A stretch of DNA of 64,000 nucleotides from Oligoflexales bacterium (lineage in GTDB: Bacteria; Bdellovibrionota_B; Oligoflexia; Oligoflexales; JALZUQ01). Below the pieces are notes generated by a model. The model was not told where the DNA came from. It did not search any database and worked only from the letters and a program-made list of their open reading frames with translations. Each line of letters opens with the position of its first letter. The stretch's first letter is position 1. Shown here piece after piece: positions 1 through 64,000 of the stretch. The position numbers and the translations under genes were made by a program. The stretch is taken from the NCBI GenBank assembly GCA_023301565.1, contig JALZUO010000008.1, positions 37,045 to 101,044 of the forward strand, read 5' to 3'.

Positions 1-3000
1 CTGTAGCTGCCGTTCGGTACAGAGAATGTGTGGTTTGTATTGGCGGTCATGGTCTGTGTCTGGAGGGGGGCGCCCGAAGAGCTGCTGAAGATCTCTACTT
101 TTGTCTCTTCAAAAGCTCTAATGTTTACAACATGGTTAGGGCTTCTTGTTCCACTAAAACTAAAAATTTTTCCAGACCAAGCAGGTATATTCCAGACAAC
201 ATTGGCTATATAGTTTGAAGTTGTGCCAGAGCCTTGAGCTTTGCCGGCAACAAAAACAGGTTTATTGCTTTGCATTTCATCGTTTAATGCACTGGCAAAG
301 CGGTGTGTTTCTCCAGCGTCAAGCTCTACAAGTAAGGTGCCGTTGATCTTTATTTCTGTTTGGTCTTCGTACGCTACAACCGTACTGTCGTCCGCGCCAC
401 CTAGGTTAAAAACATTATAGGTTGTTGGGTTAAAAAACGGCACATTAGATCCAGTAAAGTCTGTTAGGATGTTTGATGGGTTAGAGTACCTTCCATTCAA
501 AGCTTTAATTCGAATGTCGTAAGATGTGCTGGGCTTTAACCCGCTGACAATCGCAGAGGTACTTGCTCCAACAGTATCTGTAAATGCAATCCACGTTGAT
601 GAGCTGGTTTCTTTATACTCTACGGCGTAGTCAGTTATTTCATAGCCGTGGTCTTCAGGTGTGGTCCAGCCTAGCTCTAGAGATGAAGAAGTTCTTTCAA
701 TATACTCTAGATTGGAGGTGGCCTCTGGCTTGATGACCCACGCCGCTGAGCTTGTTGCAGGCGAAGTGTTTCCTGCGGCATCGATGGCCCTTACAGAGCT
801 ATGGTGCGGGTCTGGTCCTAGGTATGCGCCTGTAGCCTGATAGGCGAGGTTCTGGCCTACGTCTGTCCACGGTAGTTTATTCGATAAGCCTGTGTCTGTA
901 TCAATATCGGTACCAATAGCAAACTCGTAGCTACTAAGTTGACAGTTGTCTTTGCTAGCAGCCCACCTAAGCGTGTCGCTCTCACTAGAGGTTGCATCTA
1001 GGCCGAGCTGGAAACTGTTTGCTTCTGGAGCTAACGGTGCCGTAACATCCGGCACAAAAGCAGTGGTAGAGGAAAGAGGATCGGAAACATTACCTAGTGC
1101 ATCCACAGTGCGGATAGAAGCATGGTAAGTCGTACACTCCTCTAAACCCGGCGCCGTAAGGTTGCTGGAAAGAGCTGCGCCTTTTGATGTCATTATCCCC
1201 AGCTGATGATCCAACGGCTAACTCATAGCGCACTAGATCAGAGCTATCTGAGCTAGACCAGCTTAGCATCGGAGTCGAGCTTGTGCTTGTCACCCATGCA
1301 GCATTGTCAAAACGCTCTGGAAGACTAGGCGCTACGTTATCAAGATTTACAGATAAAGTTTTTACAGAATTAAACCCTTGCGAGTCGGTAGCGCTCAAAC
1401 TAATTATAGAGATATGTTCAGTTCCTGGGCGAACCTCAAGATCTACAGAGTAGTTTCCTGACGAAGTACAGGTGTGCGAATGCGAAACTACATTCGGACC
1501 AGAAAGATTTAGGGTTGTGCCCGAAGCAATACAGCTAACCGTGACCGGGACACTCAAGGAGTGTAGGCTTTTGGCAGCTGGTTCCATAAACTCTGGAGTT
1601 GGATGGCTTGCCCCCCTGAGGTCGATGAGGACCTCCGACGGATCGCTGCGATTTCCATTTGTGTCAATACTGTAGAGTCTAAGTGGGCTTTGCGGAACGT
1701 TTGTCGGGTCCCAAATATCGACCGAAAGCGTAACATCTCCAGCTCCTGTACAAATATGGCTACTTCTTCCGTTAGGCAAGATAAATGCGTTTTCAACCAC
1801 AACAGTTTGGTTTGCAGCTACGCATCTAAAACTTGTGACAATTGGATCTGTAACTTGTTCGCCATTTGCCGGTGACAAGATGTTTGGAGCCGTTTCAGCA
1901 ATGGTATCAATGGCGACATTAACAGTGCTTACTGCAGATTCGTTACCTAGGGCGTCTGTTGCTACCAGAGTAACGGGGGTGGAAGGGACGCTTGTAGGTT
2001 GGTTTGTAAATAAGCTTACGGTTTGTGTCTCAGTACCGACGCAGGTTGCCTTGCGAGGGTGTGTGTAAGCGCTAGATAGCGAAACCACAGCACCTGCTTC
2101 TGGACACCGAAAACTAACGGCAATCGTGCTTCCATGGCTAGAGCCAGCGGCCGGAGATGTGATAGTAGGCCTGGCAGGAACAACCGAGTCCATATTTATG
2201 CTGACCGTAGCCAGGTCACTGGTTTGCCCCAAAGGACCCTGCAAGCTTACTTCAAGAGTTTCTTCACTGCTTTCCACTCCAGAGCTTAGCTGTAAAAAAA
2301 CATCTTCAAACCCAGATGATGAACAAGCGAAAGACTGTAAAGTAGGATTTAGCCTACTGTTTTCTACAAGAATAGTGTTGGCCGCATCCAGACACTCGAT
2401 CTTTGCTGCAATCGTAGGTCCATGCGTAGACCCTTCAATCGGAAACGCAATGGATGGTGTATTAGGAGTGAGTGAGTGAGTCTAGCCCTGTTACAAAACT
2501 TATTTGCGAACTTAGGTTCCTGGCTTCGTCTGCAACTTGTACGCTGATCGTTTCGTTTGTTTCAAAAACATCTGCAGCAATCGCTACCAAAAAGTCTTCT
2601 TTACCTCGCCTGCTACAAGTAAACTCCTGTACGGCAGGGTCAAGTCTTGCGCTAGATAAAATGAGTATTTCACCGTCGCCCTCACAATTAAAGCTAAAGG
2701 TAAATGGGCTACGGTTTAGGTCATTGATCGATGGGTGTAGAATTTGCCCGGCAACCAGCGTTGGTGCAGCCGTGTCTAAGTCTAGGGTTAACTCTGTTTT
2801 TGGGCCTTGTCCGGTTCCGTTTACTGCATAAAGGAAAAAAGTGGTTCCGTTCACCCGTAGGTTATTTTCTAGTGGTATAGATATAGCCTCGACGCCGTCT
2901 CCAGAACAACTATGTACATGGTTTTCTGCAAGATAAGCTCTGTTTTCTACGATTACTTCCATTCCAGCTTCACACGTGACATCAAGAACTAGGGGAGTGC

Positions 3001-3363
3001 CAGTAAGAGACTCACTCAATGGCGCGACGATAGTAGGTGCGCCTGGGATATTTAAAAAATCAAAAAAACTTGTGCTTGCACTCGTAGCTGAGTCTAGCAG
3101 TATGCCCGAGTTTGAAATTTGCAGGTTTCCCGAAGATCCCGGGGCTACATTTACTTCTACTTCAAAACCACCAGAGCTAGGGCAGTTGAGGGTTTCTGGC
3201 GAAATGCCTGCGGCAGAAATATAAACCTCTTCACCTGCATAACAGGTACCGCTTACTGTAGCTGAGCAAATGAGCGTTGGGCCTGATCTTCAAAAAAGTC
3301 AGAGTTACAACCAACGTTGGCTATAACCAAAAGACAGAACTATAATTTTGTGATTAGACGCAC
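1..3363 (-). pseudogene. Disrupted giant surface adhesin (tandem two-Cys Ig-like modules plus FN3 domains); 3' end runs off the window
   Basis: The minus strand carries about 7 tandem ~95-aa modules with two conserved Cys (VTCEAGMEVIVEN..HSCSGDG, SFNCEGDGEILILSS, KIECLDAANTILVEN, SFRCPEAGAVVSLSS, SFRCVAANQTVVVEN, VSCIASGTTLNLSG). These are followed by YE[LF]A[VI]G modules and a clear FN3 domain (LELGWTTPEDHGYEITDYAVEYKE...SGLKPSTSYDIRIKA, about 470-730). The reading frame is broken four times. The putative lipoprotein signal peptide from GTG 3363 (MRLITKL*FCLLVIANVGC) has an in-frame TAG at 3340-3342. Frame switches occur at 3253-3289, at 2462-2481 and at the T4/A4 run 1182-1185. The last segment is open to base 1. 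Confidence 0.6.
2466..2481. repeat. Tetranucleotide simple-sequence repeat (GAGT)4, which is (ACTC)4 on the coding strand
   Basis: The plus strand reads attag-gagt-gagt-gagt-gagt-ctag. The repeat spans exactly the overlap between the stop of adhesin frame segment 2462-3289 and the opening of segment 1090-2481. Confidence 0.9.
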
Positions 3364-3736
3364 TTACCCTACCCAAAAATTGCTTCCACTAGTATTCATC
3401 GGGGTATCAGTTATTTTCTTTACAAACTAAGAATATTTTTTTGCCCAGAGACTTTAAGCAAAATTACGGGCTGTTAGAGTTTTTGGTTATGCAGTTTGAG
3501 CTTGGATTTATACCGAACACAAGTAGTTATTGGGTATGGTTTTTGCGAAGTCACCTGTTTTAAGGGGGTTTATAGGCCTAGAAGAGTCAAAAAATATTAC
3601 TTACAAACTTTTCAGGCAGAACCCTAAAGTATTGATATTAAAATGTAAAAAGAAATATCCTTATCAATCCCAGAGACTTTACCTTCTGTTGCCGATTGAC
3701 GATGAGATTTCTAAATAAATACGATTAGAGGTTATC

Positions 3737-4603
3737 ATGCGAATTTGTATTTTCGGAGCTCTTGTAGCTTTTCTGACCTGTCTTCCAGGTTTGAATGCTC
3801 AAACAGGTATAAGGTCTGCTCCTACAGATATCTTAGACAATGCGTCGCGTAGAAACATAGAAAAAGATTGGCTGGATTTAGATTCCAGCGGCAACGCTCC
3901 ATCTCTGACGGTATCAGTACCAACAGGTTTTGCTGGAGATGGACTTTCAGCATACATCGGGATTTCTTTTGTCGACCGGGTTCGCTACAGCGATGTTTCC
4001 GACGGCGCTCTCACGCTAGGACTAAGCGGTGGAGACCCAGACAAGTACGTGGGTTTCAGTCTCGCTGCAACAGCTTATGATACCTATGGAAGTACATTTG
4101 GAAAATCCATTGGTTTCCATGCCGGAATTTCACGGATGTTGACAGGCTCAATTTCTTTATCGCTAGGTGCCAACAACATTGTTCTTTCGTCTGAAGCTGA
4201 AGCGTTTCAAATTCTCTCAGCCTACTTAGTTGCGACAAAGGTTTTAAAGCTTCGCGATAAAAGATGGTTTAGCTGGGCGAGCCTTACCCTTGGGGTAGGC
4301 AATGGTTCGTATAATAGTGAAAATACTACCAACCAAATTGTTCTTAACGAATTAAGTACACCGGGTGCAGATGAGAAAAATTGGGAAAACTATCGTGTTT
4401 TTGGTGGATTGTCGTTGGCGGTCCTTCCACGGCTTAACTTCATTGCAAACTGGACTGGTCAGGACTTAGATGCAGGCTTAAGTATAATTCCGTTTTCCAA
4501 GCTAGGAATCGTCGTTACAGGCGCTGCTTTAGATGTAACTGAAAATGCAGGAGATGGCATTCGGTGGGGTGGAAACATTGGCTACACCTATCAGATTAAA
4601 TAA
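3737..4603 (+). CDS. Secreted protein, probable outer-membrane beta-barrel (hypothetical)
   Basis: It has an N-terminal signal peptide (MRICIFGALVAFLTCLPGLNA|QTG), Gly/Ser/Leu-rich alternating segments and an aromatic-rich C-terminus (GGNIGYTYQIK). It is first in a tight 3-gene plus-strand set. Confidence 0.65.
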   Translation: MRICIFGALVAFLTCLPGLNAQTGIRSAPTDILDNASRRNIEKDWLDLDSSGNAPSLTVSVPTGFAGDGLSAYIGISFVDRVRYSDVSDGALTLGLSGGDPDKYVGFSLAATAYDTYGSTFGKSIGFHAGISRMLTGSISLSLGANNIVLSSEAEAFQILSAYLVATKVLKLRDKRWFSWASLTLGVGNGSYNSENTTNQIVLNELSTPGADEKNWENYRVFGGLSLAVLPRLNFIANWTGQDLDAGLSIIPFSKLGIVVTGAALDVTENAGDGIRWGGNIGYTYQIK

Positions 4604-4636
4604 ATACTGTTAAATGTACAGAAGGAAAGAATTTTT

Positions 4637-5395
4637 ATGAAATCGAAAAAGCAAATAAAACATCTACTTCTCTGGATGTCGGTATCAGTGTTTGGTTTTG
4701 CTTGCACTACATCAAACGAGGTTTCTCCTCCACCTTTTCAGGAGCTATCTGAATCCTACTTTAACAGTGGCCTGCTTTCAGCAGTAAGTAGCGAGCAAAT
4801 TACAGGTCCAAGTGAGCCGCAAACAATAAGGCTTGCTAAAAAAAGTGTAGTTGAAAAAAGCGCTGTTTCAAGCACTAAGCTAAGTGCTCTTGGTGTAGAG
4901 CATGCAAATTCAGGCTGCAACTGCGATACCGTAAAGGTTTGTCAGGGGCAAGACCTTCCAGCTGCATACGAAGGAGCGATTGCTGCGACTAGTGATATTG
5001 TGCCTCCCCGTGTTGGGTCAGACGGTGAAAATCGGTTTTATCACCTTCGTTCATGCGATGTATCACCTCAAGAGCTAGCTTTTTTTATCTGGGGCGATCG
5101 TTCTCGAGGACAAGAACTTGTTGAAAACGTTGGAGGAGCCTCCAAGTGGACTCCAGGTAGACTAATTCAGTATAAATCCCCGAGAAACACAAACCCAGGG
5201 TTACAAAGTTTTTATAGTGATCATCCAGGTACCACAAAGACTTACCGTGTTCAGCCCGGAGATAACCTAGCCTCCATAGCCGTCAAGGTCTATGGCGATC
5301 AGCGTAGCTGGAAAGAACTTGCTGTAGAAAACAATATCCGTCACCCAGACCATTTAAAAGTCGGTCAACTTCTCCAACTGAATTACAAGGAGTAA
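4637..5395 (+). CDS. Lipoprotein with C-terminal LysM peptidoglycan-binding domain
   Basis: The signal peptide carries a lipobox (SVFGFAC|TTS). The C-terminal YRVQPGDNLASIAVKVYGDQRSWKELAVENNIRHPDHLKVGQLLQL matches the LysM consensus. Confidence 0.75.
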   Translation: MKSKKQIKHLLLWMSVSVFGFACTTSNEVSPPPFQELSESYFNSGLLSAVSSEQITGPSEPQTIRLAKKSVVEKSAVSSTKLSALGVEHANSGCNCDTVKVCQGQDLPAAYEGAIAATSDIVPPRVGSDGENRFYHLRSCDVSPQELAFFIWGDRSRGQELVENVGGASKWTPGRLIQYKSPRNTNPGLQSFYSDHPGTTKTYRVQPGDNLASIAVKVYGDQRSWKELAVENNIRHPDHLKVGQLLQLNYKE

Positions 5396-5398
5396 AGA

Positions 5399-6115
5399 AT
5401 GAAGCTAAAGATAACAGATATTCTAAAAATGGTTGTTTTAGGCCTCTCGTTGCTGACGCCAGCAGCTGCATATTCATCTGAGTGTAATATCGGCGTTCAT
5501 GCCGGTGGAGCTACGCCTGGGACGTTTAGGTTTCATTTAAACCAAAAGCAAGAAGCGAGTACGGCGGACAGCGTCACATACTTTCTTCCGGTGGTAGAAT
5601 CACTTACTCATTCTGAGCGGACTTGCCCTTACGGGACATGTGCTTGTGGACATAAGCAAGAAGTTTCTGTTTCTGTTCGTTGGGTTCCAGTTGATCAGTA
5701 CTATTCGGCTGCTGAAAATTCCAGTGGAACCAGCGTTAGCCCACCTCCTATAGCACCAGATATGCTGCGTAAAAAAATGGGTTATTCGTTTGGCGCGGAA
5801 AAAGATCTTAATAACCTTAAGGTTCAACTTTCAAACGTGTTCAAACTTGGGGTTTCTAGGCCTGGAAGTGTACGAGTAGAAGCAACTAAAATATACGAAG
5901 GGCTTAAAAATTCTTTTAACAGCCCAGTGGTTGAAGTCCTATATCGCGGCCTTATTAGTGCAACGATAGGGTCGTCTAACAAAATGGATCAAGTGAAAAT
6001 CGCCTTTTCCAGATACACAGAAGTTATAGAAAACATGCCTACTAGCACGCTAGAGAGCAAACCTGCTGCTCTAGATGCGTTTAGGCAATACTTTTCCGCA
6101 GAGTTGAATAGATAA
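5399..6115 (+). CDS. Hypothetical secreted protein
   Basis: It has a signal peptide (VVLGLSLLTPAAAYS) and lies 3 nt after the LysM gene stop. No recognisable family motif. Confidence 0.6.
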   Translation: MKLKITDILKMVVLGLSLLTPAAAYSSECNIGVHAGGATPGTFRFHLNQKQEASTADSVTYFLPVVESLTHSERTCPYGTCACGHKQEVSVSVRWVPVDQYYSAAENSSGTSVSPPPIAPDMLRKKMGYSFGAEKDLNNLKVQLSNVFKLGVSRPGSVRVEATKIYEGLKNSFNSPVVEVLYRGLISATIGSSNKMDQVKIAFSRYTEVIENMPTSTLESKPAALDAFRQYFSAELNR

Positions 6116-6181
6116 TTTTTTGGAAAAAAAATGTAATTCATCACACCATATTAAGTGCCGCGCTGTGGACTGCTTTTTAGG

Positions 6182-7591
6182 TTAAAATAATGTGGTTGGG
6201 TAGCTCTGGTTCGGGCCCCAATCCATTTGTTTTAGCTCGTAGAAGCCAACGCGAAGTTTGCGCTGGTTGCTTCCGTCTCTGTTCATGACATAAAGCTGAT
6301 AGCTACCCTTTACATTTGCTGATCCAATACGGTTCGAGTGAAACCCTATAAGCTGGCCGTTCGGAGACCATGCCGGGTCTTCGTTGTCCCCTGCTCTTAG
6401 CGTTAGCCTTTCTAAGTCCTTGCCATCTGGGTTCATCATAAAGATATCATAACGGTCGATATCTTTGTCGTAGCCAGCAAAGGCAATCTTATCAGAGGCA
6501 GGTGTCCAGCTTGGTCCGGTGTTGTACCAGCCAGCAAAAGTCAGTCTTTTTTCATTTTTGATCAGAGGGAGCCCTGTAGTCCAGTCAAGCTCAGCCCTAA
6601 ATATGTGTGGGTTATGAAACCTTCCAGAAACATAGGCTAGGTACCGACCGTCCGGTGAAAATGCAGGGTCTACATCGTCGCCCTTACCTACAAGTAACTT
6701 GTGTGCTTTTCCGCCTCTGGTTCGAACCGTAAAAAGATCACTGCTGCCTTTGGCTGCGGCTGTGAATGCAACAATTTTTCCATTTGGAGAAAAGTTTCCT
6801 CCGCTATTAGTTTTAAACTGGGAGCTGACCTGCTTGGTTCTGCGAGTCGTTAAATCATAAGAGTAAAGTGTAGGGCGCCCGCGGTCAAAACGCGTATAAA
6901 TAACCTTGCTTCCATCTTTGCTGAAGCTCGGAGAAATATGAATGTTTTTGCCAGAGGATATTTGTTGTGCGTTGCTTCCGTCATAGTCTGCGATGTAAAT
7001 ATGCTTGTTGCTAGCTTTGGTTCGCTTGGCAGAAAAAACTATTTTAGAGTTAAACAAACCCTTTTTCCCCGTTACATCCGTTAGGATTTTATCTGCAAAA
7101 TGTCTTACAGCTAGCTTAAGGCTTCCAACCTTTGACTCTTTGTAGGTTTTACTCAAAAGGCTTCTGCTACGCATAAGATCTATGGCTTGTATGTGCAGGG
7201 TTTGTCTGCCGCTGCTTCCACTTAAAGATCCAATCACTACAAATTCGGCGTTGAATTGCCGCCATCCGTTAAAGTTAAATTTAGAAATATTGCTGCTTTT
7301 AGAAAATTCGTAGAAGGCCGTACTTACGAGCCCACCAAACAAACTCGGTGGCATGATACGAAACAACCCAGAAAATCCCAGATGCCGGCGCAATTCTTTG
7401 CCAAGATAGTTTTTAGTGTCGCCTTGAATGTCTGGTATAGCCGTTACAATAGATCTGAATTTAGCGCTGTCGATATTGACCGTAAGGATCGGTTCGCTGG
7501 ACGCCCTGAGATAGGCTGGCTGCAATATAAAAAAGCCAATCAAGGCTATGAATTGGATGATTTGCCACGGGTGTTTTAGTTTCATATACAC
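6182..7591 (-). CDS. tolB: Tol-Pal system beta-propeller protein TolB
   Basis: It has repeated WD40-like/TolB propeller motifs (SPSFSKDGSKVIYT, NFSPNGKIVAFT, PAFSPDGRYLAYVS, PSWTPASDKIAFA, PAWSPNGQLIGFHS) and an N-terminal signal. It sits downstream of tolQRA. Confidence 0.9.
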   Translation of the reverse strand: MYMKLKHPWQIIQFIALIGFFILQPAYLRASSEPILTVNIDSAKFRSIVTAIPDIQGDTKNYLGKELRRHLGFSGLFRIMPPSLFGGLVSTAFYEFSKSSNISKFNFNGWRQFNAEFVVIGSLSGSSGRQTLHIQAIDLMRSRSLLSKTYKESKVGSLKLAVRHFADKILTDVTGKKGLFNSKIVFSAKRTKASNKHIYIADYDGSNAQQISSGKNIHISPSFSKDGSKVIYTRFDRGRPTLYSYDLTTRRTKQVSSQFKTNSGGNFSPNGKIVAFTAAAKGSSDLFTVRTRGGKAHKLLVGKGDDVDPAFSPDGRYLAYVSGRFHNPHIFRAELDWTTGLPLIKNEKRLTFAGWYNTGPSWTPASDKIAFAGYDKDIDRYDIFMMNPDGKDLERLTLRAGDNEDPAWSPNGQLIGFHSNRIGSANVKGSYQLYVMNRDGSNQRKLRVGFYELKQMDWGPNQSYPTTLF

Positions 7592-7705
7592 ACTCCTTAT
7601 AGAACCACTGCAAGTGGTCTATTATAGCAAAGTTCTGTTAAGGGTTACCTTAGATGGTGAGCATGAAGAGCTTGGGGTAAAGGGGGCTGTGTGAATCCTA
7701 ATCAC

Positions 7706-8644
7706 TTAGTTGCTACTAGAAAAGCGAATACGGATTTGGGTTCCTATAAACGGCCTGCAAGGCTCCGGAAGAGGCGCGCTTGCAACGAGCGCACTTTCGA
7801 CGATTTGGTCAAAATAATCGTCTTCAGAGGTCTTCTCCATGGCTATTTTTTCAATAGATAAGTCTTGAGCTGGTGTGATCAGGTAGTCCACTGTTATTCG
7901 GTCGCCAAACTTATATTTCACAGGAAGCTGCTCGTCGATCATAGGCTTCACAAACTGTTTGATGAACTTAGTGCAAGGATCTTTTGCCTCTTCTCGTTGC
8001 ACGGCTAGCTGCTCTTGTTTGAGTTTTAACGCTTCTTCATCAATTTTATTTTGTTTGTCACTTTGAACCTTTAACTCTTTGGATTTTTTAACATCAGTAG
8101 ACTTACGCAGCTTCTCTAGAGCAAGCCTTTTTTTTAGTTCAGCTTTTTCAAGGGCGTTAGCCTCGAGGTCTTCTTTGGCGATAGGTTTTACGTCTTTTTT
8201 CTTTGCTTTTTTCTTTTCTTCCTTTTTTTCTGCATTCTTTTTGCTGTCTTTAGCTTTTTCTTTGGATTTTTCTTTCATCTTAATTTTCTTGGCAAGCTGC
8301 GGGAGCATGTTGCTCGGTATCGTAGCCTCTTTTGCAGTTTTTTGCTTTTTTATGGCGATCACTTTTTTAGGCTTTTCTTTGTCTGGTAGCGGATCGATCA
8401 AAAAATCACCCAAGTCTACATCTACTGCCTCAAAGCGTTTGACATCTATTTTGTGTATCTCTGGCTTACCATAAAAGACAAGTATATGAGCCAGGGTACT
8501 AACAACCAAAAAGCCAATCAGAAGTCTGTTTTCTTTGCGCCTACCCAGAGATGTATTCCGGACGCGTTCGGATCTTTTTTCAGCAAACCCGGCAGGTTTT
8601 TTATGTGCGTCTTTAGACGCTGTTACTTTGGGTGATTTTGTCAT
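7706..8644 (-). CDS. tolA: TolA-like (TonB-family) envelope-spanning protein
   Basis: It has an N-terminal TM anchor (LLIGFLVVSTLAHILVF), a long Lys/Glu/Ala-rich helical linker (KEKSKEKAKDSKKNAEKKEEKKKAKKK) and a small C-terminal globular domain. Its start overlaps the tolR stop by 4 nt. Confidence 0.75.
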   Translation of the reverse strand: MTKSPKVTASKDAHKKPAGFAEKRSERVRNTSLGRRKENRLLIGFLVVSTLAHILVFYGKPEIHKIDVKRFEAVDVDLGDFLIDPLPDKEKPKKVIAIKKQKTAKEATIPSNMLPQLAKKIKMKEKSKEKAKDSKKNAEKKEEKKKAKKKDVKPIAKEDLEANALEKAELKKRLALEKLRKSTDVKKSKELKVQSDKQNKIDEEALKLKQEQLAVQREEAKDPCTKFIKQFVKPMIDEQLPVKYKFGDRITVDYLITPAQDLSIEKIAMEKTSEDDYFDQIVESALVASAPLPEPCRPFIGTQIRIRFSSSN

Positions 8645-9069
8645 TTTCTAGACGTAGCCCGTTCTTCTGAAAGCATGCTGATGCGCTCTGCACCCGCAAG
8701 CTTTGCAGCAGACATCGCATGCATAACCTTTCCGTAGCTAACGCTGCGGTCTGCCCTGATATATAAAGTCTTGTCCGTATTTAGACTCAAAATCCCTTTA
8801 AGCTTTGCTTCTAGCTGTTCTGAGGTCACGCCAACTTTTTCGATGAAGTAGCTGCCGGTGTCGTCCAAGCTAAGTACTATGCGTTTTTTAGAAACCTTCA
8901 TTTGATGTTTAGCCGTTTTAGGAAGATCTACGGAAACTCCGCTCATAGAAAGCGGGGCGGTTACCATAAAAATGATAAGTAGAACCAGCATGATGTCTAC
9001 CAGAGGTACAATATTAATCTCTGCAAGGAAAGTATCTTCATCTCCTGACGTTCCCATTCCAAATGACAT
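8641..9069 (-). CDS. tolR: Biopolymer transport protein TolR (ExbD/TolR family)
   Basis: It shows the ExbD/TolR signature N-terminus (EINIVPLVDIMLVLLIIFMV), is 142 aa long, and lies between tolQ and tolA. Confidence 0.88.
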   Translation of the reverse strand: MSFGMGTSGDEDTFLAEINIVPLVDIMLVLLIIFMVTAPLSMSGVSVDLPKTAKHQMKVSKKRIVLSLDDTGSYFIEKVGVTSEQLEAKLKGILSLNTDKTLYIRADRSVSYGKVMHAMSAAKLAGAERISMLSEERATSRK

Positions 9070-9126
9070 AATGGATCCTTTGATTAAAAATTAAAAGCTT
9101 CATACACAGGGTTTGACCCTGTTGGT

Positions 9127-9909
9127 TTATTCTAGCTCGGTCGTATCACTAACCAGGTAGCCTTCTACAATGTTCAAAAAATCCGCGCTAAAGTTATCAA
9201 GATTAGTCATCAACTGGCGAATCATCGTTGAAAAAATATTGAAGCCAATTGCTGCTGGGATAGCAGCAGCAAGGCCGAAGGCAGTTGCGATTAGTGCTTC
9301 TGAAATCCCAGGAGCAACGGCTGCAAGGCTTGCACTGCCAGATTCGGCAATTCCCTGAAAAGCAGTCATAATCCCCCAAACAGTGCCAAAAAGGCCAATA
9401 AAAGGAGCTGCGGAGGCGCAAATTGCAAGTATAGAAAGGTGGCGCTCCATAGCTCTACGCTCTGCCATTCTTGCCTTGCGAAGGGTTCTGCCCATGTTTC
9501 CCATGACAGCCTTGGTAGCGAGCTCTTCGTTGTTTGAGGTTTGGCGAAGCCTAGAGCCTCTTACCAGTTCACTGTAGCCACTGCGAAAAATTTCCTTGGC
9601 TGGGCTTTCGGCAAATTCTTTTAGCCCTGTGTTCAAATCGTTGAGTGAGTGGGAGTCCCAAAACTTGTCTATGAACTGATCGGACTCTAGGGTGAGTTTT
9701 CGCAAAAAGATGTACTTCGCAAAAAGAATCGCCCAACAGACAAGAGAGGCAAGCACTAGAACGATTAAAACCATGGAGACAACAAAACCGCTCTCTGAAA
9801 TCCTATCCCACAAACCAACTGAAGAGCTTGCAGCTAAAGCCGTTGCTGAAAATGGCCCAGAAAAAAAGGCAAAAATAAATAGTAAAGGAGCTGGTTTAAA
9901 AGCTTTCAA
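9127..9909 (-). CDS. tolQ: MotA/TolQ/ExbB proton-channel protein TolQ
   Basis: It has a conserved C-terminal core (LSILAICASAAPFIGLFGTVWGIMTAFQGI...AVAPGISEALIATAFGLAAAIPA). It is first in the tolQRAB order and carries an N-terminal signal-like extension. Confidence 0.88.
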   Translation of the reverse strand: MKAFKPAPLLFIFAFFSGPFSATALAASSSVGLWDRISESGFVVSMVLIVLVLASLVCWAILFAKYIFLRKLTLESDQFIDKFWDSHSLNDLNTGLKEFAESPAKEIFRSGYSELVRGSRLRQTSNNEELATKAVMGNMGRTLRKARMAERRAMERHLSILAICASAAPFIGLFGTVWGIMTAFQGIAESGSASLAAVAPGISEALIATAFGLAAAIPAAIGFNIFSTMIRQLMTNLDNFSADFLNIVEGYLVSDTTELE

Positions 9910-10058
9910 GGTGTCTCCAATCGCATCGTTTCAGGCGTATCACACGCTCCACTATACCCTTTTTTACAACAATGTGTTTTGAATTTTAAAATATTGATGC
10001 CGTCAGAAAGCTGTACTTAAACGATTAAAGTGCTAAAATTCTCGTAAGTACCAAGTTA
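9910..10058. promoter_or_regulatory. Divergent intergenic control region between tolQRAB and the lipoprotein operon
   Basis: This is a 149-bp AT-rich spacer between two head-to-head operons. It contains a TAAAAT -10-like hexamer at about 10034-10039, but no -35 can be assigned confidently. Confidence 0.35.
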
Positions 10059-10085
10059 GTGAAAACCCGTTTGCGGAGCCATCCT

Positions 10086-11837
10086 ATGAAGTTAGCTTTA
10101 ACCTTGAGTTTGTTGCTTGTCGCCGTAGCTTGCCGGCCACGCGCATCCGGCCTTAGTGAAGGAGGGGCAAACATAGAGAGTCTGTCAGGTGCGGAAGTTC
10201 GCTTTGTTTGTGATTTAGGTTTGCCGATTGCTTTTGGCGAGTTGAGAACAGACTACCGAGAAAAGAGTAGGCATATATTCTCTGTTCTCCCTATTAAAAA
10301 AAATGCTGCTAAAGAGCAGGAGCTTTTTGGCGTTAGCCCCAACAGTAAGGACTGTGGTTTTGGTATTCCAGAAAAACCCGTAAGTGCAGGTACTACTACG
10401 GCTGGTGTGACTGATTTTAGTTATGGGATTACAATTGGTGGGCGGATAAAACCAAAAGAAAAACCTGGTACACAAAAATCTAGTTCAAATATTATTCGAG
10501 CCTTTGAGCCCGCAAACCTTCCGCTTAAAACCGCCTATAAGCCGCTATCAGGTCTTGGGTTGCCGGCGAACTTGCCGTCCGGCCTGGGTTACAAAGTGGC
10601 AGGGCATACAAGCTTTCAAAGAGAGAGTATTGCGCTTTGGAATCAGTACGAAATAATTTGGAATCAAAAAAGGTTTAGCTCTCATGCTCCTATCGTGGAG
10701 GTTGAAGTCGTAGGTGGTTCTCTGCTTTTTTCGACAGGATCTCCTCCGACTCTTTACAGCATGAGGTATAACACTCATAAGGAGTTAAAGGGCAGTGGGC
10801 CGTTTGATTTAATCGCTAACGCCAAAAAGATCACAGGTGAAGTAAGGCGAAACAACGTTCGCATGCATGATTATAAAAACTTTACCTATGATTACTCAGA
10901 CGAGGTTGTTTACTTATCAAATCGAAACCTGCTTCTATATGACAAACTTACACACATAAATGGGAACCAAGACCCAAACCAAAAGTTTCCTCAAGGTGGT
11001 TATTTACGTAGCTTTGAAGTGGAGCAGTATGCGCAGGATAAATCCCTGTTTTTTACAATTAACACTCAAGATAAAATAGAAAAATCTAAGGGCAAGGTTT
11101 TTTGCACACCCATGCTTAATGATGGAGATATTATTTCATCCATGGACGTGATGAGGTTTAAGCATGGAAAGATGTGCTTGAATGTTTTAGGTGTAGGCTA
11201 TAGGCCAGAGGGGAGTAGCACTACTTTGTTTCGGCTGTTGTGGCAAAATCCCTATAAATATTATGGCACCGAACCTTGTGTCATATTGCCTTACCCCAAA
11301 AAAAATCCTCTGTATTGCTTAGAAGAGTTTAGAGGGAAGGGGTCAGAAAATGCATTTGTCGATCTTAGGGGGGTTTCTAAGGTTAGGTTTGCCCCGACGC
11401 AGCGCCATCAAAATTACAAAACACTGAGGATGCAGTTTGCTACTGTTGGTGAAGCTCCTAGCCGCATGGCAGCTGGTATCGAAAGCATGGATCTTCGTAT
11501 TAATGTTCACCGAAAAATTTTTTCGGACGTAAGCCAGCATATGAACACTCTCCTTTGGAGGGGGCCGTTTGTGGACAAAACAATTCATGTTGATTCTTTG
11601 ATTATCCGTAATGTAGGGCTAGATCAGCTAAAAGAGGTTGATATCTGGTGGTCTTCACCCAACATCCTTAATGTAAAGCTTCCTGATAACTCCATTTACA
11701 GTTGGGATGACAGGAATGTTTTGGAAGCGATTAGAGCCAAAAGTATAAATTCGAGTAAAGGGGACGCCAATTGCTCGAGCTGTGGTTTTCCACAAGGGGA
11801 GTTACAAGAAATGCTTCAACAAGAGGTGCCTAAATGA
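10086..11837 (+). CDS. Hypothetical Cys-rich lipoprotein (operon gene 1 of 5)
   Basis: ATG 10086 is preceded by GGAG (10075-10078); an alternative GTG lies at 10059. The lipobox reads LLLVAVAC|RPR. There are 9 Cys, including a C-terminal CSSCG, and no recognisable family motif. Confidence 0.7.
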   Translation: MKLALTLSLLLVAVACRPRASGLSEGGANIESLSGAEVRFVCDLGLPIAFGELRTDYREKSRHIFSVLPIKKNAAKEQELFGVSPNSKDCGFGIPEKPVSAGTTTAGVTDFSYGITIGGRIKPKEKPGTQKSSSNIIRAFEPANLPLKTAYKPLSGLGLPANLPSGLGYKVAGHTSFQRESIALWNQYEIIWNQKRFSSHAPIVEVEVVGGSLLFSTGSPPTLYSMRYNTHKELKGSGPFDLIANAKKITGEVRRNNVRMHDYKNFTYDYSDEVVYLSNRNLLLYDKLTHINGNQDPNQKFPQGGYLRSFEVEQYAQDKSLFFTINTQDKIEKSKGKVFCTPMLNDGDIISSMDVMRFKHGKMCLNVLGVGYRPEGSSTTLFRLLWQNPYKYYGTEPCVILPYPKKNPLYCLEEFRGKGSENAFVDLRGVSKVRFAPTQRHQNYKTLRMQFATVGEAPSRMAAGIESMDLRINVHRKIFSDVSQHMNTLLWRGPFVDKTIHVDSLIIRNVGLDQLKEVDIWWSSPNILNVKLPDNSIYSWDDRNVLEAIRAKSINSSKGDANCSSCGFPQGELQEMLQQEVPK

Positions 11838-13972
11838 GGTTGACAGTGATAAGAAATCTGCCGCTACTAGTGATAGCAGCTGTGCTTTTGGCTACGGCGT
11901 GTAAACAAAGAAGCCGCTTGAGCTCAGATCAACTTGAAAATGAAGCCCGGTATGACGCGCCGTATAGCGAAGAGCTCTTTACTGTCTATCCATTTGCATA
12001 TAATGAACACTTTTTGATGAACATCGCAGATACTAGTACTTGGCTGCACTATGTTTTAGGCGACAGGCAAGATTTAGCTCAAAGAGAAGATTTTCAGGAA
12101 GTTTTTGGTGCTTTGGGAGAAAGCAGGGGGCTGTGGGACAACGGAAGAGAACAGTTTCGGTTTTTGATGCGTAGTGGAGCAAATGCCCTGCAAGAAGTTG
12201 TAGCTTACGACTTCTATATAAAGTTTAAGTACAGCGGGCCGGACGAACGCTCTAAATTTTTGTTTCAATACCCGCTGCATTACAGGCTTCTCCCGCAATA
12301 CGCCCCGAATGCTTCGCGTTTTTTTCAGGTTTTGATTTCCGCAGGTTATTACAACCAAACGAGAGATAAGTTAAGTGCGCAGAAGTGTATTCGAAAGACT
12401 GCAAACCAGTTTGCGCTTGGCGAAATGAACTTTAGCCCAACTGCTCGACCTCCTGAACTAGACTGCTACAAAACAGACCCGCAATGTTGCCTTGTGCCAG
12501 AAGTTAACGAAAAAGGTATACCTCAGCCGCTCCCGCTAAACATGAACAAACTCCCCCTAAAAAGCTGGGGTTTAGACCATGCAACAGAAGAGGTCCCTTT
12601 CCACCTTTTTCGAGCTACCCTTTCGACCTCTACCAGAGAGCTAGACTGGCGTACCCCCTTTCAAATGCAGTGCAGGTTTCAAGATCGGTTCGACGTACCA
12701 CTTAAAGAAGTTTCTGTAGGCGCACCATCTTCTTTTCGCCAGCTGGAAAGCAACCTGACAGCAAAAGAGAAAAAGCGTGAACGTCAAAAAGAAATCATTC
12801 AAGAACAAATTAATGGCATCAAAAAACAGATGGTAGACGTAGAAAAAAGCAGAAAAAAGCCAAACGAAGAGGGTGCAGAAGTTCATAATGCAAATATAGA
12901 AAAATTTATAAAGGAGTCTCGGGTTAGGTTGCTCCGGCTTGAAAGGTTTCTTGAAGCAGATTCAGCAGAAGAGCTTCTGGCAATACAAAGAGAAGAGGCA
13001 TTTGAAGAAGGTAAAGGGGTAAAACCGGTCCACTCTGCTGATTCTCCAAACCCTGGTTCCATCTGTTCAAAAAACCAAGGTTCAAACGTTTGGCCAGAGA
13101 AAATATGTGGTGGGTCTCCCGCACTTGTTGGTTTTGGTGGGCTTCAGAAGGAAACCCGTGTTGTCACTATGCCAACACACGACTACGTCACTCCGGACCT
13201 ATCAAGGCTAAAAAATGAAAGGTATTTTCTTAAGGCATTGGATTTGATGCTACCAACCGACATGTCCATGTCAGCCGGGAGTATTCCGGCAAAGCATTTT
13301 AGTCAGATTCGCGTTTTATTCGAAGGTGAACATAACAGCGGGGCCCAAAATCAGGGTGGGGGTACTGGACAAGAAGGTGGCCAGTCAGTCGGTGCGGCCC
13401 CTGCAGAGTCGGATGTTTTGAACAAGGACGGGCGTTACCGTATGTCTGGAAGCGAGCATATCTCCTTTCTTGGCGCGGAAAGAGTGGAAGAAATAAAAGG
13501 TTTTGTAGACCAAAAGCTTCAGTTAGAGGCAAAAGCAAAACAACAAAGCCAGCAAGCGGCAAAGTCTAAAGCACCGGCTAAAAAAACAAGCTTTATGATA
13601 GAAGAACTAAAAAAACAGGCACAAGAGCGTGTGCGTGACCAAGAACGAATGCGGCTTGCTGTTCGGCCCGACGGGTTTGTCATCAACCCCTACGAAAACG
13701 AAGCTGAGTATTTTTGCAATTTCTCCCAGTACCCTCCAGCTCCTTTTGCACGGTTTCAAGGTTTGGTCGGAGCTTCGAATAATATCAGCAAGGGCCACAT
13801 CCTAGAAGCTTTAGCCAAAGCACTAGCTGCGACAAGTCTAGATCCAGCAAGTAGCAATATTTTAAGCATTGAAAAAATTGACTGGCTTCGTAGGCCTCCT
13901 TGCACAAACGGAGTATGCACTGGTGAAGTTCTATATAGTTTGATGCCAACATTTAACCCAGAAAGAAAATAA
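11834..13972 (+). CDS. Hypothetical Cys-rich lipoprotein with central coiled-coil/Lys-Glu-rich segment (operon gene 2 of 5)
   Basis: An ATGA start/stop overlap links it to gene 1. The lipobox reads VLLATAC|KQR. It has a charged helical stretch (KEKKRERQKEIIQEQINGIKKQMVDVEKSRKK), a Gly/Gln low-complexity patch and paired Cys (DPQCCL, CTNGVC). Confidence 0.7.
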   Translation: MRLTVIRNLPLLVIAAVLLATACKQRSRLSSDQLENEARYDAPYSEELFTVYPFAYNEHFLMNIADTSTWLHYVLGDRQDLAQREDFQEVFGALGESRGLWDNGREQFRFLMRSGANALQEVVAYDFYIKFKYSGPDERSKFLFQYPLHYRLLPQYAPNASRFFQVLISAGYYNQTRDKLSAQKCIRKTANQFALGEMNFSPTARPPELDCYKTDPQCCLVPEVNEKGIPQPLPLNMNKLPLKSWGLDHATEEVPFHLFRATLSTSTRELDWRTPFQMQCRFQDRFDVPLKEVSVGAPSSFRQLESNLTAKEKKRERQKEIIQEQINGIKKQMVDVEKSRKKPNEEGAEVHNANIEKFIKESRVRLLRLERFLEADSAEELLAIQREEAFEEGKGVKPVHSADSPNPGSICSKNQGSNVWPEKICGGSPALVGFGGLQKETRVVTMPTHDYVTPDLSRLKNERYFLKALDLMLPTDMSMSAGSIPAKHFSQIRVLFEGEHNSGAQNQGGGTGQEGGQSVGAAPAESDVLNKDGRYRMSGSEHISFLGAERVEEIKGFVDQKLQLEAKAKQQSQQAAKSKAPAKKTSFMIEELKKQAQERVRDQERMRLAVRPDGFVINPYENEAEYFCNFSQYPPAPFARFQGLVGASNNISKGHILEALAKALAATSLDPASSNILSIEKIDWLRRPPCTNGVCTGEVLYSLMPTFNPERK

Positions 13973-16900
13973 ATGAGCTACTTAAAACTAAGAGTTAAGC
14001 GTTGGGTAATTGCGGTTTTTGTCGTTTCTTGCATAACGCAGTCCTGCAAGCCTAGGTATAGTTATTTGCAAGGCGAGGATTCACGTTTGAGTGGATTCGT
14101 GAAACGACAAGCAGATATATCGCTTATATATAAAGCGTTTCGCACGGCTCCTCATATTTTTGTACCCCCACCTTCGATTGCTCAGCAAAGAGATAAAAAC
14201 AACAAGTTCCTAAAAGTCTATCAGTCGTTTTTAGAGGCAAACCCCGAGGCGCAAGGGGACTACGAAGCTGAAAACCAGCTCCGTAGGCAGATTGAAGAGA
14301 AGTTCGGGACAGCGAGGACGCCGGTTGAAGAAATTTTTGATTACTCTTTTGACGAAGGTTATCCGGAGCTACGCTCTTATGCAGCTGCAACTGCTTTTGA
14401 GCTTTTGATTCGCAGTGATCCTACGGCTACGCATATAGGTTTTCAAAACAAAGACTACACACCGAGTCAGTTCTTAAATGTTTTACTTGGTCAGGTAATC
14501 AAGCCTTGGAATCCTAGGATCAAAGAAGTCCGTCAGGACGGAGATCAAAAAGGTAAAAAGCCAGGCGGAGACCTTATATGTGGCTACCCTTGGGAGTGCC
14601 TAAAAAAAGTAGAACATTTGGTAAGTCTCTCGCATGTTCTTAATGCAAGGCATCACAAGCTTAGTGAAAGCATAAAGCTAATTTTTGATGAGCTAGCTAG
14701 AATTGCTCTGCTTCCTTCAGAATCTGGCTCTGAGTTTGACAGGGCCGATCAAGTCAGCGTTATGAATGCGCTTGTTTTTTACCAAGCAAAACTGGGAAAA
14801 GCTTATGCAGAGTTTGCGACGCAGACGGGTTATTTTTTGGGTACCCCTATCAATTTTTCCTCTCTTTACTTCAGTCAAATTAAAAAAGGTAGGCAAAACT
14901 TTGCGATTAAAGAAAAAAGGAAGGTACTGGAAATAGTTCGTAATATGGAGAAAAGATTCTTTACTACGTTCTCCTACCGCGGCACAAAGTACATTACCCC
15001 TTATGAGGTTGATATCAATAGGTTTCGAAGAGAGATGCTTATGGAAATGGCTCATTCGGACCCTAGATTTGCTGATTTAGCCGACGACTCCTACTTTTTG
15101 AACCTTGCGTCTGTCGATGGAAAAACAAAGGTTGTTTCTGATATTGACGTGATCGAAAAACAGCGTAAAGACGAATCTCAATTTCTTGACGAAGCTATGA
15201 TGATGCTCAACTCGAACCTGAAGATGGTTGGCAGTGTTATACGGAACACGGGTAAAAGTTCGCGGCGAATTCTGATGCTTTTGGACCGCATGCAGCAAAA
15301 GTCTCCTAGAAGGCATATTGCTTGTAGTGTTGAGCTGAGTCGTGACTATTACCGGCAGGTATCAGAAAGATACATCATTCCAGGGGTGCAAGGAAAGTCC
15401 GCCCCCAAAATTCTAGCCCCTTTGGAAATTGGCTTTTCTAAGACCGTGACACACGGCAATGGTAGCTATACCTGTCTCAATAGGCCACTTCTGCCAGCCC
15501 AAGGCATCAAAAGTTTAATGCCTAATGAAGATGCGGTTCGTCGAGAGGCGTATGGGCCGTTCCGCTTAAAATATAAAACTGCTTTGCAAACCCTTGTTGG
15601 GTTAGATGCGAACCTGATACGCATAGCCCCAGACAACAAAGGCAAGAGCCGGAATTTTTCGCCTTATGCAGGGCTAGTGAAGGTTTTTGATGTCCTTGCC
15701 TCTAGCGCCTTCGATACGAATCGAAGTTTAGCTGTGGATTTGGGTTTAGATCCAGCCGTTCTCGGGCAACAGTACGAACAGCGTCTTTATGAGAGTATGC
15801 GTGGTTTTACTGGCTGGAGTGACACCTTGCTCAAAATGGCAAATGAGATGCAGCATCGAGACAGAAACACCAAGCTTTGGATGAGTTTACTCGAGCAAGA
15901 TGTCGAGTTCTTAAAAGAAGATGGCGCGATGCCCAAGGACGAAAAACTGGCACAAATGTTTGATTCTGAGTGGGAATACGCAGTGTTTAAAGGCCAGGCT
16001 AAAGGAGAGTATGAAAGGTGGGTTCAGGAAAAAGGAGGCGCGGTATCTGGTGGTGCGGTTTGGTCTTCTTATACCAAGCTTTATAGGGCGATGGTCGGAA
16101 CCACCAACGAAGAAGACAAGAAGGTCTTTAAAAGTATTGAAGATAAAAGGCGAAATATCGCTGAAGGGCACCGTTTTCCCAAAGAAGCCGATACTCCTAA
16201 GGAGAGAGAAGATATTAGAGCTTCTCTTCTGCAGGAAACCTGGGCTTTAACTGGTGGAACTGCCAAGAAAATTTGGACTTATATGTTTAACGGTCATGGC
16301 ACAAAAAACGCTTGGCAACACAACCTAGATAGGGAAACAGCTCTATCCTTAAAGCCCAAGCTGCAAATGGCGTGCTTAGAATATCGCGCGCTTGCAGGCA
16401 CGCCACAACAAAAACAATACTTCTATTCACAATCGGAACAGCAAAAGTGGAATCAGGAATCTAGTTTTTCGAAAAACTTTTTGGGGTGTCAGTCGTACGC
16501 TCTAAACTGGAGTATTCCCTCCATGTACAATGATATCCAAAAGTTTGACTACGGCAAGAAGTTGCTTACTAATTTGGCTAGCGATGATTTAAGCCCATTT
16601 TCACATGAGGGCTATGAACGAGCCAAAGATGGAAAGTTTGATCTTAGGGTGATGTGTGGAGAAACAACCAAAGCATATGATGAGGTAATGTCCTTGGACC
16701 TGCACCTAGATCAGATGCTCATCGCCCACAATAAAGATTCGCGCTGCAGAGGGTCCACTAACCAGATAGTCACGACTGTAATTTCTCTGTCAGTTATGGG
16801 GCCTCTTTTTAAGGTTGCTGGTTCAGTCTCAGGTTTTTTAACGCCTAACTTAGGTCGGATACCATTGATGGGTCCTTTGATGACGCCTATGATCAATACC

Positions 16901-18529
16901 GTAACCAAGAGATACCGAACAATGGTCAGTCACCTGGTTCGGGGAAAAAAACTTAGTATCAAAGGAGCAGAGGGCTGGTATAACCTCAATCCGTTTTCTA
17001 GCCGTAATCTTCGCGGGGTGTTGGACGACACTGCAACAGCTGTTTTTAATGTGACAACTAGGGGCAAAACCCGTGGCCAGTTTGCTGCTGCGTGGAAAAG
17101 GTTAGGTACGATGCCTTTTTGGGCTGTTTTGCATGTTTGCGCCACCCGCGGCTCCTATGCTGCAATCAACGGGGCGATTACGGGTACGGTTTTTTTCTTA
17201 GTAAATAAAGTCGTGATGGCACCCTTGGTCGGGGGCTTGATCCAGCAGTTGCCAGGAGAAACCGTCATGGGTGCTATTTGGCGGACCAAGTGGAGTCTTG
17301 CGATAGAGTATGGTCAAGGTGTGAGTTATGCCATGCTCGGTCCGATTGGTGATGGTCCGGCTATTTGGACGAATAAAATGGGCCTTGGAATGGCTTATCG
17401 CGGTATTCAGTGGGGGCGTGGGTTTGTCAGAAGACGTGCCCCGGGTTTACCTAAATACATACCGTTTAAGGATTTCAGATCTAGGTTTTATAACTATTCA
17501 AAAGGACTTGCAGGAACAAGTCAGATTGCGCTGGAAGAAGCTTGGTTTTTTATTCCCGATATTGCCATTATGGAGACTTTTTACTTTTTACAGTGGTGGG
17601 ATACCGGAGAGCCGGCGGTCCGAGAAACCTTTGGCGCCTTCGTGACGCAAAATGCCTTTGCTCTTTATATGATTCGCGGAAAGCAAGCGCGAGCTCTTGG
17701 GGCGCAAGCTATATGGGAAACAAAGATAGAAGTGTCGGCTATCAAGTCATTTAGAGAGCTGCGCAAATTTGCCAACACAAGGAGAACCATTAGGGTTGCA
17801 GGTAGCGAGCTCAACTTTGGGCAAGGGAACGTACGTGACTTGCTTGCAGATGTCGGAATTTTACATTCGGGCGATATTAGCTTTGATGAGTTTTACCGGC
17901 TAGTTCGACGCGGCGTGGACAGAACAGAGCGCTATATGGATCAGCGGACGTTAGATGAGTTTTACCAGCAGATTGAGCAAATGAGTGATGGTATTGAAGC
18001 AGAGCGAGCCGTGACAGAGTGGACTCACATGACTCACCTGCGAAACGTGGCACTACAAATAGATGCCATCACAAGAGACAAGGAAACCTTTCGCCGCAAT
18101 ATCTGGCCGGAATACATCCAAGCTAGAAGGACCCAAGGGGTCCGGGCTGTAAATAACTATGCTCAGGCCTTTGCTGCAGCAGACGGTAAGCTTGTCTCGG
18201 CCGAGGTAGACCTTAGTGCGGATCCGTTGAAGGCTATATTTGGCAAGGGGCGCGAGGTGTTCTTTACCTCTTCTATGAATAACCCGCAGATTAAAGAGCA
18301 GCTTGAAAAAATGCGAGATGAACTCGAACACCGGAAACAAAAAGCTCAAAGTACAGGTAACAGTAATCTTGAAAAGCATATAGATGATGCATTGGCGTTA
18401 TATATGGATCCTTTTCATAGCCGAAACCAGATTCAACTAGCTAGAGGCTTACAGCCTTTTGGGGTCCGGCGAATGCATGAGCAGCGCACAGCGCAGGTTC
18501 GGTCATGGCAGCCATTTGATGAGTTTTAG
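13973..18529 (+). CDS. Hypothetical 1518-aa envelope protein: N-terminal signal/lipobox, ~900-aa soluble region, hydrophobic multi-helix block, ~330-aa C-terminal domain (operon gene 3 of 5)
   Basis: The ATG immediately follows the gene 2 TAA. The N-terminus reads WVIAVFVVSCITQSC. Hydrophobic segments fall at roughly aa 915-1200 (VTTVISLSVMGPLFKVAGSV, FWAVLHVCATRGSYAAINGAITGTVFFLV, AWFFIPDIAIMETFYFLQWW). The ORF is intact over 4.5 kb. Confidence 0.75.
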   Translation: MSYLKLRVKRWVIAVFVVSCITQSCKPRYSYLQGEDSRLSGFVKRQADISLIYKAFRTAPHIFVPPPSIAQQRDKNNKFLKVYQSFLEANPEAQGDYEAENQLRRQIEEKFGTARTPVEEIFDYSFDEGYPELRSYAAATAFELLIRSDPTATHIGFQNKDYTPSQFLNVLLGQVIKPWNPRIKEVRQDGDQKGKKPGGDLICGYPWECLKKVEHLVSLSHVLNARHHKLSESIKLIFDELARIALLPSESGSEFDRADQVSVMNALVFYQAKLGKAYAEFATQTGYFLGTPINFSSLYFSQIKKGRQNFAIKEKRKVLEIVRNMEKRFFTTFSYRGTKYITPYEVDINRFRREMLMEMAHSDPRFADLADDSYFLNLASVDGKTKVVSDIDVIEKQRKDESQFLDEAMMMLNSNLKMVGSVIRNTGKSSRRILMLLDRMQQKSPRRHIACSVELSRDYYRQVSERYIIPGVQGKSAPKILAPLEIGFSKTVTHGNGSYTCLNRPLLPAQGIKSLMPNEDAVRREAYGPFRLKYKTALQTLVGLDANLIRIAPDNKGKSRNFSPYAGLVKVFDVLASSAFDTNRSLAVDLGLDPAVLGQQYEQRLYESMRGFTGWSDTLLKMANEMQHRDRNTKLWMSLLEQDVEFLKEDGAMPKDEKLAQMFDSEWEYAVFKGQAKGEYERWVQEKGGAVSGGAVWSSYTKLYRAMVGTTNEEDKKVFKSIEDKRRNIAEGHRFPKEADTPKEREDIRASLLQETWALTGGTAKKIWTYMFNGHGTKNAWQHNLDRETALSLKPKLQMACLEYRALAGTPQQKQYFYSQSEQQKWNQESSFSKNFLGCQSYALNWSIPSMYNDIQKFDYGKKLLTNLASDDLSPFSHEGYERAKDGKFDLRVMCGETTKAYDEVMSLDLHLDQMLIAHNKDSRCRGSTNQIVTTVISLSVMGPLFKVAGSVSGFLTPNLGRIPLMGPLMTPMINTVTKRYRTMVSHLVRGKKLSIKGAEGWYNLNPFSSRNLRGVLDDTATAVFNVTTRGKTRGQFAAAWKRLGTMPFWAVLHVCATRGSYAAINGAITGTVFFLVNKVVMAPLVGGLIQQLPGETVMGAIWRTKWSLAIEYGQGVSYAMLGPIGDGPAIWTNKMGLGMAYRGIQWGRGFVRRRAPGLPKYIPFKDFRSRFYNYSKGLAGTSQIALEEAWFFIPDIAIMETFYFLQWWDTGEPAVRETFGAFVTQNAFALYMIRGKQARALGAQAIWETKIEVSAIKSFRELRKFANTRRTIRVAGSELNFGQGNVRDLLADVGILHSGDISFDEFYRLVRRGVDRTERYMDQRTLDEFYQQIEQMSDGIEAERAVTEWTHMTHLRNVALQIDAITRDKETFRRNIWPEYIQARRTQGVRAVNNYAQAFAAADGKLVSAEVDLSADPLKAIFGKGREVFFTSSMNNPQIKEQLEKMRDELEHRKQKAQSTGNSNLEKHIDDALALYMDPFHSRNQIQLARGLQPFGVRRMHEQRTAQVRSWQPFDEF

Positions 18530-18586
18530 GTTCCTGTTTGGGCGCTCAGTATGGTAAAATCTAAGCACGTTACTCATTTACAAAAT

Positions 18587-18593
18587 AAGGAGG
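18587..18593 (+). promoter_or_regulatory. Shine-Dalgarno site (AAGGAGG) for operon gene 4
   Basis: AAGGAGG lies 7 nt upstream of GTG 18601. Confidence 0.7.
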
Positions 18594-18600
18594 CTTTGCC

Positions 18601-19797
18601 GTGCGAGCAAATATACTTTTAGCTGGATTGATGTTGGTGCTGATGGCCTCATATGGGTGTAGATCTGTAGGTGATAATAGCTCCCTTTTAGGTAAAGGCG
18701 GCATTGGCAACTTGCATGGTTGTGAAATAGTGAACCAGACCTGCGTAGGGAAATGTCCGTACGACCTTCAAAGGACTGCTGCTGATCTTCCAAAACTTCA
18801 CCCGCCTTTACTGGCCGTACTAGGTACCCGTCTTGTATCAGGTAGTAAATCAGACAATGCTGTAAAAACTTTTTTAGAAAAAGCTGGAATTTCTGAGTGG
18901 TCAGATGTTTATAGCAAGAAGTATATAGATGCCTTTAGTGGAAAATCTCCAAACGGAGATGGTGCAGAGGGCTTTAGATTAGCTCTAGCTGAGGATACAA
19001 AAAAGGTATTGGCAGGTATTCCAGCCGACCAACGTGCCGATTTTGTAATGCGAACTGCCACCACTATTGCTGCTTTGATTACAGACGGTCAAACGCACGA
19101 TGTAAAAGGGTTGCTTGCACAAGGGCTTATGGAAGCAGACATAAAAAACTTAGTTTCTGGAATCAATACACCTGAAATGAAAATAGCTTTAAAAACACTT
19201 GAAGCAGCAAAAGAATCCACGAAGCTAGCATTGTCTGGTAATTTTGATGCAATGGATCAAATGCAGCGGATTTTAAAAAGTCTTGGAGATGAAGCAAAGC
19301 GCACTACCTTTGCAGGAGCCAATGGCGATGCTTTCAAAACGACTGCCTATGAAACTGCATCAGTCTTAGCAGCTGATCTAGAGGCTATTGAGCGTGTTCG
19401 GTTGGGTCAGCCAAACCAAATTATGCCTCCTGAAATAGCAAGCTTGGTCGGTGAAAATGGTCATGCTGAAGGCGTTGTACATGCTTCAGCTCTTAAGTTG
19501 TGGTTCAACGGTAAAGCTCCAGGTGCAAACCAACGGGGTGGTGAAATTACACGTGGAGCATCTAATGTAATGGTTGCAACCGGTAAAAATATGGATGCCG
19601 ACGCAAGTTATGCACAGGCTGCAGAGAGACTACCTAGGGGTTTTGGCGCTGCTTTGGTAGATTCCGCAGATGCGACAACTAGGGTAAGAGCTTTAAGTCA
19701 AAGAGCAAAATCAAGGGACATTCTGCAATCGGCCGCTAGAAAAAAATCTGCAGCTGGCACTGCGGCTAGAAATTTTTCTGCGAAGACTGCTCTTTAA
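18601..19797 (+). CDS. Hypothetical lipoprotein, Ala-rich helical (operon gene 4 of 5)
   Basis: It has a GTG start with a strong SD. The lipobox reads LVLMASYGC|RSV. A Cys cluster (CEIVNQTCVGKC) lies near the N-terminus, and there is no recognisable family motif. Confidence 0.7.
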   Translation: MRANILLAGLMLVLMASYGCRSVGDNSSLLGKGGIGNLHGCEIVNQTCVGKCPYDLQRTAADLPKLHPPLLAVLGTRLVSGSKSDNAVKTFLEKAGISEWSDVYSKKYIDAFSGKSPNGDGAEGFRLALAEDTKKVLAGIPADQRADFVMRTATTIAALITDGQTHDVKGLLAQGLMEADIKNLVSGINTPEMKIALKTLEAAKESTKLALSGNFDAMDQMQRILKSLGDEAKRTTFAGANGDAFKTTAYETASVLAADLEAIERVRLGQPNQIMPPEIASLVGENGHAEGVVHASALKLWFNGKAPGANQRGGEITRGASNVMVATGKNMDADASYAQAAERLPRGFGAALVDSADATTRVRALSQRAKSRDILQSAARKKSAAGTAARNFSAKTAL

Positions 19798-19800
19798 GGT

Positions 19801-21363
19801 ATGAATCATAAAAATGTGAAGAGTCTGTTTTTTTTATTCTTCGCCTTTGTATTGGTAGGCTGCAAATCTCCAAATAGCAATATTTTGGGTGGTTCGCAGC
19901 CTTCTGATTTTACGGTAAACCCTTTTAAGCTGCGGCAAGCGGACACAAACTCACTTCACAGTTTTTCTATCCCAAAAAAGATCTTGGCCATTGGAACTCG
20001 GTTGAGTGATCTTAGTTTTTACCGTCTCGGTCGGGATGACCAGTCCCTTTCTATGTCTATTTTTGATAGCCAGCCAACTTTAGCTCCACCGCCCACAAAC
20101 CCTGATTTTGGGAAGCTTTTGAGGAAGGCTCAAAAGCCAGGAGCTCGCGTAGATGCGCTCATAACTTCCTTGGACTTTAGTCATGACGGAAACGTGTTGG
20201 CTGTTGGTACAGAGTCTGGCGTACATTTGTACGAGTTTTTATATGATCAAAACGGCGAAATTCTAGATATTTGCGAAGAGAGTGTCGATAACTTTCTGCC
20301 TGGTCAACCGATAGAATCGGTCCGTTTTACTGGTCACGACCTAAAAGCAAAAAAGTTGCTTTATAGGCTGGTTTCACAAACGAAACCAGGCATTTTGCAT
20401 ATCTCGGTAATTTTACCTAGGGTAGCGCGAAACGAAGATGGCAGTACTATCCCCGCTAAAGTGTGTTCAGCTCGTGCGGGCAGTGGAAACCTAGCAGACG
20501 ATGCTACCTATATTCATACAGTGCCAATGCTAAAATTGCTGCCTGCAATCGGCCAAACTGAATTACATGCAAAAAACTGGATTGGACTACAGTTTAACTC
20601 AGTTGGTAAATATATAAATGAAGCTTTTAATTATCCGTCTAAAATGCTTCGAGTAGAAGGGCCTTTTATAGAGACTAAAAAATCTATTCTGAGCCCCTAT
20701 ATAGCAGGCTACTCAATGCAATATGTTTATTTGATTAGATTCGCAGATGGCACAACACGGTATCTCTATGAAGCTCCAAACCACAAAGCTCTGCAAGGTT
20801 GGAACCTGGTCTACGACAAGTCCAAGCCACATATTAAAGAGGTATATTCATTTAGCTCGAATAAAACTCGAATGATGCTCAGTTACTTGGGTAATAGGGT
20901 ATTTGTAAGTGAATTTAGTTCTTATGGTGAAGAGTACTTTTATGATGCGACCAAGGTTAATATTGGCGAAGAAAAAGCAAACGAGCTTTACAATACTATT
21001 TACACGAGCAAGCAAAAGGCCTTGATGCGCCGGGTTAAAAAATTAGGTGTACGTTTTTTTACACCCAGTAATTCCAAGTTTTGGGTGACTTCGTCTTATC
21101 CAGACAGAACCAAAAACCTTTTTTGGTTGTTTTCGCCAAAACACAATATAATCACGGTTTATTTGACTCCATGGCACCTGCACCCAATTCAAGAGGGCTC
21201 AAAGAATAACCGGGTTTTGTTTTCAAAAGACCCAGCTCTTAGAGGTTGGATTCCAGATACAGAGCAGGTTTGGCCAATAGACCACGAACGGCTTCTTTCA
21301 CGTCACCCTGATGGAACGCTTTACTGCCTTGACTTTAAGAAGGCTAGCTGTGGACCGCTTTAG
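19801..21363 (+). CDS. Hypothetical lipoprotein, possible beta-propeller-like (operon gene 5 of 5)
   Basis: It starts 3 nt after the gene 4 stop. The lipobox reads FAFVLVGC|KSP. One WD40-like strand motif is present (DFSHDGNVLAVGTESGVHLYEF); otherwise there are no family motifs. Confidence 0.7.
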   Translation: MNHKNVKSLFFLFFAFVLVGCKSPNSNILGGSQPSDFTVNPFKLRQADTNSLHSFSIPKKILAIGTRLSDLSFYRLGRDDQSLSMSIFDSQPTLAPPPTNPDFGKLLRKAQKPGARVDALITSLDFSHDGNVLAVGTESGVHLYEFLYDQNGEILDICEESVDNFLPGQPIESVRFTGHDLKAKKLLYRLVSQTKPGILHISVILPRVARNEDGSTIPAKVCSARAGSGNLADDATYIHTVPMLKLLPAIGQTELHAKNWIGLQFNSVGKYINEAFNYPSKMLRVEGPFIETKKSILSPYIAGYSMQYVYLIRFADGTTRYLYEAPNHKALQGWNLVYDKSKPHIKEVYSFSSNKTRMMLSYLGNRVFVSEFSSYGEEYFYDATKVNIGEEKANELYNTIYTSKQKALMRRVKKLGVRFFTPSNSKFWVTSSYPDRTKNLFWLFSPKHNIITVYLTPWHLHPIQEGSKNNRVLFSKDPALRGWIPDTEQVWPIDHERLLSRHPDGTLYCLDFKKASCGPL

Positions 21364-21463
21364 GTTTGGCAGACCATCCTGGTTTTTTGTTTTCTGATTT
21401 TGCACCTTGCCACAATTTTCGCTAAAGTTTGTTTAGTCAAACCGCCCAGAAAATTGAGGTTTT

Positions 21464-22465
21464 ATGCAATTTTTTTCCGTTCTATGTCTTACTGTTCTTT
21501 TTGTTTTGCCTAGCGCATTTTTAAGCTCAGCTTCTGCCGAGCCCCTCTACCGCATCAAAGGAAAAACCGTTACAGGAGTGACGCTTAACCCTGTAAAGCA
21601 GTCAGTCTTTAATCAGCTAAAGGTTAATTACTACGAGGCTAAACTTAGGTTTGCCAAAGATCAGGTTCTAGAAGCTTACTACGACAAACTTGCTGCCAAA
21701 GAAGGTAAAACAAGGCTAGAGGTTGAAAAAGAGCTTTTGCATGTAAAAAAACTTAACCAAGAAGAACTCAAAGAGTTTTATAACAATAATAAAGAAAATA
21801 TCCCTTACCCTTACTTTTTAGTCAAAGATAAGCTGGCGGATTACTACAAAGGGTTTGCCAAAGAAGATCTTCGAGAAAAGGTTTTTAAAAAAGCCAGAAA
21901 AAGCCTAAACGCTAAGATTTTGTTACCTAAGCCCGTTGCCGGGACAATAGCTATCGACACTTCTTTGTACGCAAAAAAAAGCTCTGACAAGGCCAGGCAC
22001 ACATTGATTAAGGTGGGTGACTATCAATGTCCATACTGTAAATCGGCACATAAACTGCTGCCAGGCATTTTAGAAAAGCTCGGTAAAAAGGTTGAGTTTG
22101 TCTATGTGGACTTCTTCAACCCATCCTCAAGAGGCGGTAAGGCCGTAGCAGAGGTCGCCTACTGTATTCGAAAACATAAAAGTGACTCCGCATATTGGGC
22201 TTACCATGACCACGCCTATAAAAATCAAATGATGATGTTTTCTACCTCTGCCGGCAGGCGTTTTGCTGAAGAGACTAAAAACTGGGATACAAAAGTTGAA
22301 AAGTGCTACACAAGCAAGGAGGGCACAAAGTTTGTAAATGCATCGCATGAATTTGCAAAAGATTTGGGAGTGACAGAAACCCCCACCTTTTTTCTCGATG
22401 GGAAAAAGATGAAGCTACCAGCGACTGAAAAGCTTGCGGTCAAAAAAATCCGCAAGCTTATGTGA
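21464..22465 (+). CDS. DsbA-family thiol:disulfide oxidoreductase with N-terminal helical extension
   Basis: It has a signal peptide and the thioredoxin-fold active site GDYQCPYCKSAH (CPYC). The C-terminal TPTFFLDGKK is typical of DsbA-like proteins. Confidence 0.8.
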   Translation: MQFFSVLCLTVLFVLPSAFLSSASAEPLYRIKGKTVTGVTLNPVKQSVFNQLKVNYYEAKLRFAKDQVLEAYYDKLAAKEGKTRLEVEKELLHVKKLNQEELKEFYNNNKENIPYPYFLVKDKLADYYKGFAKEDLREKVFKKARKSLNAKILLPKPVAGTIAIDTSLYAKKSSDKARHTLIKVGDYQCPYCKSAHKLLPGILEKLGKKVEFVYVDFFNPSSRGGKAVAEVAYCIRKHKSDSAYWAYHDHAYKNQMMMFSTSAGRRFAEETKNWDTKVEKCYTSKEGTKFVNASHEFAKDLGVTETPTFFLDGKKMKLPATEKLAVKKIRKLM

Positions 22466-22631
22466 CTATATCGCTACGAGTCGAGGTTTAGGTTCCAAGT
22501 TTTTTTCAGCTGTAGTTAGAAATATTTAGGGCAAGGTCGTGCGCGAATGGGGCGGACTGAAATAAACTTTAAAGCTACTGATTGGTAGATAGCTATTTCA
22601 GTGGTCTGCTGCCAAGATAGGTTGTGTGGGG

Positions 22632-22934
22632 CTATATTTCTTCATCTTCGACAACGTTGTCAAACAAGTCGTTGTCTGCAACGTCACCAGCTTCACCGTC
22701 TGGGTCTGTGTAGGCCGAGTACTGTTCTTCAAAATCATTTGGGACGTCTTCGCTATCTGCTTCATCTAGGGAGTCTTCCCACTCAGCGTGTTCGTCATCG
22801 TCCATTTCAGCGACTGTGTACTCTTCCATCTGTAGGTCAGGGTTTTGGTCTAGCCAATCCATTCCTGCTTCTTCGGAATCAAATCCAAGTTTGACCGTTG
22901 TACCTTCTACACTGTGCATCACTTTCCAAGCCAT
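22632..22934 (-). CDS. Small hyper-acidic protein (hypothetical)
   Basis: It is 100 aa. About a third of the residues are Asp/Glu, there are only two Lys and no Arg. The opposite-strand ORF 22601-22894 is Arg/Cys/Leu-rich and looks like an antisense artefact. Confidence 0.5.
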   Translation of the reverse strand: MAWKVMHSVEGTTVKLGFDSEEAGMDWLDQNPDLQMEEYTVAEMDDDEHAEWEDSLDEADSEDVPNDFEEQYSAYTDPDGEAGDVADNDLFDNVVEDEEI

Positions 22935-23266
22935 CGCTTCTTCGCTTCCAATTCTATGTATATTTTCTGAAACTGATTTATAAGAGCTTCACCCAGAGCG
23001 ACTAGAATAGCTTTAGATGGGCCCTCAGACCGAAGATGCCTAAAATAGGTGAGCTTTTCAAGCCCCTGAGTCCCTTGCCTTTTAAGCTATAAAAGTGTAT
23101 AATAAAAAGGCACTACTTGGCAACCGGTAGATAGCCGGTCAACAAGTGCGAGCCAAACTAAAGCCGCTTGGTTTCTAAGGCGGCCCCCCCAAAAAAAAAC
23201 TACCAATTCACTAACAAAAAAAAGCTTTCTAATCTAACTCACTAAAAATAAAGAGGTCTTCTAAGT

Positions 23267-24325
23267 GTGAATGCTCCGAATGTTAAAACAGCCCCAAAAA
23301 CCAGCCTTGTATGGCTCTACGTACTTGCTTGGGTATTTTCCTCTTCTCTATATAGCCAAGCCGGTGGCCACCAAATCCCGGTAAATAAATCAAAAATCCC
23401 GGCCCTCAAAGATGTTCCTTACGAGCTAGGTTGGCCAGTCCGTTCTGTCAAAAAACCTAGGCACACTAGAAAAAACAAAACGATGGACCACACGGCCAAG
23501 CCTAGAGCAAAGGGTGCATTCCAGACCAGTAATCCACACCAAAAACTTGGTTTCTCTGTTGGTTTTGCAGGGGCTGGAAGTGCTGCAGATTCAGATACTA
23601 GCTCGACCCATCACGCCTCAGGTTTTGCCCCATCGAATTTAAGCCGAAGTGTGCTAACCACGCGAGGGCCTGTTAGCCCAGGTGAATTCACCTCTTCGCA
23701 GCTAGACTCTGCGCAGCCTTCTGATAGCTTGATCTTACAAGCCAAAGATAAATCAAAACTTCATGCAGAAGCTCACTATAGTTTTAGAGCTACAAAGCTG
23801 GGAAACTCTAGATTAATCGACGGAGTTTGGATCCAAACCGGTCTTGGCTGGCAGCAAAATCGCGAAGACTTTTCACAGTCCATCGAGGAAACGAATACCC
23901 TAAACTTTCGCAGCCAGGGCCCACGTGCATCACTAGCTGTGTTTGTTCCTTTTACAATGGGAAGTTTCAGTCTGAACCCAGGCATGGGGGTTTCTTTGTC
24001 GAGGCTTCAACATAGCGCAGCACTATTTGTTTCCGAAGGCGACGCTAGCTTTAGCTCTGAGGCAGATGCCAAAGCTAGCTGGAGCCAAGAGTATCGCCCG
24101 GAGCTCACAGCGGCTTACCAAATTGGCCGCGTGCAAATAGAAGCTTCCGTCGGTTATTCCATCTCTTCTGAGAGCCAAAAGTCGGTATCCTTTGATTCAG
24201 CCTCGCAGACTGCCGGAGCTGGAACCCCTCTGGTTAGCGTCGAAAACCAAGGTTTAGATTGGACTATTGAAAAGCAGAAAAACCGCTCTTTGCAGTGGGG
24301 AGTTGGTTTAAAGATAGGTCTTTAA
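23267..24325 (+). CDS. Secreted protein with C-terminal beta-barrel-like region (hypothetical OMP)
   Basis: It has a GTG start with AAAGAGG upstream and a signal peptide (LYVLAWVFSSSLYSQA). The C-terminal half has alternating Ser/Gly/aromatic segments, and the gene is followed by a clean terminator. Confidence 0.65.
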   Translation: MNAPNVKTAPKTSLVWLYVLAWVFSSSLYSQAGGHQIPVNKSKIPALKDVPYELGWPVRSVKKPRHTRKNKTMDHTAKPRAKGAFQTSNPHQKLGFSVGFAGAGSAADSDTSSTHHASGFAPSNLSRSVLTTRGPVSPGEFTSSQLDSAQPSDSLILQAKDKSKLHAEAHYSFRATKLGNSRLIDGVWIQTGLGWQQNREDFSQSIEETNTLNFRSQGPRASLAVFVPFTMGSFSLNPGMGVSLSRLQHSAALFVSEGDASFSSEADAKASWSQEYRPELTAAYQIGRVQIEASVGYSISSESQKSVSFDSASQTAGAGTPLVSVENQGLDWTIEKQKNRSLQWGVGLKIGL

Positions 24326-24340
24326 GTAAAAGATTCTAGA

Positions 24341-24366
24341 GTTAGGTGATTTTCCTAACTTTTTTC
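24341..24366 (+). terminator. Rho-independent terminator
   Basis: The GTTAGG-tgatttt-CCTAAC hairpin is followed by T6, 16 nt after the stop of 23267-24325. Confidence 0.7.
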
Positions 24367-24372
24367 CATAGA

Positions 24373-24852
24373 TCAGATTTTTTTTGGCTTCCCGACTTTT
24401 TTGACCAGAGCAAAGTGCTCTTTTTCAACTGGTTGAATGCTAAGCCTTTGGCCGCGCTTACACACGAGCATATTGGATAGCTCAGGGTGTTCTTTAAGCT
24501 CAGCAAGACTGATGAAGCTGCCAAGTTCGTGCGTAGCCTGCACGTCGACCATAAACCAACGAGGATTTTCTTTGCTGGATTTTGGGTCGTAGTATTTATT
24601 GCGTTTATCCCAAGAAAAATGGTCTGGGTAACCTTCTTTGACAATGGTCCCAACGCCTGCAATCCCAGCCGGGTTTGCGTTGGAATGATAGATGAGCACC
24701 CCGTCACCGACTTTGAAGTCGTCGCGCATAAAGTTTCTGGCCTGGTAGTTACGAACACCTTCCCAGTGCGTGGTCTGTCCTTTTGCTTTCGCAAAGTCTT
24801 GGATAGACCACGTGCTGGGTTCGGTTTTCATAAGCCAATAACGTTTTGCCAT
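24373..24852 (-). CDS. EVE (PUA-like) domain protein
   Basis: MAKRYWLMKTEPSTWSIQDF...WEGVRNYQARNFMRDDFKVGDGVLIYHSN matches the EVE-domain N-terminal consensus. It lies 24 nt downstream of gltA. Confidence 0.85.
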   Translation of the reverse strand: MAKRYWLMKTEPSTWSIQDFAKAKGQTTHWEGVRNYQARNFMRDDFKVGDGVLIYHSNANPAGIAGVGTIVKEGYPDHFSWDKRNKYYDPKSSKENPRWFMVDVQATHELGSFISLAELKEHPELSNMLVCKRGQRLSIQPVEKEHFALVKKVGKPKKI

Positions 24853-24876
24853 AGCAGTTTTATCTTTACTTTATAG

Positions 24877-26175
24877 TTATCTTTGCTCGATAGGTATGTA
24901 CGGAGTTTCTGTTGGTCCCGTATATACCTGGCGTGGACGACCGATCTTAGACTGTGGATCTTGGTGCATTTCTACCCAATGTGCGATCCATCCCGGAAGC
25001 CTTCCTAGTGCAAACATAACCGTAAACATATCGGTCGGGATCTGCAGAGCTTTGTAAATCACACCGCTATAGAAGTCGACGTTTGGATAAAGTTTTCTGT
25101 CTTGAAAGTAAGGGTCTTTGAGTGCCTCTTCTTCGAGTCTTTTAGCAATATCTAAAAGTGGATCGTCGATGCCTTTTTTGGCAAGAAGCTTGTCACAAGA
25201 GCTTTTGATTACTTTGGCTCTTGGGTCGTAGTTTTTGTAAACGCGGTGCCCAAAACCCATCAACCTAAACGCAGAGTCTTTGTCCTTGGCTAGTTGAATT
25301 GCTTTTTTTACGTCGCCACCGTTGTTGTGGATCTCGCGAAGCATCTCGATCACAGCCTGGTTGGCGCCGCCGTGTCTTGGGCCCCAAAGCGCACAGATGC
25401 CCCCTGCGATAGAAGCGAACATGTTGGCATGGCTAGAGCCAATAAGCCTTACAGTTGAGGTAGAGCAGTTTTGCTCGTGGTCTGCATGAAGAATCAAAAG
25501 CTGATTCACCGTCTTGACTACATCTTCATCAATTTCATAGGGCTCACTAGGTACAGCAAACATCATATGCAGAAAGTTCGCACAGTAGCTAAGATCATTT
25601 CGAGGGTAAATAACTGGCTGACCGATGCTTTTCTTGTAGGAATAGGCAGCAATGGTGCGAATTTTACTGAGTACCCTGGGGATCAGCTCGTTCACCTGAT
25701 TCATATCGGTAGGTTCTAAAAAGTCCGGGTAATAGCTCGAAAGAGAGGTGACCATCGAAGATAAAATACCCATAGGGTGGGCCGTAGACGGGTAACCGTC
25801 GAAAAAACGCAGCATATCCATATGGATCAAAGAGTGCCGCGTCAGCATGTCACTAAAGTTTTCTAGCTCGGTTTTTGTCGGCAAATGGCCGTAGATCAAA
25901 AGATAGGAAGTTTCGACAAACGTAGACTTATTTGCAATTTCTTCAATCGGGATACCTCGGTAGCGAAGGATACCTTTTTCACCATCAATAAAGGTGATGG
26001 CACTTTTGCAAGAGCCAGTATTTCCAAACCCATAATCTAGGGCAATGGTATCGCTTGTAGCCCGTAGCTTTGCAATATCGACCGCCGTCTCTCCTTCGGA
26101 GCCCACGTGTACGGGGAGGTCAATTCTTTTACCGTCGATTTCAATATGCGCTTTGCGTCCATCTGCAAGTGTCAT
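24877..26175 (-). CDS. gltA: Citrate synthase
   Basis: It is 432 aa with classic motifs (ILHADHEQNCSTSTVR, MGFGHRVYKNYDPRA, PNVDFYSG). Confidence 0.95.
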   Translation of the reverse strand: MTLADGRKAHIEIDGKRIDLPVHVGSEGETAVDIAKLRATSDTIALDYGFGNTGSCKSAITFIDGEKGILRYRGIPIEEIANKSTFVETSYLLIYGHLPTKTELENFSDMLTRHSLIHMDMLRFFDGYPSTAHPMGILSSMVTSLSSYYPDFLEPTDMNQVNELIPRVLSKIRTIAAYSYKKSIGQPVIYPRNDLSYCANFLHMMFAVPSEPYEIDEDVVKTVNQLLILHADHEQNCSTSTVRLIGSSHANMFASIAGGICALWGPRHGGANQAVIEMLREIHNNGGDVKKAIQLAKDKDSAFRLMGFGHRVYKNYDPRAKVIKSSCDKLLAKKGIDDPLLDIAKRLEEEALKDPYFQDRKLYPNVDFYSGVIYKALQIPTDMFTVMFALGRLPGWIAHWVEMHQDPQSKIGRPRQVYTGPTETPYIPIEQR

Positions 26176-26384
26176 GGATTGTTATCCTTTGTACTCTCAA
26201 GTTGAAGCCTCTTCATTGAGGTCGCGAAATTATCCTATTTCTTGGCGTGGAGTTCAAGTTCCGGTAGTCTTTCAGCCTCTGGGTTAGGCCGATCTGTGCG
26301 CAGCAGATCTAGTGTTTTCTTGGATGGCTTAATTAATAGGCAGAAACCGACAAGCAAAGCTTCGGGTAAGGGAGTTTAAATAAA

Positions 26385-29273
26385 ATGGCGAGTGCAGCAA
26401 AGCGAATATTTATTGTCGACGTGATGGCGATGGCTTTCCGAAACTTTCATGGTTTTGGTGCAAGACCTTTGGCGACCAGCACCGGGCAGCCAACCTCTGC
26501 AATTTACGGCAGCCTTAGTTTTATGCTGCACCTTATCGAGAGAGAAAAGCCTGATTATTTAATTTTTGCAAGCGACCGCAAAGAGCCTACGTTTAGGCAC
26601 CATATGTACCCTGACTACAAAGCAAACCGCAGTGCAATGCCAGAGGACTTAGCTGCACAAATCGAACTTCTTTACGACATGCTCGAAAAACTAGGCGGCA
26701 AACTTGTACACCAAGCTGGCTTTGAAGCAGATGACATTATTGGAAGTGTGGCAAGGCAGTTTGTTGATGACGGCCATCACTGCTACATCGTTTCGGGCGA
26801 CAAAGACTTTATGCAGCTGATTTCAGATAAGGTCTTTATGCTTGCCCCCAAAAAAGCAGCAGCCCCTAAAAAAATAGATGAAATAGAAGTATTTGAAAAG
26901 TTTTCTTGCCGCCCTGATCAGGTCATAGACGTGTTGGCGTTGATGGGAGATAGCTCTGACAACGTTCCGGGTGTGCCGGGTATTGGCGAAAAAGGTGCAG
27001 CAAAGCTTATTGGTGCCTATGGTGACCTCGACGGTGTTTACGACAACCTTGCAGAGATCAAAAACAAACGCCAAAACAATTCTTTAAGTGAAAACCGCGA
27101 TAAAGCTTATTTGTCCAAAGAGCTTGTGACGATCAAAACAGATATGGACCTTGGTTTTGGCAGGGAAGAATGTAGCTACTCTTTAGATAAGCTGACTAAT
27201 CCGGACCTGCTCATGTTTGCCCATGAGATGGAGTTTAAATCCATGGCCACACGGATAGAGGGTCTGCAGGAAAAGTACGGCTCAACTGGCGATGCTGCGG
27301 CGAATGAAAAAACAGATGTGAAAAACATAAAAAGCGCAAAAAAAGCCGCGGATAATGCAGGTGATGCAGTCGATACAGATAAAGCCCCGGCCGACTTATC
27401 GTTGGGACTATTTCCTGCTGAAGAACGCGCGCGCGGCGACTACACAACTATAAAAACCCTCAAAGAGCTCGACACTCTTTTAAAGATTTTAGATAAATCT
27501 CCTTTGTATGCCTTAGACACAGAGACGGACGGCCTGCATTGCTTAGATGCAAAACCGATTGGGATCAGCTTTGGGGTTGCCGAGGATTCTTCCGAGAACG
27601 AAGAAGATTGCAAAAGCCATAAGGGCTGGTATGTACCTCTACACCCTGCTCACTCTGGCCGGCTAAATATAGAAAAAGCAAAAGAAGCTATTAAAAAACA
27701 TTTTACGGACAACTTATCGCGCAAGGTCATGCACAACGCTAAGTTTGATCAGCAAATGCTTTGGAATATCGGAATGCCTGACCTGCAAAATTTCGAGTGT
27801 TCCATGCTGGCAGCTTATGTCATCGACCCGACGGCCAGAAGCTTTAAGCTAGATACACTGGTCAAAGAGCGGCTTGGCTACGAAATGATGCCACTCGAAG
27901 CTTTGATGGGTCCCAAAAAGAAGACTCCGCTAATCGAATGCCCGATAGAGGAGGTAGCTGCCTACGCTGCCGAAGATGCCGACTATACGCTAAGACTGTT
28001 TGAACAGCTTAAGCCAGAGCTAAAAGAAAAAGATGTGGATGTTTTATACGAGCAAATCGAAAAGCCGATGGCCATGGTTTTAGCGCGTATGGAGCAGACG
28101 GGCATGTATGTTGAAAAAGCTTCACTGGCCAAGTTTTCAGAAGAGCTGGCAGCTACAGCCGAGAAGCTCGAGCAAAAAATTTACAAAGAAGCAGGGCGTG
28201 AGTTTAATATCCAAAGCCCCAAGCAACTACAAGTAGTCCTCTTTGAGGATTTAAAGGTCCACGAGCAGCTTGGGATAAGGCGCCTTAAAAAAACAAAAAC
28301 CGGTTTTAGTACAAACGCTAGCGTCCTAGAAAAGTTGAGTGCGCATCCTTTGCCGGCATCTATTTTAGAATACCGGGGCGTCCAAAAGCTGCGAAACACC
28401 TATGTAGATGCTTTGCCAAATCTTGTGCATGAGGGATCTGGCCGGGTGCATACTAGTTTTTTACAGACGGGTACATCAACAGGGCGCCTTAGCTCGCAGA
28501 ATCCAAACCTACAAAACATTCCCATTAGGACGGCTCTTGGGCGCCGCGTCCGCGAAGCCTTTACAAGTCAAACCAAGGGCAGCGTGCTTCTTTCTGCCGA
28601 TTATTCGCAGATGGAGCTTCGGCTATTGGCCCATATGTCGGGCGACCCGGTGTTGATCCAAGCATTTAAAGATGGCGAAGATATCCACGCAAGTACTGCA
28701 GCCAAGGTGTTTGGTGTAGAGGTCTCAGAGGTGTCTAGCGAGCAGCGAAGTCAGGCCAAGGCCATCAACTTTGGGATTATGTACGGGATGGGTCCAGTTC
28801 GGTTGGCGCAACAGACTGGGGTTACTATGGTTGAGGCAAAAGACTTTATTGCGCGCTACTTTGAAACCTTTCCAAAGGTTAGAGGCTACCTTGATTCAAC
28901 TATTGAGAGCGCCAAAACCTGTGGTTATGCAAAAACGCTTTTGGGCCGTATCCGCCCTGTTCCAAACCTCCACAGCGATTCACCGATGCTAGTCTCGGCT
29001 GCCGAAAACGTAGCGGTGAACACTCCTGTTCAAGGTAGTGCAGCCGATCTTATAAAAATAGCAATGATTCGTTTGGATCAAAAACTGAGACGCGGCGAGT
29101 TTAAATCAAAGCTGGTTCTTCAGGTGCACGATGAGCTTGTCTTGGAAGTAGACGAAAAAGAGCTGGAAGATGTTAGGCAGCTGACCGTAGATTCGATGCA
29201 GACCGTCTTTGAGTTAGATGTGCCTTTGTCCGTAGATGCTGGTACAGGTAAAAACTGGCTGGAAGCACATTGA
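26385..29273 (+). CDS. polA: DNA polymerase I
   Basis: It has a 5'-3' exonuclease N-terminus (GDSSDNVPGVPGIGEKGAAKL), a 3'-5' exonuclease domain (ALDTETDGL) and pol motifs (LLSADYSQMELRLLAH, RSQAKAINFGIMYG, QVHDELVLEV). Confidence 0.95.
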   Translation: MASAAKRIFIVDVMAMAFRNFHGFGARPLATSTGQPTSAIYGSLSFMLHLIEREKPDYLIFASDRKEPTFRHHMYPDYKANRSAMPEDLAAQIELLYDMLEKLGGKLVHQAGFEADDIIGSVARQFVDDGHHCYIVSGDKDFMQLISDKVFMLAPKKAAAPKKIDEIEVFEKFSCRPDQVIDVLALMGDSSDNVPGVPGIGEKGAAKLIGAYGDLDGVYDNLAEIKNKRQNNSLSENRDKAYLSKELVTIKTDMDLGFGREECSYSLDKLTNPDLLMFAHEMEFKSMATRIEGLQEKYGSTGDAAANEKTDVKNIKSAKKAADNAGDAVDTDKAPADLSLGLFPAEERARGDYTTIKTLKELDTLLKILDKSPLYALDTETDGLHCLDAKPIGISFGVAEDSSENEEDCKSHKGWYVPLHPAHSGRLNIEKAKEAIKKHFTDNLSRKVMHNAKFDQQMLWNIGMPDLQNFECSMLAAYVIDPTARSFKLDTLVKERLGYEMMPLEALMGPKKKTPLIECPIEEVAAYAAEDADYTLRLFEQLKPELKEKDVDVLYEQIEKPMAMVLARMEQTGMYVEKASLAKFSEELAATAEKLEQKIYKEAGREFNIQSPKQLQVVLFEDLKVHEQLGIRRLKKTKTGFSTNASVLEKLSAHPLPASILEYRGVQKLRNTYVDALPNLVHEGSGRVHTSFLQTGTSTGRLSSQNPNLQNIPIRTALGRRVREAFTSQTKGSVLLSADYSQMELRLLAHMSGDPVLIQAFKDGEDIHASTAAKVFGVEVSEVSSEQRSQAKAINFGIMYGMGPVRLAQQTGVTMVEAKDFIARYFETFPKVRGYLDSTIESAKTCGYAKTLLGRIRPVPNLHSDSPMLVSAAENVAVNTPVQGSAADLIKIAMIRLDQKLRRGEFKSKLVLQVHDELVLEVDEKELEDVRQLTVDSMQTVFELDVPLSVDAGTGKNWLEAH

Positions 29274-29290
29274 AAGGGTAGAGTAAAAGT

Positions 29291-30076
29291 ATGGATCATG
29301 AAGAACACGAACACGATCAGTACGGCGAGCAAGAGCACCCAGAAAACGAAAAGTGGATGTCTTTAGCAGGCCACCTAGGTGAGCTACGGCAAAGACTTCT
29401 GCGATCGTTTATATTTGTCTTTGTTCTTCTTTGTATAGCTATACCGTTTGCACCGCAGCTGCTTGAACTGGCACAAATACCTCTTGTAAACAGTTTGGGC
29501 GATAGCCCCGTAAACTTGCACTTTACCGGCCCGTTCGATGTTTTTATGGTGTCGATCAAGGTTTGTGTTCTTGTTTCATTTTTTTTGGCAGCTCCATATT
29601 GGATTTGGCAGATATGGGCATTTGTAAAACCTGCTTTGTACGAAAAAGAGCGCAAGCTTGTAGTTCCTTTTGCTATTGCTTCCATCGTTCTTTTTTGGCT
29701 AGGGACTTCTTTTTGTTTCTTTTATGTTTTGCCCATGGGGATGGCGTATTTGATTCAGTACGGTGCAGAAGTAGCCACGCCCATCATCACAATCAAAGAC
29801 TACCTTTCTATTCTAATCCCAACGGTTTTAGGCTTTGGCTTAGTGTTTGAAACTCCGGTTCTGATCATATTGCTTGGTATGCTTGGTTTGTTTCGAGCCG
29901 AAACACTTGCGCGCTACCGTTCGGCCACGGTCGTATTTATATTTGTGGTGGCGGCATTGTTGACCCCGCCAGAGCCTTTGACTCAAATTGCCATGGCCGT
30001 TCCTTTGTACCTTATGTTTGAGATTTCCATTTGGATTCTTTACATGATTCAAAAAAAGAAGTCGGACGATGCTTAG
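29291..30076 (+). CDS. tatC: Twin-arginine translocase subunit TatC
   Basis: It has the HLGELRQRLL motif, six hydrophobic segments and a typical length. A His/Glu-rich N-terminal extension is present, so the start could instead be ATG 29357. Confidence 0.88.
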   Translation: MDHEEHEHDQYGEQEHPENEKWMSLAGHLGELRQRLLRSFIFVFVLLCIAIPFAPQLLELAQIPLVNSLGDSPVNLHFTGPFDVFMVSIKVCVLVSFFLAAPYWIWQIWAFVKPALYEKERKLVVPFAIASIVLFWLGTSFCFFYVLPMGMAYLIQYGAEVATPIITIKDYLSILIPTVLGFGLVFETPVLIILLGMLGLFRAETLARYRSATVVFIFVVAALLTPPEPLTQIAMAVPLYLMFEISIWILYMIQKKKSDDA

Positions 30077-30785
30077 GTGCCTGTGCTTGTCGGTGGTCTT
30101 ATGTGTCTGGTTTTCTTCGGTTGCTAGCGCATCCTTTCACTTTGGCCTGTATAGCGGAATAGAAACGGCAGATTTAGATGCAGCGTTTCCTGGCGAAAGT
30201 ATTGAAGCACCTGTGAATGGTGGTTTTGGTGGGTTAAGTACCGGATACAAGTTCCAGCTTTCGCAGGCTTTGTTTTTAAATACAGCTTTTACCTATAGTA
30301 TTTGCCCGTGTGAACAGGTCTGGGAGACAGGCTCTTCTGGTGCGAGTTTTGAAGTAGAAAACAGGGGGATAGGCGGTGAGGTCGGGCTTTTGTGGTCTTT
30401 ACCAAACAAGTCACTTTATTTGGACCTGGGCGTACGCTATGCTTTGGCAGAATGGGTTACGGAGACACAGTTAGAGTCACCGGCAATCATAAGCTTGAAC
30501 TTGTCTGACCCTAAGAATTTATCTGCTAGTGTGCGTTCTTTTGAACCGTACGTAGGGGTTGGATACCTTTTTCCTTTAACTGACTTAAAACAAAAAGGTG
30601 GCAAAGCTTCTAGTAGAGTTACCTGGCTATCGAGTGTTCGGTTTTTTCTTCGCTATCAAATCCAAGCTTGGACCAAAACCAAGGTAGAGATAGAACAGTG
30701 GGGCGGAGGTCAAATTTCCGAAGAGCTAAGCAATACCAAAAAACAACAGTTCATGGGTGGCGTTGCAGTTGAGATCAAGCCTTAG
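30069..30785 (+). CDS. Small outer-membrane beta-barrel protein (hypothetical)
   Basis: It has a signal peptide (VWFSSVASA|SF) and alternating beta-strand pattern with aromatic girdle residues. It overlaps the tatC stop by 8 nt. Confidence 0.65.
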   Translation: MLRCLCLSVVLCVWFSSVASASFHFGLYSGIETADLDAAFPGESIEAPVNGGFGGLSTGYKFQLSQALFLNTAFTYSICPCEQVWETGSSGASFEVENRGIGGEVGLLWSLPNKSLYLDLGVRYALAEWVTETQLESPAIISLNLSDPKNLSASVRSFEPYVGVGYLFPLTDLKQKGGKASSRVTWLSSVRFFLRYQIQAWTKTKVEIEQWGGGQISEELSNTKKQQFMGGVAVEIKP

Positions 30786-32395
30786 AACCTGCTACCATCG
30801 CCTGAAAGTTGCATAGAGGTTACAAACTCTTGAGGGATAGACTCTGTGAGTAAATCGCCAGCGTTTAGCCCCGGATACAGCTCTGCATAGGTTCTGGTTT
30901 CGTGTTCTGAAATTCTTTTGCGGATATGGTGCGGACGCAGATCGTCTGGGTCTTGAATTCCCATTGCGCCGAGCATCTCTACGACGCTATGCATGGTTTC
31001 TTTGTGATAGTTTGCAACTCTTGCAGCTTTGTCACTTGCTACAAGCCCTCCGTAGAGTTTTGGGTCTTGCGAAGCTACGCCCGTGGGGCAGTGGTTTGAG
31101 TTGCACTTCAAGGCTTGGATGCAACCTAAAGCAAGCATCATGCCACGGGCAGAATAAACAAGGTCTGCTCCAAGGGCTAAGGCCTTGATAACGTCAAAGC
31201 CTGTTAGTATGCGAGAGCTTGCGATGATCTTTATATCTTTTCGTAGATTAAACCCTTTTAGTGCATTATCAACAAAACAAAGGCCCTCGACCAACGGAGA
31301 ACCAATCCGGTTAGAAAACTCAAGGGGAGCTGCGCCAGTCCCACCTTCGCCGCCATCTACAGTTATAAAGTCAGGGTAAATTCCTGAGCTGCGCATCTGT
31401 TTGCAAATAGACAAGAACTGACTGCGTTGACCTATGCATATTTTGAAACCAGTAGGAACTCCGCCAGCAGCTTCGCGGACGCTTGCAATAAAGTTCAAAA
31501 GTCCAGCCGGGTCTTTAAAAGCCTTATGGTAAGGTGGCGAAAGCACATCTTTGCCCATGGGAACTCCGCGGATATCTGCGATTTCTGCAGTTACTTTGCC
31601 TGCCGGTAGGATCCCACCATGACCAGGCTTCGCACCTTGACTCAGCTTTATTTCAATCATTTTTGTTTGTGTGCCATCGACTGTTTTTTCAAACTTTTTG
31701 AGGTCAAAACCACCATCTTCTGCGCGTGCACCAAAGTAGCCAGTCCCTAGCTGGTAGATTAGGTCACCACCCTTCTTATGATAAGGGCTGATACCGCCTT
31801 CTCCAGTGTTGTGAGCAAAACCAGCTATTTTCGCCCCAATATTTAGAGCTTCGATGGCAGGTTTGCTGAGCGAGCCAAAAGACATAGCGCCAATATTTAG
31901 CAGACTTGCCTGGTAAGGTTTAGACGATTGTTTCCCGCCAATCTCAACGCGAAAATGCGTGTCAGGCTCTAGGTGGACCGGGGCGATGGAGTGGTTTAAC
32001 CACTCGTACCCAGCTCGATATACCGGCAGCTGTGTTCCAAACGGTAGGGTGTCGAGTGTTTTTTTTGCACGCTGATAAACGACGCTTCGTTGTTCTCTAG
32101 AAAAAGGAACCCCGTCGTGATTGCTTTCGACAAAGTACTGGTGGATTTCAGGTCTGATGAGTTCAAATAAATACCTTGCGTGCCCTAGGACTGGAAAGTT
32201 CTTAAGGATTGCGTGCTTATTCTGTAGAGCGTCGCGTACACCTAAAGCAAAGATTGGAGCTAAAAACGCTAGGAACCCTAGAGCCCACCATAACTGTGTA
32301 GAAGCGCTCAAACCAACACATAGTAGATAGACCACAAAGCAAAACCAAAACAATCCTCGCATACGAACCTCCTCAGTGCCCTGATATTCTTGCAT
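30782..32395 (-). CDS. FMN-binding glutamate synthase family protein (GltB FMN-domain-like, membrane-anchored)
   Basis: It has N-terminal TM helices, followed by conserved GEGG / KLSQGAKPGHGGILP / VDGGEGGTGAAP motifs of the glutamate synthase FMN domain. Confidence 0.85.
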   Translation of the reverse strand: MQEYQGTEEVRMRGLFWFCFVVYLLCVGLSASTQLWWALGFLAFLAPIFALGVRDALQNKHAILKNFPVLGHARYLFELIRPEIHQYFVESNHDGVPFSREQRSVVYQRAKKTLDTLPFGTQLPVYRAGYEWLNHSIAPVHLEPDTHFRVEIGGKQSSKPYQASLLNIGAMSFGSLSKPAIEALNIGAKIAGFAHNTGEGGISPYHKKGGDLIYQLGTGYFGARAEDGGFDLKKFEKTVDGTQTKMIEIKLSQGAKPGHGGILPAGKVTAEIADIRGVPMGKDVLSPPYHKAFKDPAGLLNFIASVREAAGGVPTGFKICIGQRSQFLSICKQMRSSGIYPDFITVDGGEGGTGAAPLEFSNRIGSPLVEGLCFVDNALKGFNLRKDIKIIASSRILTGFDVIKALALGADLVYSARGMMLALGCIQALKCNSNHCPTGVASQDPKLYGGLVASDKAARVANYHKETMHSVVEMLGAMGIQDPDDLRPHHIRKRISEHETRTYAELYPGLNAGDLLTESIPQEFVTSMQLSGDGSRF

Positions 32396-32436
32396 TAGAG
32401 CCGTTTGTCTGCAAGTGGTTCAAGTCATGATAAGCT

Positions 32437-33642
32437 ATGATTCTTAGCTCACATTCAAAGAGGAATATTCCATTGCGCGTTCATTTACTTGAAGTATTGC
32501 AAAAGACACTAGGTACCAACGGATTGACAGCTATTGCAGAGTTTCTGGGGGATTCGCCCGCCAAAACCGAAGAGAGTTTTTTCGTAAGTGTTGCGGTGGT
32601 TCTCAGGGACCTCGTGGGTAGGCCTAAGCCAGGTGATATATGGATTAAGTTGGCCGACAATGAGGTGGTGGATCCGAGTATGGTATTGGACTTAGCTCCA
32701 CAGGTGATTCGCAGTAAAATGCCTATGTTGTGCGAAAAAGGCACTGGTCTGTTTGCAGAGGTTTTTGGCACCGCCTGTGCCTCGATGGTAGCAAATGTTT
32801 CTTCTAAGCTGGCCTGCACTCCAGAAAAGGCTACGTCTAACCTTGGCCTTGCCACAATCTATACTTTATCAGCCCTGCGTAAGTGGGGAGACGCTTCTGC
32901 GCAGCCTAAGCAAGCGGTTCGCAATCTGCTGGAACAGCAAAAATCCCTGCTAGGGACGGCGGCGGCAGCCCCAAAGAAGAGCTCTTTGCTGGTGCCTTTT
33001 TTAGCGGTAGCTGGTTTGGTAGTCGTAGGCTATTTAGCTTGGCCTAGGGTTTGTTCTTTAATAAAGCCAGGCTACAAAAAGGGTAGCAATGCTCCGCTGA
33101 CTCTTAAAAGTGTAGAGGCTCAAAAAAACAAAATCTCCGGCCATAGCAAGCCAGAGCCGGACAAGATGGCTTCTGAAAAAGTCGATAGCAAAGGTGCTCC
33201 TGCTGCGACCGCCCCTGCTGTTGTTTCCACGCTAAGGAACCCGCCTGTAGCAGTTCAAGCTGCTTCAGCCGCCGAAGTTTTTAGCAAAATGATATCAAGT
33301 CCAGACAAAGCCGTTTTGAGTACGGCCTTGAGTATAACTCCAGAAGATGTATTAAGCATGGATAAAGACCAGGCTTTTTTTAAGAGCATTGCAGAGCTTA
33401 TGCTGCAAAAAAAAGAAGGAAGTTTCCAGGTCCGAAGCCACGTTTATACCGAACCAGACCTGCCTGCTAATCAAGTCAAATCACGCGCTTTAGCAAGCCA
33501 CATCAAAAAGCTTCTTATAGAAAACGGTGTGGCACCCGGTCAGCTTAGCTCAGTAGGGTTTGGTTCTGCCATTCCGGCAAAAGATAAAACACTGCAATCT
33601 AAAACAGAATTTCGTTATCTCGCGCCCAGTGAGTCGAAATAG
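32437..33642 (+). CDS. Membrane protein with degenerate C-terminal OmpA-like domain
   Basis: It has a central TM helix (LLVPFLAVAGLVVVGYLAW). The C-terminus (SHVYTEPDLPANQVKSRALASHIKKLLIENGVAPGQLSSVGFGSAIP) resembles the OmpA/MotB peptidoglycan-binding fold. Confidence 0.6.
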   Translation: MILSSHSKRNIPLRVHLLEVLQKTLGTNGLTAIAEFLGDSPAKTEESFFVSVAVVLRDLVGRPKPGDIWIKLADNEVVDPSMVLDLAPQVIRSKMPMLCEKGTGLFAEVFGTACASMVANVSSKLACTPEKATSNLGLATIYTLSALRKWGDASAQPKQAVRNLLEQQKSLLGTAAAAPKKSSLLVPFLAVAGLVVVGYLAWPRVCSLIKPGYKKGSNAPLTLKSVEAQKNKISGHSKPEPDKMASEKVDSKGAPAATAPAVVSTLRNPPVAVQAASAAEVFSKMISSPDKAVLSTALSITPEDVLSMDKDQAFFKSIAELMLQKKEGSFQVRSHVYTEPDLPANQVKSRALASHIKKLLIENGVAPGQLSSVGFGSAIPAKDKTLQSKTEFRYLAPSESK

Positions 33643-33735
33643 CCGGTATATGCCGCCGAATGTTGATGAATGGTGTTTCTTCGGCTAGGATTTTCAGCTC
33701 TAAGCTTTTTGTTTAGAAAATGGGAGAAAGTTTTT

Positions 33736-34083
33736 ATGCCAACCAAGCTGTTTCATAACCCTCGGTGTTCCAAAAGCCGTCAGGCTCTAAAGATTTTAGA
33801 AGAATCAGGTGTTCCGTTTGAGGTGTACGCTTATCTAAAAGAAGGGCTGAGTATACGCTCGATTGAACAGCTATGTAAGCAGCTGGGCGAAGATACACCC
33901 TGGGGTTTTATGCGAAAAAAGGAAGCTATTTGTAAAGAGCTGGGACTAAGTTCCGATACATCAAAAAAAGCTCTTGTGCAGGCTGTACACAAGCACCCAA
34001 TATTGCTGGAGCGGCCTATTTTGCAGCATAATGGAAAAGCCATAGTAGGCAGGCCTCCAGAAGACATACTGGAAATTCTGTAG
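33736..34083 (+). CDS. arsC: ArsC-family (glutaredoxin-type arsenate reductase/YffB-like) protein
   Basis: ATG 33736 follows GGGAGAAAG. LFHNPRCSKSRQALKILEESG...HPILLERPIL...GRPPEDILEIL parallels the R773 ArsC layout. Confidence 0.8.
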   Translation: MPTKLFHNPRCSKSRQALKILEESGVPFEVYAYLKEGLSIRSIEQLCKQLGEDTPWGFMRKKEAICKELGLSSDTSKKALVQAVHKHPILLERPILQHNGKAIVGRPPEDILEIL

Positions 34084-34108
34084 AATCGCTTAGGGCCATT
34101 GCCTCACT

Positions 34109-35044
34109 TTGCGTTGCCTCGTGATAGAATGCCTTAGAGAAAAAAAGGTGTTTATTTTGAAACTTATTATTTTGCTGTGTGTCTCAATCAGCAGCATAGC
34201 TTTTTCTATAGGTAGACCAGAGATCAAACCACTGCTTAAAGAAGGTTGCATTTCTTTGGCAAAGAAGGTCGGTGTTGACCATATAGGTATCTTCTACGAG
34301 CCAACTGCTGAAGCGCGTGATGCTTTGGATCTAAAACTGCGCACCGTCGCAAAAGAAATTACCGGCGGAAATAAAAAGAATGAAGATTATTTCTATAAAG
34401 TCATGTACGGCCTAGGTTTTAGGCTGATTCATAAGGTTGGAGCCAACAACGGAGTCCAGCAGCAAGACCTCTTGGATATAGTGCAAGAAGCTGTTGTAGC
34501 TATGCATGAAAAAATCAACGCTCGCAAGATTGACCTTGATGGACACGGGCGCCTGGTAAATTATTTTCGAAAGATTCTAGAGGCAAAAAGCGCACAGTAC
34601 TGGAGAGACAAAAAAAGGAATTCGAATATTAGGGTGAACGAGGATCCAATTCACTTACTGTCTGTGCATGGAACCAGTAAATCCAGGCGGTGGAAACTGG
34701 TTAAATCTATTGCTGAAAGAAGAGACCCTACCCCTCTGCAGTCTTCTATTAAAAAAAACGACATAGAGCATTTAGGTATTGTCTTGGATACAGCGTTTGA
34801 AAAGCTAGAGCCTAGGACTAAAAGAATCATCGATATGCACTTGATAGAAGGCCTTTCTTTTGGTGAAATCGGTAAGCTGCTAGGTGTTTCGCGTCAGAGT
34901 CCGGGTAAAAGCTATCAAAGAGGCATGGAGCAGTTGCGCTTATCTATTCGATCTCACCCTCTATACGACCGCAGTTGGATGGTTGAATTTGAGCCTGATC
35001 TAGGGTTTGTTTTGGATTGGGCTCCAAGGGTTGATCAAAACTGA
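34109..35044 (+). CDS. Sigma-70 family (ECF-like) RNA polymerase sigma factor; start uncertain
   Basis: It has a region 2-like stretch (DLLDIVQEAVVAMHEKI...LVNYFRKILEAKSAQYWRDKKR) and a region 4 HTH (RIIDMHLIEGLSFGEIGKLLGVSRQSPGKSYQRGMEQLR). The long ORF begins with a hydrophobic segment. Confidence 0.7.
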   Translation: MRCLVIECLREKKVFILKLIILLCVSISSIAFSIGRPEIKPLLKEGCISLAKKVGVDHIGIFYEPTAEARDALDLKLRTVAKEITGGNKKNEDYFYKVMYGLGFRLIHKVGANNGVQQQDLLDIVQEAVVAMHEKINARKIDLDGHGRLVNYFRKILEAKSAQYWRDKKRNSNIRVNEDPIHLLSVHGTSKSRRWKLVKSIAERRDPTPLQSSIKKNDIEHLGIVLDTAFEKLEPRTKRIIDMHLIEGLSFGEIGKLLGVSRQSPGKSYQRGMEQLRLSIRSHPLYDRSWMVEFEPDLGFVLDWAPRVDQN

Positions 35045-35222
35045 AGATTTGGGCTATCTTGAAGACGCTTGAGCTCAGGTTCAAAAATAGTGTCTAGTCT
35101 TTTGGGGGCCACAGGTCATTTTTTTACAAAAATTAAAATACTTTCTGCAAGACTGCTTTCGCCAGAAGCCGACGTTTGAAAATCGTTGGAAGTTTGGGGG
35201 TAAGGCTTATTGCATCACGGTA

Positions 35223-35864
35223 TTGTCTTTGCCTCAATCTGTAGAGGCTGCCAAGCGGTGCGTAGACTCGGCTAAAAAGTTTGGAGTCGACGTAAAAATA
35301 TTTGAAGCTACAACCAAAGTGGAGGCCGGCAAGAGGCTTTCCGAGTTTGGGTTGCAGTGGACTTGGAAGAAAAAAATCAAAAGTGATATCGATGCCGTTT
35401 GGGGGTGTTTTTTGTCTCACTACCGGCTTTGGAAAAAATCTATAGAGCTAGGCGAAGCCATCTTGGTTTTGGAGCATGATGCTATACTTAGCGCAGCCAT
35501 ACCCGATGTGCTTTTTGATAGTGTGATGAACGTAGGTAAGCCTAGTTGGGGCAAAGACAGAGTCGATAGAGGTCTAAGTGGGATATATCCGCTGTCGACA
35601 AAAAAGTTGCTCGGAACCCATGGATATCTTGTTAGTCCGGATGGAGCCAAAAAGCTGATCGATTTTGCTCATGATAATGGTATTGCTCCCGCAGATGAGT
35701 ATATGAATCGAAAGAGTTTTCCTTTTATACAAGAGTGGATTCCTCACCCGGTTTTTGCCAAAGATGATTTCTCCTCTATCCAGAACACAGATTTGGGTAG
35801 AAACTATGAAACTTCTGAGGAAGTCTGGCAAAAAGAAGGTTCGGGAGTATCTCCTCGTGACTAA
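35223..35864 (+). CDS. Glycosyltransferase family 25 (LOS/LPS beta-1,4-galactosyltransferase-like)
   Basis: GCFLSHYRLWKK...ILVLEHDAIL plus the N-terminal pattern SLPQSVEAAKR...GVDVKIFEA resemble Lic2B/LgtB-type GT25 enzymes. The first canonical start (TTG) appears to cut the first beta-strand. Confidence 0.7.
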   Translation: MSLPQSVEAAKRCVDSAKKFGVDVKIFEATTKVEAGKRLSEFGLQWTWKKKIKSDIDAVWGCFLSHYRLWKKSIELGEAILVLEHDAILSAAIPDVLFDSVMNVGKPSWGKDRVDRGLSGIYPLSTKKLLGTHGYLVSPDGAKKLIDFAHDNGIAPADEYMNRKSFPFIQEWIPHPVFAKDDFSSIQNTDLGRNYETSEEVWQKEGSGVSPRD

Positions 35865-36879
35865 GCACAATAGTCTTTACTTTATCGATCCAACTTGCCC
35901 GCGAGCGTTTGATTTTTCCGATCTCAAGAAGGAGGCAATTGCTGGCACTGAGGCATCGACTCTTAGGGTGGCGAAAGCTTTGAGTGAAAAAGGTATAGAA
36001 GTTACCTTGTTTCAAAAAAACAGAACCGTCGAGCATACAGACCCGTTCAACCTTACCTATAAACCTCTTTCAGCGTTGAAGAGCGCTCAAAGTCCAACCT
36101 ACGCGGTGCTTATTCGCAAGCGTAGGTGGCTTTCTAAAATTAATAGCCTGTTTCCTAAAGCAAAAAAGTTTTATTGGCTGCATGAATTCGTGCATTCAAG
36201 TTTGCTGCTTTCACGTTATACGCTCCGAAATTGGACTGTGCTTGGCGTTAGTAAAACTCATGCAAAACAAATTACAGCTACAGGATCAAGTGCACTGTTA
36301 GATACTTTTTTCGGTAAACTAAAAGTAGAGTCCATACACAATTCGATCTGTGTAGATGAATATGATGGTTTAAGTGAACCAGTACCTATAAAAGAAGAGT
36401 TGAAGCTTGTTTTTTTTAGCTCGCCTCACAAAGGTTTAGACCAGGTTTTAGAAGTTTTTCAGGCAGTGAAAGAGAAGATTGCAAACGCAAATTTATATAT
36501 TGCAAATCCTGGCTATATTGACTCTGAGCATGGCTTGCCGGCCGGGGTTGTTTCGTTGGGGGCGTTGAGTAAAAAAGATCTATATAGCCACGTGGCGTCT
36601 GCTTTTTGTGTTTTTTACCCGCAAACTAAATTTGCCGAAACTTTTGGCTTGGTTTATGCAGAAGCGAACACCCTTGGGACACCCGTGTTGTGTGCAGATC
36701 TTGGAGCAGCCAGAGAGATTCTCTCGAACCCTGAGGGCCAGATAGTTAGCCCCGCTACGACAGATGGTTTTGTATGTCGTTTGGAAGGTTGGATCAAACA
36801 AGGCAGGCCAAAGATAAGCCCGCAAACCTTTGCTATAGAAGATATAGTCATGGAATGGCTTGCTTTGTTGCGGTTGTAG
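35806..36879 (+). CDS. Glycosyltransferase, GT4/GT-B fold
   Basis: The C-terminal motif (FVFYPQTKFAETFGLVYAEANTLGTPVLCADLGAAREIL) matches the EX7E-type motif of GT4 enzymes. ATG 35806 is chosen over the longer 35755 ORF. Confidence 0.8.
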   Translation: MKLLRKSGKKKVREYLLVTKHNSLYFIDPTCPRAFDFSDLKKEAIAGTEASTLRVAKALSEKGIEVTLFQKNRTVEHTDPFNLTYKPLSALKSAQSPTYAVLIRKRRWLSKINSLFPKAKKFYWLHEFVHSSLLLSRYTLRNWTVLGVSKTHAKQITATGSSALLDTFFGKLKVESIHNSICVDEYDGLSEPVPIKEELKLVFFSSPHKGLDQVLEVFQAVKEKIANANLYIANPGYIDSEHGLPAGVVSLGALSKKDLYSHVASAFCVFYPQTKFAETFGLVYAEANTLGTPVLCADLGAAREILSNPEGQIVSPATTDGFVCRLEGWIKQGRPKISPQTFAIEDIVMEWLALLRL

Positions 36880-36923
36880 GGCAGAGTAGCTGTAGCCTGT
36901 AAAGTAAATAAAGGAAAGCTTAG

Positions 36924-37925
36924 ATGAATATTTTAGTTGCTGGTGGAGCTGGCTATGTTGGCTCTCATATGGTTCGCTACTTACAAAAACAGAACAAAGA
37001 ATCTGGCTCAAAAAATAAAATCATTGTTTTGGATAGCCTCGTAACAGGAAATGCTGAAGCTATTCCAGGTGTGGAGCTGGTTGTCTGTGATATTGCTGAC
37101 GATCAAAAAGTGGAACAAGTGATGCGAGATCACAAGGTTGACCTAGTTATGCACTTTGCAGCAAGTTCTTTAGTTAGAGAGTCTGTCAAAAGTCCGGAAA
37201 AATATTATCAAAATAATGTTTATGGAAGTCTTTGTCTATTTAAGGCGATGCTGCGTGCTGGGGTTAAAAAAATTGTTTTCTCTAGTACTTGTGCTGTCTA
37301 TGGTATTCCACAAAAAGATCGTATCGAAGAAAGTACGCCTATTGCACCGATTAACCCTTATGGTTTTAGCAAGTATGTAGTCGAATCAATGCTCGAAGAC
37401 TTTTGTAAAGCTCATAACTTTGGTGCTATTTGCCTGCGCTATTTTAATGCCGCAGGAGCTAGCCCTGACGGAGGTATTGGAGAGGATCATGATCCAGAAA
37501 CACACCTGATACCATTGGTTTTACAGGTTGCTCTGCAGCAGAGAGAGAAGATTCAGGTTTTTGGAGATGATTGGCCTACAGTAGATGGTACGTGCATCCG
37601 AGATTTTGTTCATGTCGATGATTTAGCTGACGCGCATTTTAGAGCTATGAAGCTGATTGTTCCTGGCGTGAAAAAAGCTGTAAACCTTGGTTCTGGCTTT
37701 GGCTTTAGTGTGAATCAAGTTGTTGAAGCTTGCCGTAAAGTCACAGGTCACCCAATACCCTCGGCCGCTTGTGCTAGGCGAGAAGGTGACCCAGCTATTT
37801 TAGTTGCTGACAACAGTTTTGCAAAAGAATTTTTAGGCTGGGAACCGAGATATATTGACATTGAAAGCATTATTGCGACCGCCTGGAATTGGCATAGGTC
37901 GCATCCTGATGGGTTTTCAGGCTAG
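36924..37925 (+). CDS. galE: UDP-glucose 4-epimerase
   Basis: It has GGAGYVGSH, the YGFSK catalytic YxxxK motif, LRYFNAAGA, and is 333 aa. Confidence 0.92.
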   Translation: MNILVAGGAGYVGSHMVRYLQKQNKESGSKNKIIVLDSLVTGNAEAIPGVELVVCDIADDQKVEQVMRDHKVDLVMHFAASSLVRESVKSPEKYYQNNVYGSLCLFKAMLRAGVKKIVFSSTCAVYGIPQKDRIEESTPIAPINPYGFSKYVVESMLEDFCKAHNFGAICLRYFNAAGASPDGGIGEDHDPETHLIPLVLQVALQQREKIQVFGDDWPTVDGTCIRDFVHVDDLADAHFRAMKLIVPGVKKAVNLGSGFGFSVNQVVEACRKVTGHPIPSAACARREGDPAILVADNSFAKEFLGWEPRYIDIESIIATAWNWHRSHPDGFSG

Positions 37926-38572
37926 ATGAAGTGCCTAAAAGTGTGTAAGTTTACTAAAATTTTGAACAAGCGAGCAATTAACTGATCGTATATACGTAGT
38001 GTATACTGTAAGAGGCCGTGTGTGCTTCTGTAGTCTATTGCAAAATACATGTCTTTGGCAAACTTCGTACTCGTAGAAACAGGTTGGTTCGCTAAATTCT
38101 TAACGTACTCTGGTGTAGCTAGAGGGTTTTCTGCGGCGTGCGAATGGATAATATCAAGGTAGACCCTTGTCGGGTTTAAGCCGGGGGTTTCTGTTGTAGC
38201 TTGATAGAATTGTGCTTTCTTTTCTTTTTGCTCGAAAAAAATTACGCGGTGTTTGCGAAGAAAAGGAACTACCTCAAAAAAGTGCATACGTAGCATATCG
38301 ATTTTTTGTAGGGTCATAATCTGTCCATATACACACGAGCCTTGTTTGCTGCGAACCGTAGCAAAGGCAGACCCCTCGTATGGACCAGCTTGCGTGAACT
38401 CCAAGACATGATTGTCCAAAGCAAACGCTTCAGAACGGATCGGGTTCATTCTTCTTTTGTGAAGAATTTCTGAAGATAGGTTTGCTCCAAACGCAAAATA
38501 GTGCTCTTCTTTTTTTAAACAAGCTGGGGAAGGCATACCTTTGGATATCCATAGCTTTACAAGGTCCAACAT
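37922..38572 (-). CDS. Gamma-glutamylcyclotransferase (AIG2/GGCT-like) family protein
   Basis: The YFAFGANLSSEILHKRR N-terminal motif is followed by a VYGQIMTL segment. ATG 38572 is preferred because the 269-aa version would overlap the divergent gene start. Confidence 0.65.
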   Translation of the reverse strand: MLDLVKLWISKGMPSPACLKKEEHYFAFGANLSSEILHKRRMNPIRSEAFALDNHVLEFTQAGPYEGSAFATVRSKQGSCVYGQIMTLQKIDMLRMHFFEVVPFLRKHRVIFFEQKEKKAQFYQATTETPGLNPTRVYLDIIHSHAAENPLATPEYVKNLANQPVSTSTKFAKDMYFAIDYRSTHGLLQYTLRIYDQLIARLFKILVNLHTFRHFI

Positions 38573-38703
38573 CTGACCATAGACCCACCATGCTAAAAGC
38601 CTTAACAATTTTGCCCCCTTAAAAGACCTGTTTTCTTCTCGGTTTCTTTGGCCAGCTGGGTTAGGATGGCATGCTACTGATATAACACTGGAAATGGAGA
38701 AAC

Positions 38704-39147
38704 ATGCCAAGCTCAAAGACTCAAAACCCACCTGAAAAATGGTACAAAGATGGATTGAAATTCGAGTGTTCAGCCTGTGGTGATTGCTGCACGGGTGGAG
38801 AAGGCTATGTTTGGGTAAATAAAGAAGAGATTGAGCAGATGACTTCTGTATCAGGTGCGACCTCCGTGGCTGCTTTTGAAAAAAAGTATGTGCGGCAAGT
38901 TGGAATTCGCAAAAGTCTTAAAGAATATAAAAAAGATGGAGCTTGTGTCCTCTTTGATTCAAAAACAAGAAAATGCCAAGTTTACGAAGCACGCCCTCGG
39001 CAGTGCAGGACTTGGCCGTTTTGGGATTCAAACCTTCGAACTCCGCGGGACTGGAAAGAAACCTGCCAGGTTTGTCCGGGGGCAGGAAAAGGTAAAAAGT
39101 ATGGCGTAGATCACATAGAAAAAGAGCGAAAGACCTTTCATGTATAG
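38704..39147 (+). CDS. YkgJ-family Cys-cluster (CxxCxxCC) protein
   Basis: It has CSACGDCCTG near the N-terminus and later C...C..WPFW, typical of the UPF0153/YkgJ family. Confidence 0.75.
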   Translation: MPSSKTQNPPEKWYKDGLKFECSACGDCCTGGEGYVWVNKEEIEQMTSVSGATSVAAFEKKYVRQVGIRKSLKEYKKDGACVLFDSKTRKCQVYEARPRQCRTWPFWDSNLRTPRDWKETCQVCPGAGKGKKYGVDHIEKERKTFHV

Positions 39148-40282
39148 ACCACAGAATATTTTAGCACTCCCTGAGTTATCAGTTGACCGCTATCCCCTCG
39201 TGGAAAAACTAAGGGCATTCCTAGAAGAAGGATTCTCTAAGCGCATAGCAGGCCTTTACGAGGCCGGAGAGTTTCCGGGGGAGTTTGCAAAGGGTTTAGG
39301 CGGGCTGGGTGTTTTAGAGCAAGTCTTAACTGGTGATGATCCGGTGCTAGAAGGTCAAATTTTTCGCGAGCTAGAACGTGTTGATTCTGGTCTTCGCAGC
39401 TTTGTTTCGGTGCAGTGTGCATTGGCCGGTAACGCTATTTCGTCGTACGGCTCTTCTGAACAAAAAAAAAGGTGGCTGCCTGGCCTTATCTCCGGCGAAT
39501 CTATTGGTTCTTTTGCTCTTACCGAGCCACAGGGTGGTTCTGATCCAGCAAATATGCTGACCATAGTCACAGAAAAGTCTGGAAAGCTTCTACTTGGCGG
39601 TCATAAGTTTTGGGTTACAAATGGAACGTTAGCTGATGTCATGGTCGTATGGGCCAAGTTTAAAGGAAAGATTCAGGGGTTACTTGTCTCTGCTCGTGCA
39701 CCCGGCGTGGTTGTAAAACCTATTGAAAATAAGCTTTCCCTGCGGGTATCTAAGTCTGCTGAGGTTGTTTTTCAGGATGTAGAAGTGGCTGAGTCAGATT
39801 TTTTACCTGGAGCCTCAAGCCTTGGCAAAGCTTTAGCATGTCTTAACCGTGCTAGGCTTGGAATATCTTGGGGGGTTTTGGGTGCTATGGAAGACTGCAT
39901 CGAGGCTGCAGTTGAGTTTTCTAAGTCTCGTATTTTGTTTGAAAAGCCGCTGGCTTCGTTTCAGCTGACCCAAGATAAAATATATCAGATGGTCCGTGGC
40001 CTCAGCAGCGCGCAGCTTTTAGCCGTGCAGCTCACAAAACTAAAGACTGCAGGAGAGCTGCAACCTTATCAGGTAAGTCTGGGAAAGCAAAACAACGTTG
40101 AAGCTGCGCTGCAAGCTGCAAGGTCTGCAAGAGAAATAATGGGTGGCATTGGGGTATTGGCCGAGTCGAAGGTCATGCGTCACGCTTGCAACCTGGAAAC
40201 CGTAAAAACCTACGAAGGCACAAGCGAGATTCACAAACTAGTGGTAGGTATGAAAATTACCGGTTCTAACGCATTTAAGTAG
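39140..40282 (+). CDS. Acyl-CoA dehydrogenase (glutaryl-CoA dehydrogenase-like)
   Basis: It has ALTEPQGGSDP, FWVTNG and the C-terminal YEGTSEIHKLVVG motif, and is 380 aa. Confidence 0.88.
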   Translation: MYRPQNILALPELSVDRYPLVEKLRAFLEEGFSKRIAGLYEAGEFPGEFAKGLGGLGVLEQVLTGDDPVLEGQIFRELERVDSGLRSFVSVQCALAGNAISSYGSSEQKKRWLPGLISGESIGSFALTEPQGGSDPANMLTIVTEKSGKLLLGGHKFWVTNGTLADVMVVWAKFKGKIQGLLVSARAPGVVVKPIENKLSLRVSKSAEVVFQDVEVAESDFLPGASSLGKALACLNRARLGISWGVLGAMEDCIEAAVEFSKSRILFEKPLASFQLTQDKIYQMVRGLSSAQLLAVQLTKLKTAGELQPYQVSLGKQNNVEAALQAARSAREIMGGIGVLAESKVMRHACNLETVKTYEGTSEIHKLVVGMKITGSNAFK

Positions 40283-40303
40283 AGCTAGTCATTTTGCAGG
40301 CAG

Positions 40304-40906
40304 TCAGTTAGAACCTGCATTATAAATCTGCCCGCCTGAGTTTTTATACTGGGCTAACACTTCACAAGCTTTTTTTGACATAACATGTTCTACGACCTCG
40401 ACCTCTGGAAGGCCACAATCTTTGTGCCGGTTAGCTAGCTTGTTTTGCCATTGATCTGGAAGCGGCCCTTCTTCGAAACCGGTAAGCTCTATAACCTCGT
40501 CTGCATTGGCTCCGTAAATAAGCTTGGATATTCCGGACCACCAAATGCTCCCAAAGCATTGAATGCAAGGCTGAGCAGAGGTTGCTAAAGTCATTTTTTT
40601 TAGCCCGCGAGAGGCTAAATCAAATGTTTCTAGGTTTTTTTGTGCAAGCATAATTGCCATGGTTTCGGCGTGTGCAAGCGAACAATTTCCGGGGACGACA
40701 ATGTTGACGCCAACAGATATAAGCTCACCACTTTCGGAAAAAACGGCAGCCCCAAAAGGTCCGCCAGTCTTGTGTTCTATATTCTTGCGCGAAAGATCTA
40801 TGGCCAATTCCATCATCTCTTCTGTTGAATTATAGGATTTAGGTAATTGGTTTAGTTGGGTTTTTACCCATGCAGGAAGTGATAGCTCAACGGTGGACGT
40901 ATTCAC
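40304..40906 (-). CDS. CMP/dCMP-type zinc nucleoside/nucleotide deaminase
   Basis: It has the HAE (SLAHAETMAI) and PCxxC (PCIQCFG) zinc-binding motifs. Confidence 0.85.
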   Translation of the reverse strand: MNTSTVELSLPAWVKTQLNQLPKSYNSTEEMMELAIDLSRKNIEHKTGGPFGAAVFSESGELISVGVNIVVPGNCSLAHAETMAIMLAQKNLETFDLASRGLKKMTLATSAQPCIQCFGSIWWSGISKLIYGANADEVIELTGFEEGPLPDQWQNKLANRHKDCGLPEVEVVEHVMSKKACEVLAQYKNSGGQIYNAGSN

Positions 40907-40972
40907 TTTGAACTCCTTCGTACTTAAAAAAGCTTTTGTCTATGACATTGCAAGTTCGTAAAGAGTACAAAT

Positions 40973-41008
40973 AAAAAAGGTCTTTGACAACCGCCGAAGA
41001 CCTTTTTT
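40973..41008 (-). terminator. Rho-independent terminator (bidirectional geometry)
   Basis: A6-GGTCTT-12 nt loop-AAGACC-T6 lies 20 nt downstream of the stop of 41028-41432. Confidence 0.7.
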
Positions 41009-41027
41009 GAATTAAATATTAGTAATA

Positions 41028-41432
41028 TTATTTGTTCTTTAAGATGCAAGATAGGATTTTTACTGACCTATACGTAGTGTTTGAAGTTGCCTGTGCGCCA
41101 GTGGTTGAACTTATATTTCCTGATACCGCATTTCCTGAATGTTGAAAGTAGAGTATAATTGATTTCTCTGGCTGATCTACAGCGGCAAGGGTTGACATCA
41201 TTGCCAGGCATTGTTTGTTCGGTGCAATGTTATAGTCGAGGCCTTCTAGTGTCGTTGCGGTATTAGCTTTAGATAGCTTAACCAAAGCACCTGCCTGGTG
41301 ATAACGAATCATGTCAACTAGCTCGGCTTCGATTACCTGTGTTGCAAACGCCGAGATAGATGAGCGTGCAAGTGCATAGGTTGAGAATGTCATTGTAGCT
41401 AGAATGATAAATAGTTTTTTTGTATTAAGCAT
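41028..41432 (-). CDS. Small secreted protein (hypothetical)
   Basis: ATG 41432 is preceded by GGGGGA. It has a signal peptide (MLNTKKLFIILATMTFSTYALA|RSS) and no family motif. Confidence 0.6.
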   Translation of the reverse strand: MLNTKKLFIILATMTFSTYALARSSISAFATQVIEAELVDMIRYHQAGALVKLSKANTATTLEGLDYNIAPNKQCLAMMSTLAAVDQPEKSIILYFQHSGNAVSGNISSTTGAQATSNTTYRSVKILSCILKNK

Positions 41433-41574
41433 GTTGTTTCCCCCAACGGTAAAGTGCTTTTTGATAACTGATGTCTCACGCAATCGGAGGACTTAGGGGG
41501 GGTAAAAGAGGTTTTCTTCTTTTTTTTAATCAACTCGGCAGCTTAGCTGCTTTTTTAATGGGGCGAGAGTGATC

Positions 41575-41620
41575 CAAAAAGGCCATTTTTAACGAAAACC
41601 GTCAAAAAATGGCCTTTTGA
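41575..41620 (-). terminator. Rho-independent terminator after the ABC-F gene
   Basis: GGCCATTTTT pairs with AAAAATGGCC around a ~14-nt loop and is flanked by A/T runs. It lies 30 nt downstream of the stop at 41650. Confidence 0.75.
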
Positions 41621-41649
41621 TCTTTTATGACTAACGTAGACGCTAAAAG

Positions 41650-43269
41650 CTAGTAAAGCTGCTCACGAGCGGCTATCACATCAGGGCGCTCTATGAACTC
41701 CTCATAGGTTACTTCGCGGTCTATGTAGCCTTTGTTTGACACTTCCACCACACGAGTTGCCAAAGAACGGATGATTTCACGGTCTTGGCTTATAAAAAGT
41801 ACGGTGCCGGGGTAGGCTAGAAGGCCTTTGTTGAGAGCCGTGATGCTTTCTAGGTCCAAGTGGTTTGTGGGCTCATCTAGCAGTAGGACGTTTGCTTGCT
41901 TCATCATGATTTTAGCTAGCATGCATCGAACTTTTTCGCCTCCAGAAAGAACACTCGTCTTTTTTAGGACTTCTTGGCCGCTGAAAAGCATTTTCCCTAA
42001 AAAACCACGGATATACTCTTCTTCAAACTCTTCTTTTTTAGTGGCGTACTGTCTTAGCCAGTCAATTAGGTTTAGGTCTTTGGTGAAGTACTCTTCGTGC
42101 TCTTTTGGGAAGTACCCGACCGAAGCGGTTACGCCCCATTGAACGGTGCCCTCGTCCGGCTCTTTCTCACCTGCCAATACTTCAAACAAAAGTGAGGAGG
42201 CCAAAGATGTTTTGCCAATAAAAGCAACTCTGTCACCTTTTTTAACTTCTAGGTGCATGCCGGAAAAGGCCGCAAGCTCAGATTCTTTTGCGCTTATCGC
42301 AGATGCTTTGAGAACATCTTTGCCGATTTCCCGCTCTTGCTGAAAAGCCATGTGCGGGTATTTTCTTGTGGAAGGTTTGATTTGCTCTACATTTAGTTTG
42401 TCTAGCATCTTTTTTCTCGACGTAGCCTGTTTTGATTTAGAGGCGTTAGCGGAGAACCTTGCGATAAATGCTTTTAGTTCACTAGCCTTGTCTTCTGCTT
42501 TTTTGTTCCGGTCATGGCGCATTTTAAGGTTAAGCTGGCTAGCTTCATACCAAAAACTGTAGTTTCCAGAGTAGACCTGGATTCCTTCAAAGTCGATATC
42601 TGCCGTGTGTGTCGTGACTTTATCTAAAAAATGCCTATCATGGGATACAACAATTACTGTGTTGTGGAAGTTACAAAGAAATTCTTCAAGCCAGTGAATC
42701 GCTTCAAAGTCAAGGTTGTTTGTTGGTTCATCTAGTAAAAGGATATCCGGGTCACCAAACAATGCCTGCGCTAGGAGGACTCGAACCTTTTTCCCAGATT
42801 CGAGCTCGCTCATTTTTTTGTTGTGTAGGTCCGACACAATCCCGAGTTTCTCTAGCATCTGTGCCGCCTGGCTTTCGGCGTCCCAACCGTTCATGTCTGC
42901 GAAGGTGGCTTCTAACTCTGAGGCTTTGATTCCATCTTTTTCATCAAAATCAGGTTTGGCATAAATCGCGTCTTTTTCTTCCATGATTTTATAGAGCGGC
43001 TCGTTTCCCATCAAAACAGTTTTGAGAACCTCATGCTCATCAAACCCAAATTGATTCTGTTTTAGGACAGCTATGCGAAGCCCTTCAGGAACTGAAATAT
43101 CACCACTGTCGGCCTCAATCTCGCCAGAAAGAAGTTTTAGAAATGTGGACTTTCCGGCGCCGTTGGCACCAATAAGACCGTAGCAGTTTCCAGGAAGGAA
43201 CTTCACGTTCACATTTTTAAATAGGGTTCTTGTACCAAATGAAAGGGAAACCCCTGAGGTGCTAATCAT
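41650..43269 (-). CDS. ybiT: ABC-F family ATPase (YbiT-like, two ABC domains, no TM domain)
   Basis: It has two Walker A motifs (GANGAGKST; a degenerate second site), two LSGGE-type signatures (MSELESGKK, LSGGEKVR), LLLDEPTN twice, and an N-terminus collinear with E. coli YbiT. Confidence 0.88.
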   Translation of the reverse strand: MISTSGVSLSFGTRTLFKNVNVKFLPGNCYGLIGANGAGKSTFLKLLSGEIEADSGDISVPEGLRIAVLKQNQFGFDEHEVLKTVLMGNEPLYKIMEEKDAIYAKPDFDEKDGIKASELEATFADMNGWDAESQAAQMLEKLGIVSDLHNKKMSELESGKKVRVLLAQALFGDPDILLLDEPTNNLDFEAIHWLEEFLCNFHNTVIVVSHDRHFLDKVTTHTADIDFEGIQVYSGNYSFWYEASQLNLKMRHDRNKKAEDKASELKAFIARFSANASKSKQATSRKKMLDKLNVEQIKPSTRKYPHMAFQQEREIGKDVLKASAISAKESELAAFSGMHLEVKKGDRVAFIGKTSLASSLLFEVLAGEKEPDEGTVQWGVTASVGYFPKEHEEYFTKDLNLIDWLRQYATKKEEFEEEYIRGFLGKMLFSGQEVLKKTSVLSGGEKVRCMLAKIMMKQANVLLLDEPTNHLDLESITALNKGLLAYPGTVLFISQDREIIRSLATRVVEVSNKGYIDREVTYEEFIERPDVIAAREQLY

Positions 43270-43549
43270 AATCTATCTCTCTTAAACTGTATCTAGCCGT
43301 GAAAGGGCCTTTAAACGCATCTATACTAGCCTGCAGGTTATAAAATTATTGAAGCGCTGGATAGAGGGTTTCTAAGATTGCCTGTTTAAGGTCCTTTGGT
43401 GTCTATTATTTGCTGTAATAACAGTGGTTTAGGTGGGGTTAATTTTTGGCTTTTTTCTTTCGAACCTACGGTTTTTATTTCCAGAGGTAGGTTTTCTTTC
43501 GCTTTTCTATGGTGTAGCTCTATGGATGCGCTTCTTAGATGGGAAATCG

Positions 43550-44992
43550 ATGAAACACCTAAAACATATTTGTGCATTTATGCCCCCAGCAATTTTTGTT
43601 TTGCTTTGGCTAAAAGGGGCGGGTAGCTATGGGCTCACGCTGTGTTTTTGTGCTTGGCTGGTCCTTTGGTGGATCACTGAATATGTCCCCATGGGTGTTA
43701 CGGCTTTGTTGCCTCTGGTTGTGCTGCCATTGTCCGGCGTAGGTGGAATCAAAGAAGTAGCGCTAGCTTACAGTAAACCTATTTTATTTTTGTTCCTAGG
43801 AGGTTTTGTCCTGGGCCGAGCTTTAGAAAAAACAGGGCTCAACAAACGAATTGCCCTTCTTATTCTTGTAAAAGTCGGCTCTTCAGCCACAGGTATCTTG
43901 TCTGGCTTTTGCATCGTTACAGCATTTTTAAGCATGTTTGTCAGCAATACGGCCACGACCGTACTGATGCTTCCAATTGTGGGCTCTGTTCTTGGCTTTT
44001 TACATGCACAAAAGGGTGCAAGGCCAGCTGAGGTAGCAAAGTTTGCGACTCCTTTATATTTGGCGATTGCTTACAGTGCAAATATTGGTGGAACCCTAAC
44101 TCCCATAGGTACGCCGCCAACGGTAGTTTTTTTGGGTTACCTCCAAGAGATGTACGGCATCGAGGTGGGGTTTGGCCAGTGGATAGCCATCACAGGTCCG
44201 GCAGGCGTGTTGTTTTTGATTTCGATGATCTTGGTTTTAAGGTGGATGTTTCCATTTGTCCTGCAAATCCCTAAAGAGTTCAAAGCGTACCTTCAGAGCA
44301 AATACCGCGGTCTAGGCAAGATCGATAGTCTTCAGGCATATACTCTCTTTGTTTTTGTTGCAGCTGCAATGCTGTGGGTGTTCAAAGGGCTCATTCTGCG
44401 TCTTTTCCCTGAGCTTGGGCTTCGCGACGAGATAGTTGCTTTGGCTGCAGCAGTTGTATTGTTTTTTCCTTTTTTTAAAAGCCGGGCTAATCAAGAAAAA
44501 CAAAGCGTCTACACCGGAGTCCTCGATAAAAGCGACATCAACCATTTGCCATGGAACATCTTCCTGCTTTTCGGTGGGGGGATGGCTCTGGCTGGCCAAA
44601 TGTCCAAGGCTGGCATCATCGAGCAGATTGCTACTTACGCCAAGTCTATGCAAGGAATAACTCCATTTTGGCTTATGGTGTTTTGTGCTGTGGTTGTTCT
44701 TTTGTTGACTGAGGTGATGAGTAACGTTGCTCTTGTAGTCGTCGCATTACCAATTCTTCTTAAAATGGGTGAAGGTATGGGCTTTTCTCCCGCGCTGATG
44801 GCTTTGCCTGCAACCGTTTGTGCGAGTTTGGCCTTTTGTTTGCCAATCTCAACCCCACCCAATGCGATTGTCTTTGCTTCGGGAGCTATCAAACCTGGCC
44901 AGATGCTACGGGCTGGCTTTATCTTAAATGCCGTAGGTATTTTACTGACGGTAACGCTCAGTTATTGGCTGGCTTCATGGGTGGTTTTGTAG
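43550..44992 (+). CDS. DASS/SLC13 family anion:sodium symporter
   Basis: It is polytopic, with the two hairpin motifs SNTATTVLMLPI and SNVALVVVALPI typical of DASS transporters. ATG 43550 is preferred to upstream alternative starts. Confidence 0.85.
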   Translation: MKHLKHICAFMPPAIFVLLWLKGAGSYGLTLCFCAWLVLWWITEYVPMGVTALLPLVVLPLSGVGGIKEVALAYSKPILFLFLGGFVLGRALEKTGLNKRIALLILVKVGSSATGILSGFCIVTAFLSMFVSNTATTVLMLPIVGSVLGFLHAQKGARPAEVAKFATPLYLAIAYSANIGGTLTPIGTPPTVVFLGYLQEMYGIEVGFGQWIAITGPAGVLFLISMILVLRWMFPFVLQIPKEFKAYLQSKYRGLGKIDSLQAYTLFVFVAAAMLWVFKGLILRLFPELGLRDEIVALAAAVVLFFPFFKSRANQEKQSVYTGVLDKSDINHLPWNIFLLFGGGMALAGQMSKAGIIEQIATYAKSMQGITPFWLMVFCAVVVLLLTEVMSNVALVVVALPILLKMGEGMGFSPALMALPATVCASLAFCLPISTPPNAIVFASGAIKPGQMLRAGFILNAVGILLTVTLSYWLASWVVL

Positions 44993-45067
44993 CCAAGGTC
45001 AATATGCGTTGCTTCTGATCGTGCTAAAATACTGTAGACGTTTACCCAAAGTGTTTGGATTGGTATT

Positions 45068-46066
45068 ATGCAAAAGCTCAGATCGACCTATAGGCCGACG
45101 GTTACCGAGTATCTTTTCTCTCCTTTAAGCCACCGAGACAAATCCATTTTGTATCGCAAAATGTTTACGGCTCTTGATGCTGGTTTGAACTATAAAAAGC
45201 TCATGGGTCTCATGCAGCCCAAAAACCCTGGGCAAAATAATTTTTTTAAGCATATCAGGCATGGCCTTAAAAATAATTTGAGTCTTCCTAATGTCTTTTT
45301 GGCGTATCCAGTTATTCCACGCTGGCAAGCTGAATGGATCTACTTGGCTGAAAGAACAGGGAGCTACGACAAGGTTTTCTCTGATCTATCGACAGAAGAA
45401 AGCCTTTTAGGTCGTCAAATGGAACAGTTAAAGTCGAAGCTGACAAGGCCTGTTCTGACGCTGCTGCTTGCTTGTTTTTTGACTTCAATAGATCGCTTGA
45501 TTCTCGGTGAGATTAGCGTGAAAACCTACCTGATAATATCCATGAAAGCACCGTTTTTGCTCGTTCTAGCTTATTTTATGCTTAAGTATTTATACAGATC
45601 CGGGTTTTTTACTCACTCATTTAAACTATCATTAGAAAAGTTTGGATCGAAAATTCCAAAGCTCCGAACCTACCTTGCTGAATCCTATGCCTACAGGTTT
45701 TCGTCCTCGCTACTGTATGCAGTCGAAGCGGGGATGCCCATAAATCGAGGAATAGAGATGGCAACCAGATGCACTGGCTCTCACATGGCTGAGTTGTCTT
45801 GGGGACACATGCGCATGTCTATGCGAAGTGCCTATGAGCTGCCGACTCTTTTGTCTATGCACTGGTTTCTGTCTTTTTCTGCTATCAATTTTATTACGAT
45901 TGGAGTGAAATCTGGAAAGCTTGACACAGCTCTTGCTCAAATTAGAAAAGAATCGCAAGAAAGAAGCCAGGAGGCTTTAACGCAACTTTGCCGCTTAGTT
46001 TCTCTAGCATTCGAACTGTTTGTTATGTACAGCGTCGCCACAACTTTTATGGGCGGCGTTGTTTAG
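45068..46066 (+). CDS. Type II secretion system F (GspF/PilC) family-like membrane protein, orphan
   Basis: It has two T2SF-like repeats: LSHRDKSILYRKMFTALDAGLNYKKLM...WIYLAERTGSYDKVFSDLS and YAYRFSSSLLYAVEAGMPINRGIE...FITIGVKSGKLDTALAQI. Confidence 0.65.
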   Translation: MQKLRSTYRPTVTEYLFSPLSHRDKSILYRKMFTALDAGLNYKKLMGLMQPKNPGQNNFFKHIRHGLKNNLSLPNVFLAYPVIPRWQAEWIYLAERTGSYDKVFSDLSTEESLLGRQMEQLKSKLTRPVLTLLLACFLTSIDRLILGEISVKTYLIISMKAPFLLVLAYFMLKYLYRSGFFTHSFKLSLEKFGSKIPKLRTYLAESYAYRFSSSLLYAVEAGMPINRGIEMATRCTGSHMAELSWGHMRMSMRSAYELPTLLSMHWFLSFSAINFITIGVKSGKLDTALAQIRKESQERSQEALTQLCRLVSLAFELFVMYSVATTFMGGVV

Positions 46067-46079
46067 GTTTGCAGCACTG

Positions 46080-47975
46080 CTACGGACCCTTCGTAAGTAC
46101 CAGGTATTGAACGGCGATGGTAAAAGCTTCTCTTTCAAATAGGCTGTCCATAGGGTGTATTCGTTCTCTTTGCCAGGTTGGGTAATGTCTGTTTCTTATT
46201 AGGGTGCTTTTCTTCTTCGCTATATTGTCAATCTCTGTATAAGATACTTTTATACCTGCTTTTAAATCAGAAGCTGCGGCTAGTTCACTAAGTGCTTCTC
46301 TACTTTTTTTCCAAGCTTTAGATGAGGACAGCCGTTGTTGGGAGTACGATTTCAACTGATCGACAAGTGGGGAGTCCAAGTACCCCGTCATTGATTTGTA
46401 TGTACTATCAATGCTCTTCTTTGGGTCTAAAGCAAACATAGATTCCTCCTCGATCGTTTCGGTAATTGGCTTTTGCATCTTAGGAATAACTACATGAGGC
46501 TCCACTCCATATTTTTGGCACGAAGATCCCTTCGGGCAGAAAAATTCAAACACAGTTGTTTTAAGACCAAACTCTCTATTTGCGCTTTTTCCAAAAAGCT
46601 TGTGAAGCTCACCGCCAACGTTGACTCCGCGTAGTGTTTGGCCAGTGCCTTTTCCGTATGTTTTTTTGGATCCGATTAACAAACCACGCATCGCAGACTT
46701 CATAGTCATAGAGAAAAGCTCAGAAGCGCTACCACTCTCGCTATCTGTAAGTATAACAAGGTTTTCTTTATAGACAGGCCTTTTGTTCTTTAAGTTTAGG
46801 CCAATAGCTTTCGCATATTTTTCTTTGCATTTAATGCTTTGTGTTTTTGGAGTGTCACTGGTTTTGTGTAAATCAAGGTTTTTAGTATTGGATAGTATTA
46901 TGCCGAGGTTCCTGGCGCCAAGAAAAACTCTATTCAAACACGCTGCTTCCATGAGTGAGCCACCAGAGTTGTTTCGTAAATCAACGATTAGTAAGTTTGG
47001 TTCTTTCTTAAAGCCTTTGATAGCCTTTAGAACGTCTTGTGTGACGCTTCCTCCCTGTAGGCTTTTTGGATTCTTACCATAAAAAATTGGTATAGAGATG
47101 TATCCAACTTCAACCTTTTTACCCAGTTCCTTTATGTTTAGAGCAACCGGGTATGATTTGACAGAGTCAAATGACTGCGCTGGATCTTTGGTATTTCTTC
47201 CAAAAACTTCAGTACGCAACCTAAGATAAACATCATTCGACATCCAAGAAGAGTGTGGATCATAGGCCTGCATCAAGGCATTGATGAATATCAGCATTCT
47301 TTTTTCCGCTGTGTATTTTTGCACTCTGCTTTTTATCTGCCTAACCCTAGCATGAAATTTTTTTTTGCCTTCCAAAAGGAGCTGGGGGATGTTTTTTGGC
47401 TCAGGTGATGGGGTGTAATATAAGTGATTCAACGCATGCCATTTTGTTTGTTTTCGCCAAATTTCAGAAAAATCTTTTTCTGGGTGGAACTGCCGACCTA
47501 ACGATAAAAAGTCTTCTTCATCTAGGTCTATCATGTGTCCAGGTTTTATATATCCGCCAACTATGGAATTTATCTGATCTAGGCGATGCGAATGAATTTC
47601 AAAGTAGCGGTCGAAAAATTTGGGTTGTCCAGATGCAATTTCCTCTGCGATAGTTTTTTGGAGGAGGGCTAGCTCCCCTACATCATGTTTTGTGAAAATA
47701 GTTTTCTGCGAATCAAGTATTTTAAGTAGGTTCAAGTGAACCCTTTTTGCAACCTCAGCCGGGTCTTGGCTAAAGCTAAGCTTGCTTGGGTTGACCTCCT
47801 CAAGGATTTTAATTAAGTCTTGAAGGCTGTTCAATTCAATGCGTTCGAGGGGTGTTTGTGAAAATGCGATAGACGGAAAAAGAAAAAGAACTCCAATGAA
47901 TCTCCTGGGATATTTTAACAGCTCATCTATAGCTCTAAGTATGGTTTTGACAGGAATAGCTTTCATGAATGACAC
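46080..47975 (-). CDS. S41 family C-terminal processing peptidase (Tsp/Prc-like)
   Basis: It has LIVDLRNNSGGSL and the LTDSESGSASELFS...KGTGQ active-site region, plus a signal peptide, and is 631 aa. Confidence 0.85.
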   Translation of the reverse strand: MSFMKAIPVKTILRAIDELLKYPRRFIGVLFLFPSIAFSQTPLERIELNSLQDLIKILEEVNPSKLSFSQDPAEVAKRVHLNLLKILDSQKTIFTKHDVGELALLQKTIAEEIASGQPKFFDRYFEIHSHRLDQINSIVGGYIKPGHMIDLDEEDFLSLGRQFHPEKDFSEIWRKQTKWHALNHLYYTPSPEPKNIPQLLLEGKKKFHARVRQIKSRVQKYTAEKRMLIFINALMQAYDPHSSWMSNDVYLRLRTEVFGRNTKDPAQSFDSVKSYPVALNIKELGKKVEVGYISIPIFYGKNPKSLQGGSVTQDVLKAIKGFKKEPNLLIVDLRNNSGGSLMEAACLNRVFLGARNLGIILSNTKNLDLHKTSDTPKTQSIKCKEKYAKAIGLNLKNKRPVYKENLVILTDSESGSASELFSMTMKSAMRGLLIGSKKTYGKGTGQTLRGVNVGGELHKLFGKSANREFGLKTTVFEFFCPKGSSCQKYGVEPHVVIPKMQKPITETIEEESMFALDPKKSIDSTYKSMTGYLDSPLVDQLKSYSQQRLSSSKAWKKSREALSELAAASDLKAGIKVSYTEIDNIAKKKSTLIRNRHYPTWQRERIHPMDSLFEREAFTIAVQYLVLTKGP

Positions 47976-48236
47976 CCTTACCCAGTTTCGTTATTGGGCA
48001 GCCAGCTTAACGCTGGCTTTTGATGTAACGCAAGCGGCTTTAGAGCTTTAAGCGCTGCGTTCTTCAAAGCTTAGTATTATTCAAGGGTTGATCTGTGTTC
48101 AGAAGCCTAATCGATAGTCGAACTGCCTCTGAGATTCTTCTCTACTAGTATAAGTGTCGCGACTGGTTCATTTGAATGCATAATAGCCTGAGTTTAGAAA
48201 CGCGTAACACCGCTGGTTTTTTGTGGGTATTCTCTC

Positions 48237-49331
48237 TTAAATTTTTCTGTAGACATCCGTAATGTACATTTGGGTTTTTTCACAGTCTAAGGCACCCTGA
48301 AACTGGTCGGCACACATTTCAAATCCGCTTGTTTTTGGCCGCCATGGCATACGAAGGTAGCTTCGAACAATGGTCAAAGAGTCCTTTGCTAAGCCGCTGC
48401 TGGCCCTGTGGAGAAAGTTTTTTTCAGTCTGTCCACTAAAGTAGGAGGGGACATCCGATAGGGATAAAAAATCTATTTTGGCTGTTTGTCTTTCAGCTAC
48501 TTCAACAATATTTCCCTGCACATATTCGATGTCCGTTTGTTGAAGGTTTTTTTGCACGTCAGCAAATAATTTTTCATCGCATTCGACGGGATTGCCTTCT
48601 GGGTGCTTGATCCTCCCAAAAAACATCACTTGGAGGAAAAAATTTTCTCTTGCTAATGTATGCCTAAAAAGGTGGTCAAAAGCCTGTTTGTAATAGTTTA
48701 CGTGGGAGTAGGGGATGTTTTTTTTCGGGAAGTGGCCTTTGTACAATAGTGCGTTGAATATCCCAGCGTTTCCAAGGGCGAGAAGAACCAGCTTCCACTT
48801 TTTTTGTGGGAAGTTTTCTTTCATATAAGTTTGCTGCTCTTCTAGAGTGGTGCATTCAAAGACTTCAGCGCCAGATTTACCGGTTATTTTGCTGTTTATC
48901 TTTGCGAGTTTAGCAAATGATTTTTCCCATTTACCCTCGTAAATCAACCCGTTCCAGTCGATGGATCCATACGCTTTCTCTAAAAAATTCTTTGCTTCGG
49001 TAGAAAGGTCGAGGTTCTTAAAAACTTTCTTTCGGTTTGTACGCGACATTTCATTTCCAGCTTTAGTCGTATAACCTAAGAGACCTAAAAAGTCTTCGTG
49101 CTCTAAAATTTTTGCAGCTGCAAACCTCATTTCCGTCAGGTATAGCTGCTCGGCAGAAAGGTCAACGCAAGTTATCTTTTGAGCGCCGTTTGCTGCAATA
49201 GGCAATACCCTCCCACCACTTCCTGCAACTGATAATAGGTGATTCATGTTCCGTGGAGCGATGGCTACTTCGAATCCGGTGTCTTCATTTGCTAGGCTGT
49301 AGTTAAGTTTGTTGAAATACTGGAAACTCAT
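48237..49331 (-). CDS. DUF3419/BtaA-like protein (S-adenosylmethionine:diacylglycerol 3-amino-3-carboxypropyl transferase family)
   Basis: The N-terminal YSLANEDTGFEVAI...LSVAGSGGRVL...VDLSAEQLYL pattern is characteristic of this family. It is last in the minus-strand 4-gene operon. Confidence 0.7.
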   Translation of the reverse strand: MSFQYFNKLNYSLANEDTGFEVAIAPRNMNHLLSVAGSGGRVLPIAANGAQKITCVDLSAEQLYLTEMRFAAAKILEHEDFLGLLGYTTKAGNEMSRTNRKKVFKNLDLSTEAKNFLEKAYGSIDWNGLIYEGKWEKSFAKLAKINSKITGKSGAEVFECTTLEEQQTYMKENFPQKKWKLVLLALGNAGIFNALLYKGHFPKKNIPYSHVNYYKQAFDHLFRHTLARENFFLQVMFFGRIKHPEGNPVECDEKLFADVQKNLQQTDIEYVQGNIVEVAERQTAKIDFLSLSDVPSYFSGQTEKNFLHRASSGLAKDSLTIVRSYLRMPWRPKTSGFEMCADQFQGALDCEKTQMYITDVYRKI

Positions 49332-49361
49332 CGCGGGTGTTCCTTTTTTTATCTATGGACT

Positions 49362-51431
49362 TTAGGTTTGTGGGATTAATTGTTTTACATGTTTGCGGCA
49401 GTTTTCTACGTCACTTTCGGTAATCACCCCAAGCGGCCCCTGAATGGCCGAAAGCGAAGCCCCATGTTTTATGCCAAGTTTGTATATCTCTTTTACTTGC
49501 TCGATTTGAAGGTCGCGCCCCAACGAGAAATTCTCAAAACGACTTTCGAGCGTTAGCAGAGCAGTTTCTGCAAGGCAAGCATAGACTGATTTTCCTGGAA
49601 GTCCAATATCGCAGCTAAAGTTTAAAAGTCCAGGTAAATCAATCTCGCCACTTTCGATGACCATCACATCTGGCCTCCGCCGTGCATCTTCAGGTCCAAC
49701 ATCCAAAGGTCTTGAGCAGTCACATACCACAGCTCCCGGCTTTAGCAGGTCCATATCAAGTACCTTTTCATTTTGTGCGGAGGTAGCTGTAACCACAAGA
49801 TCTACATCTCGCAGCTCGTCGATGACTTTGGTTTTAATCTGTACTTTAGTTCCTGGGTATTTTTCTAGAATCTCCTGTTTCAACTCTAATAGCCTATCTG
49901 GCCTGGTGGCTACTAGTAATAGCTCGTCATAGACCGTTGCCAGAAGCATAGTCGATACTTTTCCAATGCTTCCGGTAGCGCCAATGACGGCAGCTTTGCC
50001 TCGAATCCTTCGGTCGTTGATCTTGCGGCTGACAAACCCAAGTCTGTCAACCATCGCTCTTGCTGCCCAAAGGGTTGCTGAAGCTGAATAGGAGTTTCCA
50101 TTTGTCACGGGGATTGGAGACCTATTAGCTACTGTGATGCCGCTATCTCCGACAACTTTAGTATATGCCCCCAGACCCATCATAGAGCAGCCAGAAAGAT
50201 GTGCTGTTTTTGCCACGTCTACCAGCCGTTTGTATATAAACTCTTCTTTCATGGCCAGCATGCGTTTGGGCGTGGCTGGAATGGCATAAAGTTCGCAAAG
50301 GATTTCTTGTCCTGTCGCTTTGCTTTTAATTCCAGAAATCGTGCCGTGGGAGATGGCGGGGAGATAAGCTACGCAGGACTCTGCAAGGTTTTGCACCTTT
50401 TGTGGGGTGCTTTCTATCCATTTTAGCTTTGGGTTACGAAAAATATCTTTTCTACTTAGTGGGTGTATCACAAAGGCAAACCTCTGAAAGCTAAGTCCCA
50501 GGTTCTCTACTTTTTTTGGTTTTACTTCATACTTGCCGATTAGGTTCATTATGTAATCGTTAAAGCTGTCTTGTGAGTCCTGTGTGATACGTAGTTGATC
50601 TACAATTGCTTGCATGGCCGAAAACGACTTAAATTTTTGAACCTTTATACCAGGTATGTCGGGTGATATCTCTAGAATGCGAGAAACCCCGGACGCCTTT
50701 AGCTTGTCTTTTAGTTTTGGTGGGATAAAATCAACAACCAAGGTTTTACCTTTTAAAACATCAAAGCTACCGATTTGATCTAGAAGGGATCCAAAACTGA
50801 CAAACATGTCTGATGCTTTGATCCATGATCTTAAGCGGTTCATCGAGTTGTAGTCTTTTTTAGTAATTAGCGGTCTGCTTTTAGGGTGCCAGTTTGAAAT
50901 AATGGGTTTTAGCCACTGTAGCAGTGTCCCTAGACGCTCCAGAGACTTAATTTTAAAGGGTAAACCAGCCATTACCAGAGCGTCAGCGCAGATAACGTTT
51001 GCTCCAGCATCGGCAATGTTTTGCAGAAATGGGCTTGAAACAGCAAAATGAAAGAGTACTTTTTTTGCGTTAAAGAATTGTGGTTCTTTTTTAAGAACTT
51101 GTTTTAGAGTCCAATCGGCAAAAATCTTTCTAAGTTCAACCCCGGTGTAAAGCGGGGATGTTTGCACCATACGCATTAAATCTCGGGTTGCTCTGTGGTA
51201 AGCTACCTTTTTTCCAGCTTGAACACGCGTAACCAAGCCATTGATAGCTATCGCATCTGCATAGCCGTCAAACTGCTTGATTAGTGTTGCCGCTGCCTTA
51301 AAATTCCACCCGATGCTGTGCGTGATGATTGTAAACTGTACCCCTTGGACGTCGATCACTTCTTTGTGGGGGATGTCCTCGACCAAAAAGTTCAAAATCA
51401 CAATAATTCGTTGTTTTTGATTTTTTTTCAT
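49362..51431 (-). CDS. Fusion protein: unknown ~330-aa N-domain plus acyl-ACP reductase (AAR)-like NAD(P)-binding C-domain
   Basis: The C-terminal half is collinear with cyanobacterial acyl-ACP reductase (FAFVIHPLS, GLGAYTKVV, TNGNSYSASA, AAVIGATGSIGKV, YACLAETALL with the conserved Cys, NFSLGRDLQIEQVKEI). Confidence 0.7.
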   Translation of the reverse strand: MKKNQKQRIIVILNFLVEDIPHKEVIDVQGVQFTIITHSIGWNFKAAATLIKQFDGYADAIAINGLVTRVQAGKKVAYHRATRDLMRMVQTSPLYTGVELRKIFADWTLKQVLKKEPQFFNAKKVLFHFAVSSPFLQNIADAGANVICADALVMAGLPFKIKSLERLGTLLQWLKPIISNWHPKSRPLITKKDYNSMNRLRSWIKASDMFVSFGSLLDQIGSFDVLKGKTLVVDFIPPKLKDKLKASGVSRILEISPDIPGIKVQKFKSFSAMQAIVDQLRITQDSQDSFNDYIMNLIGKYEVKPKKVENLGLSFQRFAFVIHPLSRKDIFRNPKLKWIESTPQKVQNLAESCVAYLPAISHGTISGIKSKATGQEILCELYAIPATPKRMLAMKEEFIYKRLVDVAKTAHLSGCSMMGLGAYTKVVGDSGITVANRSPIPVTNGNSYSASATLWAARAMVDRLGFVSRKINDRRIRGKAAVIGATGSIGKVSTMLLATVYDELLLVATRPDRLLELKQEILEKYPGTKVQIKTKVIDELRDVDLVVTATSAQNEKVLDMDLLKPGAVVCDCSRPLDVGPEDARRRPDVMVIESGEIDLPGLLNFSCDIGLPGKSVYACLAETALLTLESRFENFSLGRDLQIEQVKEIYKLGIKHGASLSAIQGPLGVITESDVENCRKHVKQLIPQT

Positions 51432-52423
51432 GTTTGGTTCTCCGCGCCTTTAAACATCGCCTTTTCGTATGATTTAAATGCAGGGATTCTGCAGTCGTGA
51501 AAATCTTTTTCGAATTCTGAGTTTTCGAGTTGAGGTGTGTCAGCAGCATATTGAAAAATATCTCGCGGAGTGTTTGTAATGTATCCGACCAGGCTAGATA
51601 GCCTGTCTCCAAGCACTGGCAAGTAAACCATTCTATTTGTTAAGCCAAACTGTTTTTTCAGAGCTTTCGCAAAAGTGTGAACCCGAGTACTTTTTTTGTT
51701 GTATACACCGTAGATCTTTCGTTCAATGCCAATTTTGTGCAATGCTTCGTGCAGTACTTTTGCTGCGCTATCGACGGGGACAAACGGTAGAAAAGATTTC
51801 TTGTCAGCAAAAAACGGAATAGGAATCTTTGTAAATGAAAGTGTTTTTGACAATTTTTTTAAGGCTCTATAATTATAGTAGGGGCCATCAACTTTTTGTA
51901 TTTTTCCAGACTTCGAATCACCCACGAGAACCCCTAAGCGAAAAACGGTCCAATCAAACCTGGTGTTTGTCAGGCATTTTTCAGCAATAGCTTTGGTTCT
52001 AGCGTAGGAAAACTTTGCTTCTGGAAGTGCCGTGATAGGACCCTCCGGAAGATTCAGTCCCCACTGGTCTACGCCTACTGCATAGGTTGATGAAAAGAAG
52101 ATTTTGGGCTTACTGTTTGAACTCATCACCCATGAAATTAAGTTTGAAGTAGAAACCACATTTTGTACGTAATTCAAGCTTTCGTCTTTATCAAAGTCGT
52201 ACAAGCCTGCTAGGTGATAAATAGCATCAAAATCACATATAATAGTTTCGTGCAGCTCTGATATTTTCGTTAAATCAGCGCAGATAACCTTAACTTTTTT
52301 GTTTGTGTAGCTTGGGTTGCTTCGACTAACTATGGTGATTTCTGAAACTTTTTCGTCATCTACAAGATTTTCCATAAGTTTGGAGCCCAAAAAACCTGTA
52401 GCACCTGTAACAAATATTTTCAT
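51428..52423 (-). CDS. NAD-dependent epimerase/dehydratase-family SDR
   Basis: It has VTGATGFLGSKL and YARTK (YxxxK) motifs, and 4-nt overlaps with both neighbouring genes. Confidence 0.85.
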   Translation of the reverse strand: MKIFVTGATGFLGSKLMENLVDDEKVSEITIVSRSNPSYTNKKVKVICADLTKISELHETIICDFDAIYHLAGLYDFDKDESLNYVQNVVSTSNLISWVMSSNSKPKIFFSSTYAVGVDQWGLNLPEGPITALPEAKFSYARTKAIAEKCLTNTRFDWTVFRLGVLVGDSKSGKIQKVDGPYYNYRALKKLSKTLSFTKIPIPFFADKKSFLPFVPVDSAAKVLHEALHKIGIERKIYGVYNKKSTRVHTFAKALKKQFGLTNRMVYLPVLGDRLSSLVGYITNTPRDIFQYAADTPQLENSEFEKDFHDCRIPAFKSYEKAMFKGAENQT

Positions 52424-53361
52424 GACCGGATCAGCTCCACTGCGTGTATGGGTTCAAGCAACGTTAATGCGTGGTGTTTGACCTTGAATTTTAAAAAAGG
52501 TGCTTCAAGAATCACCTCACCGTCACCAAACACCTTTATGTGCTTGCCTTTTATGGACGTTACTTTGCATTCTTTAGTTTGAATCACGTAACTATTAGAA
52601 ACCCCTAGTCTGGTCTTGCTTTTAACCAGTGAGCTTATGAGCTCGTAGCGTTTGTTTGCCGATGTGACTATAAATTCAAATTTCCCATCATCTGGTTTTG
52701 ACTCATCGCAGGCAAGGATGTTGCCGCCTAGTGTGGACTGATTGCATGCAAAAAAAGAAGAAACATCGATATCTTCCATGAACCCAGGTGCCTCGATCCG
52801 GACTTTATGCATGAATTTTCTGCTTGTCATTATTTCTTTTATTGCAATAAATGAATAAGCTTTACTCTTGTACTTCTTCCACAGCAGTCGAAACCAGCTG
52901 TATTTTTCTCTATAGTTATTTACATGTCCTGCGAGTTCGGAGCCAATTCCAAATCCGCCTACCGTAGCAAAGGGTATTCTATTGACGGTCAACACATCGA
53001 CTTTTTTGAAACTAGCATTTGCCAGAGAGCTTTTTAGGAGCTCTGGGTCCGCACGCCAGCCGTGTTGTCTAGAAAAATCATTTGCCGTGCCTGTTGGGTA
53101 GGGGATTACAGGTACCTTTGCCGTAATCAAAGCGGGTAGCAACCTATTTAAGGTTCCATCACCACCTGCGATAATTGTAGCAAGTACTGAGCCAGGTTTT
53201 TGTTTTTTTAGAAAGCTAGAGGTCTCTTCGATAGAGCCAGAGGTGCACCAGTCTATCTGGAATCCTTTTAGGGCTTGTCTCAGTTCTTTATAAAGCACCT
53301 CTGAAGCCCGCTGACCAGCAGAAGGATTTACAACAATGGCAACTTTGGCTTTTGTCTTCAA
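52420..53361 (-). CDS. Diacylglycerol-kinase-catalytic-domain lipid kinase (YegS/LCB5-like)
   Basis: It has IIAGGDGTLNRLL and PTGTANDFSR motifs, and is first in the minus-strand operon. Confidence 0.85.
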   Translation of the reverse strand: MKTKAKVAIVVNPSAGQRASEVLYKELRQALKGFQIDWCTSGSIEETSSFLKKQKPGSVLATIIAGGDGTLNRLLPALITAKVPVIPYPTGTANDFSRQHGWRADPELLKSSLANASFKKVDVLTVNRIPFATVGGFGIGSELAGHVNNYREKYSWFRLLWKKYKSKAYSFIAIKEIMTSRKFMHKVRIEAPGFMEDIDVSSFFACNQSTLGGNILACDESKPDDGKFEFIVTSANKRYELISSLVKSKTRLGVSNSYVIQTKECKVTSIKGKHIKVFGDGEVILEAPFLKFKVKHHALTLLEPIHAVELIRS

Positions 53362-53637
53362 TTATGACCCCTTTTTAAGGTTTATATGCTGAAGATTACT
53401 TCTATGGCTACAAAGAATTGCTTTAAACAGGTGGCAGCTTGTCGCACCTAAGCGGGGTGAGGATAAAATCTATAAAATACAGTGACTTGTAAGCTCGTTC
53501 GCACTGGTAGCTTGATTTTGTGGCGTTTTTGGGGCCATTGCCCTTTGTGTGATCTGCGAAAAAATGCTTTAAATCCGGTGAGGTTCCAATAGGTATAAAT
53601 GGGTTAAGTTTGCGCTTAGCCGAAGAGAGAGGGCGTT
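53362..53637. promoter_or_regulatory. Divergent control region of the lipid-type divergon
   Basis: This is a 276-bp spacer between the head-to-head 4-gene (minus) and 7-gene (plus) operons. No promoter hexamers could be assigned confidently. Confidence 0.35.
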
Positions 53638-54387
53638 TTGCTAAAAGCAGTGGTGGTAACATCTCAGTTGCACTTTGTTCCCGGAAACTATTCTGGATTT
53701 TTAGGTGCACTTGCTAAATGTCCACAGATTCACGGGATGATTGTGCTGAACAACCTTGAGGCGAAATACCTTTTAAAAGCTTCAGCTTTGTTTTTTGCTG
53801 GAGCAACTAGCACTGGTTCAAACCTTGCCAAAAACTACTTTAGGGCCCTCATAGGGAACCAGAAGTCAGTGTGGGAAAGCCAGGGTAAAAAAGTTTGGCA
53901 GTTTGATCATATCAACGACCCTGCCGTCACGCAGCTAGTGAAGGATCAAGAAGTTGATCTTTTGGTGAATGCTAGGACCAGGTTTATTTATAAAGAAGCA
54001 ATTTTAAAAGCGCCGACCTATGGTTGTATTAATATTCATCATGGGCTGCTTCCCGACCAGCGTGGGACTATGTGTGATTTATGGTCTCTTGCCGAAGGCA
54101 GGGAGGCTGGTTTCTCCATACACCTAATGAATCAAAAAATCGATGATGGTGGAATACTCGGGACTTTCCCTGTAGCGGCCGCAGGCTCAGAAAAAAGCTA
54201 TGAGGGCTACCTGCAAAGGTCTGAACGCGTCGAAGCTCAAGCCATTAAGGGAGTGTTGGCCTCTATTGAAAAACAGGGGCAGATCCCTCCAACAAAAACA
54301 AACGTGCGGTTGAAAAACAGACCCCACTATAAGAATCCGACCCTTTGGCAGATTGGGCAGTTTCGCAGGCAGGGGTTAAAACTATGA
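53638..54387 (+). CDS. Formyltransferase-domain protein (Fmt/ArnA N-domain-like)
   Basis: INIHHGLLPDQRGTM (the HxxLLPxxRG motif) and IDDGGIL match the formyl_trans_N catalytic core. It has a TTG start. Confidence 0.75.
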   Translation: MLKAVVVTSQLHFVPGNYSGFLGALAKCPQIHGMIVLNNLEAKYLLKASALFFAGATSTGSNLAKNYFRALIGNQKSVWESQGKKVWQFDHINDPAVTQLVKDQEVDLLVNARTRFIYKEAILKAPTYGCINIHHGLLPDQRGTMCDLWSLAEGREAGFSIHLMNQKIDDGGILGTFPVAAAGSEKSYEGYLQRSERVEAQAIKGVLASIEKQGQIPPTKTNVRLKNRPHYKNPTLWQIGQFRRQGLKL

Positions 54388-55154
54388 ACAGCTTTTTGCT
54401 TTATTGTATTCATGGAATTCCTGGTGACACAGGTGATTTTGATGTAGTCGGACAGGGCTTAGCCGGGACGGAGTTCTTGGCCTCAGGGAGCTCTGCTGCA
54501 GAAATGCGTACTTTCAATATGGAAGCTGAGGTTTCTTTAGACCGCCTTACAGGTAGACTTGCTAAAAACATTGAACATCAAAAACCTGATGTCATAATGG
54601 CTTACTCTTGGGGTGCTTACTTAGTTCTTAAAACATTTGAAATGCACCCAAAAGCTTTTGAAGGAAGAAAAGTTTTTTTCATCAATCCAACAATTTTATT
54701 AACGGAAAAATTAGGGTTCGTAAGTAAACTTTTGGCTAGGAGCTCTGTTCTCGCTAGAGTTGTGTTTTTACTTTTATCCAAAAATCTTGCGCGAAAACAT
54801 TTAGCAAAATCCATAGCGCCTGGGAAAGTTGATGATGCGCTGTGGCAGCGGCTTTTTGTTCGCTATCAAGGCAGTAGGCTTTGGTGGCTGGCTCTAAAAC
54901 GCAAACAGCTTATGAGCAAGTTTCCATTAAAAAAACTTAGCTGTGAAATAGAGAAGGCTAGCTTAGATGTCCTAGGCTGGATTGTCGGAGAAAAAGACTT
55001 GTCCGTACCGTATGAGCCGCAGTTAAAGGTTGCAGCTTTGGCGGGGATCAACACTGCTCAGGTTAAGGTGGTTGCAGGTGCAGGGCATGGTCTCTTGTGG
55101 ACAAATGCAAATGAAATTATAGAAGCAACTTTGTCTGGACAGCAGAAAACCTAA
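54384..55154 (+). CDS. Alpha/beta hydrolase
   Basis: ATGA overlap links it to the preceding gene. It has a nucleophile elbow (AYSWGAY) and a C-terminal GAGHGLLW His motif. Confidence 0.7.
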   Translation: MNSFLLYCIHGIPGDTGDFDVVGQGLAGTEFLASGSSAAEMRTFNMEAEVSLDRLTGRLAKNIEHQKPDVIMAYSWGAYLVLKTFEMHPKAFEGRKVFFINPTILLTEKLGFVSKLLARSSVLARVVFLLLSKNLARKHLAKSIAPGKVDDALWQRLFVRYQGSRLWWLALKRKQLMSKFPLKKLSCEIEKASLDVLGWIVGEKDLSVPYEPQLKVAALAGINTAQVKVVAGAGHGLLWTNANEIIEATLSGQQKT

Positions 55155-55171
55155 AAGAAAATGGGAAAAAA

Positions 55172-56935
55172 ATGCAAAATCACATAAACACCAAAGGTAG
55201 TACTAAAAACAACAAACTACGAGACGTCCGCATTGGCTACCAGCCAGGTAAAAGCTCGCACAACAATGTTATCCAATATCTTGAAGAACATTTGCATTCA
55301 TTCCCTGAGAGAGCTGCCTTGCGTTGGGTGGAGAGCAAAGACATTGGCTGTTTTGAGGGGGGGCTTGATGCTGAGTTTGAACACAAAGAGGTTACTTATA
55401 AAGAGTTTGCTACAGGAATCAATACAGTAGCAGCTGGTTTAAAAGAGCTTGGGATAGCGAAAGACGACCGAGTGATTATCTTTCTTCCCATGGGTGTCCC
55501 AATGTATAGTGCGATGTTCGCCGTACAAAAATTGGGTGCCATCGCGGTTTTTCTTGATTCATGGGCGCGTCGCAATCATTTAGGAGCAAGTGCTGATTGC
55601 GTTGATCCAAAGGCAATGATTAGCCATGACGCTGCTTTTAAGCTTGTGGATACTGTCCCGGAGTTTTCAAACATGAAGCTTCGCATTTTAGCTGGGCCCG
55701 GTGAAGGTAAATACGACGCGCACCTTGAACAGTTGTTTCAAGCACGTGGCGAGGTTGATATCGAGCCTGTAGAGTCTGAAGACACAGCTTTGATTACATT
55801 CACTACCGGTAGTTCCGGCACGCCCAAAGGGGCAAACCGTACGCACCGGTTCTTGTCGGCGCAGCACGAGGCTCTGTCAGAGGTTGTTCCTTACACGGCC
55901 GGCGACCTAGATATGCCAGCTTTTCCAATTTTTTCTCTAAACAATTTAGCGTCAGGAGTGAGCACGCTTCTTCCAGCTATCAATCTGGCGGCACCCTCTG
56001 GCCACGATGCAGCGGCTATGGTCAATCAAATCATCCATCAGAGGGTTAGCTGCGCAACCTTGTCTCCCGCAATGTTAAACGGTGTATCAGCGTATTGCTT
56101 GCAAAACGCCATTAAGCTCCCAGGCCTGAGGCGTGTCGTAACCGGGGGGGCTCCGATTAGCAGGGACAACGTACGTGACTTTAAATCGATTGCCCCAGAG
56201 TCTGAAGTATGGGTTCTTTACGGTTCAACCGAGGTAGAGCCAATGGCACATATTGAAGCCATAGAAATGTTGGCACAAAAAGGGGATGTTGACCCAGAGG
56301 TCGTAGAAGACGGTGTCAACGTTGGGCATATTAGTGAAGATCTAGAGTATAAATTCATTAAAATTGTCAAAGGCCCGGTGGAAGTCGGTGCAGGTGGGTG
56401 GTCTGACTTAGAGGTTGAGCCCGGTAAAGTGGGTGAGTTCATTGTAACGGGGAACCATGTTTGTCGAGACTATTACAATAATCCAGGAGCATTTAAAAAA
56501 GCAAAAATCATGGGTCCCGGTGGCAAGGTTTGGCATCGCACCGGAGATTTAGCCAAAAAAGGTTCTGATGGTTACCTCTGGATCGTGGGCCGTATACATA
56601 ATGCCATTGATCGAAGCGGTGAATATTTCTTTCCGGTTAGAGCTGAGATTCTCCTAAAAAGACTAGACTTCGTTAAACAAGGTGCTTTTTTGGGGATAAG
56701 CTGCAGCAGTAAGGGTGAAGCCAATGGTGTGGCAATTGCACTAAACGATCAAAGTGTAGATAAAGCCAAAGTGTTGCGTGAAACAGAAAGAGTTTTTGCC
56801 AAAAACAAAATCCCTGTAGATCACCTGTATATAGTCGATGAGATACCGATGGACCCACGGCACCACAGCAAAGTCGAATACGCTGTTTTGCGCGGCAGTA
56901 TTTTGGACAAAAAACTGCCAAATTTAAAAGTGTAG
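55172..56935 (+). CDS. AMP-dependent synthetase/ligase (fatty acyl-AMP/CoA ligase-like)
   Basis: It has the TFTTGSSGTPKGA AMP-binding motif, YGSTE, and GDLAKKGSDGYLWIVGR. Confidence 0.88.
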   Translation: MQNHINTKGSTKNNKLRDVRIGYQPGKSSHNNVIQYLEEHLHSFPERAALRWVESKDIGCFEGGLDAEFEHKEVTYKEFATGINTVAAGLKELGIAKDDRVIIFLPMGVPMYSAMFAVQKLGAIAVFLDSWARRNHLGASADCVDPKAMISHDAAFKLVDTVPEFSNMKLRILAGPGEGKYDAHLEQLFQARGEVDIEPVESEDTALITFTTGSSGTPKGANRTHRFLSAQHEALSEVVPYTAGDLDMPAFPIFSLNNLASGVSTLLPAINLAAPSGHDAAAMVNQIIHQRVSCATLSPAMLNGVSAYCLQNAIKLPGLRRVVTGGAPISRDNVRDFKSIAPESEVWVLYGSTEVEPMAHIEAIEMLAQKGDVDPEVVEDGVNVGHISEDLEYKFIKIVKGPVEVGAGGWSDLEVEPGKVGEFIVTGNHVCRDYYNNPGAFKKAKIMGPGGKVWHRTGDLAKKGSDGYLWIVGRIHNAIDRSGEYFFPVRAEILLKRLDFVKQGAFLGISCSSKGEANGVAIALNDQSVDKAKVLRETERVFAKNKIPVDHLYIVDEIPMDPRHHSKVEYAVLRGSILDKKLPNLKV

Positions 56936-56936
56936 A

Positions 56937-57848
56937 ATGGGTTCTGTAAGCAATTGGCTTCAATTTGCAAAAGAACGATTTCCTCTTGTGGAACACGGCG
57001 TAATGCTCGGATTTTTTACGCTTGGAAATTTTATGGTGGCTTTGAATTTTTCTGGTGTTGACCCTGCCGGAGTATTTTTAGAAGGCTTTGTTCTTTTTAT
57101 CGTTACTTTTTTGTTTTTCTTTCGGCTTCGCTGTTTTGATGAAGTGAAGGACTATGAGGTAGATCTGGAACAAAACCCGACACGGCCACTTGCACGTGGT
57201 TTGCTTAGCGTATATGCGGCAAAGAAAATGATTTTTCTGCTAGCAGGTGTTGAGTCGTTTTTGATGTTCTGGTTCTTTTTTGACAGTTTTTTTGTCTATG
57301 CTTTGGCATTGGTTTATAGCTTTTTAATGTACAAAGAATTTTTTGTGGGTGATTTGCTGCGGCCGCAGCTTACCTTGTATGCGGTTTTTCATACATTTGT
57401 CTCGGTGATGGTTGGTCTTTTTATTGTTGCAGGTGCCTTGGGCTATAGCTTTAGTGAGCTTCCCGTGGGTCTCGTAGTTTTTTCGTTGACCAACTGGGCT
57501 TTGTTTAATTTGTTTGAGTTTGCAAGAAAGACTTTTAGTCCTTTAGAAGAAAGGGCAGGCGTGGATACTTACTCCTCTTTATTTGGGCCCAAGGGTGCGG
57601 CTGCATTAAGCTTGAGTCAGGTCGTGTTTGGGTGTTTTGTCTTGGCTCAGAGTCAAACTAGCGTGCTTTGCTACCCTTGGAGCCAATATATTCTTGCGTT
57701 GCTGCCTGTTAGCGCTGGGGTTTGCTATGCGCTAGCACCGAACAGGTACGCCAAGTTGTTCCGTACTGGTACGGGTGCATACCTGGTTCTTTTTTATCTG
57801 GTTTTAAGCGTACAAGCTTATATAAGTATTTTAGCAAATAGAGGCTAG
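56937..57848 (+). CDS. UbiA-superfamily-like polytopic membrane (prenyl)transferase
   Basis: It has about 8-9 hydrophobic helices and an Asp/Glu-rich loop after helix 2 (FRLRCFDEVKDYEVDLEQNPTRPLARG), resembling the first UbiA motif with atypical spacing. Confidence 0.55.
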   Translation: MGSVSNWLQFAKERFPLVEHGVMLGFFTLGNFMVALNFSGVDPAGVFLEGFVLFIVTFLFFFRLRCFDEVKDYEVDLEQNPTRPLARGLLSVYAAKKMIFLLAGVESFLMFWFFFDSFFVYALALVYSFLMYKEFFVGDLLRPQLTLYAVFHTFVSVMVGLFIVAGALGYSFSELPVGLVVFSLTNWALFNLFEFARKTFSPLEERAGVDTYSSLFGPKGAAALSLSQVVFGCFVLAQSQTSVLCYPWSQYILALLPVSAGVCYALAPNRYAKLFRTGTGAYLVLFYLVLSVQAYISILANRG

Positions 57849-57859
57849 GGGCAAATAAT

Positions 57860-60568
57860 ATGTTGGTTCAAAAAACTTCGACGCGGTATTTTGCCAAAAA
57901 AGAAGCTGGCGGAAAAGGTTTTAACCTTTACCGGTTGACGAACGCAGGCGTTTCGGTCCCTGCTTGGGAGGTTCTTGGTAAACGTTACTTTGAGCGATTT
58001 CTAGAGTCTAACAAGCTAACAGAAAAGATAGATGACTACGTTGCGGCCCTTGAAGCAAAAAAGATGACTGCCAGAGAGTGCTCTGCTGCTGTTTCCTCTT
58101 TAATTGTAAATGGAAATATAGATCACGAGACAGCCGGGTTTATTCGGCAGTCTTATGCCGGCCTTTGTAAGGAAGAGTCTGTGCAAATGATTTCAGTGCG
58201 TTCATCAGCAGCAGATGAAGATGGCGGGTCGCACTCGTTTGCAGGGCAGCTTTCTAGCTACCTCTATGTTTCTAGTGCAGAGGATGCCATCGAACGCGTC
58301 AAGCAATGTTGGGCCTCAGGCTTTACAGAGCGCGGGATAGCGTACCGGGTTCAGAACAGCCTTGATTTGAAAAGTATACGGGTAGCTGTTGTTCTTCAGG
58401 CAATGATTGACCCTGAAAAATCGGGGGTCGGTTTTTCTGTGGACCCTACCGTAGCTGGAAGCCAGGAGATGCTTGTAAGCTCCGTATACGGGGTAGGCGA
58501 AGGGATTGTTTCAGGCGAGCTCGATGGAGACAGCTACTGGATCTCAAAAGATACGCTTTCTTGTAGAAAAGAACATATAGTCACTAAAGAACACAAGTTT
58601 ATAAAGGCAAGCTCTGGGGATTGTAAGCAAGAACTTGTGCCGGTTGAGTTGCAGTCGGTTTCCTCTTTGAGCTCGGACGAGCTTGCTCAGGTAGCATCCA
58701 CTCTTAAAAATATCGAACAGCTGTATAGGTACCCGCAAGACGTAGAGTGGGCCATACGAAACGCTAAACTCTATATTCTGCAAACACGGCCCATTACTAC
58801 TATAAAAGAAAACCAAACAGGCTATCTGAATCTTTGGGATAACTCTAATATTGTAGAAAGCTATGGTGGGCTCACCTCCCCGTTGTCTTTTACCTTTGCC
58901 CTAAAAAATTACAAGAACGTATACATACAGTTTTGTGAGATTCTTTCCGTGCCTTCAAAGCTGGTCAAAGAGATGGAATCCTATTTGGGCTTTATGCTTG
59001 GAAGTTTCAATGGTCGGGTTTTTTATAACCTTTATAACTGGTACAAGCTGGTTGGGGTTCTGCCTGGGTTCAAGCAAAACAAGCAGTTTATGGAAACCAT
59101 GATGGGTGTCGGTCAAGAGCTTTCTCCCGAGGTTACAAAACGCGTAAGCCCACACCCGTCTTGGGACACAGTCTGGGGTAAGTTTCGTAAATTTAAAACC
59201 GGCGTTGCCTTTGTTTATTACCACTTTTTTATCCAAAGTATTGTAGACAGGTTTTTAAGAGATTTTCGGGTAGAGTATGACAAGTTTCGCAAACTAAACT
59301 ACGAGACGATGTCTAGCGATGAAATTTTTGCTAAATACCTAGAGATGGACCGGGTAATGCTTTTGCGCTGGAAAGCTCCTATCATCAATGACTTTCTTTG
59401 TATGGTGCACTTTGGAATGCTCAAAAAGTTAACCAACAAGTGGCTTGGCCGCCTCGATACAAATATTCAAAATGATCTACTTGCAGGTGAGGGTAACCTG
59501 GAAAGTGCAGAGCCTACCAAAACAATGATCCGCATGGCCGGAGAGATCACGGCTAACCCAGAACTTGAAAAGATTTTTGCAAGCGAGCCTGCAGGAGATC
59601 TTTATGAAGTTTTAAGTCAGTCGCAGCACACGGATTTTTTTGCGCAAGTAGAAGGGTATTTAGATCGATTTGGCTTTCGCTGTATGAACGAGATGAAGCT
59701 TGAAGAGTTTGATTTGAGTTCTGATCCTAAGTTTTTGTTTGTCTGCATCAAGAATTTTTTGAAGGCAGGTATCACCGATCTTGAAGAGTACGAACAGCGA
59801 GAAAAAAAACTACGTAAAAAAGCTGAAATTGCCATCGGCAAAGAACTACGAGGCTGGAAAAGCTGGGTCTATAAATTTAGCCTAAAACATGCGAGAAAAG
59901 CTGTTAAAAACAGAGAAAACACAAGGTTTAGCCGCACGCGTGCTTATGGCGTCGCAAGGTCAATGTTTAGAAACATGGGAGCGAAGTTTGCACAAATGGG
60001 AGCTCTCGATGATGGCGAAGATATTTTTTATCTAGAGCTTGGTGAGATCGTAGGCGTGCACAACGGTACTTTGACCTGCCAAAACCTAAAGGCTCTAGCG
60101 GAGCTTCGAAAACGTGAATATAGAAGCTATGAAGACTTAGAGCCGAAAATACGTTTTCAAACCCGTGGTCCTGTCTATTGGAGAAACCAATACCTCGATG
60201 TGCCAGAGGTTCCGAAGATGGAAGAGGGTGCCGATTATGATTTGAAGGGGCTTGCATGTTGTCCTGGTGTTGTCGAAGGGACAGTGAAAGTGGTGCACTC
60301 GCCGGCAGATGACATGAGTATGAATGGTGAAATTCTTGTCGCAAAAAGAACCGACCCAGGCTGGGTGCCCTTGTTCCCAAGCGCTTCGGCGCTTTTAGTT
60401 GAGCGTGGTAGTCTACTGTCTCATTCGGCTATTGTTGCACGGGAGATGGGGATACCAGCTGTAGTTGGAATTGCTGGTCTATTGACTACACTGAAATCGG
60501 GAATGAGGGTTCGTATGGATGGTACGGCCGGTACAGTGAAGATTTTGGAGCAAGGACCTAATGACTAA
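57860..60568 (+). CDS. PEP-utilising enzyme: PPDK_N ATP-grasp domain + long central domain + C-terminal swivelling His domain (rifampicin-phosphotransferase-like architecture)
   Basis: The N-terminus reads AGGKGFNLYRLTNAGVSVPAWEVL...QDVEWA...LYILQTRPIT. The C-terminus reads GEILVAKRTDPGWVPLF...ERGSLLSHSAIVAREMGIPAVVG. There is no PEP-binding TIM-barrel domain. Confidence 0.8.
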   Translation: MLVQKTSTRYFAKKEAGGKGFNLYRLTNAGVSVPAWEVLGKRYFERFLESNKLTEKIDDYVAALEAKKMTARECSAAVSSLIVNGNIDHETAGFIRQSYAGLCKEESVQMISVRSSAADEDGGSHSFAGQLSSYLYVSSAEDAIERVKQCWASGFTERGIAYRVQNSLDLKSIRVAVVLQAMIDPEKSGVGFSVDPTVAGSQEMLVSSVYGVGEGIVSGELDGDSYWISKDTLSCRKEHIVTKEHKFIKASSGDCKQELVPVELQSVSSLSSDELAQVASTLKNIEQLYRYPQDVEWAIRNAKLYILQTRPITTIKENQTGYLNLWDNSNIVESYGGLTSPLSFTFALKNYKNVYIQFCEILSVPSKLVKEMESYLGFMLGSFNGRVFYNLYNWYKLVGVLPGFKQNKQFMETMMGVGQELSPEVTKRVSPHPSWDTVWGKFRKFKTGVAFVYYHFFIQSIVDRFLRDFRVEYDKFRKLNYETMSSDEIFAKYLEMDRVMLLRWKAPIINDFLCMVHFGMLKKLTNKWLGRLDTNIQNDLLAGEGNLESAEPTKTMIRMAGEITANPELEKIFASEPAGDLYEVLSQSQHTDFFAQVEGYLDRFGFRCMNEMKLEEFDLSSDPKFLFVCIKNFLKAGITDLEEYEQREKKLRKKAEIAIGKELRGWKSWVYKFSLKHARKAVKNRENTRFSRTRAYGVARSMFRNMGAKFAQMGALDDGEDIFYLELGEIVGVHNGTLTCQNLKALAELRKREYRSYEDLEPKIRFQTRGPVYWRNQYLDVPEVPKMEEGADYDLKGLACCPGVVEGTVKVVHSPADDMSMNGEILVAKRTDPGWVPLFPSASALLVERGSLLSHSAIVAREMGIPAVVGIAGLLTTLKSGMRVRMDGTAGTVKILEQGPND

Positions 60569-61916
60569 GAGTTTCTGTTACAGCTTTCTTTTTGTTTTAC
60601 TATTTTTCGTGTCAACAGTTTGCAGCATATGTGGTGCAAAAAACATCGATGACTACTCTCGAAAAGTACAGAAGAGAAAAAAAGCAAAGATTAGGCTAGT
60701 TTCTCAAGACGAAGCAGAAACAGGCGAGAGTGCATGGGAGTGGAATGGTAAGGTTTTTTTATCCGGCCGCTATTTTCCACGTGAAGACACTCCCTTTTTA
60801 GCTGTTGAAAAGAAAGAGTCCTGGAACCTGGCAGTGACGGCTGCTCCAGAAATAAAGTATAGCCACAGTAAATTAACCTTTAAGCTAGCTCCTTTTGCTC
60901 GCTTTGATGCAGTAGATAGCGAAAGGTCTGATTTTGATTTTCGGCAAGCTTATGCCTCCTACAGTCTGAAGAAAACAGATATCAAGATTGGCTTCGATGT
61001 AGAAAACTGGAGCGTTCTTGAGTTTGGCCGTGTGGTGAATATTATAAACCAGCAGGATATCAAAGAGTCCTTGTTTTTAGATAGCTACCTTGGTCAACTT
61101 ATGTTTTCTGTGCAGAGCCATCAAAGGTTTGGGAGTTTTCATTTATATTTGATGCCTACCTTTAGGCCTATGTTTTTCTTCCCACCAGAATCAAGGCTCT
61201 CGTTTGGGCCAAGTTTTGAGGAGGTTTCAGCCGACCCCTTGTTGGGATCTAGGTCTGACTCTCACCTAGACGTTCTTTTGCGTTATAGTCATTCGTTTGG
61301 TCCGGTTGACCTCGGGGCCTACGGCTTTTATGGGACTAGCCGTACCCCAGACCTGGAGCTTAGTTCTCAGGGTGGTTCAGCTTTAGGATCTGCCTTACCT
61401 TTCTTTTTGCAATCTTACCCAACAGTTACTCAGTTTGGGCTGGATCTTCAGGCAAGTGTTGGTGGTTTTCTACAAAAAATAGAAGCAACGTTTAGGGTCT
61501 GGGATGACAAAGAGCAGGTTAACCTTGGGGTAGGGGCAGAATACAGTTTCTCTTCTATCTTTGGCTCTAGCATGGACCTTGGGCTGTTCTCGGAGTTTTA
61601 TTATAGCAACCTAGAAAACAAACAAAGTGGCTCTAGGGCAGGGGTTACGGTCTTTGCTCCGTTGCAGCGCGACATTTACGGAGGTGTACGCCTTTCCTAT
61701 GTTGGGCAGACTACACTCAGCCTTGTTCTTGCGGTTTCTCGGGATTTACAGCACCAGACGGACTCTTTGGCTTTGAAGGGTGAGTATAAGTTTGCAAGTA
61801 ACTGGGGTTTTGGCATTGAAGGATGGGGGCTTACCCGGGTGAGCGCAAAAGATGCGCTGCTGTTTCCTTTTAGGCATGATAGATTCTTAAGTATGACGGC
61901 GGACTACTACTTTTAG
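60561..61916 (+). CDS. Outer-membrane beta-barrel protein (hypothetical)
   Basis: It has a signal peptide, alternating strand pattern and the terminal beta-signal ...MTADYYF. It overlaps the previous gene by 8 nt. Confidence 0.7.
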   Translation: MTKSFCYSFLFVLLFFVSTVCSICGAKNIDDYSRKVQKRKKAKIRLVSQDEAETGESAWEWNGKVFLSGRYFPREDTPFLAVEKKESWNLAVTAAPEIKYSHSKLTFKLAPFARFDAVDSERSDFDFRQAYASYSLKKTDIKIGFDVENWSVLEFGRVVNIINQQDIKESLFLDSYLGQLMFSVQSHQRFGSFHLYLMPTFRPMFFFPPESRLSFGPSFEEVSADPLLGSRSDSHLDVLLRYSHSFGPVDLGAYGFYGTSRTPDLELSSQGGSALGSALPFFLQSYPTVTQFGLDLQASVGGFLQKIEATFRVWDDKEQVNLGVGAEYSFSSIFGSSMDLGLFSEFYYSNLENKQSGSRAGVTVFAPLQRDIYGGVRLSYVGQTTLSLVLAVSRDLQHQTDSLALKGEYKFASNWGFGIEGWGLTRVSAKDALLFPFRHDRFLSMTADYYF

Positions 61917-61959
61917 TTCTCCTCTGTTTGTTTATCTGCTGGTTTGAGGGGTACCTGTA

Positions 61960-64000
61960 GTGGTTGGTTTCGTTAAAAAATTATTGCAATCGCCTCGAAG
62001 AGGCGTGATCTGCTTTTTGTTAGCGTTATGTGCTCTAGTTGTTTGTAGCGGCGTGACCCGGCTAGGGTTTGATAATGATCCAAGGGTCTATTTTTCGAAA
62101 GACAACCCAGACCTCGTTGCTTTTGAAGATTTCGAAGAGACCTATAAGCGCGACGACACGATTTTTTTTGTCGTTCAATCAAAAAGCGGTAGCATTTTTA
62201 AAATAGAAAATCTTCGAGCTATTTGGGAGCTTACAGATAAAGCTTGGGGTATGGAAAATGCCGAACGCGTAGACTCGCTTGTTAACTTTATGCAGGTTAG
62301 CACTGTCGGTGAAGACCTTCGCATTGAAGAGCTATTGCTTGAGCCAGAACTTTTGTCGCAAGAAAAACTCAGCGATATCAAGTCCTATGCGACAAACCAC
62401 CCTAGTATAATTGGACGCCTTGTTTCTACAGACAGCGCGACAACCTTACTAAAAGTAACCATGCTTGAGCCAGAAGGCGGTGAGCAGGTCCTGCGTTGCT
62501 ACAAAGAAGCCGATGTCCTTGCTAAAATGATGGAGAAAAAATACCCGGATCTAAAGATTGGCATCACAGGTACTTATGCCATAGCCAACACCTTTCATAT
62601 GGCAGGAGTTAAAGACGCCACATCTCTTTTTCCGTTGATGTTTGGGGTGATGTTTTTGATCACCTGGATGATTTTACGCAGTCTTATGGCTACGGTGATT
62701 GTGAATATAGTTCTCGTTTTAAGTTCGGTTACCGCGCTTGGCGTATTTGGCTGGCTTGGTTTTCCACTTAATTCAACCACTGCATCGGCTCCTATCGTGA
62801 TTCTTGTAATTGCCGTAGCGGACTCTATCCACATGTTTAGAGGGGTTCAGCGCTACGCAGGTCAGGGTAGCTCCTTGTATGATGCCGTAGTGCTTAGCTT
62901 GGAAAAGAATTTTTTGCCTATTTTCGTGACCAGTTTAACCACGATTTTTGGCTTTTTGAGTCTTGGTTTTAGTGAGGTCCCGCCCTTTAGAGAGCTTGGC
63001 TACTTAAGTGCTATCGGTGTTGCGGCTGCGTTTTTGTATTCAGTTGTGTTGCTCCCTCTTTTGACGGTTTGCTTCGGGGTGAAGTTATCAAACCATAAAG
63101 AGTTCAAATGGATTGCTGGACTACTAAACTTCTCGACGTCCCTATCAAGGTCTTATTTTCGCCAGGTTACTTTAGTTACTCTTGTAATAACTGCTCTTGC
63201 ACTCTACGGGATATCAGGTCTTCGAATTGGTGATAAAAACAGCGATTTTTTTGGTATGGAGTTTCCGTTTCGGCAAGCAGTAGAAATGCAAGAAAAAGCA
63301 TTCAAAGCTGGTCATGAGATTGAATTCAGCTTGGATGCACGGGAAGAGTCAGGGGTTTTCTCTCCGGCTTTTCTAGAGGATATGGAGCGCTTTCAAAGCA
63401 TGCTTGCAACGCACTCGATTGTCAGCCATACAGAATCCATCGTCACGGTACTTAAAGAGCTGCGTATGAATATGAATGGTGGGGACCCTGCTAGCTACGC
63501 GCTGCCAGCAAGCTCAGAAGAAGCCGCGCAGCTAATGCTTTTATATGAAACATCTCTGCCGCAAGGACGTGACCTGAACCTTCAGCTTAGCTCTGATCGG
63601 TCAAAAACCAGGGTCTCTGTAGTTGTCGATAATGTTTATACGGACGAACTTATAAGTTTGATTGGCCACTCTGAAAAATGGTTTTTGGTGGAAGCAAAGC
63701 ATGCCAGACTCGACGCCTCTACGGGGCAGTCTGTGCTTTGGTCAAAGCTCTACGAGCGTAACACTGTAGCAATGCTTAGAAGTATTTTAGTTGCGCTTTT
63801 AAGTATTACAATCACCCTGATCATTGTTATGCGCTCTTTTAGGCTCGGTCTTTTGAGCTTAATTCCTAACATCTCTCCTATCATTTTCACCTTTGGTGTG
63901 TGGTGCCTTCTCTATGACAAGATTGGAATCATCGCCTCCGCTGTCGTGGCTATGATGCTTGGGATCATAGTCGATGACACCGTCCATTTACTTGTGCAGT
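61960..64000 (+). CDS. RND-superfamily MMPL/HpnN-like exporter (partial, continues past window end)
   Basis: The frame is open from GTG 61960 to base 64000 and is not in the ORF track because no stop is reached. TM block 1 carries VILVIAVADSIHMF, a large periplasmic loop follows, and TM block 2 ends GIIVDDTVHLLVQ. This layout is typical of COG1033-type exporters. Confidence 0.85.
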   Translation, partial: MVGFVKKLLQSPRRGVICFLLALCALVVCSGVTRLGFDNDPRVYFSKDNPDLVAFEDFEETYKRDDTIFFVVQSKSGSIFKIENLRAIWELTDKAWGMENAERVDSLVNFMQVSTVGEDLRIEELLLEPELLSQEKLSDIKSYATNHPSIIGRLVSTDSATTLLKVTMLEPEGGEQVLRCYKEADVLAKMMEKKYPDLKIGITGTYAIANTFHMAGVKDATSLFPLMFGVMFLITWMILRSLMATVIVNIVLVLSSVTALGVFGWLGFPLNSTTASAPIVILVIAVADSIHMFRGVQRYAGQGSSLYDAVVLSLEKNFLPIFVTSLTTIFGFLSLGFSEVPPFRELGYLSAIGVAAAFLYSVVLLPLLTVCFGVKLSNHKEFKWIAGLLNFSTSLSRSYFRQVTLVTLVITALALYGISGLRIGDKNSDFFGMEFPFRQAVEMQEKAFKAGHEIEFSLDAREESGVFSPAFLEDMERFQSMLATHSIVSHTESIVTVLKELRMNMNGGDPASYALPASSEEAAQLMLLYETSLPQGRDLNLQLSSDRSKTRVSVVVDNVYTDELISLIGHSEKWFLVEAKHARLDASTGQSVLWSKLYERNTVAMLRSILVALLSITITLIIVMRSFRLGLLSLIPNISPIIFTFGVWCLLYDKIGIIASAVVAMMLGIIVDDTVHLLVQ

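Follow-up and report, generated by a model that had tools for sequence, protein, structure and literature searches.

Five consecutive plus-strand genes (A to E) of the window, the whole 64-kb stretch of DNA analysed here, make up a compact cassette that recurs in three other metagenome loci and encodes lipoprotein-type precursors without a recognisable family. Our preferred, still tentative reading is that of a self-contained extracytoplasmic complex of five subunits, which would be sorted together, built around the large protein C and probably retained at the inner membrane.

Organization of the cassette

The five ORFs and their junctions are exactly those given in an earlier note on this DNA (Table 1): a 4-nt ATGA overlap between A and B, no nucleotide between B and C, a 71-nt spacer between C and D, and 3 nt between D and E. 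The note's view of them as one unit is supported, the genes being compact, co-oriented and partly translationally coupled by the overlap and the 0-nt junction. The C-D spacer carries AAGGAGG ahead of the GTG of gene D; its length is conserved at 65-79 nt, and no conserved RNA structure was found when it was examined. Neither Rfam nor tRNA scans detected an RNA gene in the window, and no paralogue of the cassette occurs elsewhere in it. Several further ORFs of the window also have no Pfam match.

For gene A the ATG start is better supported than the GTG: GGAG lies 7 nt ahead of it, and the gene caller chose it. The cassette is indeed head-to-head with tolQRAB, across 149 bp if counted from the GTG, as the note did, and 176 bp from the ATG. 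This gap holds a candidate extended -10 element which aligns with TGATAGAAT at the equivalent spot upstream of the closest homologous cassette, as well as a second sigma-70-like site.

Table 1. Positions of the cassette genes, of the parts of gene C and of the flanking features in the window.
Feature	Positions	Strand	Remarks
tolQRAB block	6182..9909	-	divergent from the cassette
tolB	6182-7591	-	
tolA-like	7706-8644	-	
tolR	8641-9069	-	
tolQ	9127-9909	-	
sigma-70-like site	9963-9992		
Candidate extended -10 element	10031..10039	+	TGCTAAAAT; inferred
Gene A	10086..11837	+	583-aa lipoprotein-type precursor (LLVAVAC/RPR), beta-rich; ATG start, alternative GTG start at 10059
Gene B	11834..13972	+	712-aa lipoprotein-type precursor (LLATAC/KQR)
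Gene C	13973-18529	+	1518 aa
C, N-terminal part	13973..16747	+	aa 1-925; signal peptide, Cys25 (TQSC/KPR), large domain
C, conserved core	16748..17722	+	aa ~926-1250; Gly-rich, moderately hydrophobic helices
C, C-terminal tail	17723..18529	+	aa ~1251-1518; charged, helical (low-confidence model), Cys-free
Gene D	18601..19797	+	398-aa lipoprotein-type precursor (MASYGC/RSV), Ala-rich, basic C-terminal tail; GTG start
Gene E	19801..21363	+	520-aa lipoprotein-type precursor (VLVGC/KSP), beta-rich
Gene F	21464-22465	+	exported DsbA-like thiol-disulfide oxidoreductase; Pfam Thioredoxin_4 (2.3e-19) and DSBA (3.7e-8)

Conservation across loci

Conserved synteny, which the earlier note had proposed to look for, was found in one close locus (L002) and two distant ones (L003 and L005), in organisms of different G+C content (36-46% among the carriers of the cassette). 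The order A-B-C-D-E and similar gene sizes are kept in both distant loci, while L002 has A-B-C up to the end of its contig. Homologues of C are present at every locus (E 1.7e-25 and 5e-5; also by BLAST), and in these comparisons no other subunit shows clear homology between lineages. For A, B, D and E against their distant positional counterparts homology is not statistically established, a short motif of B excepted; the best hhalign P values belong to B (8.5e-5) and E (5e-3).

Between the window and L002 the cassette proteins are 41-56% identical (A 41, B 50, C 56), versus 82-85% for TolQ, TolR and TolB and 63% for TolA. The cassette diverges faster than Tol and is still under purifying selection, as estimated for B (pN 0.33 vs a saturated pS of 0.80). 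This ratio, together with the existence of a homologous locus at those identities, argues that the genes are real; and since no more than three further metagenome fragments carry the same gene set, whose products share an unusual Cys-Lys-x-Arg tag (see below), we consider it a real, rare envelope module.

Database and structure searches

The earlier note saw no family signature, and the HMM searches it suggested returned no confident match either. The five window proteins gave only chance-level matches in Pfam, NCBIfam, PADLOC and PHROGs, as did ten distant counterparts in Pfam and NCBIfam; for these 15 cassette proteins no Pfam or NCBIfam family appeared at E <= 0.5-1 beyond chance. Sequence and profile searches of A-E against the PDB gave nothing meaningful (best E 0.5-1.9), and the core of C matched no PDB entry. 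No link to anti-phage defence or phage proteins was seen in PADLOC or PHROGs, nor any relative in viral contigs.

Relatives are scarce as well. GTDB genome scans with alignments of C and of TolQ recovered no relative of C or of the window TolQ, and nothing came from two scans of metagenomes, one of viral contigs and a tblastn against plasmids. Word-indexed protein searches retrieved only C itself with C, and with A only itself plus its L002 homologue P0003 (41% identical over aa 169-546). A full HMMER search with residues 1-1200 of C, covering 1.84 billion representative proteins, yielded only two distant relatives, both from loci with the gene order described above. Two AlphaFold2 models were obtained, for E from a single sequence (beta-rich, pLDDT 33.7) and, from an alignment of 3 sequences, for the last 639 aa of C (pLDDT 36.7); as both are unusable, the term family-less applies at the sequence level only.

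Features of the individual subunits

The large N-terminal part of C contains four conserved, ordered Cys pairs (203/209, 451/501, 801/839 and 895/925), all N-terminal to the hydrophobic core; these eight residues occur in the same order in all three full-length homologues of C, which are 21-28% identical, and the N-terminal part remains recognisably similar in L003 and L005. The core that follows is the most conserved segment of the entire cassette, with invariant polar residues (RG, N, QG, GP..DG, EEA...D and GE). This conserved, moderately hydrophobic region (aa ~930-1245) suggests that C is probably more than the simple lipoprotein described in the earlier note. Its hydrophobic segments are nevertheless marginal, with Hessa-scale sums of +4.6 to +5.8 compared with -4.3 to +1.9 for the bona fide helices of TolQ, TolR and TolA, and in the L003 homologue no segment passes on this scale, so membrane insertion is uncertain. 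Kinship of the core with TolQ/ExbB was rejected (hhalign probability 0.1 against TolQ). A J-domain in the tail, considered because of an ActJ match (E 7e-4) in the L005 homologue, was rejected too: there is no HPD, no Pfam DnaJ match, and the hhalign probability against a small J-domain alignment is at most 3.8.

In protein B an N-terminal domain containing conserved Cys precedes a central linker rich in K/E and G/Q, and a conserved C-terminal motif (INPYENEAEYFCN...CTNGVC) is common to the L003 and L005 B proteins; all 10 of its mature Cys are kept in L002. The claim that the products are Cys-rich proved wrong, as their Cys content is an ordinary 0.7-1.5%; what survives of it is that the Cys present in B and C are conserved. 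The CSSCG motif of A is not conserved, and the two distant D proteins lack the D motif CEIVNQTCVGKC; D had no close homologue among the sequences recovered.

Residues 116-146 of E resemble one WD40/PD40-like blade, hit by five propeller Pfam models at E 0.02-0.2, none of which reaches the gathering score, and A matched no propeller repeat model. Having a single, non-significant blade-like motif and hhalign probabilities below 4 against TolB, A and E were rejected as TolB paralogues, and A is not a paralogue of E.

Export signals, the Cys-Lys-x-Arg tag and the proposed site of assembly

All 18 cassette proteins inspected (the five of the window and 13 counterparts) start with a signal peptide of basic n-region and hydrophobic h-region, followed by G, A or S at lipobox position -1, an invariant Cys and K or R at +2. 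The earlier note was right that every product begins with a signal peptide leading to a lipobox-like Cys, although in C the conserved Cys is C25 (TQSC) and not C20. Non-canonical residues are frequent at positions -3 and -2 (TQSC, YGC, LRSC, LHSC), and the strict expression [LVI][ASTVI][GAS]-C finds a match in E and, for C, at the non-conserved Cys20 (VVSC) only. Arg follows at +4 in 15 of the 18, window D (CRSV) and E (CKSP) being among the three exceptions. The +2 residue is T, H, A or N in four unrelated lipoprotein-like proteins of the same contigs.

In the arrangement that we favour, A to E would be exported through Sec, cleaved and lipid-modified at the conserved Cys, and their common mature N-terminus, Cys-[Lys/Arg]-x-Arg, would act as a sorting signal that brings all subunits to one membrane face. 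By analogy with Myxococcus xanthus, this face would most likely be the periplasmic leaflet of the inner membrane, reached through Lol avoidance: Lys at +2 marks 8 of 12 inner-membrane lipoproteins in that species, and one such signal sequence keeps mCherry in the inner membrane (Bhat et al. 2011, PMC3222651). Protein C may form the conserved core of the complex: its large domain, probably helical (the part with modelled secondary structure is aa 880-1518) and held by four disulfides, would be followed by the Gly-rich hydrophobic region, which would associate with or insert into the membrane, and then by the charged tail. Around it we would place fast-evolving peripheral subunits: A and E, beta-rich and with weak propeller-like motifs; B, with two globular ends and a long flexible or coiled linker; and the Ala-rich, helical D. 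Lacking an ATPase or any other recognisable enzyme, the assembly would most likely have a structural, scaffolding or binding role in the envelope.

Lipidation, disulfides, complex formation, an inner-membrane location and the scaffolding role are all things that we infer; the compact co-oriented genes, the conserved order, the common tag, the conserved Cys and the DsbA-like neighbour were counted for the complex, while counted against inner-membrane retention were the origin of the +2 Lys rule in another phylum and a fast divergence that would also fit surface exposure. The multi-protein envelope complex of the earlier note is upheld as regards export, lipobox-like signals and the absence of families at the sequence level, but not in its arguments from Tol and from Cys-richness or in its treatment of C. 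A bolder version, possible though doubtful, would make of the cassette an undescribed five-subunit envelope machine with a dedicated lipobox-Cys-Lys-x-Arg tag, either a new positional Lol-avoidance signal or a novel targeting route, and of C a new membrane-associated fold.

The same tag might instead direct the proteins outwards, to an outer-membrane or cell-surface complex such as an adhesin or a device for contact with prey, host or substrate, with the hydrophobic core of C forming buried helices and not crossing the membrane. Rapid divergence relative to the neighbouring Tol proteins would suit exposed subunits, and so would peripheral subunits that have diverged past recognition between lineages and a narrow, patchy distribution, the L003 copy lying beside IS, TnpB and resolvase genes; in C, moreover, no hydrophobic segment is strong enough to be called a transmembrane helix. 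Other phyla do possess positional lipoprotein export tags directly behind the Cys, such as the LES of Bacteroidota; the known surface export tags are, however, acidic, and that of the cassette is basic. Conservation is highest in the Gly-rich, hydrophobic core with its invariant charged residues, as would sooner be expected of a core embedded in the membrane, and it is inner-membrane retention that correlates with Lys at +2 in M. xanthus and at +3 in P. aeruginosa (PMC3222651). We regard a surface location as fairly unlikely.

Neighbouring genes and the remaining alternatives

A DsbA-like gene (F) follows the cassette, as the earlier note had it: besides its Pfam matches, its product has CPYC at aa 189-192 and an N-terminal hydrophobic export signal. 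No terminator-like site was found between E and F on the plus strand, and F may be co-transcribed with the cassette. Since no DsbA-like gene was found 3' of the L003 or L005 cassettes, F is a neighbour outside the conserved cassette. Adjacency to tol is likewise confined to two of the four loci, the window and L002; upstream of the L003 cassette lie the mobile-element genes mentioned above and upstream of the L005 cassette unrelated genes. Linkage to Tol and DsbA is therefore lineage-specific, and the Tol neighbourhood loses most of its weight as an argument.

This bears on the idea of an accessory module of Tol-Pal, in which periplasmic scaffold lipoproteins with a function like that of CpoB, LpoB, NlpI or AglU would link the energy supplied by Tol to gliding or to remodelling of the peptidoglycan or outer membrane. 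Three observations speak for it: in the window and L002 the cassette and tolQRAB diverge over a short intergenic region where an extended -10-like element is conserved, no pal or cpoB follows tolB on the tol strand of the window, and A and E have weak PD40/WD40-like blade motifs. But no Pfam or NCBIfam match relates A-E to TolQ, TolR, TolA, TolB, Pal or CpoB, the linkage is missing in L003 and L005, and adjacency in two close relatives may be plain inheritance. We find this role improbable.

Very improbable, in our judgement, is a membrane-inserting toxin or translocon-like system in which a pore-forming region of C would insert under certain conditions, with the other lipoproteins as its partners for delivery or receptor binding. 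The conserved helices of C, moderately hydrophobic and Gly-rich, are nearer to inserting hairpins than to constitutive transmembrane helices, and the accessory subunits evolve fast; yet no similarity to toxin, secretion or immunity families was found, no secretion-system genes lie nearby, and the predicted lipid anchor on all subunits argues against release. Finally, a chance run of lineage-specific hypothetical genes, conceivable where orphan ORFs abound in poorly sampled lineages and other window ORFs lack Pfam matches, hardly deserves credence: the synteny conserved at four loci of different organisms and contexts, where gene order, sizes, the style of the junctions and the N-terminal tag all recur, already refutes most of it, and purifying selection speaks against it too.

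Comparison with known systems

If the cassette is what we propose, it represents a complete multi-protein envelope module with no subunit from any described family and a cassette-specific tag after the Cys. Its general impact would be moderate, because the known loci are only four and all come from uncultured organisms; still, lipoprotein sorting rules are poorly known beyond a few model species, and the tag offers a directly testable handle.

Likeness to DsbA-family oxidoreductases is confined to gene F (Thioredoxin_4, DSBA, CPYC, signal peptide), which is not a conserved member of the cassette. With Tol-Pal and AglU, a WD-repeat gliding lipoprotein of M. xanthus, the cassette has in common a tolQRAB neighbour in two loci, predicted periplasmic or lipoprotein products and weak propeller-like motifs in A and E, but it differs in having no Tol, Pal, CpoB or PD40 homology past threshold and in lacking the linkage in two of four loci. 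BamBCDE and the T9SS components PorK/L/M/N (GldK-N) are multi-lipoprotein envelope machines, and the resemblance lies in an operon of envelope proteins that include predicted lipoproteins and a subunit with a weak propeller-like motif, without an ATPase of its own. Here, in contrast, subunit sizes and number are different, every subunit has a lipobox-like Cys and no Pfam or NCBIfam model is matched; among the 15 cassette proteins none matched models of Bam lipoproteins, T9SS PorKLMN/GldKLMN, Glt/Agl gliding proteins, Lpt or Mla.

The inner-membrane-retained lipoproteins of M. xanthus resemble the cassette proteins in having Lys next to the Cys that ends the signal peptide, a lipobox-like Cys in the cassette, where position +2 is K or R in all 18 proteins. 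The proposed outcome, retention at the periplasmic side of the inner membrane by avoidance of Lol, would be the same (PMC3222651). The cassette tag, known from sequence alone, is longer (K/R-x-R) and, whereas the M. xanthus signal defines a general class, it is specific to a single gene cassette.

Organisation of the cassette and its surroundings

Five adjacent ORFs on the plus strand, genes A to E, together span 10059-21363 and encode products of 583, 712, 1518, 398 and 520 aa, respectively. Their junctions proved to be those reported in the earlier note: A and B overlap in ATGA, B and C abut with 0 nt between them, 71 nt separate C from D and 3 nt separate D from E, with AAGGAGG preceding the GTG of D within the C-D spacer. 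The start codon of A is likely the ATG at 10086, because GGAG lies 7 nt upstream and a product of 583 aa was likewise predicted when genes were called independently on the source contig. Neither G+C content nor skew differed between the operon and its flanks.

Table. Features of the cassette, its neighbours and comparison proteins (window coordinates unless a locus is named; a slash within a motif follows the Cys)
Feature	Position	Strand	Remarks
Gene A	10059 (GTG) or 10086 (ATG) to 11837	+	ORF
Gene B	11834-13972	+	ORF
Gene C	13973-18529	+	ORF
Gene D	18601-19797	+	ORF, GTG start
Gene E	19801-21363	+	ORF
tolQ	upstream of cassette	-	MotA_ExbB, 7e-34
tolR	upstream of cassette	-	ExbD, 2e-32
TolA-like gene	upstream of cassette	-	TonB_2
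tolB	upstream of cassette	-	PD40/TolB_N
F, DsbA-like exported protein	downstream of E		Thioredoxin_4, 2e-19; CPYC
C-D spacer, window	18530-18600		
C-D spacer, L003	L003:13835-13913		
C-D spacer, L005	L005:14459-14523		
EVE-domain small protein	24373-24852	-	PF01878, precomputed source-contig annotation
OmpA-family protein	32437-33642		far from tolB
Non-cassette lipoprotein-like	4637		LysM protein, FAC/TTS
Non-cassette lipoprotein-like	38731		VAC/HPN
Non-cassette lipoprotein-like	L003 6134		FGC/AKE
Non-cassette lipoprotein-like	L005 4785-5804		SAC/NDS

The rest of the window carries ordinary chromosomal housekeeping genes, including citrate synthase (adjoined by the EVE-domain gene), polA, tatC and PPDK. 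No pal or cpoB follows tolB on the minus strand (4637-7591); the genes next past it, on the opposite strand, are 5399-6115 (no family) and 4637-5395 (LysM lipoprotein). Seven more sizeable ORFs had no Pfam family at the thresholds used (1090-2277, 2462-3019, 3737-4603, 5399-6115, 23267-24325, 30069-30785 and 37922-38731), which fits a poorly characterised lineage.

Rarity and divergence

The window sequence belongs to a 226-kb scaffold in metagenome assembly ENA ERZ23499574. A word-indexed search of 5.8 billion proteins returned only C itself when C was the query and a single homologue, P0003, when A was used; HMMER, run in full with C aa 1-1200 over 1.84 billion proteins representing 50%-identity clusters, detected two distant relatives only, P0004 (E 1.7e-25) and P0005 (E 5e-5). 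No further relatives turned up when GTDB species genomes, JGI metagenome contigs, viral contigs and plasmids were scanned, and two GTDB scans (185,579 species genomes) gave no close TolQ relative. The cassette genes are real and rare.

The contig of P0003 (L002, from a JGI sample) belongs to a close relative, its A, B and C counterparts being 41%, 50% and 56% identical to the window proteins, as against 83%, 85%, 82% and 63% for TolQ, TolR, TolB and TolA; thus the cassette evolves roughly three times faster than Tol. Despite this fast divergence it is constrained: gene B shows a pN of 0.33 against a saturated pS of 0.80.

Synteny across four loci

In L002, tolB-tolA-tolR-tolQ diverges from A'-B'-C', which runs to the contig end and shares the 4-nt overlap and the 0-nt junction of the window. 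The tolQ/cassette intergenic regions differ in length (149/176 bp in the window, about 150-390 bp in L002), and both keep an extended -10-like element, TGCTAAAAT at window 10031-10039 and TGATAGAAT at L002 ~8480-8490. The A homologue of L002 (8471-10010) is split over two frames: ORF 8471-8779 has a signal peptide, a WAC/KAR tag and an N-terminus matching window A, while the remainder (8607/8748-10010) lies in another frame, which reflects a genuine frameshift (pseudogene) or else faulty assembly of an old metagenome.

Five successive same-strand genes also surround the C homologue on the contigs of P0004 (L003; 641/466/1277/358/560 aa) and P0005 (L004/L005; 492/714/1485/412/682 aa in L005). 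At three of the four loci, A, B and C follow one another closely or overlap, the A-B gap of L005 being about 380 nt, and a C-D spacer of 65-79 nt occurs in all three complete loci, with no conserved sequence or RNA fold among them (z-scores +1.6, -1.1 and -0.7); every other junction in the window is of 3 nt or less. The G+C content of the window is about 44%, that of L002 46%, of L003 42% and of L005 36%; the four loci are from four different organisms, even though L005 shares the window's sample.

The five-gene order reported in the earlier note recurs, as A-E in L003 and L005 and as A-C in L002, whereas its linkage to tol and dsbA does not extend to L003 or L005, where neither adjoins the cassette. 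The cassette is preceded by IS (rve), TnpB and resolvase genes in L003 and bordered on either side by unrelated genes in L005; given these differing surroundings the conserved unit is A-E, and having tol and dsbA as neighbours is peculiar to the lineage of the window. The stretch directly upstream in L003 (1973-5956) holds a TnpB-like gene (Cas12f1-like_TNB), an IS with rve integrase, a resolvase and a nucleotidyltransferase, suggesting that this copy lies in a variable or mobile region. In L005 (17897-21418) the cassette is followed by a 195-aa gene with a 4-nt overlap, LemA and two DUF3137 genes, absent at the other loci.

Across the distant loci, significant similarity is confined to C (BLASTP 3e-31 and 2e-16 in the C-terminal core; via L002, 4e-15 and 3e-7 in the N-terminal domain). 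B shares a short C-terminal motif, NPFNLAxNxxxDEFxFY (window form INPYENEAEYFCN; hhalign of L003 against L005, P 8.5e-5), the WD40-like blade motif of E reappears at a corresponding position (P 5e-3), and nothing significant was obtained for A and D; that A, B, D and E are equivalent between distant loci is thus based on position, size and N-terminal tag rather than sequence statistics.

Features of the products

The plus-strand ORFs were correctly described in the earlier note, but its term "Cys-rich" does not hold, Cys making up 0.7-1.5% of the five products, and, although the signal peptides of all five end in [G/A/S]-Cys, C is probably not a simple lipoprotein, given its conserved hydrophobic core. 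All 10 mature Cys of B are also found in L002. The three full-length C homologues have eight mature Cys each in the same order (pairs by order in window C: 203/209, 451/501, 801/839 and 895/925), all preceding the core and essentially none after it, a pattern consistent with an N-terminal domain that is extracytoplasmic and disulfide-bonded.

Conservation across the entire cassette is highest in C aa ~926-1250, a Gly-rich stretch of moderate hydrophobicity in which RG, N, QG, GP..DG, EEA....D and GE are invariant. Its Kyte-Doolittle values reach 1.6-1.9 in two windows, and its Hessa-scale sums are +4.6 to +5.8 versus -4.3 to +1.9 for the TolQ/R/A helices of the window; because this hydrophobicity is borderline for transmembrane helices, we regard the core as membrane-associated or possibly membrane-inserted. 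A TolQ-like identity of the core was rejected. A weak NCBIfam match to the PTS IID subunit AgaE (C aa 995-1081, window 16955-17215; E 3.7e-4; 19.8 bits, cut-off 500) falls on a single hydrophobic segment and is probably compositional. Beyond the core, the tail of C (aa 1251-1518) is helical and charged; the suspicion that it holds a J-domain was tested and rejected.

B has a K/E-rich and G/Q-rich middle between two conserved ends, and D is Ala-rich and has a basic C-terminus. In E, one putative WD40/PD40-like blade is indicated by five Pfam models, all sub-threshold, and the protein is beta-rich in a low-confidence AlphaFold2 model; A reads as beta-rich by eye. No relationship of A or E to TolB was detectable.

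A shared N-terminal tag

All 18 proteins compared (five window products and 13 counterparts, including the L002 A' N-terminal fragment from the other frame) begin with a signal peptide that terminates in [G/A/S]-Cys, and in every one K or R follows this Cys. R at +4 is found in 15 of them, usually as CKPR, CKVR, CKQR, CKTR, CKAR or CRPR, the exceptions being window D (CRSV), window E (CKSP) and L005 D (CKTTR). At +2, four non-cassette lipoprotein-like proteins from the same contigs carry T, H, A or N. Retention of the tag while the rest of the proteins diverged past recognition indicates that selection acts on the tag itself.

In M. xanthus, +2 Lys occurs in 8 of 12 inner-membrane lipoproteins, and one +2 Lys signal sequence keeps mCherry in the inner membrane; in P. 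aeruginosa, retention is caused by Lys +3 and Ser +4 (PMC3222651). By analogy, the cassette tag may be a common Lol-avoidance signal, and the motif offers a clean experimental entry point. Our tentative reading, which we hold at somewhat below even confidence, is that all subunits would be co-sorted via this tag and assembled around C into a disulfide-stabilised lipoprotein complex that would probably sit at the inner membrane and serve in structure or binding. The main rival, a surface-exposed complex, seems to us rather unlikely.

Relation to known systems

The interpretation of the cassette as an undescribed envelope system, a candidate in the earlier note, finds support at the sequence level and is strengthened by conserved synteny and the shared tag. 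The case for Tol and DsbA as functional partners of the cassette is weak. Its description of the products as family-less also stands for sequence comparison: no subunit of the window or the distant loci matched Pfam, NCBIfam, PADLOC, PHROGs or PDB sequences. AlphaFold2 models from 1-3 input sequences had pLDDT of 36.7 and 33.7. Although homology does not place the cassette among them, it comes closest in organisation to envelope assemblies of several lipoproteins (Bam lipoproteins, PorK-N) and to periplasmic proteins associated with Tol (CpoB, AglU).

Follow-up and report, generated by a model that had tools for sequence, protein, structure and literature searches.

Latent hydrophobic regions are known from exported toxins, as in the pore-forming domains of colicins, the T domain of diphtheria toxin and the delivery domain of large clostridial toxins. 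In the Bacteroidota, sets of surface lipoproteins (SusD/E/F-like) are encoded in operons and carry a lipoprotein export signal. In Myxococcus xanthus, Lys+2 has been linked to inner-membrane lipoproteins, a correlation only, seen in 8 of 12 proteins (Bhat et al. 2011, PMC3222651). Here we describe a locus in a 64,000-nucleotide stretch of Oligoflexales DNA (the window) in which a very large lipoprotein-like protein with an internal semi-hydrophobic block, the product of gene C, is encoded amid four other lipoprotein-like genes (A, B, D and E).

Gene C and its family

Gene C (13973-18529, ATG start, stop codon included; all coordinates below refer to the + strand) encodes 1518 amino acids. As originally predicted, it is the largest intact open reading frame in the window, the next being 962 and 902 amino acids long. 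No start further upstream is possible, and the start aligns with the N-termini of both homologues. Judged from its sequence, gene C is a real gene, since chance cannot produce 1518 open codons at 44% GC and two distant homologues exist. These relatives were found by an exhaustive HMMER search of 1.84 billion representative proteins (E = 7e-28 and 9e-5); the family members are only 20-26% identical. Gene C has no relative in Pfam, NCBIfam, PADLOC, PHROGs or PDB, and comparison of the three family proteins with Pfam at E ≤ 10 gave nothing but one chance hit. A check against known transporter and toxin families, proposed with the original prediction, revealed no homology.

The three proteins share one architecture, namely a lipobox cysteine, K-P-R, a hydrophilic region of ~900 amino acids, a semi-hydrophobic block of ~300 amino acids and a Cys-free hydrophilic tail. 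The GRAVY values of the N region, block and tail of gene C are -0.59, +0.15 and -0.70, and both homologues keep this profile, so the predicted three-part layout holds throughout the family. Residues 1-25 (13973-14047) form a putative signal peptide and lipobox ending at Cys25, MSYLKLRVKRWVIAVFVVSCITQSC. Residues 11-25 read WVIAVFVVSCITQSC; they follow a K/R-rich n-region and conform to the PROSITE-type lipobox rule. Cys25, not Cys20, is invariant in all three members and K-P-R always comes next, which bears out the claim of a lipoprotein-like N-terminus.

The hydrophilic N region (residues 26-929; 14048-16759) carries the conserved motifs ECLKK.EHL and CLNRPL and eight cysteines. The latter fall into four local pairs (203/209, 451/501, 801/839 and 895/925) that remain aligned across the family despite its low identity, and are probably joined in four consecutive disulfides. 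Only AF2 models, built from three-sequence alignments and of low confidence (pLDDT 36-37), suggest that the N region is probably all-helical. Neither an invariant His nor an HExxH or GxSxG motif occurs in the family alignment.

The block (residues 930-1235; 16760-17677) is more strongly conserved in the family than any other region. It is 25-34% identical, the flanks 18-25%, and both relatives have their best HMMER stretch within it. It was asked originally whether the hydrophobic block is the conserved part, and we find that it is. The block of gene C contains 11.5% Gly and has a net charge of +19; across the family, net charge ranges from +8 to +19 and GRAVY from +0.15 to +0.25. Conserved motifs are RG..(V/I)N(G/S)(A/V)(I/M).G, (G/I)QG(V/A), (L/I)GP..DG....N, EEA and GE(P/T)...E. 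Four hydrophobic segments had been noticed and could be located at residues 933-952, 1049-1090, 1190-1209 and 1220-1234; we distinguish five, H1 (932-950), H2 (1046-1066), H3 (1068-1090), H4 (1186-1209) and H5 (1219-1235). The stretches between them contain cationic amphipathic helices (muH 0.53-0.58, net charge +4). The tail (residues 1236-1518 plus stop; 17678-18529) is very hydrophilic, Arg-rich and probably helical. It lacks Cys in all three members, is even more hydrophilic in the homologues (GRAVY -0.83 and -1.01), and carries a conserved K.QLE (1441-1445 in gene C).

A cluster of five lipoprotein-like genes

All five products A-E of the window conform to the lipobox rule. The partners of gene C are gene A (10059-11837, 592 aa, LLLVAVAC-RPR), gene B (11834-13972, 712 aa, LLATAC-KQR), gene D (18601-19797, 398 aa, LMASYGC-RSV) and gene E (19801-21363, 520 aa, FVLVGC-KSP). 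The end of gene A and the beginning of gene B share 4 nt, the stop codon of gene B immediately adjoins the ATG of gene C, and a strong ribosome-binding site, AAGGAGG, lies upstream of gene D. The 150-bp gap from which tolQ and gene A diverge contains a candidate sigma-70-like promoter (9963-9992, 10 of 12 consensus positions); it is a consensus match alone, since shuffled sequence is expected to give as many such sites as the region has. Gene A has no match in Pfam, NCBIfam, PADLOC or PDB, gene D no family or PDB match and gene E no meaningful one. Gene F (21464-22465, 333 aa) encodes an exported DsbA-like thiol:disulfide oxidoreductase (Pfam Thioredoxin_4, 2.3e-19; DSBA, 3.7e-8) with a type-I signal peptide and a CPYC active site at residue 189. 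It belongs only to the window version of the cluster.

The order A-B-C-D-E is identical at all three loci (that of the window, L082 and L084), and the gene junctions in L082 and L084 are as tight as in the window. Across the three loci, 15 of 15 operon products have a basic residue (K/R) immediately after the lipobox Cys, compared with none of four nearby non-operon lipoprotein candidates. The genes in position A of L082 and L084 are of similar size and have a C-K-V-R N-terminus; their homology is undetectable. Gene B retains weak, still detectable homology: L082 and L084 match at E = 1e-5, and the gene of the window matches that of L082 at E = 0.015 when 21 sequences are searched. A C-terminal motif, V.PFN..(I/F)N....(D/N)E.(E/D)(F/Y), is common to the loci. 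Genes A, D and E diverge very fast. Because no homology of these three could be demonstrated between the loci, the conservation of the five-gene arrangement is read from order, size and N-terminal motif. Gene C is the sole member robustly conserved at all three loci, which makes it reasonable to call it the operon's core. The cluster is so far known from just three genomes of marine bacteria, probably Oligoflexales (Bdellovibrionota) living on the surface of kelp.

Proposed disposition of the block and role of the module

The explanation that we favour, though tentatively and as possible rather than probable, makes the product of gene C the central, conserved subunit of an envelope module not described before, in which it would act as an exported, membrane-tethered scaffold stabilised by disulfides. 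The protein would be exported by Sec and then lipidated at the invariant Cys25. It would be tethered to a membrane alongside its four partners, all of which have K/R (usually K-x-R) immediately behind the lipidated Cys; if this residue acts like Lys+2 of Myxococcus, it may retain A-E in the inner membrane. The helical N region of ~900 amino acids would be locked by its four disulfides, and the DsbA-like gene F lies downstream of the cluster. Residues 930-1235 would not be a classical polytopic transmembrane domain but more likely a compact hydrophobic-core or interfacial one, resting on a bilayer, dipping into it or docking partner lipoproteins. Such a module of five co-translated lipoproteins would be entirely extracytoplasmic; no ATPase, beta-barrel or cytoplasmic component is encoded in the operon at any of the three loci. 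As no enzyme-type residue pattern is conserved, the likeliest role is a structural or scaffolding one in the cell envelope. We infer this role by default, since the alignment, of three sequences, shows no signatures of enzymes.

The original prediction saw in the block a polytopic membrane domain. Gene C would then be a true inner-membrane hub, held by lipidated Cys25 or a signal anchor, with a periplasmic N region, H1-H5 spanning the membrane (N-out/C-in) and a cytoplasmic tail through which the lipoprotein partners in the periplasm are connected with the cytoplasm; some of the five helices would be marginally hydrophobic. Two 19-residue windows of gene C just reach the classical Kyte-Doolittle threshold of 1.6 (H1 1.61, H3 1.88). 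The stretches after H1 and H3 are K/R-rich (13-15 K/R versus 3-4 D/E), the short H4-H5 loop is acidic, and this pattern agrees with the positive-inside rule for the N-out/C-in five-helix topology in all three proteins. Both observations speak against the scaffold reading, and the strongly hydrophilic, Arg-rich tail would also suit a hub. The hydrophobicity is only moderate, however, and the threshold signal is not kept in the family (2, 1 and 0 windows at ≥ 1.6). On a common scale, the transmembrane helices of TolQ, TolR and TatC of the window score -4.3 to +3.5, whereas the best segments lie at +4.6 and +5.3 in gene C and at +5.7 to +8.4 in the homologues. No segment thus falls within the range of these helices, and the scores overlap those of buried helices in soluble enzymes. 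H4 contains four to five acidic residues in every member (E1188, E1189 and D1196 are invariant). Charged residues also occur in H1 (K947 invariant), H2 (R1059 invariant) and H5 of all three proteins, and H2, H3 and H5 contain K/R/E/N/Q. Block plus tail contain 1, 0 and 0 Cys in 505-589 amino acids, where ~5 would be expected at the genome's cytoplasmic frequency; since cytoplasmic enzymes of the window contain 0.8-1.5% Cys (periplasmic TolB has none), a cytoplasmic tail is disfavoured. An uncleaved N-terminal anchor is unlikely because the invariant Cys sits in a lipobox. The scores, the charged segments and the near-absence of Cys thus do not sustain the polytopic prediction: the block probably does not consist of membrane-spanning helices, and we consider a hub quite unlikely.

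The block might conceivably insert into membranes or form pores. In a toxin-like version, which we regard as unlikely, the protein would be exported in a soluble, lipid-tethered form, the block folded away until a trigger (contact, pH or proteolysis) lets the hairpins 1046-1090 and 1186-1235 insert into the membrane of a prey, competitor or host alga and form a pore or a conduit for translocation; delivery or receptor binding would fall to A, B, D and E. Intermediate hydrophobicity would allow passage through Sec and later partitioning into lipid. A Gly-rich hydrophobic stretch of ~42 amino acids, a second helix-loop-helix with a conserved acidic tip, (D/V)(T/F)GE(P/T), the strong conservation of the block and the extremely fast divergence of the remaining operon would fit as well, and predators exist in the probable lineage, Bdellovibrionota, although the Oligoflexales are not established as such. 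Pfam includes models of the colicin, large-clostridial-toxin and diphtheria-toxin translocation domains, yet none was matched. Nor is there an immunity-like small membrane gene at any of the three loci, or a secretion system or release mechanism nearby. The lipid anchor and the possible inner-membrane retention residue argue against delivery, and the ~280-residue hydrophilic tail after the block is unlike colicins. Alternatively, the five proteins might form an outer-membrane or surface assembly, for instance an adhesin or a surface coat for life on kelp blades, with K-x-R as their dedicated surface-export signal and the block simply buried inside a large helical ectodomain as its core. Confinement of the post-Cys motif to operon members, which parallels the lipoprotein export signals of Bacteroidota in logic only, is in keeping with this, as are the disulfide-rich N region, a host-surface habitat and the fact that A, D and E diverge very fast, which would be expected if they were exposed on the surface. 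Against it, neither the cluster nor its surroundings encode an outer-membrane translocon (Slam-, SusC- or BamA-like) at any of the three loci. Where studied, in Myxococcus, Lys+2 is an inner-membrane signal, and a 300-residue stretch with positive GRAVY and a net charge of +8 to +19 would be unusual in a solvent-exposed ectodomain. We consider a surface assembly rather improbable.

Comparison with known systems

Like the toxins with latent regions, gene C encodes a large hydrophilic exported protein with an internal, conserved, moderately hydrophobic helical region and a putative helical hairpin with an acidic tip. It differs from them in lacking a Pfam or PDB match, an immunity gene and any recognisable receptor-binding or enzymatic cargo domain, and in having a lipoprotein anchor and a long hydrophilic tail after the block. 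With the SusD/E/F-like sets the cluster shares several co-operonic lipoproteins with a common short sorting-type motif after the Cys; the motif here is basic instead of acidic, a TonB-dependent barrel partner is missing, there is no homology, and the lineage is another one. Tol-Pal is also an envelope system, and tolQ adjoins gene A, divergently transcribed. There is no homology to Tol-Pal, however, the adjacency is not kept in L082 and L084, and 80 tolQ neighbourhoods of other genomes include no relatives of the operon proteins. The likeness to the inner-membrane lipoproteins of M. xanthus (Bhat et al. 2011, PMC3222651) lies in the basic residue right after the lipidated Cys, common to all operon products. 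M. xanthus belongs to another phylum and its lipoproteins have no sequence similarity to those described here. A sorting role in Bdellovibrionota would be one by analogy; the motif of the present cluster is usually C-K-x-R and apparently specific to one operon.

Gene C and its relatives

Gene C (13973-18529, plus strand), the third gene of the cluster A-B-C-D-E, encodes a protein of 1518 aa. Its ATG codon is the most upstream start possible, directly adjoins the TAA stop codon of gene B and agrees with the N-termini of both homologues in a full-length alignment. As the next longest ORFs encode 962 and 902 aa, gene C is indeed the largest intact ORF in the window, as originally predicted.

The two homologues came from an exhaustive phmmer search with residues 319-1518 as query, run against 1.84 billion representatives clustered at 50% identity: P0008 (1277 aa, E 6.7e-28) and P0009 (1485 aa, E 9.4e-5). 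Alignment of the three full-length proteins revealed end-to-end homology at 21-26% identity. The hydrophobic block (residues 930-1235) proved to be the best-conserved part, at 25-34% identity versus 18-25% in its flanks (N region, residues 26-929, 20-24%; tail, residues 1236-1518, 18-25%), and the top-matching phmmer stretch of both relatives lies within it. In the N region the family keeps the motifs ECLKK.EHL and CLNRPL, and in the block RG..(V/I)N(G/S)(A/V)(I/M).G, (G/I)QG(V/A), (L/I)GP..DG....N, EEA and GE(P/T)...E. No internal repeats were found in the gene C product.

All three proteins are singletons, unnamed or annotated as "hypothetical protein". Word-indexed searching of 5.8 billion clusters yielded the gene C product alone, as a cluster of one, and the same kind of search started from P0009 or from the three-sequence profile gave back nothing beyond the cluster of the query itself. 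Thus word-indexed searching linked none of three proteins that phmmer links at E 7e-28 and 9e-5, and at 20-26% identity its negatives do not equal absence of relatives. No further relatives appeared in GTDB representative genomes, JGI metagenome contigs (two scans) or viral contigs, nor, by tblastn, among plasmids or phages, and no extra copy was present in any of the sequences analysed here. The family size of three, seen in a library that stands for about 15 billion proteins, is a lower bound because the scans missed the JGI contig that carries one of these loci (L082).

Residues 1-25 of the gene C product (MSYLKLRVKR-WVIAVFVVSCIT-QSC) match a PROSITE PS51257-type lipobox pattern at Cys25, as do all five products of the window cluster. 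Lipoprotein signals have a basic n-region followed by a hydrophobic h-region, and the Cys that closes the lipobox falls between residues 15 and 35. Cys25 and its counterparts Cys27 and Cys19 occupy one alignment column and are followed by K-P-R in all three proteins, in agreement with the lipoprotein-like N-terminus proposed originally. Cys20 was ruled out as the lipidation site, since it is not conserved in the homologues. The gene C product therefore has the sequence hallmarks of a bacterial lipoprotein, lipidation itself being predicted.

The five-gene cluster and its surroundings

The window cluster is tightly packed on the plus strand. Genes A (592 aa) and B (712 aa) overlap by 4 nt, B and C abut, and gaps of 71, 3 and 100 nt separate C from D (398 aa), D from E (520 aa) and E from gene F. 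Gene F (21464-22465, plus strand) encodes an exported DsbA-like oxidoreductase (Pfam Thioredoxin_4, 2.3e-19; CPYC at residue 189). It has an N-terminal extension of ~170 aa of no recognised nature and follows the cluster in the window genome only. Two other loci carry the cluster with junctions as tight as in the window: L082 (6706-16770; products of 638, 466, 1277, 358 and 560 aa) and L084 (5986-17900; products of 492, 714, 1485, 412 and 682 aa).

The flanks of the three loci are unrelated. In the window, a divergent tolQ-tolR-tolA-tolB set lies upstream and an EVE-domain gene, citrate synthase and polA lie downstream; L082 is flanked by IS, TnpB and resolvase genes, and L084 by LemA, DUF3137 and MetRS genes. 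The conserved unit is therefore the five genes and not the tol neighbourhood. A functional link to Tol-Pal, in which the cluster would play an accessory role, was rejected because adjacency to tol genes is not kept; none of 80 tolQ loci had relatives of the operon nearby. Directly upstream of the L082 cluster, at 1973-5956, are genes for TnpB (Cas12f-like), an IS3-type transposase, a resolvase and a nucleotidyltransferase. Because such genes adjoin it, this copy may lie within a variable or mobile region.

Gene C is the sole gene with robust sequence conservation among the three loci, which supports the view that it is the core of the operon. Conservation of B between loci is weak (E values of 1e-5 and 0.015 against a tiny database, plus a common C-terminal motif) and that of D is marginal. 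Homology of A and of E among the loci was rejected, the scores being no better than those of shuffled controls, and no paralogy was found among A-E. No gene for an ATPase, a barrel or a cytoplasmic partner is present in any of the three operons.

All 15 A-E products of the three loci begin with a signal-like hydrophobic stretch followed by a small residue and Cys. The residue right after the lipobox Cys is K or R in 15/15, and C-[KR]-x-R is present in 12 of them; in four nearby lipoprotein candidates from outside the operon this position is taken by T, A, G or N (K/R in 0/4). The basic post-Cys motif may, judging from this pattern, be a sorting or recognition signal private to the operon.

The window contig comes from ENA ERZ23499574 / SAMN23429950, one of seven metagenomes of bull-kelp (Nereocystis) blades (PRJNA783443; PMC9238374). 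Window TolQ, TolR and TolB are 32-47% identical to any GTDB representative, the top matches being Oligoflexia, Bdellovibrionales and Bacteriovoracaceae MAGs. The GC content is 44.4% for the window, 36.4% for L084 (same metagenome, other scaffold) and 42.1% for L082 (JGI sample); the kelp study reported three Oligoflexales MAGs of 43.9, 37.1 and 41.2% GC (PMC9238374). The scarcity of relatives is ascribed to an Oligoflexales origin, inferred from GC content and best matches. One kelp-blade metagenome holds two very divergent copies of the cluster, on scaffold_7 (L084) and scaffold_10 (window) of ERZ23499574; their C proteins are about 21% identical, and the GC values fit two different Oligoflexales MAGs.

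Some further features of the window were noted in passing. A TolA-like ORF (7706-8644, minus strand; 312 aa) starts with a membrane anchor and ends in a TonB_2 domain. In the public gene call for this contig it is reduced to a 98-aa C-terminal piece, which creates an apparent tolR-tolA gap. Two Cys-rich ORFs (2.2-2.3% Cys) without a family match occupy 1090-3019 (minus strand) at the left end. Two overlapping ORF pairs on the plus strand (35223-35864 with 35755-36879, and 53638-54387 with 54345-55154) could represent genes with a wrong start or a frameshift. No Rfam match was obtained in the window.

The hydrophobic block and the cysteines

The original prediction divided the gene C product into a soluble region, a hydrophobic block and a tail. 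This architecture was upheld by GRAVY values of -0.59, +0.15 and -0.70 for the N region, block and tail, respectively, and the four hydrophobic stretches on which it was based could be located at residues 933-952, 1049-1090, 1190-1209 and 1220-1234. We distinguished five hydrophobic segments in the block, H1 (932-950), H2 (1046-1066), H3 (1068-1090), H4 (1186-1209) and H5 (1219-1235).

Hydrophobicity was calibrated on proteins of the window by summing the Hessa scale, a crude measure, over 19-residue windows. On this crude scale the TM helices of TolQ, TolR and TatC range from -4.3 to +3.5, and all window proteins with obvious (predicted) TM helices have minima of +2.3 or lower. The minimum of the gene C product is +4.6 (1072-1090), followed by +5.3 for 932-950, and the homologue segments matching the H regions give +5.7 to +8.4. 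The value of +4.6 heads a continuum of +5.1, +5.1, +5.2, +5.4 and onward, made up of window proteins without a TM-grade segment beyond the N-terminal 45 residues (an ATPase-like protein, 41650-43269, among them); the gene C product is threefold longer. The numbers of KD windows of at least 1.6 in the three family proteins are 2, 1 and 0.

The segments also contain conserved charges. K947 in H1 and R1059 in H2 are invariant, H4 has four to five Asp/Glu in each member (E1188, E1189 and D1196 being invariant) and H5 has one K/R in each. The block is 11.5% Gly and carries a net charge of +19 in the gene C product and +8 and +14 in the homologues, and cationic amphipathic helices (muH 0.53-0.58) lie between its hydrophobic segments. 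In this approximation of the topology check suggested originally, the polytopic-membrane interpretation was not supported: the Hessa minimum, the loss of KD windows in the homologues and the invariant charges inside the segments, taken as a whole, disfavour classical TM helices in the block.

The mature N region contains eight Cys in every member, which fall into four local pairs (203/209, 451/501, 801/839 and 895/925). Seven of the eight Cys columns are invariant at only about 22% identity, and the eighth is off by 13 columns in one member. Pairs of this kind point, at the sequence level, to consecutive disulfides and an oxidising compartment; the predicted disulfides match the adjacent DsbA-like gene. 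Block and tail together (589, 505 and 536 aa) contain 1, 0 and 0 Cys. Cys makes up 0.8-1.5% of cytoplasmic enzymes encoded in the window and is absent from periplasmic TolB; at the cytoplasmic frequency, block plus tail should contain about five Cys in each protein. This depletion favours export of the C-terminal half as well.

Family and PDB searches gave no clear homology to a known transporter or toxin family, a result that would have refuted the original prediction. No family in Pfam, NCBIfam, PADLOC or PHROGs matched the three gene C members consistently, scans of the operon partners in these collections gave nothing consistent either, and PDB searches were empty for the gene C product (sequence and profile) and for the A, B, D and E products. 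Two hits were dismissed: COQ7 (Pfam-A, E 0.11) as a chance match in one member, all three having been scanned at E<=10, and AgaE (PTS mannose-family IID; 19.8 bits versus a curated cutoff of 500) as chance or compositional, since it hit the window protein and neither homologue. An enzymatic role is made unlikely by the three-protein alignment, in which no His is invariant and neither HExxH nor GxSxG occurs. AF2 models of both halves, built from three-row alignments, were all-helical but unusable (pLDDT 37.0 and 35.7). Part of the tail (17840-17935, residues ~1290-1320; LLADVGILHSGDISFDEFYRLVRRGV, in P0009 LYHSIGYDPKTGTPNKEDALKAYRRHV) loosely resembles, by eye, a J-domain or PG_binding_1 helix and has no Pfam match.

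Possible roles of the gene C product

We tentatively favour, at somewhat less than even chances, a reading in which the gene C product serves as a helical scaffold, tethered by lipid and stabilised by disulfides, in an envelope lipoprotein complex that is extracytoplasmic throughout, with the block as an interfacial or core domain. The common basic post-Cys residue may keep the five proteins together in one membrane. Lys+2 is a mark of inner-membrane lipoproteins in Myxococcus xanthus (8/12 identified plus one reporter experiment; PMC3222651), and by analogy this rule may carry over to the gene C lineage.

The block could instead be a latent membrane-inserting, toxin-like module. Its sequence pattern hints at a hydrophobic hairpin buried among amphipathic helices; the AF2 model, at a pLDDT of 37, is too poor to show one. 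No profile of a pore-forming or translocation toxin domain (colicin, diphtheria T, LCT delivery domain, Bcl-2-like) matched any of the three members, and none of the three loci has a bacteriocin-type immunity gene, the intergenic gaps being 0-100 nt and the operon products all large and lipoprotein-like. We consider such a module unlikely. Its more specific form, a new pore or translocation module on a lipid-anchored giant protein that is deployed with four C-K-x-R partner lipoproteins, is less probable still; if true, marine Oligoflexales would have a new contact-dependent weapon or an apparatus for interacting with hosts. To our knowledge, the lifestyle of this order is essentially unknown. 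Another possibility is a true hub in the inner membrane with its tail in the cytoplasm, a hub having been raised originally. The K/R distribution is compatible with the positive-inside rule in a five-helix N-out/C-in model; the positive stretches are 56-103 aa long, a length at which the rule has little force, and the block is cationic throughout. Given the low hydrophobicity and the Cys depletion of the C-terminal half, we regard this hub as improbable, and a surface-exposed assembly is similarly doubtful.

If the scaffold reading holds, the cluster makes up a self-contained envelope module of five lipoproteins, for which no relative is detectable in Pfam, NCBIfam, PADLOC, PHROGs or PDB. Its private basic post-Cys motif might be a sorting code for Bdellovibrionota lipoproteins, and its conserved semi-hydrophobic domain might be a new membrane-interaction fold. 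Both are handles on a lineage with almost no experimental biology, and their value is that of a lead, not a discovery; at present the gene C family is an orphan, like many from poorly sampled phyla. The five-gene module and its private C-K-x-R motif have no earlier description in anything searched. By sequence, the domains of the gene C product fall outside all described families, and novelty at the protein-family level is high. There is no sign of a new kind of mechanism. The gene C product fits the sequence criteria for bacterial lipoproteins, a known kind, and the module is ranked with envelope lipoprotein assemblies.

Follow-up and report, generated by a model that had tools for sequence, protein, structure and literature searches.

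The window, a 64,000-nucleotide stretch of DNA from an Oligoflexales bacterium, carries two gene arms that diverge from a 276-bp intergenic spacer (53362-53637). Reading away from the spacer, the minus-strand operon encodes a DAGK-type kinase, an SDR, a two-half fusion protein (FUS) and a DUF3419 protein. The plus-strand operon encodes a formyltransferase (FT), an alpha/beta hydrolase (ABH), an AMP ligase (LIG), a UbiA-like protein, a PEP-utilising enzyme (PEP), an outer membrane protein (OMP) and an MMPL protein cut by the window end. Plus-strand genes are joined, in order, by an ATGA overlap, gaps of 17, 1 and 11 nt, an 8-nt overlap and a 43-nt gap. A first-pass annotation had listed the same eleven ORFs, plus-strand junctions and spacer, all of which held when coordinates were rechecked against the window's ORF list. 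It had also described 4-nt overlaps along the minus operon, but only two of the three junctions, including that of SDR and FUS, bear this out; FUS and DUF3419 are separated by 30 nt. The gene count is corrected to 12, because the parent contig's gene list extends the plus operon past base 64000 through the remainder of MMPL to a LolA-like gene (271 aa) that overlaps the MMPL 3' end by 4 nt. On gene geometry alone, both operons are presumed to be driven from promoters in the spacer, in which no sigma-70-like site rose above background.

The assigned families held against Pfam and NCBIfam models, with the UbiA-like protein and the OMP placed through profiles of their homologues. HMM searches confirm that LIG (55172-56935, plus strand, 587 aa) is an adenylate-forming acyl ligase (AMP-binding PF00501, 6.5e-42). 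It matches the fatty acid CoA ligase family NF006754 at 9.3e-104, followed among named models by long-chain FACL (1.3e-60) and the beta-hydroxy-acid-activating OleC (3.5e-58), all under those models' cut-offs, and its top PDB matches are FadD5 and FadD13. LIG is found in 57 of 80 related loci anchored on PEP. The preceding ABH (plus strand, 54384-55154 from an ATG, 256 aa, or 269 aa from an alternative TTG at 54345) matches Abhydrolase_6 in Pfam (1.5e-6), and its HGxPG motif and Ser75, Asp205, His235 triad are invariant in seven homologues. ABH and LIG form a single fused protein of 805-839 aa in Bdellovibrio bacteriovorus and in loci L172 and L173. ABH is inferred to be a serine hydrolase or acyltransferase of alpha/beta fold that partners LIG.

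Two minus-strand enzymes appear suited to reducing an activated acyl group. The C-terminal half of FUS (49362-51431, 689 aa; residues ~317-689) matches the PigE N-terminal part (NF053554, 9.5e-47), aligning to positions 1-359 of the 837-position PigE model, and also AAR (TIGR04058, 9.9e-17). PDB sequence matches are PigE 4ppm (1.3e-24) and AAR 6jzq (2.2e-10). The AAR catalytic Cys aligns with FUS Cys619, which is invariant, as is a GATGSIG motif. An AF2 model (pLDDT 88) matches AAR and the carmabin TAD in Foldseek (E ~1e-17). The N-terminal half (residues 1-312) is modelled with confidence as an alpha/beta domain (pLDDT 89) and has only weak fold matches. An AAR/PigE-type thioester-to-aldehyde reductase activity is inferred for the C-terminal half; reduction of a thioester intermediate has been reported for the equivalent PigE domain (PMC8341465). 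SDR (51428-52423, 331 aa) belongs to PF07993 NAD_binding_4 (7.7e-22), matches NF005539 (4.5e-33) and the TIGR01746 thioester reductase domain (1.9e-18), weakly matches OleD models, and adjoins FUS in 55 of 80 loci. It is an extended SDR of the FAR/thioester-reductase type that putatively converts an aldehyde (or thioester) to an alcohol.

The locus encodes two different phosphotransfer enzymes. The product of 52420-53361 (minus strand, 313 aa) is, as HMM searches confirm, a soluble lipid kinase of the DAGK/YegS family (DAGK_cat 2.2e-17, YegS_C 8.8e-9, NF009604 lipid kinase 2.8e-29) with a GGDGT motif, and its gene heads the minus operon in 53 of 80 loci. PEP (57860-60568, plus strand, 902 aa), first described only as a PEP-utilising kinase-type enzyme, is refined to a rifampicin-phosphotransferase/PigC-type ATP-dependent phosphotransferase with ATP-grasp, central and swivelling His domains. 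It contains PPDK_N (3.6e-75), PEP-utilizers (6.6e-24) and Rph_4th domains, no PEP-utilizers_C domain was found by Pfam search, and the swivel-domain His855 is invariant. Its closest structure is Listeria Rph (5fbs, 4.2e-80), and it matches the PigC model at 5.3e-110, under the family cut-off. This architecture excludes a true PEP synthase. Any substrate of PEP is inferred only. Homologues at 54-63% identity are labelled with several phyla.

The UbiA-like protein (56937-57848, plus strand, 303 aa) has no Pfam match of its own, yet it matches NF010118 at 9.2e-16, and 12 of 19 homologues match PF01040 (best 3.1e-13). In the PDB, the family profile best matches DGGGP synthase (6m31, 8.5e-10; the first Asp-rich motif is aligned) and chlorophyll synthase. 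R65, D68, E69, K71, D72, D76, E194, R197 and K198 are invariant; E194, R197 and K198 might substitute for the second UbiA Asp-rich motif, a possibility read by eye without a structural check. A library of 1.84 billion proteins contains 1592 representatives of the family. The protein is thus placed as a divergent, DGGGP-synthase-like intramembrane transferase of the UbiA superfamily, and its donor and acceptor are matters of inference. DGGGP synthase forms ether bonds, and the profile's proximity to it supports the first-pass suggestion of an ether-linked product, which remains unproven.

Two further enzymes might build a polar head group. The DUF3419 protein (48237-49331, minus strand, 364 aa) matches PF11899 (2.8e-36) across residues 5-346, the family of the betaine-lipid synthases BtaA/BTA1 (PMC10685587). 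Homologues occur in 47 of 80 FUS-anchored and 47 of 80 PEP-anchored loci. It is a BtaA-family protein with a SAM-binding fold and a putative head-group (3-amino-3-carboxypropyl) transferase. FT (53638-54387, plus strand, 249 aa) is a stand-alone N10-formyl-THF-type domain (Formyl_trans_N PF00551, 6.4e-14) whose NxH...D catalytic motifs align (CINIHHGLLPDQRG and KIDDGGIL). Its PDB matches include Fmt (4iqf, 3e-11), sugar N-formyltransferases, ArnA and the LgrA F domain, and the named matches with a stated substrate are without exception amine N-formyltransferases. FT is accordingly a putative N-formyltransferase of the head-group amine.

The remaining genes suggest export. The OMP (60561-61916, plus strand, 451 aa) has an N-terminal signal sequence and no Pfam or NCBIfam match. 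A profile of OMPs adjoining LolA-like genes in related loci matches it at 1.3e-13 and a single subfamily profile alone at 5.8e-12; one member of that profile set matches PF06980 DUF1302 (8.7e-7). Through these homologue profiles, what was first called simply a beta-barrel OMP is refined to a distant DUF1302-type barrel. MMPL starts with GTG at 61960 on the plus strand and runs to 64000, and its windowed portion matches MMPL at 5.1e-22. The full-length protein on the parent contig (763 aa) matches TIGR00921 HAE3 (2.7e-51) and HpnN (8e-24). The LolA-like carrier has a signal peptide and matches PF17131 (2.5e-58) and DUF1329 (2.6e-7). In four related loci the cluster is again accompanied by an MMPL and LolA-like gene pair. 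The exporter in related loci is either an HAE3-RND or a MacB-type (MacB/FtsX) ABC transporter, and both types are accompanied by a LolA-like protein and a DUF1302-like barrel.

Synteny in relatives shows that this grouping lies far beyond chance. In ~160 related loci at 22-64% protein identity the genes remain clustered, in either colinear or divergent order, and flanking genes are not kept with them. The nine biosynthetic genes form a single colinear operon in five loci, the divergent arrangement of the window recurs in ~12 others, and the two arms are adjacent in ~30. In 19 of 80 species-level loci the full set of seven core genes sits no more than 10 kb from FUS, at FUS identities of only 34-47%; none of these loci keeps the S41 protease that flanks the cluster here. 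LIG-UbiA-PEP is the recurrent core of PEP-anchored loci. The cluster is conserved across three classes of Bdellovibrionota, including a complete genome of the model predator B. bacteriovorus in which the operon starts with an extra long-chain FACL, and the FT-ABH-LIG-UbiA-PEP core occurs in MAGs labelled Methylococcaceae and Planctomycetota. Some variant loci carry a P450 gene and an MBL-fold gene. Within 10 kb, L002 has only DAGK-FUS-DUF3419 plus an exporter and L006 only DAGK-SDR-FUS, partial loci from which two separable modules seem possible. FUS occurs without cluster partners in Chloroflexota loci.

Several functions are filled by different enzymes in other lineages, as counted in the 80 PEP-anchored loci. 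AAR-like FUS with FAR-like reductases is present in 17 loci and an HMG-CoA-reductase-like enzyme (PF00368, 3e-104) in 21, with no locus having both; HMGR performs in one enzyme the same thioester-to-alcohol reduction as FUS and SDR together. The DAGK-type kinase (15 loci) and other candidate kinases (21 loci) likewise never co-occur. The latter are fused APH-type enzymes, including HMGR::APH-kinase fusions, or membrane proteins read as CTP-dependent. Candidates k14 (CTP_transf_1 at 2e-4) and k20 are weakly assigned and are taken to be kinases on motif inspection. FT occurs in 13 loci and a GNAT-like protein in 37, again with none having both. Three gammaproteobacterial loci (L090, L173 and L157) lack DUF3419 within 10 kb and carry a CDP-alcohol-transferase gene. 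In L090 and L173 this is a fusion of PssA/archaetidylserine synthase-like and CDP-archaeol synthase (CarS)-like parts; in L157 it is assigned from position and length only. That reductase, kinase, N-acyltransferase and exporter are each swapped for non-homologous enzymes of the same chemistry supports a single lipid-making unit.

On balance, and with moderate confidence, the locus is best read as a conserved modular unit that produces an amphiphilic envelope lipid of non-canonical type and transports it to the outer membrane. The data establish the enzyme families, the intactness of their catalytic motifs, the conserved clustering and the replacement of functions in other lineages, whereas the chemistry is inferred. 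In the proposed route, ABH and LIG would capture a fatty acid, maybe a 3-hydroxy fatty acid, as an adenylate or thioester; whether the acid is plain, 3-hydroxy or 2-enoyl, and in what order the reactions run, is inference without experimental support. The AAR/PigE-type domain of FUS would reduce the thioester to an aldehyde via Cys619, the FAR-type SDR would yield a primary alcohol, and the DAGK-type kinase would phosphorylate it. The UbiA-like enzyme might add another hydrophobic chain to this backbone, probably by an ether bond, with PEP using ATP to phosphorylate one of the two partners, for example from lipid monophosphate to diphosphate. The DUF3419 protein would supply an amino-acid head group from SAM and FT would N-formylate its amine. 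The HAE3 RND pump would then pull the lipid from the inner membrane, with the LolA-like protein as periplasmic carrier and the DUF1302-like barrel as outer-membrane receiver. The product is not known, and would most likely be a lipid of ether type whose amino-acid head group is N-formylated. The first-pass proposal of a single unit for synthesis, phosphorylation and export of an unknown envelope lipid is supported, its product unproven.

Two points of chemistry count against this route. BtaA modifies a free hydroxyl group, and a phosphorylated alcohol fits poorly with that; canonical UbiA enzymes take allylic diphosphates, a saturated alkyl diphosphate being a poor donor. The CarS-like and PssA-like domains of the gammaproteobacterial loci imply that the head group attaches at the alcohol phosphate, which leaves the Rph-like step unexplained. 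The partial loci, the solitary FUS genes of Chloroflexota and the weak assignment of k14 and k20 also weigh against the proposal.

An unlikely alternative is that the UbiA-like enzyme transfers a prenyl group from an ordinary polyprenyl diphosphate to a small hydroxy or aromatic acid, after which LIG activates the carboxylate for reduction and phosphorylation, yielding an isoprenoid-anchored polar lipid or quinone-like cofactor in place of a fatty-alcohol-derived lipid. All well-studied UbiA enzymes use isoprenoid diphosphates, the family profile is closest to DGGGP and chlorophyll synthases, the enzyme standing in for FUS and SDR in 21 loci resembles HMG-CoA reductase, whose known substrate is a small hydroxy-acyl-CoA, and no donor-synthesis gene would be necessary. 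However, the AAR-type and FAR-type reductases, the DAGK-type lipid kinase, the FACL-like LIG and the additional FACL heading the B. bacteriovorus operon indicate long-chain substrates. Across ~160 loci there is no recurrent gene for an aromatic-acid or polyprenyl-diphosphate synthase, and the role of the Rph-like enzyme is unexplained here too.

It is similarly improbable that the RND system secretes a diffusible or surface-released secondary metabolite instead of a structural membrane lipid, such as a beta-lactone/olefin-type product of the OleB/OleC-like ABH and LIG or a PigC/PigE-style aldehyde-condensation product. The LIG match to OleC, the weak SDR match to OleD, the ABH::LIG fusion (reminiscent of the OleBC fusions that occur in actinobacteria), the PEP and FUS matches to PigC and PigE, and the tailoring-like P450 and MBL-fold genes of some variants are consistent with this idea. 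Against it, the locus lacks an OleA thiolase as well as any pyrrole, PKS or NRPS gene, the Ole and Pig model scores are all far under family cut-offs, and the ABH nucleophile is Ser, whereas that of OleB is Asp. A lipid kinase together with head-group enzymes resembling BtaA, PssA and CarS is typical of membrane-lipid assembly, LolA-like, DUF1302 and HAE3/HpnN transporter kinds are linked to envelope lipids and hydrophobes, and presence in three Bdellovibrionota classes suggests a core rather than accessory trait.

There is little to recommend uptake, salvage or remodelling of exogenous hydrophobes (prey lipids, fatty esters), with ABH as an esterase, LIG as a salvage ligase, and RND, LolA-like and DUF1302 proteins acting like AmeABCD or PP_0765/0766. 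Pseudomonas putida DUF1302 and DUF1329 genes show fitness defects on fatty esters, for which an esterase or uptake role was suggested (bioRxiv 10.1101/2020.07.04.188060), AmeABCD is tied to monoterpene metabolism (PMC6394551), and Bdellovibrio reuses prey lipids. Yet the core also occurs in the MAGs labelled Methylococcaceae and Planctomycetota, lineages that are not known as predators, the alcohol-forming reductases, FT, SAM-dependent head-group enzyme and UbiA transferase are anabolic, and beta-oxidation genes are not conserved in the locus. That two unrelated operons are neighbours by chance is all but excluded: although only the DAGK-(SDR)-FUS-(DUF3419) arm is found within 10 kb in L002, L006 and L064-L068, at least five loci have the two arms merged into a single colinear operon, the arms are neighbours in ~30, minus-arm DUF3419 accompanies plus-arm PEP in nearly three-fifths of PEP-anchored loci, flanking genes lack conservation, and the synteny in relatives, whose absence would have refuted the first-pass reading, favours it.

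The locus is judged to encode a genuine and probably new lipid pathway, with chemistry inferred and not shown. No account of it was found in the literature searched, in keeping with the first-pass claim that it matches no described pathway. The exclusion of hopanoid, DGTS, aryl polyene and cyanobacterial alkane pathways also held, as the locus contains no hopanoid genes, BtaB-type methyltransferase, KS/ACP or ADO. The OleABCD and prodigiosin pathways are excluded as well. By analogy, the predicted Rph-type and UbiA steps would parallel the conversion of phytol to phytyl-P and phytyl-PP and its use by a UbiA-type transferase, and the exporter with its DUF1302-type OMP resembles the AmeABCD and PP_0765-0766 type of HAE3 cassette.

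The divergent gene set at 48237-64000 is real and conserved, and it very likely works as one unit in the synthesis and export of a lipid-like amphiphile. This supports the first-pass annotation, which proposed a unit for lipid synthesis, phosphorylation and export from sequence alone. The eleven open reading frames it delimited held exactly. The minus strand carries a DUF3419 protein (48237-49331), a 689-aa reductase fusion (FUS, 49362-51431), a second reductase (SDR, 51428-52423) and a DAGK-type kinase (DAGK, 52420-53361). The plus strand carries a formyltransferase (FT, 53638-54387), an alpha/beta hydrolase (ABH, 54384-55154), an AMP ligase (LIG, 55172-56935), a UbiA-like membrane protein (56937-57848), a PEP-utilising enzyme (PEP, 57860-60568), a signal-peptide outer-membrane protein (OMP, 60561-61916) and an RND transporter (MMPL) that runs from 61960 past the window end. 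The 276-bp divergent spacer and the plus-strand junctions (an ATGA overlap, 17 nt, 1 nt, 11 nt, an 8-nt overlap and 43 nt) were as claimed; the 4-nt overlaps claimed for the minus strand held at two junctions, while FUS and DUF3419 are separated by a 30-nt gap instead. Pfam and NCBIfam confirm every family call except those for the UbiA-like protein and the OMP. The claimed set of eleven genes is extended to twelve, because a LolA_like gene continues the plus operon beyond the window: on the parent 226-kb metagenomic scaffold, MMPL encodes 763 aa and overlaps by 4 nt the next gene 3', which encodes a 271-aa LolA_like protein with a signal peptide.

The start of ABH is ambiguous. Its longest ORF begins at TTG 54345, giving a 43-nt overlap with FT; the parent-contig gene call begins at ATG 54384, which yields the ATGA overlap. 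A consensus scan of 47900-54000 for promoters and terminators returned no more sites than shuffled controls and none within the 276-bp spacer, and an Rfam scan of the whole 64-kb window found no family at threshold. Upstream of the minus operon (43433-47975) lie genes for a Na/sulfate-citrate-type symporter, a T2SS-F-like membrane protein and a tail-specific (S41) protease. Of these, only the protease was checked in relatives: it is not retained next to the cluster in any of the 80 FUS-anchored loci and serves as a negative control for cluster synteny.

Conservation rests on two anchor searches, one with FUS and one with PEP. Alignment of FUS found at least 594 loci in species-representative genomes, and the best 80 (FUS identity 34-47%) were analysed by ORF clustering. 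Most are labelled Bdellovibrionota, spanning Oligoflexia, Bacteriovoracia and Bdellovibrionia and including cultured Bdellovibrio strains; the remainder are mostly Chloroflexota, with a few other labels. SDR accompanies FUS in 55/80 loci, DAGK in 53/80, DUF3419 in 47/80, LIG in 29/80, PEP in 27/80 and the UbiA-like gene in 25/80. All seven core genes fall within 10 kb of FUS in 19/80 loci, and many contigs are too short to judge. Five loci from other genomes (L004, L009, L060, L072, L094) carry the genes as a single colinear operon, DAGK-SDR-FUS-DUF3419-FT-(ABH)-LIG-UbiA-PEP, and about a dozen have divergent arms as in the window. Both arms are present, 2 kb apart, in a complete 3.78-Mb genome of B. 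bacteriovorus (CP160490.1). The PEP-anchored scan of metagenome contigs confirmed 228 loci; in the best 80, LIG occurs in 57, the UbiA-like gene in 54 and DUF3419 in 47. A tblastn search of the other FUS-anchored loci returned nothing for the window OMP and, for the window MMPL, one weak partial match (L025, 25% identity over 43% of the query). These searches say little about conservation of the two genes, because the 10-kb FUS flank stops short of them in divergent layouts. In Chloroflexota loci L056, L057 and L061 (Herpetosiphon and other Chloroflexia), L071, L074 and L078-L082, FUS occurs without other cluster genes within 10 kb, and in Herpetosiphon it sits in a different conserved neighbourhood.

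The key result is non-orthologous DISPLACEMENT across the 80 PEP-anchored loci around the recurrent core LIG-UbiA-PEP, with companion functions supplied by alternative, mutually exclusive proteins. Reduction is represented by FUS, usually with SDR, in 17 loci and by an HMG-CoA-reductase-like protein (PF00368, 3e-104) in 21; no locus has both. HMG-CoA reductase takes a thioester to a primary alcohol in a four-electron reduction, equivalent to an AAR-type and a FAR-type step combined. Phosphorylation is represented by DAGK in 15 loci and by other candidate kinases in 21, again with no overlap. In these loci the candidate is either of APH type and fused to the HMG-CoA-reductase-like protein, or one of two recurring polytopic proteins, k14 (weakly CTP_transf_1-like, 2e-4) and k20. 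Both polytopic proteins carry, by eye, a DxxAxxxGxxxG motif, which we take to be the phytol/dolichol kinase motif; the assignment is weak. N-acylation is represented by FT in 13 loci and by a 350-aa weakly GNAT-like protein in 37, and never by both. For the head group, DUF3419 is present in most PEP-anchored loci. L090 and L173 have no DUF3419 within 10 kb and instead carry a fusion of a PssA/archaetidylserine-synthase-like domain (3.5e-22) with a CDP-archaeol-synthase-like domain (2.4e-8); L157 appears to share this layout, judged from position and length only. Export is represented either by an HAE3-type RND protein with a LolA-like protein or by a MacB/FtsX ABC transporter with a LolA-like protein and an OMP. 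From this pattern it can be argued that the pathway has five requirements: an activated carboxylate must be reduced to an alcohol, a lipid alcohol phosphorylated, a head group with an amine supplied, that head group N-acylated, and the product moved to the outer membrane. The pattern also offers a concrete, testable assignment for each step.

Some variants carry further architectures. In L090 (1-3486, a Methylococcaceae-labelled MAG) and L173 (1992-5758, a Gammaproteobacteria-labelled MAG), two unusual fusions adjoin an FT-ABH-LIG-UbiA-PEP core: an HMG-CoA reductase::APH-type kinase of 840-952 aa and a CDP-alcohol phosphatidyltransferase::CDP-archaeol-synthase-like protein of about 400 aa. The GNAT-like variants (L024, L028, L130, L132, L133, L150, L151 and others) often add a cytochrome P450. 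Some of them encode a metallo-beta-lactamase-fold protein, or c18, a conserved protein of 230-250 aa without a family match; these additions might be tailoring steps.

The C-terminal half of FUS is an AAR/PigE-type thioester reductase, matching NF053554 (the N-terminal part of PigE, 9.5e-47), the PigE structure 4ppm (1.3e-24) and AAR 6jzq (2.2e-10). PigE reportedly reduces a thioester intermediate (PMC8341465). The AAR motif FACFAE aligns with YAC619LAE of FUS, placing the AAR catalytic cysteine at Cys619, and both this residue and a GATGSIG motif are invariant among FUS homologues. In Foldseek, a confident AF2 model (pLDDT 88) retrieves AAR and the carmabin TAD reductase at about 1e-17 (TMt 0.73 for 6jzu/6jzy). 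Against the AAR model TIGR04058, FUS scores 61.2 bits, far below the cut-off of 449.7. The N-terminal domain (residues 1-312, 50496-51431) has a confident fold (pLDDT 89) with no Pfam match and no glycine-rich nucleotide motif; its fold matches are weak (AAR/TAD, malic enzyme, GDH and ATCase-like proteins, TM at most 0.5). An internal duplication of the AAR fold is not supported: the N-half reaches a TM of about 0.5 against AAR in Foldseek, and hhalign of the N-half with the C-half gives a probability of 0.5%. SDR is of the fatty-acyl-reductase/thioester-reductase type (NAD_binding_4, 7.7e-22), and DAGK is a soluble DAGK/YegS-type lipid kinase.

The Ser-Asp-His triad of ABH is invariant. LIG is an adenylate-forming acyl ligase; among named models it comes closest to fatty-acid CoA ligases and OleC, all below cut-off. 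The two proteins act together, since they are fused into a single protein of 805-839 aa in B. bacteriovorus (L089, 6725-9142 of the CP160490.1 locus), L172 (6603-9083) and L173 (6535-9054), a Rosetta-stone link. In B. bacteriovorus, an additional long-chain FACL-type ligase heads the operon.

The UbiA-like family comprises about 1,600 representatives at 50% identity. The window protein has no Pfam match at E<=0.01; 12/19 of its homologues match PF01040 (best 3.1e-13), and the window protein itself matches prenyltransferase model NF010118 at 9.2e-16 but with only 58 bits against a cut-off of 443. The family profile matches DGGGP synthase 6m31 (8.5e-10), with the first Asp-rich motif, NDxxDxxxD, present as the variant DExKDxxxD; the invariant R65..D68-E69-x-K71-D72-x-x-x-D76 aligns with NDIFDIEID of 6m31. 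No conserved DxxxD is seen by eye at the place expected for the second Asp-rich motif, where E194, R197 and K198 are invariant. These residues might stand in for the second UbiA Asp-rich motif, a reading made by eye without a structure check.

PEP combines a PPDK_N domain (3.6e-75), an Rph_4th central domain and a swivelling PEP-utilizers His domain (6.6e-24) whose His855 is invariant in 20 homologues. Its best PDB match is Listeria Rph 5fbs (4.2e-80), and its equivalog scores lie far below cut-off for both Rph (323 vs 999 bits) and PigC (369 vs 1300 bits): PEP has the Rph/PigC architecture and belongs to a different subfamily. It does score above cut-off for NF004881, "phosphoenolpyruvate synthase" (1072.8 bits, cut-off 883). 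A true phosphoenolpyruvate synthase (PpsA) is ruled out, as the PEP-utilizers_C TIM-barrel domain that binds PEP/pyruvate is absent; the model name is thus probably wrong, and annotation pipelines likely misname the whole clade. Homologues at 54-63% identity carry labels from several phyla.

The DUF3419 protein belongs to the BtaA family (PF11899, 2.8e-36). FT (PF00551, 6.4e-14) is a 249-aa protein without the C-terminal domain of Fmt and ArnA. It keeps the catalytic Asn/His/Asp, aligned to Fmt 4iqf as N-I-H-x-x-L-L-P and D-D-G, and all of its named PDB relatives with a stated substrate formylate an amine.

For export, MMPL matches the HAE3 model TIGR00921 over its full length (2.7e-51), but at 174.5 bits against a cut-off of 351.9, and also matches HpnN (8e-24); it carries MMPL, Patched and sterol-sensing domains. 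The LolA_like protein matches PF17131 (2.5e-58) and, above cut-off, DUF1329 (PF07044, 2.6e-7, 30.7 vs 23.1 bits). The window OMP has no direct Pfam match and, by phmmer, no direct homology to the OMPs of other loci; profile searches alone connect them. A profile of the OMPs found beside LolA-like genes in related loci matches the window OMP (1.3e-13), and one OMP of that set matches DUF1302 (8.7e-7, 28.7 bits, cut-off 23.2). The link to DUF1302 is therefore transitive, since it runs only through the locus-linked profile.

Taken as a whole, the locus likely encodes a new lipid biosynthesis-and-export pathway assembled from known enzyme families. The reaction scheme is inferred and is held with moderate confidence; confidence in the exact product is low. 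ABH and LIG would capture and activate a fatty acid, for which a 3-hydroxy acid is an attractive candidate, given that HMG-CoA belongs to the 3-hydroxyacyl-CoAs and that beta-hydroxy acids are the substrates of OleC-type ligases. FUS and then SDR would reduce the activated acid to a primary alcohol, which DAGK would phosphorylate. The DGGGP-synthase-like, UbiA-like enzyme would attach a second chain, probably through an ether bond, and the Rph-like PEP enzyme would use ATP to phosphorylate one of the partners; the nearest parallel is the route from phytol through phytyl-P and phytyl-PP to a UbiA-type transferase. DUF3419 would then supply a SAM-derived aminocarboxypropyl head group, FT would formylate its amine, and the product would leave through MMPL, the LolA-like protein and the DUF1302-like barrel. 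The scheme has weak points. Saturated alkyl diphosphates are poor donors for UbiA enzymes. BtaA normally acts on a free hydroxyl. The Rph-like step remains unexplained, because the CDP chemistry of the gammaproteobacterial loci points to the alcohol phosphate as the place where the head group attaches. Some loci have only one arm near the anchor, and FUS stands alone in the Chloroflexota loci.

A bolder reading, no more than a possibility, is that a hitherto unknown type of outer-membrane lipid is made by Bdellovibrionota and by Gammaproteobacteria- and Planctomycetota-labelled MAGs. In place of glycerol, its backbone would be the phosphate of an alcohol or diol derived from a fatty acid; its second chain would be ether-linked by the DGGGP-synthase-like enzyme, as a bacterial, non-isoprenoid counterpart of archaeal assembly; an amino acid bearing an N-formyl (or N-acyl) group would serve as its head group; and a dedicated HAE3/LolA-like/DUF1302 route would carry it to the outer membrane. 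If so, this orphan transporter class would gain a defined physiological cargo. More generally, if the inferred pathway holds, a sizeable bacterial group carries an undescribed route to a membrane lipid, given the roughly 1,600 UbiA-like representatives, the close PEP homologues labelled with several phyla and the complete B. bacteriovorus genome. The predicted pathway unites fatty-acid reduction, archaeal-style ether and CDP/serine chemistry, and head-group N-formylation. It would bear on the bacterial/archaeal "lipid divide" and on how the outer membrane of predators differs from that of their prey, and it would suggest natural substrates for two large orphan groups, the HAE3/DUF1302/DUF1329 cassettes and the Rph-like "phosphoenolpyruvate synthase" proteins. 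B. bacteriovorus, whose complete genome holds the locus, is a genetically tractable predator and a model organism.

Four rival explanations fare less well. An isoprenoid-anchored product, with the UbiA-like enzyme using an ordinary polyprenyl diphosphate, is unlikely. A secreted secondary metabolite is also improbable, and a salvage or uptake system is very unlikely. That the two operons are neighbors by chance is all but excluded, with both arms recurring together as one colinear operon or divergently.

Of the parts, the literature searched covers only the transporter type and the PigE reductase, and no description of the biosynthetic set was found; most subscription journals were not covered, and this absence is not proof of novelty. 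Several known systems can be set aside. An OleABCD olefin/beta-lactone pathway is rejected: the locus has no OleA thiolase and the ABH nucleophile is Ser, and LIG reaches only 197 and 192 bits where the OleC cut-offs are 900 and 850, as SDR reaches only 38 and 34 bits where the OleD cut-offs are 580. A prodigiosin-like pathway is rejected as well, with PigC-like and PigE-like matches far below cut-offs and no pyrrole genes. PEP nonetheless has the same three-part layout as Rph and PigC/RedH, of ATP-grasp, Rph_4th and swivelling His domains. Its gene, however, is always linked to UbiA-like and ligase genes and not to genes for resistance or pyrrole genes. FUS shares its fold, catalytic Cys and NAD(P)H motif with AAR, PigE and the carmabin TAD reductase, but it adds a 312-residue N-terminal domain without an assigned function and, compared with AAR and PigE, lacks a partner ADO and an aminotransferase domain.

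The export parts have counterparts elsewhere. AmeABCD of Castellaniella defragrans (PMC6394551) combines an HAE3 RND protein, a DUF1302 OMP and a DUF1329 LolA-like protein, and the same part types occur in PP_0765/PP_0766 with PP_2018/2019 of Pseudomonas putida (bioRxiv 10.1101/2020.07.04.188060). The locus matches this set above cut-off in its LolA-like protein, below cut-off in its RND protein and only transitively in its OMP. Unlike the AmeABCD type, the locus lacks the fourth component, AmeC/BNR (Ycf48-like), none being found downstream of the operon in the parent-contig gene list (L088); its OMP is only distantly related and much smaller (451 vs 605 aa), its cassette sits inside a biosynthetic operon and not in a catabolic island, and that cassette is swapped for a MacB-type ABC transporter in many relatives.

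The DUF3419 protein, through its PF11899 membership, recalls the BtaA/BtaB route to DGTS. That pathway is rejected because the BtaB N-methyltransferase is absent, with no methyltransferase in the window locus or the recurrent neighbor clusters; FT or the GNAT-like protein accompanies DUF3419 in place of BtaB, and ordinary diacylglycerol is an unlikely acceptor lipid. Plant phytol salvage proceeds through the phytol kinase VTE5 and the phytyl-phosphate kinase VTE6 to UbiA-family phytyltransferases. The likeness, an analogy without a homology test, is that a lipid alcohol would undergo two phosphorylations before a UbiA-family enzyme uses it, and weakly CTP_transf_1-like polytopic proteins (2e-4) occupy the DAGK position in some locus variants. 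The second kinase would be of the Rph/PEP-utilising type and not VTE6, and the alcohol would derive from thioester reduction, not from an isoprenol.

The archaeal path through DGGGP synthase, CarS and archaetidylserine synthase offers a further comparison. Membership in it is rejected, as the locus has no G1P dehydrogenase or GGGP synthase; it also lacks a GGPP synthase, its hosts are bacterial, the backbone of its product apparently arises when an activated carboxylate is reduced, and the window has DUF3419 where CDP chemistry would be. The UbiA-like family profile is nevertheless closest to DGGGP synthase, and the gammaproteobacterial loci add the archaetidylserine synthase/PssA-like and CDP-archaeol-synthase-like fusion. 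Common to both is a logic in which an ether-forming intramembrane transferase would act on a phosphorylated backbone before an amino-acid head group is added.
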